Notes under the pieces: generated by a model
The model's input: only the letters and a program-made list of their open reading frames with translations
What the model was told of the DNA's origin: nothing
The model's database searches: none
In this document: positions 1 through 52,623 of the stretch, piece by piece
Layout: each line of letters starts with the position of its first letter
Numbering within the stretch: the stretch's first letter is position 1
Assembly: GCA_000934665.2 (NCBI GenBank)
Contig: KZ538706.1
Coordinates: 1 to 52,623, forward strand
Length of the DNA: 52,623 bases
Origin: Catajapyx aquilonaris
Taxonomy: Eukaryota
Reading direction: 5' to 3'
Position numbers and translations under genes: made by a program

Positions 1-544
1 CGTAGCGCAGAGAGCGCATGCGTGCCGGATCCGCGATGATAGGGTGCCAAAGCGCCAAAGCGCCCGGTGCTCGCCCATCCACGTCTCGAAATTACGCAGG
101 CTCCACTGGAGGGACATCCGCCATTTTCCGCCATCAGCGCCGCCTGGCCAGGACACAGGTGTTAACCTATCGTCATCATACATGTAGGTGGGATGTGTCA
201 GGGGGCTGGAGTCGACCATAATGGTTCAGAATTTCCCCGCTAGGTATGGCGCCACCTGTACTGACACTTGACTCTAGCGCCGACCGTGGCCAACTCCCCT
301 CGGTGGGTGAGATCAGCTACGCTCACTGGGGTAGTAATGTACTGGTATAGGGAGTGACTGGGGGCTGCGATAAACTGATGTACAGGGTGTTGCAAGTTCG
401 TGGGTCGTTTTTAGTTATCACTAATATCAGCTAATATCGCTCGGAGTACTAGTAGTCATTTTTGTGTAGCTTGTTGCGTCAAGATCCAGGTGCCTCAATT
501 ACTCCCAGGTTGTCGAATATAGCAGTTGCTATACAGGCCACTGC

Positions 545-2174
545 AGAGAGCCTTAAGGGGGCGCAGTAGCAAAAATACAGTAATCAGATGGCTCTGCAGC
601 TATAGCTGTCGAAGTGAGCCAATGGAATGGTTGTACAACAATAGAAGGCAACTGTTGCCCCCTCTCCAACAATCCCTGTCCCGTTGCCAAGATCAACACT
701 TGAACCTTAGAGCCTCGCCTCGAGCCTCGTATCCAAAGCCTACATAACTAATAGCCTGAACTCTCCCTATGCGACCGATTGTTTCCTGCTCTGCTCGCGC
801 CCCTAGCAACCGGTGTGCAAGCAACCCGATACGATACGGCTTCCGATGCGATACTTTACACGATACGATACTGACACGATACGATATTGCCACTATCAAT
901 AAGCAATAACCTACATAATTATTCTTATTCTTGATGCTGCATCTGATGAATGGTACCTGTGTTAACTGTTGGTGAACAGGCTACTGGGGGGAGAAGACAG
1001 GAGTACACACGTTACACTGAAATAATTACCTGCAAATATATCATAGCTGGTTTATTACTGATCTTGTCATTTTTACAAAGCTGTCTGTTCTTGTACAATA
1101 AAATATATGATACCCTCACCTTCGCAAAGTATGCCATCAGAGTTTCTTCAGGATAATTGGGGCTTTTGACTCTGTTCAACAAAATTCTATGAATCCTTTT
1201 CAAGCCGCCTGTTCTGTGCAAGTACTTGCGGCTGTACCATGATTCGAATTCGAACGTCTGGGAGATCTCAGTGACGTCACCGGAAGTCCCTTTCATTTAC
1301 TCGCAAATCCTAATAATAATAACAATAATAATAAATATGACTTTAATAATTCTTTTTATCACTATATTGTAATATTATTATGTAGGCATTGATTATTATC
1401 TTGTTTTATTGTGTAGGCAATTGGCAGAACATCCGCTGCGCCATGGCGCCATCTCAGTGATGCGGCCGGTGTGCAAAATAAAAGTAGGCAATAGAATGAC
1501 GTCGAGAGTTCAGGCTATTTATTATGTAGGCTTTGCTCGTATCTCTCCGGCGACAATTACTGCCCCTGGCGACGACCCCAACAAACTTGTTTATACATGC
1601 AGCGTAGGAGGATTCGGCATTTCCTACATTTCTGTGGCCGTAAGCCTCAACAATGGTTCAATCGACACATAAATTGCACCAAAAAATAGTAGATGATCTG
1701 GCGCAGGGCGCCTAGTTCGTCTTTTTTTCAATTTTCGGCCTAGCAATGACCTTACAGCGAGTTGTAGTAAGAGAAAAATGGTCTTTTGGAAAGGCCCATT
1801 TTATTTACATGTTGGCAGGAATCGCATGAAAATCGGAGACATTTCTGTGGCCGTTATGTCCACAACTTCAACGCAATCATGTCGAGTATGGCATCCTTGT
1901 AGAGGCCATTGTAGAGGGCGCCTAGTTCGTGTTTTTCCAGATTAACGTCGCATTTCGCCACAAAAAAATAAAGTTCCCTCAAATACGCCTTCTGGCTGCA
2001 TCCAAATTGTGCGAGGGCATTCGAACTACAATCGTGACGCCAGAGCCAGCCACCGTTTCCACAGCAATTCAAGATGGCCGCCCCCATACGACACGTAAAT
2101 ACCCCAAAAAGACTACAGCCAATCAGAGACGACCTTACATAACAAGTTGGCGACTCTCTTCTTTAAGGTTCTCT
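545..2174. mobile_element. Putative non-autonomous DNA element nested in 383-2298, family unassigned
   Basis: Short imperfect inverted ends AGAGAGCCTTAA (545-556) and TTAAGGTTCTCT (2163-2174), 11/12. Degenerate internal direct repeats about 210 bp apart (ACATTTCTGTGGCCGT at 1626/1839; AGGGCGCCTAGTTCGT at 1705/1915). No clear TSD. Confidence 0.35.
734..1535. mobile_element. Non-autonomous TIR element with 8-bp TSD, P-element-like (hAT not excluded)
   Basis: 32-bp TIRs at 734-765 and 1504-1535 (30/32) starting CAAAGCC. Perfect 8-bp TSD CTCGTATC at 726-733 and 1536-1543. Internal CGATA repeats (828-886) and (AAT)n. No transposase. Confidence 0.8.
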
Positions 2175-2206
2175 AGGTTAGGGGCGTAACAAGCTACAAA
2201 AAAAGA

Positions 2207-2273
2207 CCTTTCTTCTTGGGGACTTCCAGAAACAAATTGAATTCAGACTTCCCTGGCGACATATAATTAGGAA
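2207..2273 (+). repeat. Local dispersed duplication of 4421-4493
   Basis: CCTTTCTTCTTGGG...GACTTCCAGAAACAAATTGAATTCAGA(C/T)TTCCCTGGCGACATAT(T)AATTAGGAA occurs at both sites, differing by a 5-bp indel, a 1-bp indel and one substitution. Confidence 0.9.
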
Positions 2274-2284
2274 CGACCCACGAA

Positions 2285-2474
2285 CTTGGAACACCATGGT
2301 GTTCCAAGGTCTGCTCTTTTTCTTACATCACATATACGTAGGCCTACATATGCATAATGTACAGTACGTATATGTGATGTAAGAAAAAGAGCAGACCTTA
2401 AGGTCTGCTCTTTTTCTTACATCACATATCCTCATTCACATTAATCACAATTGTGATTAATGTGAATGAGGATA
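2285..2474. repeat. Chain of four overlapping palindromes/inverted repeats
   Basis: Perfect 24-bp palindrome at 2285-2308. Arm 2306-2340 inverted at 2365-2399 and repeated directly at 2400-2429. Perfect 48-bp palindrome at 2427-2474. Confidence 0.95.
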
Positions 2475-2706
2475 AAAGTGAATTCTGCCACATAACACTG
2501 ACAAATGACAATAGAACGATGTTTCCAACAAAGTCGTTGTCAGGGGATGCAACAAAGGGGATGGTACACAAAGGGGACAGGGGCTACTTCAAAGGTGCTG
2601 GTGGAGAGTGTGGCCGTTGCCTGGCTAGTTGGCTAGCGGACACACAGACACATTACCGACAGCCTAAGGGTAATACACTAAATTGTATCATATTGTGAGA
2701 TATACG

Positions 2707-2764
2707 TATATCCTCCTGAGACCTGATGTCCAATATATTGGACATCAGGTCGCAGGAGGATATA
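2707..2764. repeat. 58-bp near-perfect palindrome
   Basis: TATATCCTCCTGAGACCTGATGTCCAATA|TATTGGACATCAGGTCGCAGGAGGATATA, one mismatch, no spacer. Confidence 0.9.
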
Positions 2765-4690
2765 TTATTTTATCCTAACATAAAATTGCCGATTTTTAAA
2801 ATGCATACCAGTGTATTGTAGTGTAACAAAATAATTGCATATTATGTGAATATGAAGTTAGTCGAACGTCAAAAAGTACACACGAAGTGAAAGTTGAAAG
2901 AAAGGTTGATTGCGATTAAAGAAAACTTGGTAAAAAATAATTGTTCATTCCGAGTATGATCGTTGGAAGAACAGTGTGAAACTGTGGAAGAGATCGAGTG
3001 GTACGTACGTAACTTGCCAAAGCTACCGTGCCTTTCTAAACACATAGGCTGTTACGCTCGTACCATTCCTGTACTTTCTCCATGCAGTTTTTATCACTGA
3101 GATGATTTTTATTTGTCACTGAATTATTAATTGTTCCAATGTAAACGAAGGCGTCTAAAACATGTGACTTTTAGCTGTAAATTGCAGTTACAAGATCTAT
3201 TCTATAAATATTTGTGTTCGATAATCTTACGCAGATAATCACACAAAAATATCATTCCGAGAAATTGTCATACGAAAGCACTCTTTCCCTTAGCTCATAA
3301 TGACTGCGCTTTTGACCCTGAGGGCGCTAATAAAACTCTTAGATTGTAGAGTCACTCGGAAAGTTTTTCCACCTTCCGCAGAAAGTTTAATGAAAACCTC
3401 AGGCTGAGTTTTTCCCAGCACACTGCTGAACATGGAAATTGCACCTTTTACACTGCAACTGGCTGTGCCAAACGAACTGCTGGTAGTCAGATTTTCGCCG
3501 ACGTAACAATCACATTGTCCATTTGCGACCCCACAATTTTTGTGGACTACCAAACTAGGTCATGCACAATATAATATTTTGCTTCGGAGAAGAAATTTTG
3601 CAAATAGGAAAAACATTACACGAAGAAGTATTTTCCGGTTCACTGCATGTTTTCTTCGCATGATGATAATTGCAGCGTTATTAAATATTTTCAAGCTCCA
3701 TAAACAACTGAGTAATGCTGAAAATGTACAAAACATGTTTTCGAAAGTTTGCCGTGCAACTACCTGGAAATCGAAGGCATGCTGTTCTTGTTGTCGTATT
3801 ATCGAGGCCGAGAAGGTGACGATCATTAGTGTAATAATCTACAGTCGAGTTCACTGGAAAACCATGATGTCTCGCCTTCAATGTGAGGGATAATTTTGTA
3901 TTATATTCCAAAGAAAGTTTTCGACAAAACTATACAGCCATAACGCTCTAGTGGTGAATAATATATTATTTCCTCATGAACATTCATGGATAACATATTG
4001 TAAAAATACTATCAGAAAACAGCAAATTATTGTAAGGGCTAGTTTTAGTTCTCTGCCAATCAAATGAGCCATATACAAGGCAATAAACGATGCACATAAA
4101 TTTTTCCACACCAGATATATTTGTGCTCTCCAAAAAAAAAAGGACTTGGAAATTTTTGCGGCTGAGCTAAACAAGTGAGCTGTGGGCGGAGAAAGTTTTT
4201 AGGGGAGCAGGTGTCAGCGTGGAAGAGAAAGGAAACCTCCCCTTTCGTGTCATTTAGCCGCAGTCACCACGAGAAGATGGGGGGGAGAAAAAAAAAAAGG
4301 AGAGAGGAAGGGATGGGTACAAGTCCTAGCATTTGGGAGTCGAGAGCTTGCAACCAGCGAAAACGGAGCGTCGCCTGTCCCATTCGTCTTGCCGTACACT
4401 TCATCTCCTACACCTACCTTCCTTTCTTCTTGGGTGGAGGACTTCCAGAAACAAATTGAATTCAGATTTCCCTGGCGACATATTAATTAGGAATTCCCGA
4501 CGTGTGACTGCGGGTTTCTTGCTAAAGTTTTGAAGACGGCGGACTTACAATATCGAGGAAAAAAATAGCAATATTTGTATGTGCCAAACTTTGCCAGTTG
4601 TTTAGTGATCGTATAGGGAAGGAAGTTTGGCTGGTAGTTGAGAGTGGGTCACAATGTTCGAAAAGTGCAGTGGTAGACAAAATTCTGGAA

Positions 4691-5246
4691 CTGACAAGGG
4701 AAGTGTAAGTGTTGTCCGTGGAGTTTCTGAATGAAACTTGGGACAATAATATAGGCAGGTAAGTTATTAAAGAAAATGCAAACAATTTAGGCGGATGCCC
4801 ACAAGGTCAAAAGTTATGACCTCTCGAACTCACAAGGGACACTTTCCAAGGTCTCGCCGATTTTCTTGAAACTCGGTACATTGGTAGGCCACTTCAAGGG
4901 ATGAAAAACGCACCTAACGTGACCTGCTCAACTCTTAAATGCCGAAAACTCACCCATTTTCTTGAATTCGGTGCATTGGTAGCCCCCAAAAAGGGGTCAC
5001 CGGGTCATTTTGAGCAGGTCACTTTAGGTACGTTTTTCATCCCTTGTGGTGGCCTGCCAATGTACCGAATTTCAAGAAAATCGCTGAGACCTTGGAAAGT
5101 GTCCCTTGTGAGTTCGAGAGGTCATTACTTTTGACCTTGTGGGCATCCGCCTAAATTGTTTGCATTTTCTTTAATAACCTGCCTATATTATTGTCCCAAG
5201 TTTCATTCAGAAACTCCACGGACAAGACTTACACTTCCCCTGTGAG
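4691..5246. mobile_element. Fold-back (long-TIR) non-autonomous element or large inverted repeat
   Basis: Arms 4691-4931 and 5010-5246 (about 240 bp, roughly 90% identical by eye) around a 78-bp spacer holding a third partial copy of the CCGATTTTCTTGAAACTCGGTACATTGGTAG motif. No convincing TSD. Confidence 0.7.
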
Positions 5247-6528
5247 CTTATTGTTATTAGCGGTGATCCTCTTACTGTTACTCTTATTGTATTGAGGATA
5301 TTATCGTATTCAAATGACAGCTCAAATTTGTATGTATATTTTTTGGGACCCAGAGCTGTCCCCCCAAAAGGGCTCTGCCATATTATAACGGTGTATCATG
5401 ATAAAATTTAAAAAAAACATCAAATGAAAAAATTACATTGAAAAACTTGCGTAGTGAACCTTAAATATTTTATTTAAGAAAAGATCCGGGAAATTATATT
5501 ACAGCCACAATGCTCTGTTAAATGGCTATTACAATATTTAAATTTTTGTTATCCTGCATCGATAAGTGCCGCGCTGCAGCATGTAGTTATTCGGTTTATT
5601 TAACACACAAGTATAATTTGACCACTGCACACAAGCCCTACAATCGATATCAGAATCAGAAGCGCACTATTAAACAACCATGTTCACAACACCTTGAAAA
5701 TTGGTGTTACAGGGTGCTTTGCTGTGCCTCCAAAAATAGTCAATAAGTATCTGTGACATCTTAACTCAGGTTAAACCGCAAAATCCTGTTTGTAACGCCA
5801 GCCACTGAAGGCTTTGTGAAGCATTAAAAAAACAGGCCCAAAATAATCGTCAACAAAAAATGGCATTTGGAGTATAATTGACAGCATGTCGCCCCAGCCT
5901 AAGGGGGTGAAAAGGGTGGGGAGGTGGCGCCACCCTAGGAGCAGAAAATGTTGAAATCTCGCTGCACCAGTTGAGCTTGTACCTCGTGCGGATGTGTCAG
6001 CGGCAGGAGATGAAACTGAAGGCGATTTGTCACAACTTCCATAGCTCTGCCACTTTATTTCTGATTCAAAAGGTGATTTATGGGGAGCTCTTCTCCCATC
6101 CTCCTCCGTCAACAGATCTGCCAGCGACAGATAGTCGTGGCGGACGTCGCAAAAAGGAAATTACATCGTTAGAAACGGGAGAAATGTTCACCCTTTATTA
6201 CTCAAATGGAGTTTTTGCCCTCCGCCAACTCGGGCCCAAATATAGAACTTTTGCAAGCATTCTTTTGCAAACTTACGGTGATATTAGTCGATTTACGAAA
6301 GGACTTCGGAAGGCCTTAAGTCGTAACGAGGCCCGAGCTTGATAGTAGCAACTTAGCAACTCTGCGTCCTTAGAAGTCACCACCACTCTTATCATGTGAT
6401 CGAAATTTATCGGATACACAGTATAACATATTAAAGCACTTTAGCTGCAAATAACTGTGGAGCATCAAAGAAAAAGGACACATATGCCCTACACAGTCAT
6501 GTACAGTACCTACAATATTAATGTAAGT

Positions 6529-7091
6529 TTATTTGTTTGTTTTTTATACCCCATTGGGAGGAGGTGTGGTGGCCGAGATGGTAACGTCTCGACTTGCTGA
6601 GTGAAAGGTCCCAGGTTCGATCCCCGCCTGGGAGCCACCTTTCGTCTGACCTGCACCAAGGAGGTGTCTGGCAACCTAACCTCCTGGGGGACTGCACATG
6701 GCCCAAAGGCTAGGACATTGTACCTGCACAAGTGTCCCCTCCCCAACAATCCATATCCCTACCCTACATCCCTAATTATTCCTTGCACGGTGATTGAAGA
6801 AAAAGAGAAAAAAAGGATTCTATATGATTGTAATCCACTCCCCTATAAACCCTAATCGGGTTATCACGAATCGGCGCTCCATTAGGGGTGTAGAATACCA
6901 CCATTGGATCAAGGATAGGGAAGGAAGGAAGCGGCTGTGGCCTATTATACGGAAGCGACCCCGGAATTCTCCTGGGGGGAACGTGGAAAACCACAGAAAA
7001 CTGCGGTCAGGATCGCAGGTCCCGGGATTCGAACCCAGGACCTCCCGATTAGCAGTTGGACTCCTTAACCCCTACACTAACCTGCTTCGGT
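6529..7091 (-). mobile_element. tRNA-derived SINE, family 2 (interrupted by a family 1 copy)
   Basis: tRNA-like head with 7-bp acceptor stem, GCT anticodon loop and B box GGTTCGAATCC. Central domain shared with the 43309 copy. A-rich tail at 6529-6546. 15-bp TSD AATATTAATG(T/A)AAGT at 6514-6528 and 7094-7108. Confidence 0.85.
6556..6878 (+). mobile_element. tRNA-derived SINE, family 1, copy A
   Basis: A box TGGCCGAGATGG (6570-6581) and B box GGTTCGATCCC (6614-6624). Highly similar to copies at 9270, 40885 and 51497. Flanked by CCATT (6551-6555, 6879-6883). Confidence 0.9.
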
Positions 7092-8829
7092 AAAATATTA
7101 ATGAAAGTGGGACTTCAGAAAAATAATATGTCCGCGTAAAAAACACCTCTGACCTAAAATTTAAAGTACAGGTTGACATGTCCCACTGCCAGGCGGCAGC
7201 ACTGTTATGCCTAATATAAAGAGCTGCGGGCCAACCCTCTGGAGAGACTCCAGCCGGCCTCTCTGGTGTAATAATCGGATAATAAAGTGCTGTCCGACCG
7301 ACACCAACTGGTTTCAGTCTTTACACCCACGCACAGCGACTGAAAGACATGATGTAGCTAACACCTCAAATATTCCGGAAATATTAATTATATCACTAAT
7401 AGCTATTAGTATGCAATGAAGCAGATATTTTAATTCATTTTTTGTACACAATCGGCTTTGAACAGATGATTCTATTTTTTGTACTCCTGTAGAAGCGACC
7501 CTTTTCCAGATTCTCCACAATTGCACTTCATATTGCATTACCATGGGCAACTTTTCTGTATAGCGCTCACACCAGTCAGAGACATTTTTGCATCGAAGAA
7601 CTTGATCGACAGTGATTTATTTCTGAAAGTAACTTTTCCAACACTGCTCAGAACTTCCACTATCTCCTTTCTCCTATACTCAATTGAACTCTTTCTTTCG
7701 TGAAACGAGCAAAAATACTCCAGAGATCCAAGCTGAAGGAATTCGTCGCAAAAAAAAGTAGTCGCCCACATTCCATATAAAATAAAAATGGAAACGTATT
7801 CAAACACGTCAGGATCCGACAAATCTAACGTCTACATGCAGATGCTTGCGTCCCTATTCTGTATGACAAAAAGGAGAGAAAATTGCTTTGTCCTCAAGTG
7901 GAACGAGTAGTCTTCCCTATCCGACTAGCAGAATTCAATTGCAAGCCGGGGAAAAAGAGGAAACCGAGTTTCTCTCCTGCTCGGAAACAACCAGGAACAG
8001 TCAGGAATACAAATGGCATTAATGTAATCGAGGAATACAAGGCTTGGGCCAGGGAGGGTGGGTGGGATGGAAAAAGTATCGCAAAAGAAGAAGAAGAAGA
8101 AAAAAATCATCGAAACACAGTTGCCTGTTCAGTAAGAAACCAGTCATAAGTTGCAGTTGTGGCGGCGATGGTGGAGAGATGGGAGGAAGGGGAAGAAGAG
8201 AAGTACAGAAAAAAATGTACCAAAAAAGGGAATTGGGAGCGGGTCCTTCCCGTGGAAAGGGCCACTCGGCGCGAAAGCCACTTTCATCTTCCTCTTCATA
8301 AAGTGGGGAACGCCGGAAAAGTCGATTATTGTCGATAACCTTTGAGAACAACGTAAAGGAACTACCGGCGGTGTTTCTGGGGAAATGGCTCGCGAATAAT
8401 GACACGTGAGGGCGTGAGTGGAGGAAAGAAAGGGAGGTGGTGTATAAGTCTGGGGAAGCTTACTTTTCTCCGGAGACTCCTTTTCTACGCTTGCCATTCC
8501 GCAAAACTGATTTTCTAAAGCCCGTCGCTACGGTTATACACTCGGTAAAAGTACTCTATTGTCAGCTATTATTCTCAGGAATGTTGTGGTGGTGCTTGCT
8601 ATCAAGTTGAATTATTTGCTTTAAAAAAGTATCAATGTGAAAAATATTAGGCGCGTGAAAAGTACTTCCGTAACGCCAATTGAGAAGCACCAACAATATT
8701 AATGACAATTACTAAAATTGTGCTGTATCACTTCCGACTTATTTCTGCTTAGACTTGAAGGCCAGCAATTCCACCATCTCTCACAGGTTTGTGGTAGAGT
8801 GTGACAGTTCTTAATGGAGTGTGATGGTA

Positions 8830-8948
8830 CTATCAGTATAACAAGAATTGTCGCAGCGGCAGTGCACGAACTACAATCTACGAGCACAGGGACACGAGAG
8901 ACTGTAGTTCGTGCGCTGCCGCTGCGACAATTCTTGTTGGACACCAGG
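8830..8948. mobile_element. Tiny hairpin MITE, mariner-like
   Basis: Arms 8840-8879 and 8899-8938 match 38/40. TA on both sides (8828-29, 8949-50). The right end read inward, CCTGGTGTCCAACAAGAATTGTCG, resembles mariner TIRs. Confidence 0.6.
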
Positions 8949-8950
8949 TA

Positions 8951-9091
8951 TCAACAGTGCAAAAAGAACTGTCCCAGTCATCCTGACGTGTGGGCTGGCC
9001 GCTCGACACACACCATGTAAGTTACATGGTGTGTGTTGAGCGGGCAGCACACGAATCAGGATGACTGGGACAATTCTTTTTGAACTGATGA
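8951..9091. mobile_element. Tiny hairpin MITE, mariner-like, sharing a TA with the previous element
   Basis: Whole-length palindrome centred on 9021, about 88% arm identity. TA at 8949-50 and 9092-93. End motif TCATCAGTTCAAAAAGAATTGTC resembles the neighbour's CTATCAGTATAACAAGAATTGTC. Confidence 0.6.
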
Positions 9092-9119
9092 TACATCGTA
9101 GGAAGCTGAACTGGCTGTA

Positions 9120-9261
9120 CTATCGGGATCAAATACTTTTGGCCACTTTGTCCTGGTCTTGAAGCAACCCTTCGCACACACACACCTCCTTAACGTCGGG
9201 TCTGTGCGAAGGGTTGCTTCAAGACAAGGATAAAGTGGCCAAAAGTATTTGAACCCGATAG
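9120..9261. mobile_element. Tiny hairpin MITE, Tc1/mariner-like
   Basis: Arms 9116-9181 and 9200-9265 with few mismatches. Ends read TA|CTATCGGG...CCCGATAG|TA. Confidence 0.55.
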
Positions 9262-9269
9262 TACATCTC

Positions 9270-9622
9270 CCACCGTGATGACCCGTGATAGGGCCACAGT
9301 CCCTTTTAGGGGGGTGGTATATACCACCATTTCCCCCCTCAATTTTCTGCACTTTTCTTCAACTCCGATGCAAGGAATCAAGGACATTATAGGGTATAAG
9401 AATAGGGATTTTTGGGGAGGGAACATGGGTGCAAGTGCAATGTCTGAAAATGGGTCATGTGCTGTTCTCCAGGGGGTTAGGTTGCCAGACACCTCCAAAG
9501 CACGGTTCAGAGACCCTCCTGACGCCGGCGAAAGGGAACTCCCAGGCGGGGATCGAACCTGGGTCCTGGGACCTTTCACTCAGGAAGCCGAGACGTTACC
9601 ATCTCGGCCACCGCACCTCCCC
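9270..9622 (-). mobile_element. tRNA-derived SINE, family 1, copy B
   Basis: The reverse complement begins GGGGAGGTGCGGTGGCCGAGATGGTAACGTCTCGG, has B box GGTTCGATCCC, and shares body and tail with the other copies. 3' boundary approximate. Confidence 0.9.
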
Positions 9623-10246
9623 ACACCGCCTTATATGAATTTAATCGCCTACATCAACTTAAACTGAGGTCGATAAGAGACAACCCCCCCCCCCGAACTG
9701 CAAGGTAACTCCAGGGCGAGAGGTCAAATTCAGTATCTATACGTCGACTGCTAGCTAGAGGCGCCTCCAGGCGGGAAGCGACGGAAAAGGGATAATAAGG
9801 GATTCAGTGAGCTTCATCCGGAAACCCCTGCTCCAGGGAATGAGTCAACCGTCTCAGCCCATCTCTCTCTTCCTTCTCATTGGCATTAATGCGTTCACAA
9901 TCGACGCAAATGAGGCAAGTCCTTGTCCTTCCACGTTACTACCACCGATATGCCCTTCTCTAATAGGGTTGAAATTGCAAAGACATCTGTTGGTAGGGTG
10001 GATTGTAAACAGATGTATCATGTTTCATGGGTTGGCGTACTCTTGTTATTTCGATCTGCTCCATGTGTGCCTCACCCGTAGACAGTTCAAGGAACTGTAT
10101 GAAAAGACAATCACCATGCAGAAATAGCTTAATTTATTGGCCTAAAAGATAAATGAACCAGCGAGTGCAGCATGTTCAAAATTATGTCCCCTCATTTCAA
10201 TATATCCCTACAGCAGACGATATGTTTTTGCCACTTTTACCTCTCG

Positions 10247-10396
10247 CCCAGGAATTACCATTCAGTTATTATGTTTCCCAGGAATTACCATTCAGTTATT
10301 ATGTTTCCCAGGAATTACCATTCAGTTATTATGTTTCCCAGGAATTACCATTCAGTTATTATGTTTCCCAGGAATTACCATTCAGTTATTATGTTT
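10247..10396. repeat. Perfect minisatellite, 5 x 30 bp
   Basis: CCCAGGAATTACCATTCAGTTATTATGTTT repeated five times with no mismatch. Confidence 0.97.
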
Positions 10397-13300
10397 AAAA
10401 AAACAGATTACATCCTCGTAATCAAGATTTGTTTGCCAAATTTAAGAGATCAACTTGTCGGAAGTGCAGCGTCCCTTTAAGAGGCTGAAAGTTGTATGAG
10501 TACAACCTTCCGAGGAAAGGTAAAACACAACTATACAGGTAACTTCCCATGACACTATAATGCTCCGTACTGTTGCTTTGTACTCTGATATCCAGCATAC
10601 AGAACTGTTGAGGCTGAACGCTTGAGTAATGCGGAGCGCATTTTAATTTCCCAAAAGGAAACTTTTGCATCTGTGTACCTGACCTTTTCTCAGGTGATGG
10701 ATAACACCATGTTTGTTCCAGATCTGGATTCCGCAGACGGTTTTGCTCACGACAATACATAATTATTAATTCACACCAACAAGATAACATATGAGTTATT
10801 ATCCTCAATTATTAATTGCATTAATCTCACTCTTTGAAAAGCACGAGAACATCAGTTGGACACAATTGTGCAGAAGCGAGAAACTTGCCGACTGAGTTAA
10901 ACCAACCTACAGGTTCCAACGGTAACGTCATCAATTGATTTTCCCCTCCCGTTCTTTTCCTCGGCACACAGCCTTCATTCGCAGTTAGTGCTGCAATTGA
11001 AGCCAAAGTGCTAGATCTGAGAACATTGGCGCGCTAAGTAATGGGACATGCAAAGGTGGGCGAAAGCTACTGTAGCTTTTACTGCTCCCCTAAAAAGCAC
11101 AGGATCTGGCAGATAGCATCTTTCACGTTCCCGTCAACTCTGCCACTCCCTCGAGTGTTTAATAAACGAGGAGAAAATAATGAGAAGCAAGGCTTTGCAA
11201 AAGCTGGAAAAAAAACCCCCAAAGCTCTCCTCCTGCGTCTTATCTGCCAAAAAAAAAATTCAATAGCTGAATATAATTAAATGCGTTTCTGCAAGAATTG
11301 ATTTTCCGCGGTTCGCAATCACTGCTAGCAGATTTGGAGAAAATTACACGTAGGAGAGAAAAAAACCCAGCTTTCCCCCTGCTTAAGTTTTAACCACTGA
11401 TGAAGCCGAGTCATGCTGAAAATCAGATTTCGTGAAAGTGACCTCGCCTTTCCATTCGCATTCATCAGGAGATCGCTAATGAATATTGCATCCCGCAAAG
11501 CTTGCAGTCACGCCAACGTCCAACTATAGGGGTCTCAGGTGAGGGCGGAGACACCGTCATGCTAAAAAAAGAGTGGAAAGGGGGTTAGGTTGGGGAACCA
11601 CATACACACAGAAAGAGTGATGAATTTTTTATGTCCGCAGCCAGCTCTATAGGCCAGTTAATCTAAAACCAATACGTTAGCAGGCTAAGCCTATGCAAGC
11701 TTGCACGAAAAGCTGTGTTGCCACAACACTGAAGTAAATTGAGGTATAAATAACAAACAGGTGGTCATATATTTCTTACTCAAAAAAAAGTAGTAATAGA
11801 TGGACCTCCAGAATTATGATTCTGGCTCACAATGTCGCAACCATTCTTCCCAATTTTGTTGGACGCGGGGAAGATCTCATGTGGTGTGACCTGAATAAAG
11901 GCTACGGGGTAGAATTAAACCGGGGCAAACCAGGGGGGGTCACGGACCAAGCATGGGTAAGTTAACTGTAGCCGGCATCCAACATTCATCAGACGGCAGG
12001 AAGCTCTGGCCCGTTCCCTGGATGCCAGCAAGCCATGTTTTCGTTCGGAGTTGTCATTCTCAACTAGGTCCCAAAAATCCAGGGGGGCCAGGCAGGTCGG
12101 GCGACATCGTGATTACTTCACTCGACGCGTTTTACACGGAACAGGGTACTGTCAACATGCGGAAGCGACATTTCGCTGGGAAATAACCTTTGAAAATTAT
12201 GCTGGTTTAACACATGGCTGGAAAGCATTCACTGCCAATTTGCAGAATTTTGCAAATTTTTTGCTCGTTTCTGGAAAAAGCGCTGGGAACTGCATCGTTT
12301 ACATGTCTGCCTGGCATTAATGGAAAACAGTGCAGCGTTAAAAGCTCAGTGCGATATTTATATTTTTAAAGGCAATTACGATTGATGCCAAAAGCTCGTA
12401 CTGTAGAGCACAAGCTTGAAAAGGGACCATCGCAGAGTAGATTTATATTTTTAAAAATTATTCATGCAGAGATTTTAGTTTACCTGTTGGAATATTCAAA
12501 TGATCAACAAGGGCATTGTTGTTGTTGCTACTTCTCTAGGCGATGGAGGGGTTTGGTCAGCTCAAAAACTATAGGTAACGAGACGACACAGAGCACGAAT
12601 ACCATGGTAACAACAACATGACTTACGAGCATTCCTACCGTACCACTGATAGGGCCTACTGAGTGATGAAAATGAGGCATGATGCAGGGATATACTCATA
12701 CAAGAAGAAACTGACATACTCGGTATGGCGGTTTGTGGTGGTCCAAGGCGACCGACGACAGAATGTATTTGACCTGCAGCGTCCCTTTCAGAAGTCACAG
12801 GGCGTGCAAGTCGTGCCCACAACTTTGCTTTGGAAACGCGTGGTCCTGCAGGCCCAGAGAGTCAATACAAATGGGAAATGGCCGGAAATAGTTTTAGTCC
12901 CTGAAAGTAGGCAACCGACAAGTTAGGCAGATATGATACATAGGTGGAGGTTGCCTACCTGCAGGCGCTACTCTCACATCGTGCCATCTTAACCAGTGAC
13001 AGTCTAATTGTCCTAATTACTGGTGTCCATAACTAATAAGAGATTACGTATATTTCGAGATTACGCAGGTTAAAACACAATTAAATACCTCACATGACAA
13101 TCTAACTACTAGGTAGCTTGATTTCTGCGTGAATTTGGACTAAAATATTGAACGACTGTGCTGTTAGTAGAAGCGGTTAGCTTGTGGAAGATGTTTCAAG
13201 TTCCCTATACCTACACAGAAAAACAACAGCCGCTATACCTGATGCTGAACGCCCACAAGCTGAGCGCTATATGGCTGACTAATCGGCTGCATAAAACAGT

Positions 13301-15159
13301 AAACAGAACTATTGCAGCTTCAATTATTGCATTCAGTATTTAAATAGCAATTTAGGCAAAAATCTCGCTGTCGTATTAGGCTCCTAGTATCCCCAGATGA
13401 ATGTACATGTATGCATTAATCATACAGTATACACGATACGAATAAAAGCAGTTTCACAAATCTCCAAGAGACAATTTTTTGGATTATTATTTCAGGACAT
13501 AAAGCAGAGCGAACCATATATTATGCAAAATTTTACATGAAGATAGTTTCAGGCCACCTCCATTATTTTACCATCACTTTAAAAAATACAAAGTGGAAAT
13601 TTGAAGCGCATGACTAGAGCCCGGAATATGAGGAATTCCTTTGCCCTGTGACAGCATTGTGCACCCTCTCAAGCCAATTTAAATGTATTGCATGCGAAGA
13701 ATTCGACAGTGCACTTCCTTTCGGATACCATGGCATCCGGCTCCGTCTACGTGCCTGTAAACACCGGAAGTTGTATCCATGGAAAAATTGGCCAGAATAA
13801 ACTGTTCATCCATCAGACGCGTTCCTTCTCATTCCCCTCAGGCAAAAACGCATATCTTTAGGATAAGAGCTGCTTACATCTTGAAAGCAGTCATGCAAAA
13901 GGGGTAGGTTGACGCTACTATAGGGTGGGGTGGGTGGCCAGATCTTTCTCGTGTGCTGTGCTCCCACAGGCAGAATTATTTACGGTACAATTTATGACGC
14001 GTCGACACTGAAATACGAGTTGGAGGCGAGGCAGGCGACGCCGGAGATTAATTTATTTCCAGATTTCCCGCGCTATCAGGGCTGGAGTCCCCAAAAAAAG
14101 AGAAAGATTCTAGAGCCAATAAGACGGTTATTGAGCCTCCACTTTCCTAGCTCAAAAGAAATGATTCTTAACACGATATGGTAAAAGAGCGAGGTAGGGA
14201 AGATCGATCATACGCTGCCGACGTCATCTCGACACGTTTCATATCCATCTGACCGGATGGTTTGGCAGGCATGGCAAGGGGCTCTATTCCTCTCCATCCT
14301 CCCCCCTTTCCCTGTCTTCCTGCCTACTCCAGCCACCTTTCTCCAGATATTGGACGGCCTTGTTTTATCGTTCGAGGCGTGAAAGGGTAGGTCCACCGAT
14401 CAGCATCGTATTCCTCAAGCTGCTAGCGAGACATCATCCTTTTTGCACAGACGTCATACGCGTTCTTTAATAAGCGCCATGGCGTGACGTCAAGTGCGGT
14501 AGGTCAAGTTATCGTGGTGGGTGGAAAGAAGATAAGCTGCATTTAAAGAGAGACAGTATCACCCCATCCAATTAGCAAGGTGGACATAAATTTAATTTTA
14601 GACAATTTTATCTCCCTGTAATTAAATTTTTGTATATCATTTTCAACTGCCTGTTCCATGCGGTACTGAATGACTTCCGCCTCGGACACGCTTCTTTATC
14701 AAAGTTAGGACCATGTTATTGTCTTCCCGTCAGCGGCTGCAGCCAGGCTCCTAAGAGGCCATCAAACTGGTGCCCCAGGTGGCCGCTTTTGATAGCCACC
14801 AGGTTATAACGACTAGAGACAACTTTGCTCTCCTGCACTCGTTAGCTGGACAAAACGTCACCATGGTCCCAAAAACAGCCTCTAGCCACAAGTTGACACT
14901 TGCGGAAATAAAAATGATCCAATTGTCTGGGACGCAAAAAAATGGCAGAAATGATTAATAGAGGGCTGGGGAGGAAGGCGAGGATTAGCCTACTTTCTAA
15001 GAAACTTGCTTGCTTTTGAAAACGGGTGGGATGCGCGAAACAGCTTAATATCGTCTTGTGACCCTGACTTTGCAAATTAATTTCTCCAACCAGCCGTCCT
15101 AGGGATTACTCCTACTAGATTGTGCTGGGGAATGTTGGGAGGAAGGGAGAATAGAGAAT

Positions 15160-15183
15160 GGAGGAGGAGGAGGAGGAGGAGGA
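15160..15183. repeat. (GGA)8 microsatellite
   Basis: Read directly. Confidence 0.9.
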
Positions 15184-16029
15184 TTTTGTCTTTGAGGAGA
15201 GAAAGCCTCTGCCAGTATGGTCAATAAGGTAGGAGCCCAAGACTGGAGCTGACATTCTTTTACAGCGTTCCACGACCAAAGATGGGCGGATTCCCAGACA
15301 ATGATTATTTCCGGATGGGTCCCCAGATTCTACTTGGGCTTTTCTTGTGGTGGGGAGAGAGGGAAGGAGCAGGGTGACGCGTGGGGGAGGAGACAGTATG
15401 CTCTGTTTTTATATGGATAATCCTCGCCTTTTCATGGTGCCATTCCGAGCACTTGTGTTTCATGGGTAGACTGGCCATGTGACAGCCCAACTTGGAACTT
15501 CATCAAATCCAAGAAATTTGTTATCCCTCGAACCGCCTCTCCAGTTACAGCTTCAGTCATTTATATTGTTGTTGGTACATTTTTTGTGGGAATTACGAGA
15601 CGCAGCAATAAGACGAGAGTTAATCAAGAAGTGTTGACAGTTTTCTGATGCGGCGGAGAGGGAGTTCTCGTTGGTTACACTGGTTTGATGGGTTATGTGA
15701 GAGTCACTCACAGACAAGCCAAATTTATAACAATACATGTACAGAGTATATGAGTATTAAATATATTGTCATAAATGAATCACGTACTGTACAACCAAGT
15801 GAGGAAAATGAATAGCTCTTTGGTAGTTATAGCATGTAATTTGCTTTTTAGCATTTTCCCAAATTCCCTGACTGATTTCGGTATCTTAAATATTATTATT
15901 ATCGAAGCGAGGAGAAACTGTATGCTTAATGTACAAGTTGAATATTAGTCTATACTGTACAAAATAAAAACCGAGCCCTTGAATTTTCAAGGGCCCATAT
16001 TACCTTCTTTGTCACTGAAATATTATTAG

Positions 16030-16230
16030 GTTTTAGTATCATTGTTTGGTGAAATATTATTAAGTAAAATATTTTTAAAAATTAAAAATTAAAAGTTAAT
16101 TTACCATTTCAAATTCAAATTAATTTAATTAATTTAATAAGATTCAATTTAATTTAAGAAAATAAATTTTAAACAGATTGAAAATTTTAATTTAATTAAA
16201 TATTAAACACGAATTAGAATATTATTGATA
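16030..16230. repeat. Extremely AT-rich low-complexity tract
   Basis: Reiterated AATT/TTAA words and very few G or C. Boundaries approximate. Confidence 0.7.
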
Positions 16231-17195
16231 GAATATCAGCTTCTTGTTCTCCACTGGTGGCAACCTCAACATTATTTTCTGGAAGGCGTTGCCTGGTGTC
16301 TGACGTGTGGGTCTGTAAAATAGAATGCGCAAATCATGGATTCAATAATGGTTGTTGATATAGTACTAGTTGACAGTGTGATATTTTAATTAATCAATTC
16401 CAAAGAAACTGGAATACTCTCACAGAACTTTAATAAACCTGCCACTAATTGCATAGTAATTTGAGAAGTTGCACTTTCTAGGCTTCAGCTACGACTTTAA
16501 AACTTACAGAAAACAGAATGCGCCATAGCCTTTGAAAAAAAACCTAGCAGAAAATTGTTATGTTACAGACGCCTGATATATTACCCTCATAAATATCCCA
16601 AGGACTTTCAAATAATCGTGATATTGAGACCACTTGTGCAGGAACGTAATTGCTCCTTTGGCGGAAAGTTTAAAAACACAAGGGGGAGTGGTACGTATAA
16701 GAAAGAATTGGGGCTGGCTGGAAGGAGGGTGGAAAAAAACGTAGCCTACGATCGAAACTGTCGAACCGGAGTATAACACAAGAAGCGAAAGCACGAAGAC
16801 GACGAAAATAAGAACCGTCGCATAATATAAGATGAGCCTCATTTGTTCGCTGACTAGGTTTGGATGCCGCCAAATTATTTTGTCACGCGGTGTCCAATCT
16901 AATTTCGACTCCCCAACGTTGATATCAGAAAGAGCCCGAAAAATGCTGATTCTTACAGCTCTCGAGACTGGTGAATGAGACAATGGAATTTGCAACTGCT
17001 CGCCTGACCGCCAACTCGAGTGATCATCAGTGGTGTCGTTGTCCGATTCAGCAATATTGAATTTCTCATGTCGCATTACAGTCTCGCCCCACGTTACAGC
17101 GCTACGGAATGTGCCTTTTTTCCTGTGAGGCATATACAAACACTGTAGCTTTTATTTCCCGGAAGAAAATGCGAGGAGTAAAAAAAGACCATTCT

Positions 17196-17235
17196 TCTCT
17201 CTCTCTCTCTCCCTTTCCTTCTCTCTCTCTCTCTC
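17196..17235. repeat. Interrupted (CT)n microsatellite
   Basis: Read directly. Confidence 0.9.
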
Positions 17236-20200
17236 ACTGATTTATATACCCCATGAGAAACGTCCAAGGTAGCGGGAATGAAAGATGCTCACTGTCACAA
17301 GTCTCTTCGTGATTGTAGCTTCGCAGAGGGCGTTCATAAATTACGTTGCATTAAAAAAATAAAAAAAACTCTAAAAAAGGTGGATCGGATACCAAGAAAA
17401 TGCGGAGAAATCGCAACAAGGTGGACCAGAATTTAAACAAAGCAGAAGCTGCACTATATGGCTAAGTACCTTTTTATCAAAAACTTTCTTGTGCCCAGCT
17501 TGTCTCCTATAATTCGAGTAGTCATCTTGACTCATTACCATCCGAAACAAGATTGCAAAATGCAGACAAACGATCGCAGCCTTCAAACATGGCTCTTGAA
17601 GAAAAAAAAAATGGAAGGCTTCGGAAAAAAAGGGTGGGAGAGGGGGGGGGGGGNGGGTCTCGAAAAGAAATTTCCAACAACCGGCGCCATTGCCATAACG
17701 ACCCGATTAGGGGGCCAAAAAAGACGCCACATACCGCGGATGGCAATTTCCATAACGAACACCTGATGAGGCTTGCATCTTCCCCACCTCGTCCAAAATT
17801 GTTACTTATTCACGAAATACCTTTTTTTTGTTGGGTGATCAAGGACGCCTACCCCCTGCCTACCACCATTCCATGCCTGCTTAATTCCTAATGGGGCTTC
17901 CTCCATTTTTCTCTAGCATGCTATGACTACGGTTGTGGTGGGGGTGGTGAAAGAGCTGGCTTTGGCAGCGATGGGGAAAGAGGGGGAAGGCGGGGAGGCT
18001 AGGCATAGGGTGGGTGGAGGGGGACAACTTTTATTCCTCTCCCAGGGAATGCTTTTCGAGAACCGTAATGAAGTGAGTGGATGGATATGGAAATTTGGGA
18101 CAGAAAATTGAGGATTTTTGCATATGTTATTCAAAGTGGGCGAAGAACTCGACAGCACTGCTCTGCGGCTGGCAGAATTTCACGGCAGGGAAGGGGACTG
18201 CTTGCCTTGTTCGGAATATGTTAGACCTAGGCACCCTTGTACCGTCCTGAAAAAAGTCCACCTACTTTTTTTGTGTCAGCCTGTAGGGCCAGCGTCCTTG
18301 CTTATTGTCAACGACCCTTCGCATTTTCACGGGATGCTATACTGTAGGGCATGGGCTTAATCCCTACCTCATCCAGGCCTGTGCACACACTACCCCGTCT
18401 CCCCTTACTGCTCCCATCCACACTTGCAACCAACATTGCGTCATGTGATCCTATTAAAGCTAATAAACCTGTTTGGCTGCTCCTGTCAGACTTGACCAAC
18501 TAAGCCAACGTAATAGCTACAGATCTGGTCCGAATAACGAGCGCTTAGTCAACAATAAAGTCCGCCGCACACCTTAATGCCCTTGGAAGTCGAAATGGGT
18601 AAGGACTTTGCCACAACCCTCGAGATTATACCCCGACCGCCGACTATACATAGAGGCTACCCAACAGTTAATCTTTTGAACAACGAGATAAGTCGGTTTG
18701 GTCGTGTCCAAAAGCGAGATATTCACTCGGGTAGGGGGAAATGATGGGGGGTGGTTTCCAGTGGGGTGAGTAAGCGATATGGACCAAAGATGGCTTGACC
18801 GCTGGGAGGTCGCAGGCCTGAGGTCATTAATGCCTGACGTGGCCACAATACACGCCCGTTTCCGCTCGGCCGATTGACCCCGGGGGCGTTCGTGTGAAGA
18901 GAAATGTGGGGGTGAAAGTAGGGGGGGGGGCACCATTGGATTTTCAGGAGAGGGAAAGGTTTCACGGTCAATCGCATATGTAAATGGCAGCGACAGTCGG
19001 AGCGTACGTAATCACATATTACGTTAGAGCACCGGCTTGTGACTACAAGCCTTCCTCGACCAAAAATCGGTGCCCAACCTTGTTTTCTCTGGCCTTTGAG
19101 AAAACATTTCCACACCCCTAGCTTACAAGGGCGTGTCTTTATCGCACTTCGAAACCCAAAGCGGGACAAATGCGATTGGATATCCGAGCGGCAGGAGTGA
19201 TGGCCAAGCATGATGGTATCGAAAATACACATTTCGTCCGCCCTTTATTATTCTCATTTCAAGCAGAAAAGGCCTGCTTATGAACTCACCATGTACAGTA
19301 CAATCTAAGATGGCCACCGCCTCTATACTCAAGGCGAAAACTCCAACAGTTTGTCCAAATCACCAGGGGCTGTCCCACGCTCCAAGATAACGCCAAAACA
19401 CGTGCAGGCAAAAAAAAAGTGGCCCGCAAAATGTAGAGGTCTTGGAGAAAATTGGGACTTCATAAAAAGGTAGAGTGAAGGAAAACGTGCTGTATAAAGT
19501 CCTTGGGGTAGGTAAGCAAGTTGTTGAGCGCACGCCCACACTAGCACGAGTGGTGCTGATAAGAAGAGCAGGCTGCAATCCAGACTTTTTGGCGGGAGGG
19601 AGGGAGGGAGGGAGGAGGAAAGTGGGGGAAGGCTGTAGGGGGCGGGGGGTATGCTTCGAAGCGGCTAATTCCATTTCCCATCGGCGAAAACCGGTCCACG
19701 AGATCAGCGACAGGGAGCAAGCCAGTGTTGACTCTCACCATTCCCAGCAACCTTCATGCGAAAGGATGATAACAGATTTTATGAGAAGCGCAAACGCAAA
19801 CTCTCGCCTCTGTAGACGTAGTAACCCCTATTACAAGCTATGCATGCAAATGACTCGGGGCCTGGTGTTGACAGTGCCTCCTCCCTCACCTCCTCTGGTT
19901 CCACCCCCCCCCCCCCNNNNNCCCCCCCCCCCCCTCTCTTCACATTGGAATTCAGAGTAGATCACGTCTCAGTACCAGGGGTTTATCCATACGGTACTAG
20001 AGCTGTTACAACAAGACAAACCACCGGTGCTACTATGCGACTCTACAAGTTTTTCGGCCATTTTCATTCCCCGTCCCGTTTGATAGTCCGGGCGAGCAAG
20101 CAAAACGAGATGCAAGCTCAGACAGGCTCAAATATTGACACTTGCTCGTGTGCCTTCCTTGCCTTCTTCACTTTTTGGAAGAGGACTAGTTGCGGCGAAA

Positions 20201-20818
20201 TTACGACAGGCAATAAAGCAGCGGGAGCATTTGTAAAGGGCAGAAATTTTCGAACACTACAGGGCAGAAGTGGGTGGACAGATATGGTCAGACTCATTCA
20301 AGGACCCTTTTTCCAGAAGAGAAATTCAATTGAAGAGGGTCAGGATAATTATAGAGTAAAAGGTGGTTGAATATTTTCTTTAAAAGACGCTTTAAAATCA
20401 GTGGGTCTAGTGCATTAGTGGCTATTGCCAAAGTTTCGCACATGGGTACGTTTGTTCTGCTATAATTACGTCGTTACTTAGCGGTAGTAAAAATTTTCAT
20501 TATAGTGACGCCATCAACATAATATTTAATTAAGTTTTTATGACGTGCAAGGCCCATGGGCACAAACAGGATCACTTTTCTGTCACTAGTTTTATAACCC
20601 TATATTTAAAAATGAAAACTCAAATAATGTGGATGACAACCGCACACCCAGCGCACACCACACATTATTTGCCAAATAGACATACGTATGGCTCGAGGTA
20701 AGCTAACTTCCTCTTCTATCACTCCTGCTTGTCATCTTTCCCAACTATATCACTGGATGTCCCGTATACAATAGCTAAAGCACAAGAAACAGTTGAAAAT
20801 TATACGCATATTTTCAGC

Positions 20819-21680
20819 ATGAAGGCTGAAGAGATCTTCCATCACCTGGTGACCATAAGCTCCTTTAGTTATGTGCCTGGTTTACCAGCAGAGACCTATG
20901 CACTGTAAGTTACTAAGTAACTTACAGTGCATGGGTCTCTGCTCTTGATATGTTACAAAGGGGTGCAACAAGTCTTGTTGCGCCCCTTTGTAACATCAAG
21001 AGCAACCTGGACTCTGCTACTGTACAGTACCCGAAACACTTCGACGGACACGTCAGCTTATTTCTAAAACGGATGGAAAACTAGAGGGGTTACCCTCGAG
21101 TTATAATTACTTGTTCTGTCATACTGAAGAACACCGAAGATCAGGATATAAGGGTCACTGCTTTTAACAAAGTACAGTACTGACTCAATACTGACTACAC
21201 CTACAGTACTCGTATACCGAGGGGCTAGGCAAAGTGGGTGCGGCGGGGTGGAGTTTCGAGCCTCAATGTTATAGCACTACATTTGATTAGTACATTATTA
21301 TGAATAGTAGACCTACTTGTGGTAGTAGCTTGTGCAACGTTAATAACCAGAGCAGCTCTTGCAATTTTTCCCCAAGGCCTTCCGACAAGAGGGTTTGTAG
21401 GGGTTTCGTGCAGAGAGTTATCACACTGGATGAGCTGCTTTCACGCCCAGACTTCCTTCCGGAGGATACTCTCACAATTACAGTCAATGGATTGTTGGAA
21501 ACCGGCTATTCCTTAGCTAAAGAACCTATTCGGTCGCCAAGAAAATGGAGGGTGCGTTTCCACTAGGACTGGATCATCTTACAGTTAGATGAAAATGTGA
21601 CCCTATACAGGAGAAGGAAACTGTCGGAGCAACATGACTGCTGCCGGAGGAAGAATAATAACCGTTTTTAACAATATAAA
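20819..21680 (+). pseudogene. MATH-domain pseudogene, probably MATH-BTB (SPOP/roadkill/TDPOZ-family-like)
   Basis: Reconstructed translation: MKAEEIFHHLVTISSFSYVPGLPAETYAL* [63-bp palindromic insert] VLLRPFVTSRATWTLLLY [+5 bp] PKHFDGHVSLFLKRMEN*RGYPRVIITCSVILKNTEDQDIRVTAFNK [putative phase-0 intron 21172-21350] SSSCNFSPRPSDKRVCRGFVQRVITLDELLSRPDFLPEDTLTITV. This follows the MATH motif order (TIxxFS, WxLxxYP, VSLFL, GF, FLxxDTLTI). A frameshifted LYRRRKLS/MTAAGGRIITV at about 21603-21670 weakly resembles a BTB start. A TTTTCAG acceptor lies just before the ATG. Stops at 20906, 21082 and 21564. Confidence 0.8.
20887..21004. repeat. Back-to-back double palindrome (A-A'-B'-B) inside the MATH pseudogene
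   Basis: A 20887-20914 and A' 20916-20943 match 27/28. B' 20940-20972 and B 20974-21004 differ by 1 mismatch and a 2-bp indel. A' and B' overlap by TGCT (20940-20943). Confidence 0.93.
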
Positions 21681-22193
21681 GGGGATAAATGAAGTTATTG
21701 TAAGTTTGGATCATAGGGAGGGATGTCCCTCGAACAATAATTCTCATTATTTTTCGATTGTTTCGGGGGGTTCCTGCTTGAAGAAATAAAAGTCTAAGAT
21801 TAACATCTTAAACCATTTCATGTATATTTCAGTACCAAGATGTCGGCAGTGGCAATTAGAAAGGCAAGTTGCTCAATAGGATTATTGTTGTTCTCTTGAA
21901 TTGAAAGCGTTGTGAATACGATGATATTAGGGAAAGAATATACACAGCGAAGCACAAACACCTCGGACAGAGGATTCTCATGTGGAAAGTGTTTTGAGAG
22001 GTTTTTTCTGTGCTCGCGCGGGTTTTCTTGGGGGTTTTAGTTTCCTCCAGCAGTATCTTTTCCCCTATCACCCTCTTCTGTGCCAGATTCTTTGGTTCCC
22101 CTAATCAACCAACCATTCAATCTCGATGTGAACATGGAGAAATAAAATAATGCCTTTGAGAAAAATCTTAGTGTATATTGTCGTGTTAATATA

Positions 22194-22625
22194 CATTGTA
22201 CTCCCGATTATCCGAGTTAATGACTGCAAGGGTGTTGCCGGATAATCGGGAAATGGTCCTATAAATCGTAAAATATTAGCTATTCGCAAGTTTTTAATGT
22301 ACTCTACTATTGATTGTATAATTATTATGTATACCATAGAGAGTACCGGTATGCTGTTTGGTCGAATAAAAAGAAACAAAACTTGCCATAGATTTTCACT
22401 TTCTCTTCTAGGAAAAGTCTTACATTTCTTCATTGGCGAGATATATTGACAGTGGGTGGAATTTTCGTCCCACTGCTAGTTACTACTGCTAACTTAGCAG
22501 TACCAGTGTAGTCAGTGATACCGCTAAGGTAGCAATATCTAGCAGTGGGACGAAAATTTGACACATTTTCGGACTTTTTGCCGATGCACGGATAATTCGC
22601 AACACAGATAATCGGGGGTACAGTG
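22194..22625. mobile_element. pogo/Tigger-like MITE
   Basis: TA|CATTGTACTCCCGATTATCCG ... CAGATAATCGGGGGTACAGTG|TA (18/21), with internal repeats of GGATAATCG/GGATAATTCG. Confidence 0.65.
22460..22558. repeat. Hairpin inside the pogo-like MITE
   Basis: AATTTTCGTCCCACTGCTAG ... CTAGCAGTGGGACGAAAATT: 20-bp perfect outer stem with an imperfect extension. Confidence 0.8.
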
Positions 22626-22921
22626 TAATTAGCTGTCCCAGGGAAGTTATGTGACACACTAGTTTATTGATGGTGGGGGCGACATTTGGATATAGTAGGC
22701 TATTATTGGAGAAAGGAAAAGCATTTTTGTGAGTGCGTAACATACTTTATCTCGTGGTTTTTCCGCACACGCCACATTATAATAAGTGTGGCCTAAAAAT
22801 TATTGTTGTAATCACAATTCCGCCACACACAAAAGAATCATAAGCTATACATGGTGTTTCTCGGCCCAATTTTACGGCCCAAGCAAAAGCTGACGGGAGA
22901 GAATAGTCAATAATTATCTAA

Positions 22922-23073
22922 AGGTGCGTTTACATGTGAGAGATTTGACGAGCGAAATCTTTGCCGAGGCTGAAATTAACAATAGATTTTCGCCTCAAAA
23001 AATATTGGTTACTTGGGCTACTCAACCTCGGCGAAGATTTCGCTCGTCAAATCGCTCACATGTAAACGCACCT
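22922..23073. mobile_element. PIF/Harbinger (Tourist-like) MITE, 152 bp
   Basis: TIRs AGGTGCGTTTACATGTGAG... of about 50 bp, near perfect. TAA TSD at 22919-21 and 23074-76. Confidence 0.85.
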
Positions 23074-26000
23074 TAATGTGCGTGTTCGCGCATGTGCAAG
23101 AACCAGACCCAAACTTTGTAGTTCAACTGCATCCTAGAAGTTCCTAATCCCCATCCACATTTCTCCTTCTCGCTTCTGATGATAGTTATCTTGGGCAGAA
23201 AAACACCCTGCGTAATGGCAGCAGTGATTAGAGATCAAAATATTAGCTGCTAATATTACGTGGAATGAAAGAATAATTCTTTGAGACAGTTTTCTGGCCA
23301 GAAAAGAGAAATAAAAGATCAATTATTTTGTACTCACAGAGTTTCCCGTGTATGGAACTCGGTATATAGGGGAATCACTGTTAATATTTTTTGGCAAAAC
23401 ATGCAGGCACAAAAGTTTGTATACATAACCAGAGGTTACTGTATATACTCCTGCATTAGACGCCATAAGAAATATTTCGACTTTTCAAGCAACCACCTTA
23501 ACAACGGTGCTCTGTACTCTGAAATATACCATGTCACCTGTCGGAAGGTTACATTTGACATATTCTTTCAGCAGGTTTAATTACTATATTATCAGGCATT
23601 GAACTTGACTAACCAAACCAACTTGGCCAACAGGCTATTAAAATGACACAATAGGGCATAATAGGGTGGCAAGAAAGCACACCTGCGAGACCTCTTCTGA
23701 TGCACCGCTGTCTTCCCCCAGACAGTCCAAACTGAGCCACCGAGCGAGTCATCTCCACCCAGCATCCAACCGCCCGTACCTACTTAGTTACCGCACCACA
23801 GTTGTGCACAAAAGCGTCGCTCAAAGCCCGACCAGCCATGTAGTGCGGTTGATAAACTCCTCTCTCATGGCCGAAAACTTGTCATTGTCATCAGCACAAG
23901 ACCAATGCTTCGGCGAGTGTTGCAGCAGGAATGCAGAACCACGAGCGAGCAGCACCTCAAAGAGTCTTCCTTTGCAAAGGACGGAACAGCACCGAGCCAA
24001 TTAGCGGCATGGTAATCTAATCGTGGTACGGGCTGCTGCTGCTTTGTTTTCTGAAGGTCCCATTTCAGGCGACAATGGATGAAACATCCTTGTCCGAGCT
24101 CTCATCTTATACCCTCCCCATCCTGTTTGTTCTTCCACCTGCTTGTTTGTTGCGCAAGTCGAAAACACAGTGCGCATCGCTCCAGGGCTAATGACCCCCT
24201 GCCTAATGTGTTTCGCCTGCGCGAATTAACTGCATGAACAGAATTTGCAGAATTTTGCTGTGCATCAACGCGGTTTGAAATATGGGTCGCAGTTCCTTAT
24301 GGAGAGGTTGGCAGATAGCGTTGACTGGCCGTATGCCGTTGGGGCCTTCAAGATCCACCAATAGGATTTTGATTCATCTAATTTACAAATTGATAATATG
24401 AGGTGATGCGTTCAAGTGCCGTATTTGGGGTTAAATTGCCGTTTTGGGTGGGCAACAGCTTTTATATTTCATGTTGAGTAGGGTCTACACTCTACAGGCT
24501 GCTCAGACTATAATTATGAGCAGCCAAATGACGTCATGAAATTATCAACTGAACATCTCGTGGGTATGCAAGAGCAATCCACTAAATCCAGTTTTGTAGA
24601 CTGAGTTATTTATGCTACTAAGAGTAAGTCGATTTTTTCTGCTATATTGCCTGGTGAAGTATATTTAATCCTCAAGATTGATAAGGAGCCAGAAACCCAG
24701 GATTTTCTCTATTCACTAGCATGCCAACAAGTTCTTTGCTGTGGATTATCTAGAAACTAAGTTTTTCGACTGCTTGTTAGTGTTTTACGTGTGTGCCAAC
24801 GATATGCAGTGTGTTTCAGAATTGAGCTCACATTCATATCGGAATATCTTGCCCCTGTGAACCAACTTTCAAGTTGGGAGTGCAATCAGCAAAATCCATG
24901 GGCTCTCTAAAGTTCGTTGTATGTAGCTCACTGCCATACTTGAATATGAGGCGACAATCATGGGGCGAGTGGAATTGGGCGTCCTCAAAGAGAAAGAGAA
25001 AGAGAAAAAAAAAAAACGATACAAGTTTTTTCATCACTTCTGATTTGATGGGAAGAATTCACGTCAAAGGAAGCCTCGTGCTGGAGGTGATTAGGGCGGG
25101 GTAGTGATAAAAGCTGGCTTTACTGCCTCATAGCTAATGGAAAGGGATATAAGAAATGCTGTATAGCCCATATTATCAGGTATATTTCGTATGTGTCTTA
25201 TAGGCCAAAGAAAAATTTTTTATCAAAGGTTTTTGATAAATATTTCGATTCTAGTCCTCGTAATACAAAAATACGTCATTGGTCTAGTAGTGTTGGAAGG
25301 AATAACGCGAAATATCAATCCGTTTGTAACACAAAAGGATATAATTATGTTATTCTGAACGAGCTTTTCTTAGTATCTACAGAGGATGTCACAACTCAAA
25401 GTCTAACCAAGCTTTTATGGCACAATAAGCATACCAAGTGCTCGTATGTATTTTTAATTATTTCGCCACAACAATGAAATCATCCTCTTTCTGATAACTA
25501 GTTAGCAAGGAGCTTTTGCCCGTAAGTAATAATTGTATAATCCCCTCAAAGACTACTTATGCAGCTGATTTATTATTCACCAGTGCAAGCTGCAGGGCAT
25601 TCACATTGTCAAGTCCGTACAGGTCTACACATTGTAAATAAGCACATGAAGCTTTCTGTTATTGTGTATAAGGATCTATTTTGCCATGCTCGGCGACAAT
25701 ATTATTACAGCGAAGGCTGTTGCTACTAACATTATTTTTGGAATAGTGGAAATCTGTTTTTGCTAGTTGTTACTGGAGTTGTAGATTCCCGTTTTGAAAA
25801 GCAAAATATATTATGAAAATGTTTCAAATTCAAAAAGCCACAAAGACAATGGCTGAAATCAGAATTTTGTGCGTAACATGCCTTAGCACATGGAAATGCT
25901 TATTACCAAGGTACAATTTTTTTTCCTTAACACCATTCTTGTAAAGCAATAATCATTCCATCCAGCTCTTGGCGTCGAGACAGCAGGGGAAAGTGAGACC

Positions 26001-29000
26001 AGAAAAAAACCTTATCTTTGATGCATTTTCCCCCCTTCACATGGCTCAATCTCTAGCTCCCGACGCGACGCGACGGTACCAAATATGTTGCGATGACGTC
26101 AAAGTGAAGCAGGAGTCTCAGATTGAAGCAGGATGTTATCATTGGAAATGTTCTGACCCCACTCGGAAGTAGCTATCAGCAATTCCGTGTCTGCAGTTTC
26201 TAAAATGGCTTCCCTTAGCTTTTTTGCTGCAACGGCCAGGCAATGACAGGATACCGTGATTGCGATGCATGCAGCCTGACATTTCTGCAACAAGTGGCCA
26301 GCGAGCGTAACATACAGTGTCTTTTCAGCAGCCATTCTATAGTTAGCAAGCAAGAGAACTAATCGTTGGAAAATCGCGAGGTTGCTATGAATAGTTTGTG
26401 TTCGGACTATTTAATTTGTTTAAAATGTAAAGACAAATTTATTTACAAAATATGACCCTCCATTCCCATGAGGAATTCCGACCTTTCCGAGGACTTCTCA
26501 TGGGGATATACTGTATAGCAGGCTGTAGGGCGGTGGGTATATGGCGTTCTTGATCCAGTTGTCATTACCATCAATCAGAATAGTGATGCTGATGTTTGTT
26601 GGCGAACGAGGCTCATCAGCCAAGTCATTCGTGCTTCAGGCCCGATTTATCACGTTAATGTGGCCTTCGCTAGCATCGCAATGAGATTTATGTAGCAAGA
26701 TTGTTGCTCGAAGCATCTCCCGGCAACAACCATCTGGGACTCAGCATCGCTTTGTCAAGGCATATATATTATTCCACGTGAGCTCGTGCACTCCATGCAG
26801 GCTTGCGTTTTTCAATCAAGTTGTTACCAATGAATGGTGCAGTATTGCAATATCCGTTTGGAACACTACTTCTGGGCCGGCAAAAACGCCGTTTACATGT
26901 CCTCGACTAGGTGGAGGGACAAAATAAGGGAACACTAAAGTTCAATTTGCATTGACAAGCTACTCGTTCATGGGAACGCTCAATGTGTTGCTGCCAGGAG
27001 CTAGTTTCAACCCCCTCGACGACTATAGTAGACTATTGCTGCGGGCCAGCTTTTCATTTAACGAGTCCATTTCTAACTCAATAATATTCTCGCCTGCGGA
27101 TATTCCCCCAACAAGTTTAGAAACTCACGCTCTGTTCTGCATATTCCATGCACTTGCAAACAGATGGGGAGGGTAAGGGGTGGCAAGTGGAGGTGGGGAG
27201 AGATGAAAAAAGGAAACGGTTGGGTTCATTTGTTTAAATATGCGGAAACGTATTCACACAAAGGGTGGAAAAGAGATCCTACCAAATTCCAACTCCAATT
27301 CCGTTTCTTTCATTCTAATATTTGCGTAATAACACGCACTGACAAGTTTCGTTTTCCCAAGGAAAATTCATACGTCCCTATTGTTCGCTTGGCACGTGCA
27401 ATGACTTTTTTTTTAAATGCGAAAGTAAGCCTTTGGAATATGACAATGTCCTAATGGTAGCTAAATAATCAACTGCTCGAAAGGACTGTTCTCACAATAC
27501 TGAACCTATTCTGGATCGTGGACAATAGTGGATATGCCATTATTTTGGATCCCACGTATGTTTACTTTCTATAGTTAGTTGCTTGAAATTATTTTAATTT
27601 TACTGTCATACTTTGCAGGTTCGTAAAATATTTCAAAATCAGTGACTGATAGATTTCTTTCTTGCTACATACATTTTTCCATTTCATGCTAAATTGAGTT
27701 TTCAACGGGAAAGAAAAGTTCACCTATTATTTTTCGTTGAGAAAGCCATAGACATCAAACGTAGATACTACCCCCTTTTTGAAAAGTTCAGAAAATTACA
27801 CAGCTGTCTCTCACTGTTAAAACTAGTTTGAAACCAATTTAATGCAATGTAATTTAACAAAACTTTCTTCCATTAACAGCAATCCCGCAAATGAATCGCA
27901 TTAGTTCACATGTTTTTCTTGGTACGACTGCGAGGTGGAAAGGTCAAGTTGTGTACAACAAAGGGATTCGACCTAATTCATCCTCCTATTTAATTAGTCT
28001 GCGATGTGTGATTTCCTTGGGAAAAGGAGGACAGTTGTACAGATGGTCAGGGAAGCAGGTGGGATTGTGGTCCTAACGTGCATGCAACCCACTCTGCTCC
28101 ATTCCCGAGGCTGCTCTACTCGGCTCCACCTGATCTTGTTTGTTCCACTTGCTCAATGCTGCCTCATTTATTTGCATGCCGCTAAAGGTATAGGCCATCT
28201 GTTTTAGAGTAATGAAGTCACTGTTATATACGGTGTGTGGTACACGTTCCCTCGAAATCGCGTGTCTTGTTAGAGAGTTGGGAGGGGTTCGGAGAATGAG
28301 GTAAACCTCTTGTCATAACGTTAACCGAAGCGGAAAACTTTGAGTACATTTATGCTCTTTAACATTGTTCGTATAATCAGGTTAACTTCAATAGAAACAA
28401 CTCATCCGTGTGCCAGAAATGCTTTGGTTACAATGTTAATATTCGATTTGACAAAGCACTCACAGTAACATCCACATCAAATTTGTGAGATTAGACGATT
28501 CATGATGGTACTCAGACCCTTTTGCTTGCAGGGCAAAAGCATATCTGACACTACTAATACAACACTCCTCTCATCTGTCTGTCGAATATGCCTTAAGCAA
28601 GCCATTAAAACAGAGGTACTTGCATAAAGGCCCTGCTAAGCATGCACATTTGCCCGTGTCTTATTGCTGCAAGTGGTTAAGATAATGTTGACAATGACCA
28701 CATCATTCAGCCATGATCTATGCCGCACTTGTTACACCCTTGGGAGACAACCTGACAACTTTCGACAGCAACGTCACTTCAAAAACTTCGCAACGGACAA
28801 AGGCTGACGTAAAAAAATTGAGCAAGGAGTTTGGTTATTGCGGTGCAACCTGTCTCGTTTCGAACGCCTTAAATGCCGCAGGAGATGGAAGAGTCAAGTA
28901 GTTTGGTCGCTGGCGCCCCCCCCCCTCCCCCCCTCCCCCCGATACCCCCGCTTCTCTCCTCCTTGGAATGCTGACCAGCGTGTCTTGTTCCATGCAGTCG

Positions 29001-29374
29001 GCAACTTGTACTTGGAGCCTAATATGAATTCCAATTTGGAAGGAAAGGGGGAAGTTTGGTTGTGAGGCCTGCATATGGAAAACCGCATTGGGATTCTTGG
29101 CAAGTTCTTTGTTCTGAGGAATTTCGCCCTTCGACGCTGTTCGATTGATAAGTAGGACACGCTCCGTGCCGAGACGCCCCAGAGACTATGGGAACGCCAT
29201 CGAGCCGACTCTCAATGTCTTAATCAAATTACACATCTTTCGTCATGTTTAATTAGTGTGCTCTGTAATCTCAACCGCATTCCCATCGCCCCGTTCATCA
29301 ACCGGCAGAGAGTTTGGAACGTGCGAGGACCACTCATCGGCCATCCCGTGCGTGTACGTCGCTTCCCAAATTGA

Positions 29375-29388
29375 CCGCCAGATGGTGC
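29375..29388 (+). promoter_or_regulatory. CTCF-like motif
   Basis: CCGCCAGATGGTGC resembles the CTCF core. Motif match only, no functional evidence. Confidence 0.25.
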
Positions 29389-32215
29389 GCAAATCCCCCT
29401 GTACAACGGAAAGCAAGATGCAGCAAATCGAAGTCCAGCAGGGTCCGGGTCGGGAAAAGGTCCGGGAAGTAATATACAGCATTACCGAACAAGAGTGTAC
29501 GTACATGACCAGGAGTAACGTGAGCGGCTGTGTAAATTGGCTGATGAATCAAAAGTAGGTTGGCCAGGGGGCACCACTTGAAGACACGCTTCGCACGTCT
29601 CCTTTCTACCCGGTCTTACTATATTGCACCTACGATAAGCTCGGCCACCCCCTAAAAGTAAATCACATGTCTGGGAGTCTCTCCTGTGTGTCCAGCAGAA
29701 CTAAACGGATCTTTAATGGCCAGTTTGCCTCTTTTGAATGGCACTTTATGGTACGCCGCAATTCCCAGCGCCAAGCAAAAGTCCGCACGCAGGAGCAAGG
29801 CCGGTGGCCAAATGAAGGCCTTTGGGGTGGCCCTGGGACCACTTTCAAAAAATCGAACCCTTTTGCCAAGGAACTGGCTCTCCCTTATAGTCCTATTCCT
29901 CTCGCTTTTTCCCTGGCTATCGGTTACACACTGGATCGAGGGGGAAAAAAGGAAGGGAGATGAGCTTAATGAAAAAATTGAAAACCTACGTACAGGAAGC
30001 ATATATCCTACTGGGATACCGATATTCAAATGGATTTTTGGCATAGCTGGAAGCGGTTATATGCTAGGAAGTACGATACTGCAGGTACGACTCACTATAA
30101 TGCAGGCCATATATAAGCATCAGACATATGCTGAATAATATTGATTAAGTTCCACCAATATTATTTCACCAGATGTTCCACATTGTTTTCCTTTCGCTAA
30201 AATAAACTGCACATTATTTAGGCTAGGGAAAAAACACTGTTATGAAGGCCATGCACAACGTGAAAAGCATGTCAGTTTTATAAAGTTCAATAATTCATGT
30301 ATTTTTAATATAACCTATATTTCTATAAGAATATAATTATTACACTATACCTCATAGCATTTTAAACAATTTCAGACAAAAACCATAATGATCTGTTGAA
30401 TCACTTAACAAATTATGTAGACTATAGTTAAAGTTAAATGTCTTTAAATCTATGCCAAAGGTTCCTTCCAGATATACAGTAGGTTTACTGTTTCTGTTTT
30501 ACAAGTAGGAATTTACTGTACAGGCACAGATGGATGATATTACTTTTAAAATGTAAATGAAGAATTTATTGATATGCAGAACAATCTGAGGCACATTCTG
30601 GTTGAAATTGAATAGGCAGTGTTTAATACGTATAGCACCCGAAGAGTACTTTCTGATAGTCCAATTAGATTTCGGATAGAATAATTACACGAATAACGAA
30701 TTTGTGAAAAGCAATCCCATTATGTGTAATGCTCTCTTCGACCCTAACTTCATCAAATTAATGCGACCATGATAATGCTTGAGGCCTTTACATACATTTT
30801 GAATATTTCTTCAGGCTTCAGAGCTTGCAGTGTCTCACACGGTTCCAGACTGCTGCTTATGCATTGAACTATACAGTATCTCGATGCAGAAACTATTTTT
30901 GTGAACACTCGGTACAGTACACCTGCTCACCTTCTATTATCTACTAAGTTACTAGTGTTCGTGTCCAGTTAAATATCGACTAATGCAGTAAATGAGTTTG
31001 CATATAATTTATCAGCTATTTGTTTTTGAAGATGACAATCTGAATCTTATCCGATTATAAAAATTTTGTATAGGAGAACTAACTGTAATATTTAAAGTCA
31101 GGTTCCTCTCATCGCCATATCTGAGTCCCACCCAGTCCGGATAACTCACCGCGATAATCGAGGACGATTAGAAGCTCGGCAAGACGCGGAGTCGTCATGC
31201 CTTGCGTATAGTAATTTCTGAGGCAGTATACCATACATATGAATGACATGACAAATCTTCTCTTGCCGAGCTTCCACTCGTACTTAGTCATTGCCGTTGG
31301 TGGTTGGTTATGCGGAGATATTGGCATATCTGAACCTAGGCCTACACTATTTTCTACGTGCTTAAAGTGAACTTTAGTTCCCGTCTCTCATAAGACGAGT
31401 ATACGTAAAAGCTGTTAATAAAATTATCCAGGCCTATAATACTGTACATAAAATATAGGTTTTTCCTACACCTGTGCTTTGGCAAACAGTAGTTTCATTT
31501 TACGCCACTAATTATCACGCGCACTCCAAAGTACAGTACCTCTAGGTAACTTTAGTCACTCTTAAACACGTGAAACTTGGTCCTTAGAAGAGAAGACGTT
31601 TTCCACGATAACTCCGGAAGTCTGGCTCACTCGGATACTACATTCTCCTTGAGGATATCTGACAACAAGAGATAGGTACCAACACCAATTAGGAAGTTTA
31701 GACTTTTCTTGTTGTGCGAGAATGAAAGTCGTGTCATTGCCCCCTGAGAGCCTTTATCTCACCATCTCTTATGTTTTAATGCCAGTGTGCTTGCACTCAT
31801 GATGAATTATAAAGCCAACATATTATCATAACAACACGCACTACAGTCCCATAATTAGGAATAATGATTTTTTTACTATTGTATGTAGACCTGATAAGCA
31901 GAACAATACGACACATTTTGGTAGAAATTTTATTATCCAATGTCTTATACATACCTTGAAGGGTACTTTATGATGGTCAAGCATTTTCCTGATAGTGCTT
32001 TAAGATATTTTCGAAAATCAATACCATAAATAATAATGCAATCTATAAAATTAAAATATTCACAGCTAAAAACCAGTAAAAACCAGCTCTGACCGTTCTG
32101 TATTTCAGGCTTTCAAAAATACTTTTTGTTGTTACTAACAGTTAGTGTCATAATGGAACATATTTGGCTAAGCTCCTGAAATAAATTGTCCCAGTGCTAC
32201 AGCAATACTAGGTAC

Positions 32216-32379
32216 AAGTGTTGGACATTAATCGAGGCATACTGCTGGCGACATTTTCCGAAGCGGCAGAAGAACGAATCGAAGATAAGGATACTGCAAG
32301 CCGGGCTAGCAAGATTCCTTCTTCTGCCGCTTCGGAAAATGTCGCTAGCAGTATATGCCTCGATTAATGTCCAACACTT
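32216..32379. mobile_element. MITE-like fold-back, 164 bp
   Basis: Arms 32216-32280 and 32313-32379 (about 65 bp, few mismatches, one 2-bp indel). No TSD found. Confidence 0.55.
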
Positions 32380-35300
32380 ACTGTGGCACAATATTATTCT
32401 GGACACTTTGACTTGATTTCTTACGGGAGTGTGTCCATGATAATAATTATTGTGGCCATAGTACCGTGTCTGCAAATCCTGATATATGAAGGCTCCATAG
32501 GGTGCGGAAATTGACAAAAAAACTTAAATATTCGACCTCGAAGGAAGATTACAAAAATACACTTGGCTTACAAATTGAAATAGAGCATATACCGTACCCT
32601 GTACTGTACATTGGAATAAAACTCCCCATCCCTGACAGAATTTTTAAAATCCGCTTACGTTCTTTTTAAACACGGGCATGAAAGAGGCTCGAATCTCAAC
32701 TAGGCAAAAACCATGCCTATAACATTGCATTCGCAAATTGTAAGGTTTTATATATGGAGACAAAGCATCTTCCAGAGTTGGAACGTCAACAGGCCTACTT
32801 CAAGGTAACCCTTCCAGAAAAGCTTTACTTTATTTTGTTTGTGAGAAGACAAACTAATTCAGAATGTTAACGCTATTAGCCCATGTTTGAACAAAATGGA
32901 CTTATGTGCTGCACTTTCACTCTGAGCACTTTTATTATTTCTGGCTGATATTATAAAGCACTTTCATCAACAGTGAAAGCACATCATTATTTCAAGCTGC
33001 GAATGCAGCCCCTGTACGTTCTCCCACTCCTGTACAAGCATTTAAAGTGGATGAACTGAACAGTCGTGTAACCATGTACTGTCCAAAGAGCGGCTTTAAA
33101 AAAAACTGCGGCAGTAACGAGTGCCTATAAACGGCTTTAATATTCGACGACCAGAGGTGATGTTCTGAACCTTCCTCCATTGTGGATTCTATTCAGTACA
33201 TTAATATACAGCCGCACACAATGTGCTCCATATATAGACCCCCACCTACTGTAGTACGTGATGAATGACGATTCTGCGGTGTCTGGCATAGTATAGAACT
33301 GTAGGTCATGAACCCAGGAGAGCCAAATATCAAACTGGCTCGGAACAATATTGCGACGACATTATGCAGCACTAACGATGTAGAATCTCGCTTCAAGTTT
33401 CCGGAGACAAGCGAATTATCAACATTCACATTACTCTGGAAATGCAGAGGCCAAGTCTGAGAGAGCGAGCGTAATGTTTGGCAGCGCCCGACACATGGAC
33501 TAATTCCCACAGACCTCTCTCCACACAAGACAAGGTATGCTTTTCCACGGGGGGTATAATTTAGCGATGCGGAATGGTCACATCGGCCGGGTCAAGAGGC
33601 AGGCCAGACCATCTCTCGGAAATGCCTGAAGCTCCCCGTTAGAGTTACGAGACACCATCACATCCCCTCAAGAAACGACAATCGATTCCCCCCCAGTTTC
33701 CACCACCAACCCTACTTCCCTCCTCCCACCACCTCCCCCGCAACCCCCTCCTCTCGAAACGAATGAACCATCAAATTGGAGAGACTGTCGTTTTACTAAC
33801 CATTACCTCAAATTGCGAGATTCTGAGGCTTGTCGGTAGCCCGCAGGGATTATGAAAGCTAAAATACGCCGGGATAAATGCCAATTAAAAGTGATTAGAA
33901 TCGCGCCGAGGGATGTCCTTGATGGAACTCCAGCTTCATACAAGCGCGTTACACTAACTGCAGTATACAGCAAGTACTGCTAGAGTGAGCAGGTGTCTGT
34001 GACGTCATGCGCCAACTGGCCTGCTTTCATCATATGCAGCGTCGTTCCCAATTTCTGGCCTGTCTTTTAAAATATTTTAACTATATATGGACTTGGAGCT
34101 CCCCCTTTTAAATGCGCTTCCAGGCAATACTGGAAGGTGCAATACTTGAAGTTGCATTTCAATCCAGGATCTAAGCCCAAATGATATGAAATCAAACGAT
34201 AACCCAGCCACACCCGACCAGGTCGAAATCGGAGCTCGATCCTGACTGCTACAAGTATCCTAGTCAAGCCGGGGCGCCAAAGCTACTCAGGCAGAGAGGA
34301 AAGGACCGGAGGAGAGTGAAATCCTCTTGAAAACTTCCACCAGAATAATCCCTTTCCCAAAGCCCCTCCCCGCCTCCACTCTGGAGGCAATATTGCAAGC
34401 GTAGGCCGGCTTTCCTATTCAAGAACTTGTCTCCGGATAGATAGAGCAGGCTCGTTGGTCATCCAAGACTCTGCTTCCCATCTGTGGCCCAGAGTTTAAG
34501 GCCACTCTGGGATAGAAGTGGGGACCAGGGATCGAGAAGGGTGGGTAGGAATATTTAAAAAAAAGAGGAAAGGGGAGAAAAGTAACATCTCTTTAGTGCA
34601 TCTCCAAAAGCGGCTCGAAGACGAAGAGCATTAAATCAAATAAAAGATGACGAATGGATATATTATGGGTTATTCAAGTCAGGAAATCGAGGAGAATTCG
34701 CTACCAAAGCCCCGAATTGCAGTAAATCAAGGACATTACCGCCGTATTACCACCTTCTCGCCCACATGGAATTCTCGCAAAATCCTCTCACGAGTCGAGG
34801 CCTGGTAAAGGTCCCGAGAAAACTGCGGAGGGGCCGGAAAGGGAGGAGGAAAAAAAAGGGGGGGAGGAGGGAGAGAATCTATAGAGCAATGCAATCTTCC
34901 GAAAGAGTTTCTCGGTCACTGGATTCCGAGCATTAAATAGCTTTAGCAAATTCTGGAAAGAAAATGTGATGCCAGCTCGTACTTGCGTACCTGAATGTTG
35001 GGAGTTCCACATATGACAGGGTAACTGCTATAAAAGAGGAGAAACTATTTCCGTTCTATACCGTGAGAAACATTGCTTACTTCACTTTTCCAGCGTGCTG
35101 CCTGAGAAACCCTTCAACCCAGTTCGCAGAAAACGCCGTTTCCTGTCATGCTTCGGTACCTGTTCCTACCAAGATGGTGAACACAGTGTCAGACCTGGTG
35201 ATGACCGCCTGACGGGTGATCAATTTTCTTCATCTACTGGTGCAAAAATTATTCTAGCTCCCCTGCAACAAAAAATGGCGGAAATTAGAAACTTAAACTC

Positions 35301-38300
35301 AAAATGACACCTTACCTACTATATTCCTCTCTCGGATCATTATCGACTAAGAGAAGGAGGTCAACTAAATGGCAGCGAAGTTAACACCTGCAAAGAGAAG
35401 TTTCCCTCACCCTCCTTCCGCCTTGTACAGCTTCATTACACCCTGTTCCGGCGGTGACGTATATGAAGCAATCCGGATACGTGTTAATTAGAGATGTATT
35501 TGGGATGACGAGGCAAAGTAACTCAATTACCCTGTTGCATTATCCGAGGAACAGCAGAGCCAGCGGGGGACTTTGATGGAAGCCGAGGACACTTTCACGA
35601 GGTGCAATCGTTTAGGCTTTGAGGGGAGAGGGTGATGGGGGAGAAAGCTTCCCATCTTGGGGGGTTGGGGGGAGCTCATTAAAGTCAGTTTGTCATTAAC
35701 GAGCCTGGAGTCTCTTTTTTTCGCTCCCCATGTCGCCTTTTGTTTTCATTGCGCAACTGCCTTTCCGACTTGGAAATCAGGGGGCCCTTAATTTGTTGAC
35801 GTGACGTTTGGAAAACTTGTCACCGTCTCATTTTCCGAGGAAGACGTGCCAAATGAAGTTGACTTGATTCCAACCTAGTAGTATTTCTAGAGATCGTTAA
35901 TATGCTGGCAGAATTTCTACGGAGTGGGGAAAAGCCACCGTGACCGCGATGAAATTAGTCTGGAATTAGAACTCGCCAGGTGGTCGTGGAAAATGTGAGG
36001 TTATAGTAGAATATTAATATTGGCATATAATGAGTGATTTTGATGTCGTTTTTCAAGGTGATTTGATTCGAAGAATGAGGCAATCAATTCTGCAGCAATA
36101 TACGTCTAGTACAAAACTCTTATACTGGTGTGCTGTAAATCTAACAGAAAAGTTACGATTGTTTTTACTAAAACCTCTTGCACAGTATAAAACCTAACAT
36201 TTGGAAATAATTACCGCGTATAATAATGATGGTTCCAACTTGTTAACAGAAGGACCACATAAATCACAGGTGGACTGGGCACCAAAGCAATAATATTGTA
36301 AGATTATGATTAGCACCAAGTGGACAAAATGCCACGAACCAATCATCATTTAAAATTTTTAAACAATGCACAGATGAATGTGAAAGCGGGCAGTTACATA
36401 TTATGTGTCAGCAGTAAGCGCCCTGTTTTCGTAGGAAGAAAAATGCTGAATGCTTTTCCAACCGCAAAGTAAGCCTCGGGGCAATGTCCGATTGCTCCGG
36501 ATCACGTATGGGAAAAACTGACAGAGAGTTATTGTCCGTCGGGGTAAAAGGAGCCTGCATAGGAAATCAATCCAACTGAACAGGAAGATCGACCTTCTAA
36601 AGTAGTCCTAAGTGCCAAACCTTCCAGGAGAAAATCCAATCCTGCCTTTCACCTGTTGAACGCTTCTACCTTTTTCAGATTTCCCTTCCGCCCTACAGCA
36701 TCAAAGTGTTTCACCTATCCTGTAAGCCTACCTGAAGCGAGTCCAGAACAAGTGTTGGCCTGTGTTGCTACAAAAGTTGCAACGGAGGAACAATTTCTAA
36801 ATATATCGTATAAGTATTATCCACCATTTCCTCTCCTCCCCCAGCCCACCTTCCCTTTTATTTCTGCTTTCAACGGTTGCAAAGGACAGCGCCAAGGATT
36901 CCATTCAGTACAGGATGTAAGCCTGAGGCAATGGCGGAGTTTGAGAAGGTTGTAGAAGAGAAGGTAGCAAAGCCGCCAACTGGAAAGAGATTTGGCGCAG
37001 AAGAGACGTGGCTTTTCCCCCGAGGGCTCACTCTCCACTAGGTATAGCTGCAGACAGTGCAGCAACAAGCTGCACTCAGTTTGCCTTCCGTGTCAAACTC
37101 TAATGTACTGTACATCCGGGCTCCTCCCGCTGGACACATCCTGGTACAGATTGTACGAAGAAACTTGCCGTTTTTACTGGCTGCTAAAGTAGGAGCAGCA
37201 GCCCAGAGTGTATACCTAGGGAGGCCCCGTTACTGATTATACAAAGGGTGGCCCAGTAGAGGAAGGAAACCTGAAGGTCACTTGCTTTTGATGAATGGTG
37301 TTACGCTTCGAATTGCATAATTTGCTAGCAAGTCATTTCTGAATTACTGTACTTCAGTGATTACATTACAGACATCTGGAAACTGCAGGTCTGGAGATAT
37401 GGTTGGAAAAACCTGTTATACTTCCCACTAATTGCCGCTAATAAATGCGCTGTAATTAAGGACGTCGAATTATGCCCGATTTCTGAAATGCCAGTTGAAC
37501 TTAACCTGAAAACGGAGCGATTTTAATTTTAAAACACCTATATGAGGCTCGAAATTGTCTTCTGTCGTGGAATTAGTCATTTAAAATCCTGCTGGAGCGA
37601 TTGAAAATGACCGGTACTCCAGGCCTCCTTGCCTAGTTCGTATATGACCATCAATGGCCCCATTGGCACCCAAGGGCCGAGTGCAGGCTAATGAAAAGAG
37701 CGAGCATGTCCAATTAATAGGAGAGCAATTAATTTGAGAGGGTGAGGCAGCAGGGGAAGGTGGGGGTGACAAAGTGTGTTATGTAGTGCCTGGCTCCCCC
37801 TATAGCTAGCCCTGATGGCCACCCCTCTCCATTCAAGCCATTACAGATGAGGTGCGCCGGACCAATAGGTTTATTGAGGGGCCCTCTCAAGTTGCGAGAC
37901 TTTTATTTCGCCTCCAGGCCTGACTCCCATTCGCCTCTCATAACTGCCTTGCTCCACTTGATAATAATCCGCTTTGTGATCATGCGGCAACTCTGCACCA
38001 ATATTTTACGACACAACAAATTCCCGCACACGTTTCTGTTGTTTCATCANGGCCGCAGTGGCGCTTTCCCATGTTAAACTCGCATAGACGGTGGCGCCAC
38101 TGCGGAATTTTTCCATGAGGCTCCGTACTCAGCCGTGGGATACTACTAAAATGGATTCATCGTGTTTGCCTAATGAGCGAATATGCGCGACAACGGGGGG
38201 AGTGGCACATGTTCCACTTGCTAAACTGTTTTCCATCACAGGTTATGTCTCGTGATTCATCAGAGACTTTCTATGGCGGAGTATGGCCGTTAAGAATTAT

Positions 38301-40884
38301 GCTGGGTAACAAAGTACTGGCTATTGAGGGTCAAAGTCCAATGGTGTATGGGGGGTTGAATTTTTAGGGGAAGGGTGGGGGGAAAGGGAATTTTCTTTTT
38401 GCAACTATAATGGGCGGAGTCCAAAAGTAACATTAGGAATCGGGGGAGTAAGAAAGTTTGTTGTTTTGATGTCTGCAGTTGATTCATCAGTGTCGATGGG
38501 GATCGATGAGAGGGAAAAGTTTTGTGGCCAACATACGCTGTGACACTTATGCCATATTTTTACGTTGAATGTAGCCTTGACAACAAATAAGTACAAACTA
38601 TTCAGAATAAACTATCACCACACCCCGTCAAAATCATTTCCATGCGGCGTATTACACTTTCATACAGCTTTCATATATCCAAATGACTTCCAGCATTTGG
38701 CTTGATTTAAACCAATATCTTGACTAAACAATAATTTGAAATCCATTCATCTATCTCATATCGAATCAAAATATACGAAACAAATCAGTCCTTCATTCCT
38801 GACTAAATGCGAGGCAAGTATAGGTCTATAGGACGATTAATCCAGGGCAAATGAAAACATGGTTGAGGTCATGAAATTTGGTTTGTACAGCGCGAAGGGC
38901 ACACCACCATGCAGCTTACCATCGTTCAACTTGCGTGAAGTGTGCTTCCTTTTATTCGACAAAGTGAGTTCCATTTTCAGGAAATGAACCACTGATAGCA
39001 TTTCATCGCTCCATCCATTTTATGTGCAGAGCCAAAGATCAACTTCGGACTGGCCAGACATGCTTTCATCATTAATTTTAATCGCATAGTGGTACCATTT
39101 TATTGTTGTGGAGATCAAAAGCCCGCAGCCCGCACAAACCACGTTTGTAATTACTGTATTCTAAGCTTCAGTTAATGGCCAATTTGAACTGTATTGCCTG
39201 GACATATGCACTTCACAGAGCGTGAAAGTGCCATCTGGTGTTACCAGGGATATGTTTGGTGTTCACTGCAGGGGCTTGCTTAAAAGCAAAATATCACTTC
39301 ATAATTTTGCATAACACAGTCTGCTGCGGGAGATTTAAAGTGTAGCTCCAAATTGCATAATTATGTTAGAAATTGCCGTTTTTTTCACGTAGTAGCCTAC
39401 TGTTCCAGTTCTATTTTAAATCACAGTTAAAAAATGGACTACGCAGTCTGTATCTATGCGGTGTCAGAAAAAATCAGAATGAAGATACAGTAGGCCTACT
39501 TCCTTTGAAGCCGAGTTCTCTGGTTTCGGTTTTACTATTATTCTATATTGAGAAATATCTCTGGTTTTATGTAAGCAGCATGATTAAGTAATATAATATA
39601 AATACTCGGGGGGTTTATTTTCGAGACTCATGCTGTAGTAATGACAATGCAGCTTAAAACAAACTAGACTGCATAATGTCCACCAGATCATTATATGAAA
39701 TGATGAGCTTTAAAATACTGTAGCCTACACGGCTCAGGATGGCACCGAAAACTGAATATGGAAAAGAAGATAGTGTAATCAGATTCCGAATGGGGACCGA
39801 GGTTTACATGCGCACGCAACTATTGTGAAGAACTTGTGACCAAAACCAGACTTGTGGAGTGGAAAGGAAGAAGAGCTCAGCTTTTGGTTGACAAAAGCTA
39901 CTTGCGAATGTACAATAAAACGGCAAATATTTGAGTTGTAAATAGAGCAATACCCCAGAGTAGGAAAAGGAACTGTCTCATCCCTTCAGTATTTTCCTCT
40001 TTCAGCAAAGGGTATACTTAAAATGCTATTATAAGAATGGTACAATATTTTAATTTCCATATACTATATAATGCTGCTTAGAATTAGGTTTCTTTTTCAT
40101 ATTAATATTATCAAGCCATCCATCATTAAGTGAAGCTTCACAGTTGCTGCACTGTTGAAACTACATAAGTAATTTGGAATTTTTACATACAGTGTTTGGA
40201 AAATACGATGCAATGTGTCCATGACGCAGTATGTTTGTGGAGATTAGTCACTGCATTATTTCGCATTATTGTCGGTTTTTGCTTGCATAATCATATAGGC
40301 CCAAATTAACAGAGTGAAATCATTTTGCAAATATCATATATGAACATAGATCTTAAATTCTTACAACCGTAATTCAGAAATGAATACCGTTTGGCCATAA
40401 ACATGATTTAAAATATGTTTTTAACAAAATTCAATTTAGTCACCTGATGGTGCCTATCTTTAGCATAATATTTATCGAATCATTTTCGCATAATTATGGA
40501 CCTTCCAAAGAGTTACAGTCACTTCTTTTGACGCAAGGAGGAAATTTCTGGCACAGGTGAGAGCCTATGGAGTAACCAAACGACGAAACAATAGGCTTGG
40601 TGGCGGGAATGCTCGACATAAGCTCATAAAATCTGGTATCACAGTTACAAAAATGGTTAGATCGATATGATGCTAAAGATATGCAACATCATGTGGCTGT
40701 ATTTATTTTCCGGGTAAACGCTTTAAGCCAATTTTACGGCTAACCGGTACTTATTTTTGGAATGCACCGATGCATGGTTTAAAATGATGTAAAAAGTAAC
40801 TGGGTAATCACAGTAAATGCTTTCATGTTACTGAACAATGTTCTCGGATTTGAGAGTGATTCAACAGTTACAATAACGTCAAAT

Positions 40885-41241
40885 ATGGGGAGGTGTGGTG
40901 GCCGTGATGGTAACGTCACGGCTTGCTGAGTGAAAGGCCCCAGGTTCGATCCCCGCCTGGGGAACTTTCCTTTCACCTGCGTCAGGAGGGTCTCTGACCT
41001 GCACCAAGGAGGTGTCTGGCAACCTAACCTCCTGGGGGACTGCACATGGCCCAAAAGCCATAGGACAATGCACCTGCACAAGTGTCCCCTCCCCAACAAT
41101 CCCTTTCCCTACCCCATATCCTAGTATTCCTTGCACGGAGATTGAAGTTAATAGGAAACTGTATGGTGGTCTGTCACCCCCCGAAAGGCCCATAGAGGGC
41201 CATCAAGGGGTACGTAAAATAAAAAAATAAAAAATAAATAA
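40885..41241 (+). mobile_element. tRNA-derived SINE, family 1, copy C (full length)
   Basis: A and B boxes, (AAAT)n-like tail, 13-bp TSD AATAACGTCAAAT at 40872-40884 and 41242-41254. Confidence 0.95.
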
Positions 41242-43308
41242 AATAACGTCAAATGTTATAATGTAGTAATTTTCATGACATGTTGGATTGCTGTCTTGTA
41301 TAGCCTTGACATTAAATGCCAACTTATGCGATGCAGTAAATTATGTCAGATGTGTTGAATGTAAGTAACACTTTTTCTGCAGGCAAATGTCCCATTCCCT
41401 TACAACTTTTAGGGTTCATTTTTGTCCAACCTGCCATAACTATTCGCAAACATTCCAAACATTGTGCAAAGAATGTGCACGAAAGTTTTCAGAAGGGCAT
41501 ACATCTTACCCGGCATTTTTGAGCCCTTCCACGCACCTCTCAAAAGGAGGTTCCAGCCTGTAATCGTATTTCACTGGCAATCTCTCATCGTTGTCGCAAG
41601 ATGGCACGAGAGCTGACAACACGCGACCCCGCTTCACGATACCGAAAACGGCTCGGTTTTATTCAGGATTCCCATTTCCATCCACCTCACGCACCACTAA
41701 AATTAACTGCCCAGGAAGCTACTGTCACGGATCACTCAAATGTCCATAAAGTAATAAAAACACAATGCACCTGTAAAGTAGTGGCAGAAAATTTTGAAGT
41801 GCAGTTTGGCACGTCGTAACGGCCCGCGAGAGGTGGGATTAGAACAGCCAGGACCCTTCCAAGCGATGAATTGTTGGGTTTAGAACCGGATTTGTAGAGT
41901 TTGGGGGGGGGGGGGGGGTCCNNNNNNNNNNNNNCGATGGATAGTTGCAACCATAATCTGCAGTTGGGTCTGACGACCTTTAAGCAAGGGAAGGGCAAGA
42001 GTGCTCTCGAAACCTTATTTGATCAGATTGTGAGCAGAGCTCTGCCGGGGGAGAGAGCTCTGAAAGAACCAATTAGAGCGAAACGCTGGCAAAATGGGGC
42101 CCGCCTTGAGGTCGCCAACCACTTTTGGCGACACTCGTCGGGCTTCCAAAGGTAATAAGCCAGGCCCCTGCTGGCAGTGGCCGCAGACTTTGTCCCAGAG
42201 ATCCTTCCATCCCCCTCCCACACGACATGCTGGAAGCCACAGAATGTAAGAAGGAGGAGACTTCAAGCATGATGGAGTGGCCATTCTTATCCCTCCCAGC
42301 ACTTCAACACTCTCGGACATTGGATTCTGGGAATGTTCACTGGGGTCTAGCAATATCCAATTTGCTGGCTCGCCTCTAGGACGGCATGTGCTGCAAAGTT
42401 TGCTTCTGTCTTACTGCATGTTACGAATGGGGGTGCTCAGCAAGTTGAAACAATCCCTTCCCTCCCCTCCCACTTGGCGGTTTTGCATAGACAAATGAGC
42501 CGGGGGAGTGGAAGGGCCGTTGTCAGGAAGACACGGATTGCTTCTCCAATCTTCAGCTGATTAACATCGAAATGGATGGACATTAAGGCACTGTTGGCCT
42601 CCTTGTGGACCATGCACATCTGTGCAGTGCAAATGGGACGATTAGACGAGTATTCATGGCATTAAGTTCGTTACACCAGGTTGGGCATTTTTGACTGTAT
42701 ATTCCGGCTGCTCTAATTGTATAATGGGCCTAATAGTCTTTGTTCTTCCGAGTATAATTCCTGTAGAGATCAATAGTATTTGCCAAAATATCATCACAAT
42801 CGTAATAGACATTAGAATTTAGTTCTTAGGCCAATTATTAATTTTTAAGTAACTAGAACGCTTCGTCTCAGTGTTTCTTCTCCTCATCTATCCTAAATAA
42901 TATATTGCTGCCTCCAGTATACGTGGCTAGAATAATAATTAATGACTACGCTCGCGCGCGTATTCCGTCTTGTGATATTGCAAAATTATGAAGTACAAGA
43001 TTATGGAAGCATTGAGAACGTGTATTAGCCTAATAAGTACATCACTTTTAACCTTCCATGAACACTTTCAAGTACAATCTTAGGCAGAATTACAAACTTG
43101 GATAAGTTATACGACTATCTGATAATGTTTCTTAGCCGCCAACGGTTTATCGCTATAACATTATTACTGCACCTAAACTTAATGATTCATCAGATTATTA
43201 TTATTACGTTAAGATTTTAAAGCCGGGAGCATATCCTAGCTAGTCAAATTAAAACGTCAGTGACTTTAGCATTTTGTAACTTGGTTATATGAATATACAG
43301 GGTGTCCT

Positions 43309-43714
43309 ACCGAAGCAGTAGTGGTGGAGTAGATATGGTGTCCGACTGCTTACCGGCAGGTCCTGGGTTCGAGTCCCGGAGGCCGGCGGTCCTGAGCTTG
43401 GTTTTCTCTGGATTTCCAAGGTCGCCCCATGAAAATTCCGGGACCGTACTGTAAAATAGGCCACAGCCGCTTCCTTCCTTTCCTTGCGCTGGAGGAGGTG
43501 CGGTGGAGCTTCTGGCCCGCGCCTAGGGGGGTGTCTCTAGCTTGGCCCCCTGAGGGAATGCACACGGCCCCCACCACAAGACAATGCACTGCACCAGTGT
43601 CCCTCCCTCTTATCTCTTCCCTGTCCCCCGCACCGGAGAGAACGAAAAAAGCATAGAAAACCTCCCTACATTGACTACTAGGTCTCAAGGGGGTACCAAA
43701 AATAAAGAAAGAAA
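43309..43714 (+). mobile_element. Chimeric tRNA-derived SINE (family 2 head and central domain, family 1 body and tail)
   Basis: Starts ACCGAAGCAG like the 7091 copy, has B box GGTTCGAGTCC and the shared AATAGGCCACAGCCGCTTCCTTCCTT. 43526-43607 aligns to the family 1 body (41008-41093). GGGGTAC plus A-rich tail. Flanking repeat GAATATACAG at 43291-43300 and 43715-43724. Confidence 0.85.
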
Positions 43715-44050
43715 GAATATACAGTACATTCCGTAGTATACTAAAAGATTCTGCATTACTGCAATAGACTGTCAATATTCGTGATGTCATCAATGGTCTA
43801 CAGAGAGACTACTACATAGACTACTCTGTCACCAGGAGTGAAGAAACGCTATACATAAAGAGCAGGATATAATACATATCTTCTCTTATTCATGAGAATG
43901 AGGAAATCAATCTTAGGTACGGTACAGTAGATGTGATTGTCTCCGTCACAGAGGCAAATCGCCAAAATTTTAAAGAGAAATTGTGCGTTAATGCCCAAAC
44001 AGAAGGCCTACATTTAATAATACCTTTTTTACTACCCTACATACATATAA

Positions 44051-44130
44051 TATGAAAGGGTAGGAGAAAGAAAAAAGGCTGCGACTGGTAGCAGTCGCAG
44101 CCTTTTTTCTCTCTCTCCTACCCTTTCATA
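44051..44130. repeat. 80-bp hairpin/palindrome
   Basis: Arms 44051-44087 and 44092-44130, 4-nt loop, one 2-bp slip and one mismatch. Confidence 0.9.
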
Positions 44131-44463
44131 CCTCCAAAAATGATTTGGACTGCTGGTCGTGGAAAGACCGATGGTTCACAAGACGCTGGTGGATGATTGT
44201 AGCAGGAAGCCAATGTACAGTGTCGCATCGCCACATTACACTTGCGACCAGTCATTCCTCACGATCTCAGTTGCCGCGGCCCACGCAATAAATCAGGCCA
44301 AACCTGTAATCAGTTTTACAAACCTTTTTGCTCTGTGTAGCGCATTATAATTTATCAGCAGTCTACTCCCCAGTACTTATTGATAGAAAGTGTAACAATC
44401 ATAAGAAGTGCATAGTGCAAACACCTAAAAAAAAAAGTTTACATAGCAAAAGCAATTTTATGG

Positions 44464-44502
44464 ACTGTAGAGCAATATAATTATCCAATATTGCTCTACA
44501 GT
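44464..44502. repeat. Short perfect inverted repeat
   Basis: ACTGTAGAGCAATAT (9-nt spacer) ATATTGCTCTACAGT. Confidence 0.8.
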
Positions 44503-45950
44503 TGAAAATTGCGGCCATTTGCTGTTAGGATTAGGTTTACTATAAAATAATAATGCTTCGCATTTTCTTTTTTTTCTTTCAAAATATCGATGAAAAACAA
44601 TTACACGCAATCTAACTACCATAAAAGTGTAAATCCATTTTAATGTCTATACCACTGATAATGTGACTTAGCATGTAACAAGTACCACTACAGTAAAATA
44701 CATTCCAATCAGAAAATTTGCTATCAGTCGCCTATTTCCTGGGAGGTAGGCCTATTTCAGTTGGTACAGTACAATACGTATTCACTTAGACTTCTCAACA
44801 AAACTTCACTTGTCATTGAACAAAAAGTGCTCCGCAATAACGACAGTACTGAAGTAAATTTTGCCATATCACCAAGTAACCTGGCATAGAACGTCACGCC
44901 CTGAGACATACAACTTCCTTCCTCTACCCTTCACCCTCCCCTCTTCCTCCACTTCATGGCTCCAGGACAGGTAATGTAGCAGTGAATTTCATACCCTCTG
45001 GCAAAAGGATTTCCAAACAAATCCTACCCATATTCCAGCCCCATTCCTTCTCTCCCTCACAAAAGTAAAATATTCCTTGGCAAAACGCTGCGACCCCACT
45101 TTATTAACCCTTGGGCCTTTATGAAGAATGACTTATTTATCTCCCTGCTCTCTCCCTCCCCTCCTAGACAGCATGCTCAATAGTAATGTAGGAGGAAACA
45201 TCTTCTTTAATCTCGACTCTGAGAGGTATAGTATAAGAGGAGAGTAAGCGGTTGTTGGCGGCGATCCAACTCGGCGCCAATGCTCGGTAAAGCCTTTTAT
45301 AACGGCCCTTTTCTTTCCGTTGCTGATTTGCAGGGGTCCAGGATGCGACCCGTCAACTAAGGAACTTTTTCCTTCTTGAAGACGATCCTTCAGGACTTCG
45401 GGGATAAAAAATGGGATCTAATGAGTTTGGAGAGGGACTCACTCCGGCCTAATTGAAACAATTAAGAATGTTTTTTTTGTTGCAACCAGGGTCGAAGGGT
45501 GTCATCCCTGCCGGCACTGGTTAGCTGGGAATTGTCATTGAAAATGATCAACAGTTGGAAGATGTAGACAGGGTGGTACACTGTATAAGTTGACCTCTTT
45601 CTAGGAGTTGGAGAGCAATGGTAATAACAATAAGTAATGGAAGCTAATTGATATTATTTTGTTGACAAAATATCAAGTCTCACATTGAGGCGTCTGAGTC
45701 CGATGGTAAGTTGTTTGAAAAATATGCAGTTTCTCTGTTTCAGAATTCCTGAGCAGTTGCCATATGCTTTATTTAATTGTCAGTATAAAGAGAATGATGG
45801 AAACCTGTCAGACATCGGATAACACAATAGAACAAATCCGCCCTATACCCGTTGCCAGCATGACGTACTTTATATGGAAGATCAAGTGGAATTAAGGATT
45901 GATTTCAGTGAATATGAATAACATTCGCTGTTATAAAGAGAGCATGAAAT

Positions 45951-46199
45951 GAGGGGTGTGGTGGAAAAAGGTGATAACCCACAAAAATAAAAATTTTCAG
46001 GAGAGCGAATTTAAGTTTGAATTCTCTTAACAAACCATATAAGGGATGCGGGTTTGATCTAGTTCGTGTGGCCGTCTCGTGCATGATACGTGGACTTGGA
46101 GTATACCGAACTCTTTGTCATGTCTTTTACAGAGTTGCTAGGTGTTTATGTCAATAATGACTAAAAGTAGTGTTATCACCTTTTTCCACCACACCCCTC
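45951..46199. mobile_element. MITE with 4-bp TSD and GAG...CTC ends, Sola-superfamily-like
   Basis: Perfect 28-bp TIR GAGGGGTGTGGTGGAAAAAGGTGATAAC (45951-45978, 46172-46199). AAAT on both sides (45947-50, 46200-03). Confidence 0.75.
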
Positions 46200-48607
46200 A
46201 AATGTACCACATATTTTATAATTTGCAACTCGTGGCACCAGCAGCAGGACTAACGAGTTCCCAAATATATGCTTCGTTATTTCCCTAATGAAAACCACTT
46301 CAACATTACAATACGAGGTGCAGAAATGTGGGTGATTTTATATCGAACCCTTAATTATGCTGCACTTAATATAAATATCAATTATTACATAATGTGGCGC
46401 GCGCTGTACATATAGTAAAAATTCTAACATTTTTCTCTCCAAATGAAAACAGTATACTGTATATTCATATGAACAAAAAAGTTGACTCAATCATATGGCG
46501 AAACACTTTGCCTTAGAGAAATAAATATTTAAAAAAGTGGACAAGAAATGCATTCCATTTTGCTGCTGTCAAGAGTACGCAGTGTGGCACATGAGCTGAT
46601 TTTCTTACCAGATTTATGAAACATTGAATCGTCTTTCCTCATGTAAAAATAATGGGGGAGAGGAGAAGAAAGGGAATTGCGTGATAAAGACGGAAAGTGG
46701 TTCTTAAGAAGGTTATAAAAATAGCTTTCGGAGGATGAAAGCAAGGCCTCTGAAATATTAATCATATCCATGTGTAAGCTCCGAGTGAATAATTGAAGAG
46801 ACAACTTCTCCGCCATCTCGGACGTTTATGGAAAGTAATGGGCTCAAAAAGCTCAGAAGAGGTTAGAACTATATTTTTGGTTTCCCCAGCTACCACTGGA
46901 ATTTGGACTTACTGCAACGGCGTTACTGTACATACTCGAGGATGGGCGAGTCCAACATTGTAGTAGGACATTACCGAAAGTTGTGACGTCCCATCACTAG
47001 ATGGCAGGAGTTTGGGTTTGGGCCTGAGGGGAACTCTTTGTGAGTTCAGTTGTGTTGTGGCCGGGAAGCAGGCTTGTCTACTAAACGGTTGCTCCGTACC
47101 CATTGTATTATTATTGGACCACGACCACGACCCTGAGTCGTCAGGGGGATGACCTGATGAGGTCAACCCTCACAAAGTTCATCTTACAGAGCCATATGAA
47201 AATCTCGTAACATTGCAGGATTTTTTTTATAAAACCCTTACAGTCGATGGTAGTGTTAAATATTAGAAAGATCACAAATGGCTGGGAAATTTGATGAACA
47301 TTTTTTGCCTTTAATACAGGGTGTCCAAATTTTCAGCCGAGTAGGCAGATGACATTCAGACAAATTTGAAGAGACTTGTGGCACACCATACACAATTATT
47401 GAAACAAGCCCCACGTGGAGTATGTCCCTCTCACCGCATACCGCCAGCAACCACGCTCATCTATGACATACCATATATCCCGATAAGGCCAAACATTGCC
47501 CCGCTACCTGAAAAAGCACGCTTTTACTGTGCATATCACTTTCCTCGGCATTAATATAGCTCACGCGTGAGGAAAGTGGAGTTGATAGTTTACGACTCTC
47601 GCCGGTCTCGCTATCGACATTGTCGCCCCGTTCCTCCAATCTCGTGACCCGAAAAACAATTTGCGGACACAATATGGAATGAGAATAGGAACTAATGATT
47701 TAAGGCCTCAGATGGCCATCTCTCTCGTGTGGAGGGGGTGGGGAAGGTAGGGGAAAGAGAGTGGCATGTCACTCCATCATTTTTACCCAACCGGCAGGAT
47801 GATTTACATTAGGTCGAATAAGCCTGCCATAAAGTCGTCCAGTCTTCGAAATCCTATTGGAGGAAAAATAAGGTGCTATTGCCGAATACTTTTTTTTGTG
47901 GCTAGCAAGTTGCAACCAGCGGGTTCGGTTTTAATGACGAGGACGTGTGACCCTCGTCATTTCTTAATTGTCGCTTTTGCGACTCAAATCTCGACAGAAT
48001 TTTCCTTCCAGCGACACAAAAAACGAGACCATTTTTTTTTTGCTTACATTACCCCTGTAGCAAATTATTATTCCGCAGAGCTTTCCAGGAAGATGTACAT
48101 TCGCACACTTTTCAAGGAGCACTCTAATTGAATGCAAATGAAAATTAACGTCAGTGTTCATTCCGGAAAGAAAGTGCCGTCGCTGGCAGTTACGAACGCT
48201 AGGAAACATCACGGGTGCAGGGCTGCATGAATTTCAAAAAGACGCTCGCAGCACCGAGAAGCAGCGTTACCTTTTTACAGCCGACTACGTGGATATACTT
48301 TCAATCTCAACGCATCGGCTTAAAATGAGCTTTACCTAGCTTAAGTCCTCAAGACCAGGTTTTTTTCTTAGTCGGTCGATTAGGATGTTTTTATGAAATT
48401 GTTCATAGCACTTTAGCCGGATAATCAGTGGGGTATGATAGTTTTGAGTCACCTTGTGGAAGGTTTCTAGGTGCATTTTAGAGTCGACCTATTTCCTGCT
48501 GGGTGCATAATGAATGCCGCGGTTCGTTTGGTGCACAAGAGACAATTCATCAAGGGAATTTTCTTAGTTACGCGAAATCCACCCCCTCTCCCCCCTCCAA
48601 AAACGAG

Positions 48608-48627
48608 GAGAGAGAGAGAGAGAGAGA
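48608..48627. repeat. (GA)10 microsatellite
   Basis: Read directly. Confidence 0.9.
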
Positions 48628-49589
48628 CTTAATGCAAATAAATGTACTAGAGTTTTCTCAAATTACGCCCTTGGCGGGCGTTCCAGTTATTAGCCTGGTA
48701 GGAATTCCAAAATCTCCATTGTGGAAGGGGGGGGGGGGGNAGAGCAAAATGCATTTACAACCTGGAATCCCAAGTTTCAAAAGTAGGGGATATACTTTTA
48801 CCCCATTACGTTTCGTCTCCTTTACGATCGGGTTGAACTTCTTGAGGTACAAATATGCAGCCCTTGACATTTTCTGCGCGGCATTTGCATCAAATCCCGA
48901 CCAAAGTGCGCTTTAAACTGGTATAAAAAATGCCGCCACCGTTTTTATTTGACATATTTAAAGCAAAACTGCAGACCACTTGGTCATAAAAAGTGGAACG
49001 TAAGCAAAACACCTGTAAGTCACCCTCCTTTTTTTATATTTTTCCCTGTGTGCCGACACCTGGAGAGGCCTTTAAATATGGAACAGATGATAAATTCTGC
49101 TTTCTGGGAGCAAGACTATTGCAGTTGAAATATGGATTCCAACGGAAATTTTTATGGAAACAGTTGCCACTACTACAGTGGGCTGCAGTGTATTCATGAG
49201 TGCCAGCGTTGCTTTCATTTTCGGTCTGCTCTCACCAGAAAGTCAGCAGGCATTACGACAGTACGTATGAGCTAGAAAGTTTATGTGATTGAGAAATAAT
49301 GTGATGAATATACTTAGTCGTTTTAATTTTAATGCAGTGCGCAGTGGTGGTATTTTACAATCCTCGACTTTTCCAGCATGTGTTCTAGTAACGTGACAAT
49401 TTGGATTTATAATAAAGCTGAAATTGCTTTTGCAAACTTAAAATTGGTCACAAAAATAACTGCATTTTTTGCAGATGATTTTTTCAACCATGATACTGGC
49501 AATAAAGGAACCCTACGTACTTACATGGGGGACAGCTGTCCACTCCATTTGCCTCCTCATCTGTGAAAGTCCTTTGACTTCTACTGCAT

Positions 49590-49817
49590 ACCCATTTCAT
49601 CAGAAAACTGCTTCTCGCCCACTTTTTCCATCAGTCTGGTTGGCCTTGCCGTACTTGGACCGCAGTTTTTTCATCTGACACTCGATCTGTCCGCTATTGC
49701 AAATCACAATCACGCCCGCTTTCTTCATCTCCTGTGCCATCTCCTGCAGGACATTCCGCTTCTTGCACAGCTGATGGGGGAGGTTCTGCAATCAGGCTTA
49801 GAATCTGCGCGGCTCCA
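49590..49817 (-). pseudogene. Degenerate Myb/SANT-like (trihelix, Myb_DNA-bind_4 type) domain, possibly a Harbinger second-ORF relic
   Basis: KKRNVLQEMAQEMKKAGVIVICNSGQIECQMKKLRSKYGKANQTDGKSGRE fits the pattern (W)xxIAxxMxxxG..QxxxKxKxLxxxY..xxSG. Frameshifted WSR/QILSLIAE lies upstream and FSDEMG downstream. Multiple frameshifts and stops. Confidence 0.65.
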
Positions 49818-51496
49818 TAACACACCCTGTGATGTTTCTCAACTCCACTTTGGACAAATGCCACACCACCTTGCGAGCTGTAGGGATTCAAGGTGATCAT
49901 ATAGTCCCCCAGCGGAATATTTCGATACTGCTGATAGTTTCCAATCTGAAAATTACAAATAAATAAGGCACAATCTTTAGGCATGTAAAATATGCATAAT
50001 AACGAAATAATTACAGATACTGTATTAGCTTTACACTGTAAGCTTATGTCTGTCGGTGATGCCGACAAACTTTTCAGGAATAGCCCGCCTAATGCAATAA
50101 TTGTTTTCAATTTATAGTAAATTGAACTCATCATTGGGGGCTAATGATTTATATCACTAATATAATTTATAGCAAAGATATTCTCCACGTAAATGCATTT
50201 CAGTCATTGCTCGGATTACTAACGAGGGATAACATGTTCATATTTTACTCAACTGTAATTGCACACAAAATTCAAGCTTTTGAACATCATAATAATTATT
50301 TGACTACTCTGTCACACTTTGTATTACGTATAATACATCATACATTGAGCATGACACTACATGACTATGCTAGCACAGTTTTTAAAAATCCCACCTGTAA
50401 CTCCCTCTAAATAATTGTAAGCACTATATCAAACCGTTACACACTAATAAGGCACTGTATTGCTATACTGTACGCATACTATGAACATATTATGTTCTAT
50501 CAGGCTTAGGCTCTGGCTTAGGTTTTAAATTGCAAATTAGTCAAACCAAATTTGTGGCATATACTGTAACTACACATTGCATGGTTCATTACTCAAATAG
50601 GTGCAGAAGTTTCAAACACTATTATTTTGTAGATTAAAATGAGTCGACAGTGACTTATAATATTAAGTTACGCTCGTAGTATATTTATTTGATATTAGAC
50701 TACTATTGTGTATAGTGGGGTTTGGTGATATAGTATGCTTATGTATAGGTTTTTTATTTAATTGTTTGAATTTATACTTTACATAATAATTCAACCCAAA
50801 TAATAATCGTGGAAACATTTCCTGGAAAATACTGCGTTACAGATTTCTCGACTGTGAGGTCATGGGTAAATAACTTATATGCAGGTGAGTTTTACAGATG
50901 CACGCTGCCTCGGTAATTCGGTAACTTAAGATATTATTTTCCCACGATTCAGTTGGTACTTCATTTTCTCTCTTATAGGCGGCCAACAAAAATTGGGATA
51001 TTGTTTTTTTTTCTGAAGTTAAGATTCTTTTGTGCAGTAACTCAAGTCATGTCATATAGTGGCGCCCAAGCTTATAATGCAGCACTGACCCACTACCGGC
51101 TGTGGGTCAGAGCTTCCTCGGATTCATAATCGAGTAGACTCGATAATAAAATAATACATCGATAGAAACAGTAACCTCAGTCAAATTCTCTAATAAAATA
51201 ATGATGGAAATAAGGTTATACGCTGGGAAACTTAGCAGAAGATAAGGGTCGGAATTCCCCATTCGCCACCCTGACATGGCCGGATGCTTTCCTGCTCTAC
51301 ATATACTGTATATTGGGAGTATATATACCGGCATCTGTGCCCTACACTAGTACTCTGTAGGTCAGAAACTAGTACTTTTTGTAATTACAGTACTCTCGTA
51401 ATAATGCTCTCTTGAAAAATTGCCATGTAATGAGGTATATCCATGTTACAAGTCTGTGATGATTCTGTACTTCTCGCTTCAAGAGTAAACAATTTT

Positions 51497-51840
51497 GGGG
51501 GAGGTGTGGTGGCCGTGATGGTAACGTCTCGGCTTGCTGTGTGAAAGGCCCCAGGTTCGATCCCCGCCTGGGGAACTTTCCTTTCACCTGCGTCAGGAGG
51601 GTCTCTGACCTGCACCAAGGAGGTGTCTGGCAACCTAACCTCCTGGGGAACAGCACATGACCCGTTTTCAGACGTGCACTTGCACCCATGTTCCCTCCCC
51701 GAAAATCCCTATCCTTACCTCTTGTCCTTTCATCCTTGCACCGGTGTTAGAAGAAAATAATAAGAAAATTGAAGGAAAATGGTGGTAATCCACCCCCATA
51801 TAAGGGCCCATGGCCCTAGCACGGGGTAACGTAAAAAAAA
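51497..51840 (+). mobile_element. tRNA-derived SINE, family 1, copy D (full length)
   Basis: A and B boxes, poly(A) tail, perfect 17-bp TSD CAAGAGTAAACAATTTT at 51480-51496 and 51841-51857. Confidence 0.95.
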
Positions 51841-51918
51841 CAAGAGTAAACAATTTTACATCTACCGATATAACACACTAAATTAGTAGTCCGGGCCCTA
51901 AGCGCAAAAATCAGGCCT

Positions 51919-52396
51919 AACCTTGCATTTTGGGATAAGAAGGTGGCACTTGGCACATATGTTCCTTAGGCCTATAGGAGCAATTCCAGAGTTGCAGGCA
52001 ACTGATCGGCCCCTTAGGTCACGAGTTATGCGGTGTTGCCAACATGACCGGGGATGACCTGAGCGTTTTCAACGTTGCATTTTGTGATAAGAAGGTGCCG
52101 CTTGGCACATATGTTCCCTAGGCCTGTAGGAGTCGTTTGAGACATGGCGGCACTTGATCGGGTCCTTAGGTCAGGAGATATGCGGTGTTGCCAACCTGGT
52201 CCTGGACCTAAGCGTTTTGTACCATTTTTAACTTTGCATTTTGGGATAAGAAGGTGCCACTTGGCACATATGTTCCTTAGGCCTATAGGAGCAATTTCAG
52301 AGTTGCAGGCAACTGAACGGCCCATTAGGTCACGAGTTATGCGGTGTTGCCAACCTGATCAGGGAACTAAGCGTTTTAACTCGGCACTTTGTGATG
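51919..52396. repeat. Tandem array of about 150-bp units (A-B-A)
   Basis: Units start at 51919, 52071, 52230 and 52378 (partial). Units 1 and 3 are nearly identical; unit 2 diverges in its middle. Confidence 0.9.
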
Positions 52397-52623
52397 ACAA
52401 CACCGCGAGGTGAGACGTCGTCTCCGTGGAGATATGGTGTTTACATGGACGCCGAAGCCAGTCGTTCCATTTGGGGCCGAACGTTCGAACTGGAAGGACG
52501 CAAGTAGGGGTGCTCGCTGGCAAGATGACAACCTGGTGCCAAATAACACCGTCGCTGAGGGGATGATGTCAACAACACCGCGAGGTGAGACGTCGTCTCC
52601 GTGGAGATATGGGGTTTACATGG
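52397..52623. repeat. Second tandem repeat, 175-bp period, truncated by the window end
   Basis: ACAACACCGCGAGGTGAGACGTCGTCTCCGTGGAGATATGG(T/G)GTTTACATGG at 52397 and 52572. Confidence 0.85.

Follow-up and report, generated by a model that had tools for sequence, protein, structure and literature searches.

Excess of TACAGTA and TACTGTA in the genome of Catajapyx aquilonaris and its probable origin in Tc1/mariner excision

The window and its features

The stretch of Catajapyx aquilonaris DNA analysed here, referred to as the window (52,623 nt, 57 % AT), contains 41 exact copies of two seven-letter words that are the reverse complements of each other, TACAGTA (18) and TACTGTA (23). A preliminary description, counting by eye, had arrived at about 39, and its coordinates proved correct except for 30474, which should read 30475. 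A Pfam search of 42 of the 53 window ORFs of at least 100 aa returned no matches. The features considered below are as follows (strand given where assigned).

576..51392, no strand: 41 dispersed TACAGTA/TACTGTA sites, exact word positions
TACAGTA (18): 576, 2360, 6502, 13423, 19294, 21023, 21173, 21202, 30475, 30872, 30913, 31532, 39486, 43720, 43923, 44689, 44765, 51386
TACTGTA (23): 11068, 12399, 15785, 15953, 18340, 21018, 23437, 26509, 30514, 31440, 32602, 33247, 37106, 37345, 39152, 39716, 43447, 46455, 46924, 50018, 50466, 50562, 51304
381..505, + strand: left portion of a MITE with CAGGGTGTTCC ends (TA plus CAG end), the end of a multi-copy CAGGGTG family
2306..2399, no strand: hairpin with TAGGCCTA at the mirror TA of one arm and TACAGTA (2360) at that of the other
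21018..21029, no strand: mixed stack TACTGTACAGTA, two motifs with one common TA, not a slippage repeat
32213..32380, no strand: hairpin MITE with CAGTG(T/C)TGGACA-type ends, flanked G-TA … TA-C, aligned with its family
39486..39498, no strand: mixed stack of TACAGTA and GGCCTA, two scar types with one common TA
43296..43308, + strand: TACAGGGTGTCCT adjoining a SINE, possible truncated CAG end, from sequence only
43447..43453, no strand: TACTGTA inside a tRNA-like SINE (about 43308–43717), not a scar, from copy alignment
47315..47336, + strand: TACAGGGTGTCC…, possible solo CAG end, from sequence only

Excess of the words in the window and genome

The base composition of the window predicts 9.1 sites, and Markov models of orders 1, 2, 3 and 4 predict 5.3, 8.0, 9.1 and 16.3, respectively. 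Among all 7-mer pairs, TACAGTA/TACTGTA takes first place under the order-3 and order-4 models (ln P −32.5 and −15.4, respectively); at orders 1–2 only poly-C stands above it. Among the 64 possible fillers of TA-NNN-TA, AAA is the most frequent (25), followed by CTG (23) and CAG (18), and the surplus is confined to the C-W-G filler, with both central variants present (18 : 23). The flanks of the 41 sites are unrelated to one another and their bias is symmetric. Clustering of the sites is not significant (10 gaps no longer than 200 bases versus 6.3 expected, p 0.07).

In a genome sample of 60 stretches of 10 kb taken from larger contigs (600 kb), 260 sites were found versus 79.5 expected at order 2. 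The excess over background claimed in the preliminary description is thus confirmed at every Markov order from 1 to 4 as real and not a background effect, and it is genome-wide rather than specific to the window, in which site density is 1.8 times that of the sample (0.78 versus 0.43 per kb; p about 0.011 by resampling). The proposed rate of one scar per 1.5–2 kb agrees with the window surplus of about 33 sites, or one per 1.6 kb, but not with the sample, where the surplus is about one site per 3.3 kb.

Candidate parent elements

In a census of inverted-repeat pairs flanked by TA, CAG is the most frequent end (9 of 55 rows), and three TA-duplicating families with CAG…CTG ends were aligned in the genome. 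The hairpin MITE at 32213..32380, slightly damaged at both ends and with an extra TA inside its right arm, belongs to the CAGTG family, a candidate parent of the sites in the G-motif-C arrangement. An element with CAGTGCTGGACA ends at locus L127, also flanked G-TA…TA-C, carries a C-terminal DDE_3 fragment (138 aa, E 1.5e-12); the 30 of 102 DDE_3 matches looked at included no intact autonomous element with CAG ends. The CAG-ended parents suggested earlier are supported by end frequency and by flanks (see below), except that the best-matching parent has CAGTG ends with a Tc1-type DDE fragment, and CAGGGTG is not the only type. As for the local ‘mariner-like ends’ of the same description, the one at 381 is a genuine CAGGGTG family end, in which a 6-base TA-duplicating insertion, TACTAGTA, lies at 446–453, whereas for those at 43296 and 47315 the window and the other loci compared yielded neither a homologue nor a partner end.

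Flanks and target sites

The flanks of the 260 sampled sites are left–right symmetric at all eight positions tested (lowest p 0.087), which fits a palindromic target rather than element ends. The motif occurs at 22.6 per 1000 G-TA-C sites, compared with 3.7–12.5 across nine other contexts; flanking G and C co-occur around it (OR 2.7, p 4e-4), and the G-motif-C arrangement is found at 11 of the 41 window sites versus 5 % of plain TA. At the insertions of the CAGTG family, position −1 is G for 42 of 46 ends; in the CAGGGTG family (51 ends) it is A (34) or G (10), preceded by T at −2 and by A at −3. When the motif flanks are modelled as a mixture of the profiles of three families, the log-likelihood gain is 51.2 in the sample and 21.4 in the window, whereas six control fillers gain 0–5.2 and none of 200 random draws exceeds 8.2, although the mixture places just 36 % of the sampled sites on family targets, while the count excess amounts to 69 %. 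The match is not unique to CAG parents, because TAG(G/C)CTA sites also fit the CAGTG target profile (gain 18.4), and the G…C sites lean to +2 A (26/42) over −2 T (17/42), a lean that tandem duplication would favour. The motif flanks are as expected for a rejoined palindromic target and agree with the site preference of three CAG-ended families, and TAG(G/C)CTA fits as well.

Individual sites and direct tests of insertion

The simplest reading of the hairpin at 2306..2399 is that two different scars, not polarised, arose in one ancestral TA context. Seven mixed stacks with TAGGCCTA occur in the 600 kb, and double motifs number 3,941 genome-wide, compared with 269 in the reversed control and 858 expected if independent; the first 50 listed comprise 25 with the same filler and 25 mixing CAG and CTG. 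Not every motif is a scar: at 43447 the word is a product of C>T (CpG) decay of TACCGT and 29 of 29 other aligned copies of the SINE have the same length, and 7 of the 41 sites are possibly 5-bp tandem duplications. A tandem array (C1500), with the CAGTG MITE in one of eight units at a TA where six hold the word or a one-letter variant, was rejected as an empty/occupied/scar trio since its direction is not polarisable.

Comparison of homologous copies shows that 2 of 51 testable CWG sites are clean non-tandem insertions of the motif at TA with at least two empty partners (L123:1265, plain TA in 17 of 18 informative partners; L021:1407, plain TA in 32 of 32 partners, extra TA present), which is no better than control TA-NNN-TA words (11/574). 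Shared sites or substitution variants make up 45 of the 51, many of them in loci chosen for repeats. Insertion was demonstrated for none of the 41 window sites, and the many-homologue site 43447 comes out against it. The sibling words TAGGCCTA, TAG(G/C)CTA and TACCGGTA were seen directly as insertions at TA.

The 5-bp CAGTA/CTGTA indel peak that had been predicted is absent from a young MITE used as a proxy, in 32 copies of which 5-bp insertions account for 2 of 72, neither of them CWGTA. At two G-TA-C sites of this MITE, 52 insertion alleles include +TA 15 times and TACTGTA once, and that one allele is also readable as a tandem duplication. Pattern tests at five single-TA sites in repeats gave 58 insertion alleles, one of them canonical: with TA duplication forced, SINE site 1 gave no matches and the hairpin-MITE site three alleles, all G-type; with TA duplication not forced, the SINE G-TA-C site gave three matches, none TA-duplicating, and the young-MITE sites 13 and 39 alleles. 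An all-against-all indel spectrum, whose events are neither independent nor polarised, likewise has no 5-bp peak (94 of 1,727 events), and TA to TACWGTA accounts for 2 of the 94. Sequencing reads (four runs, one sample) over 30400–50390 showed no heterozygous 5-bp indel and near-invariant unique DNA, a result that is uninformative either way because contigs drop rare variants. The description of footprints as a ‘major mutational class’ was thus overstated, at least for recent time, given the missing peak in the young MITE; excision is not a dominant class, because few of the mutations in the young repeats examined are of this kind.

Alternative sources of the words

CpG decay, element ends and tandem duplication each explain minorities only. 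MITE termini of the form TA+CAGTA, which we take to mark a pogo/Tigger-like family, carry the same word at each end, and one such family is present here, a 600-base MITE with CAGTAAAAC ends (1,553 search candidates) that makes TACAGTA at both ends. It is nevertheless highly improbable that the words are generally the outer ends of such elements, alive or decayed, and as the main source these ends are largely refuted: they should show a one-sided flank and an inverted partner, and account for about 5–8 of the 260 sampled sites, the flanks of which are symmetric, and for none of the 41 window sites (partner sought within 3.5 kb, up to 4 mismatches in 20). There is a similarly slight chance that CpG deamination of TACCGTA/TACGGTA yields the words in general. 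Such decay is proven for 43447 and some other repeat sites, and TACCGTA itself is enriched about 2 times (CpG o/e 0.72), but TACCATA, the sister product of the same decay, was counted 70 times versus 260 for TACTGTA, which refutes decay as the main source.

Five-base tandem duplication or slippage (TGTACA to TG-TACWGTA-CA, or growth from TACAG microsatellite seeds) is also an improbable origin. A perfect period-5 ten-mer contains 38 of the 260 sampled sites and 7 of the 41 window sites, many young-MITE insertions are tandem duplications, as is the single canonical allele from the most favourable test site, and locus L069 contrasts (TACTG)3 with (TACTG)2. However, the 222 sampled sites that are not tandem-explainable still exceed expectation 2.8 times, the tandem share of 15 % lies inside, if near the top of, the range of control fillers (1–17 %), generic 5-mer doubling (about 1.1 per 1000) contrasts with 7–18 for rotations of the word, and half of the first 50 stacks listed mix CAG and CTG. 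Unlikely, but with somewhat more in its favour, is a selected protein-binding site or a repair signature at TA that has nothing to do with transposons, with old tandem and segmental duplications responsible for part of the copies. One third of the sampled sites are neither chance words nor placed on family targets, one ancestral site was copied in six of the eight units of the C1500 array, and an ACAGT repeat close to genes is reported from Trichoplax (PMC2871265). This explanation predicts neither the match with element targets nor stacking with a second TA-bounded word, and TAGGCCTA, TAG(G/C)CTA and TACCGGTA were directly seen inserted at TA.

Excision footprints as the preferred explanation

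The TACWGTA footprint of excision is a textbook mechanism. Most of the surplus TACAGTA/TACTGTA sites are likely to be fixed germline excision footprints of CAG…CTG-ended, TA-targeting Tc1/mariner elements, although few single scars were provable and the support for footprints is mainly indirect. An element of this type would insert at TA and duplicate it, as three families do here, and its excision by staggered cuts, established for Sleeping Beauty and inferred for these families, would leave three-base overhangs on the donor. End-joining would then pair C:G, A:A and G:C, and resolution of the central mismatch either way would give TACAGTA or TACTGTA, the net outcome being a 5-base insertion whose flanks retain the target preference of the element. 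Several families may contribute, chiefly those with CAGTG ends (target G-TA-C) and CAGGGTG ends (target AT(A/G)-TA). Most scars appear to be older than the young MITE families tested. Roughly 35–70 % of the sites in the genome-wide sample and 50–80 % of the 41 in the window would be scars, and the remainder consists of chance words, element ends, CpG decay products and tandem-array copies.

A broader reading, that short TA-bounded words form a layered fossil record of transposition, in which an older CAG wave was followed by a younger one, is possible but rather doubtful. It would tentatively attribute up to about 86,000 canonical scars, 3–6 per recognisable element, to the older CAG-ended wave, while the younger might conceivably write TAG(G/C)CTA, TAGGCCTA and +TA instead. 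The filler could perhaps be predicted from the terminal three bases of the parent, and scars might draw further insertions, seeding mixed five-base repeats. If this reading were true, word counts would by themselves be enough to detect extinct transposon activity in any assembly and to put it in chronological order.

The possible scale is less usual than the mechanism: a non-repetitive seven-letter word would have become the strongest outlier among all words of a genome through transposon traffic left uncounted by repeat annotation. If confirmed, excisions would exceed surviving elements several-fold and would contribute modestly to frameshifting indels (about 0.15 % of bases, by extrapolation).

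Comparison with known systems

No published genome-wide excess of these words in animals was found, most subscription papers being outside the coverage, so that its absence is unproven. In Trichoplax adhaerens, (ACAGT)n forms a tandem microsatellite close to genes, in a text that does not use the word ‘footprint’ (PMC2871265). Its five-base unit is a rotation of the unit found here, but the copies in C. aquilonaris are mostly single and doubles mix CAG and CTG; 34 of the 41 window sites lack even a period-5 ten-mer, and none of the 8 rows listed for the window is a head-to-tail array of one ACAGT unit. In rice species, natural excisions of DNA transposons are described as mostly messy, with deletions and fillers and with 8 of 94 perfect (PMC4423477). 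That work shares with ours the view of excision as a genome-scale source of small indels, but it aligned two genomes, whereas here one stereotyped word was counted in one genome.

The closest parallel is Sleeping Beauty, the excision of which gives exactly TACAGTA and TACTGTA (PMC6943129; bioRxiv 10.1101/659086), with TATA, TACTA, TAGTA, TACGTA and TATGTA as minor products (bioRxiv 10.1101/659086). These minor products are also found as alleles here, several of them readable as tandem duplications. In contrast to Sleeping Beauty, several families appear to be involved in C. aquilonaris, a G-TA-C-preferring one prominently, and excision is deduced from sequence; the scars of Sleeping Beauty are single experimental events, while those described here would be naturally fixed and number in the tens of thousands. 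Both systems have the same seven-base words with both central variants, and the genome of C. aquilonaris contains CAG…CTG-ended, TA-duplicating elements.

Abundance of TACWGTA sites

The source assembly comprises 286 Mb of eukaryotic DNA in 20,583 contigs, the window being one entire 52.6-kb contig with an AT content of 57 %, SINEs and small inverted-repeat elements. TACAGTA (n=18) and TACTGTA (n=23), together TACWGTA or CWG sites (W = A or T), far exceed the 9.1 expected from base composition. Markov models of orders 1–4 predict 5.3, 8.0, 9.1 and 16.3, and under orders 3 and 4 no 7-mer pair in the window stands out more. The preliminary description had these sites right to within two in number and one base in position. 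The enrichment that it described holds over a Markov background both here (41 versus 5.3–16.3) and in a sample of 60 stretches of 10 kb from the larger contigs, where 260 sites (0.43 per kb) stand against 79.5 expected. The excess is thus genome-wide, with a surplus of about one site in every 3.3 kb, which by extrapolation gives some 86,000 surplus sites across the assembly. Density in the window is 1.8 times that of the sample (resampling p about 0.011). The flanks of the 41 window sites are unrelated, so the sites do not form one repeat family. No Pfam match was found among 42 of the window's 53 long ORFs.

Flank shape and candidate parent elements

When sites are read in one orientation, their left and right flanks mirror one another at 8/8 positions tested, with a pooled preference for G at -1, T at -2 and A at -3. 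Per 1000 G-TA-C sites there are 22.6 motifs, versus 3.7–12.5 in other contexts, and the flanking G and C co-occur above independence (OR 2.7). Among TA-flanked inverted-repeat pairs in 652 kb surveyed, CAG is the commonest end (9 of 55 rows, a census that includes nested rows and TTAA-type elements), while no GGC-ended parent was encountered in that census. Three CAG-ended families were aligned; they are listed here with one further element.

Candidate parent elements
Window 32215–32378: one copy of a hairpin MITE with CAGTG(T/C)TGGACA ends; G at -1 in 42/46 ends
Window 383: one end of the CAGGGTG-ended MITEs; target preference AT(A/G)-TA
600-base CAGTAAAAC-ended MITE: target preference AA(A)-TA
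Locus L127: element with a CAGTGCTGGACA end and flanks G-TA…TA-C, retaining a C-terminal DDE_3 fragment

Through the DDE_3 fragment, the CAGTGCTGGACA end is tied to a transposase of the Tc1 type. Among 30 of the 102 DDE_3 matches, no such element was intact. The TA-flanked DDE_3 elements at L127, L103, L108 and L125 have CAG, CTT, CCT and CAA ends, respectively, and all are broken or truncated; TACAAGTA/TACTTGTA, about 2.7-fold enriched, could match CTT or CAA ends.

A mixture of the three family target profiles accounts for the motif flanks far better than does background alone, with a gain of 51.2 for the sampled sites and 21.4 for those of the window; none of 200 random draws exceeded 8.2, and six control fillers (the NNN of TA-NNN-TA) scored 0–5.2. 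By this model, 36 % of the sampled sites and 52 % of the window's sites belong to family targets. TAG(G/C)CTA sites also fit (gain 18.4), which indicates a shared kind of target rather than a unique parent.

Stacked motifs and other sources of the word

The assembly contains 3,941 TACWGTACWGTA stacks, compared with 269 for the reversed control, 858 if motifs were independent and roughly 1,100–1,700 expected at 0.9–1.4 % per TA after AG or TG.

Stacks in the window
21018: mixed motif stack
39486: TACAGTA+GGCCTA stack, a type of which the sample holds 7

Five-base tandem duplication or slippage could account for 38/260 sampled and 7/41 window sites, and the presence of A at +2 in 26/42 G…C sites, versus T at -2 in 17/42, hints at some duplication. 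However, the 222 sampled sites outside this explanation still amount to 2.8 times expectation, and slippage yields same-filler stacks only, whereas 25 of the first 50 stacks listed are mixed and 25 same-filler. Single sites are also multiplied by tandem arrays. In one such array (L026:1967-8150, contig C1500), the CAGTG hairpin MITE occupies a TA in one unit, and six other units have TACWGTA or a one-letter variant there.

Element ends would explain about 5–8 of the 260 sampled sites; they predict one-sided flanks, but the observed flanks are symmetric, and an inverted partner was found for 0/41 window sites. CpG decay of TACCGTA made the TACTGTA at window position 43447, but in the sample the sister decay product TACCATA numbers only 70, against the 260 motif sites.

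Insertion alleles

TA-duplicating insertions are plainly real as a class in this genome, since TAGGCCTA, TAG(G/C)CTA and TACCGGTA were each seen as an insertion against many empty partners. In young repeats, TAGGCCTA and TAG(G/C)CTA are clear TA insertions, commoner there than TACWGTA.

TAGGCCTA/TAG(G/C)CTA insertions
L189:171; L170, L172, L173, L178, L179; L120:2262; L207; L208; L209

The hot TA of the CAGGGTGTTCC (CAGGGTG) MITE is plain in most copies, and holds an intact 635-base CCG…CGG element in L004 (1560-2210), TACCGGTA in L006:1556 and TACTAGTA in the window copy (446-453); a neighbouring variant is common to the window copy and L004. In the window hairpin 2306–2399, TACAGTA faces TAGGCCTA at mirror positions, an unpolarised pair suggestive of scars.

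Under an automatic rule calling an insertion when at least two partners have plain TA, non-tandem insertions were found at 2/51 CWG sites with alignable homologues (L123:1265, L021:1407), a rate not distinguishable from the 11/574 for other TA-NNN-TA words. In 32 copies of one young MITE (3–5 % from consensus), 2/72 insertions were of 5 bp, neither being CWGTA. Genome-wide, two G-TA-C sites of this MITE provided 52 insertion alleles, among which 15 were +TA, eight represented one probably inherited 2-base variant, three were G-type scars, and TACTGTA (also a perfect duplication), TATACAGTA, TACAGT and TACAGTGTA were singletons. Three further single-site tests (0, 3 and 3 insertion alleles) gave no CWG allele, and reads of one sample gave no alleles in unique DNA. 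The 5-bp CAGTA/CTGTA indel peak predicted earlier is therefore absent from recent history as recorded in these young repeats (2/72 insertions; TACTGTA 1/52 alleles). Insertions at TA sites (MITE copies L132-L160 and the two MITE sites) are most often +TA (TATA), which could reflect filler-free excision or slippage.

Other features of the window

Contigs of four read runs agree with unique DNA (30400-50390) at nearly every base, a sign that the source may be haploid or highly homozygous. For one of the two tRNA-like SINE families, summed contig depth reaches ~370,000 versus ~27 in unique DNA. Five identical copies of a 30-base repeat indicate very recent expansion.

Repeats in the window
6554-6810, 9397-9625, 40883-41158, 51494-51727: first tRNA-like SINE family
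6917-7092, 43308-43717: second tRNA-like SINE family
4691-5246, 8840-9265, 22921-23074, 45950-46200, 2707-2764: further small palindromic or inverted-repeat elements
10247-10396: 30-base tandem repeat, five perfectly identical copies

Mechanism and comparison with known systems

The CAG-ended families duplicate TA, and excision footprints are quite probably the main source of the motif surplus. Sleeping Beauty leaves TACAGTA/TACTGTA after staggered cuts and end-joining (PMC6943129; bioRxiv 10.1101/659086), and the same chemistry would have acted in this germline. Because young MITEs carry few CWG scars, most would predate them.

The excess is real, and its biology is probably ordinary, at notable scale. 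In our literature search, no report was found of a genome-wide TACAGTA/TACTGTA excess in an animal. The ACAGT repeat of Trichoplax differs in being tandem (PMC2871265), and in rice comparisons excision is a genome-scale source of indels, mostly messy (PMC4423477). The motif class behaves like the canonical Tc1/mariner footprint in most tests, the insertion test standing at 2/51 versus 11/574; membership is probable for the class, while any single window site is a candidate only.
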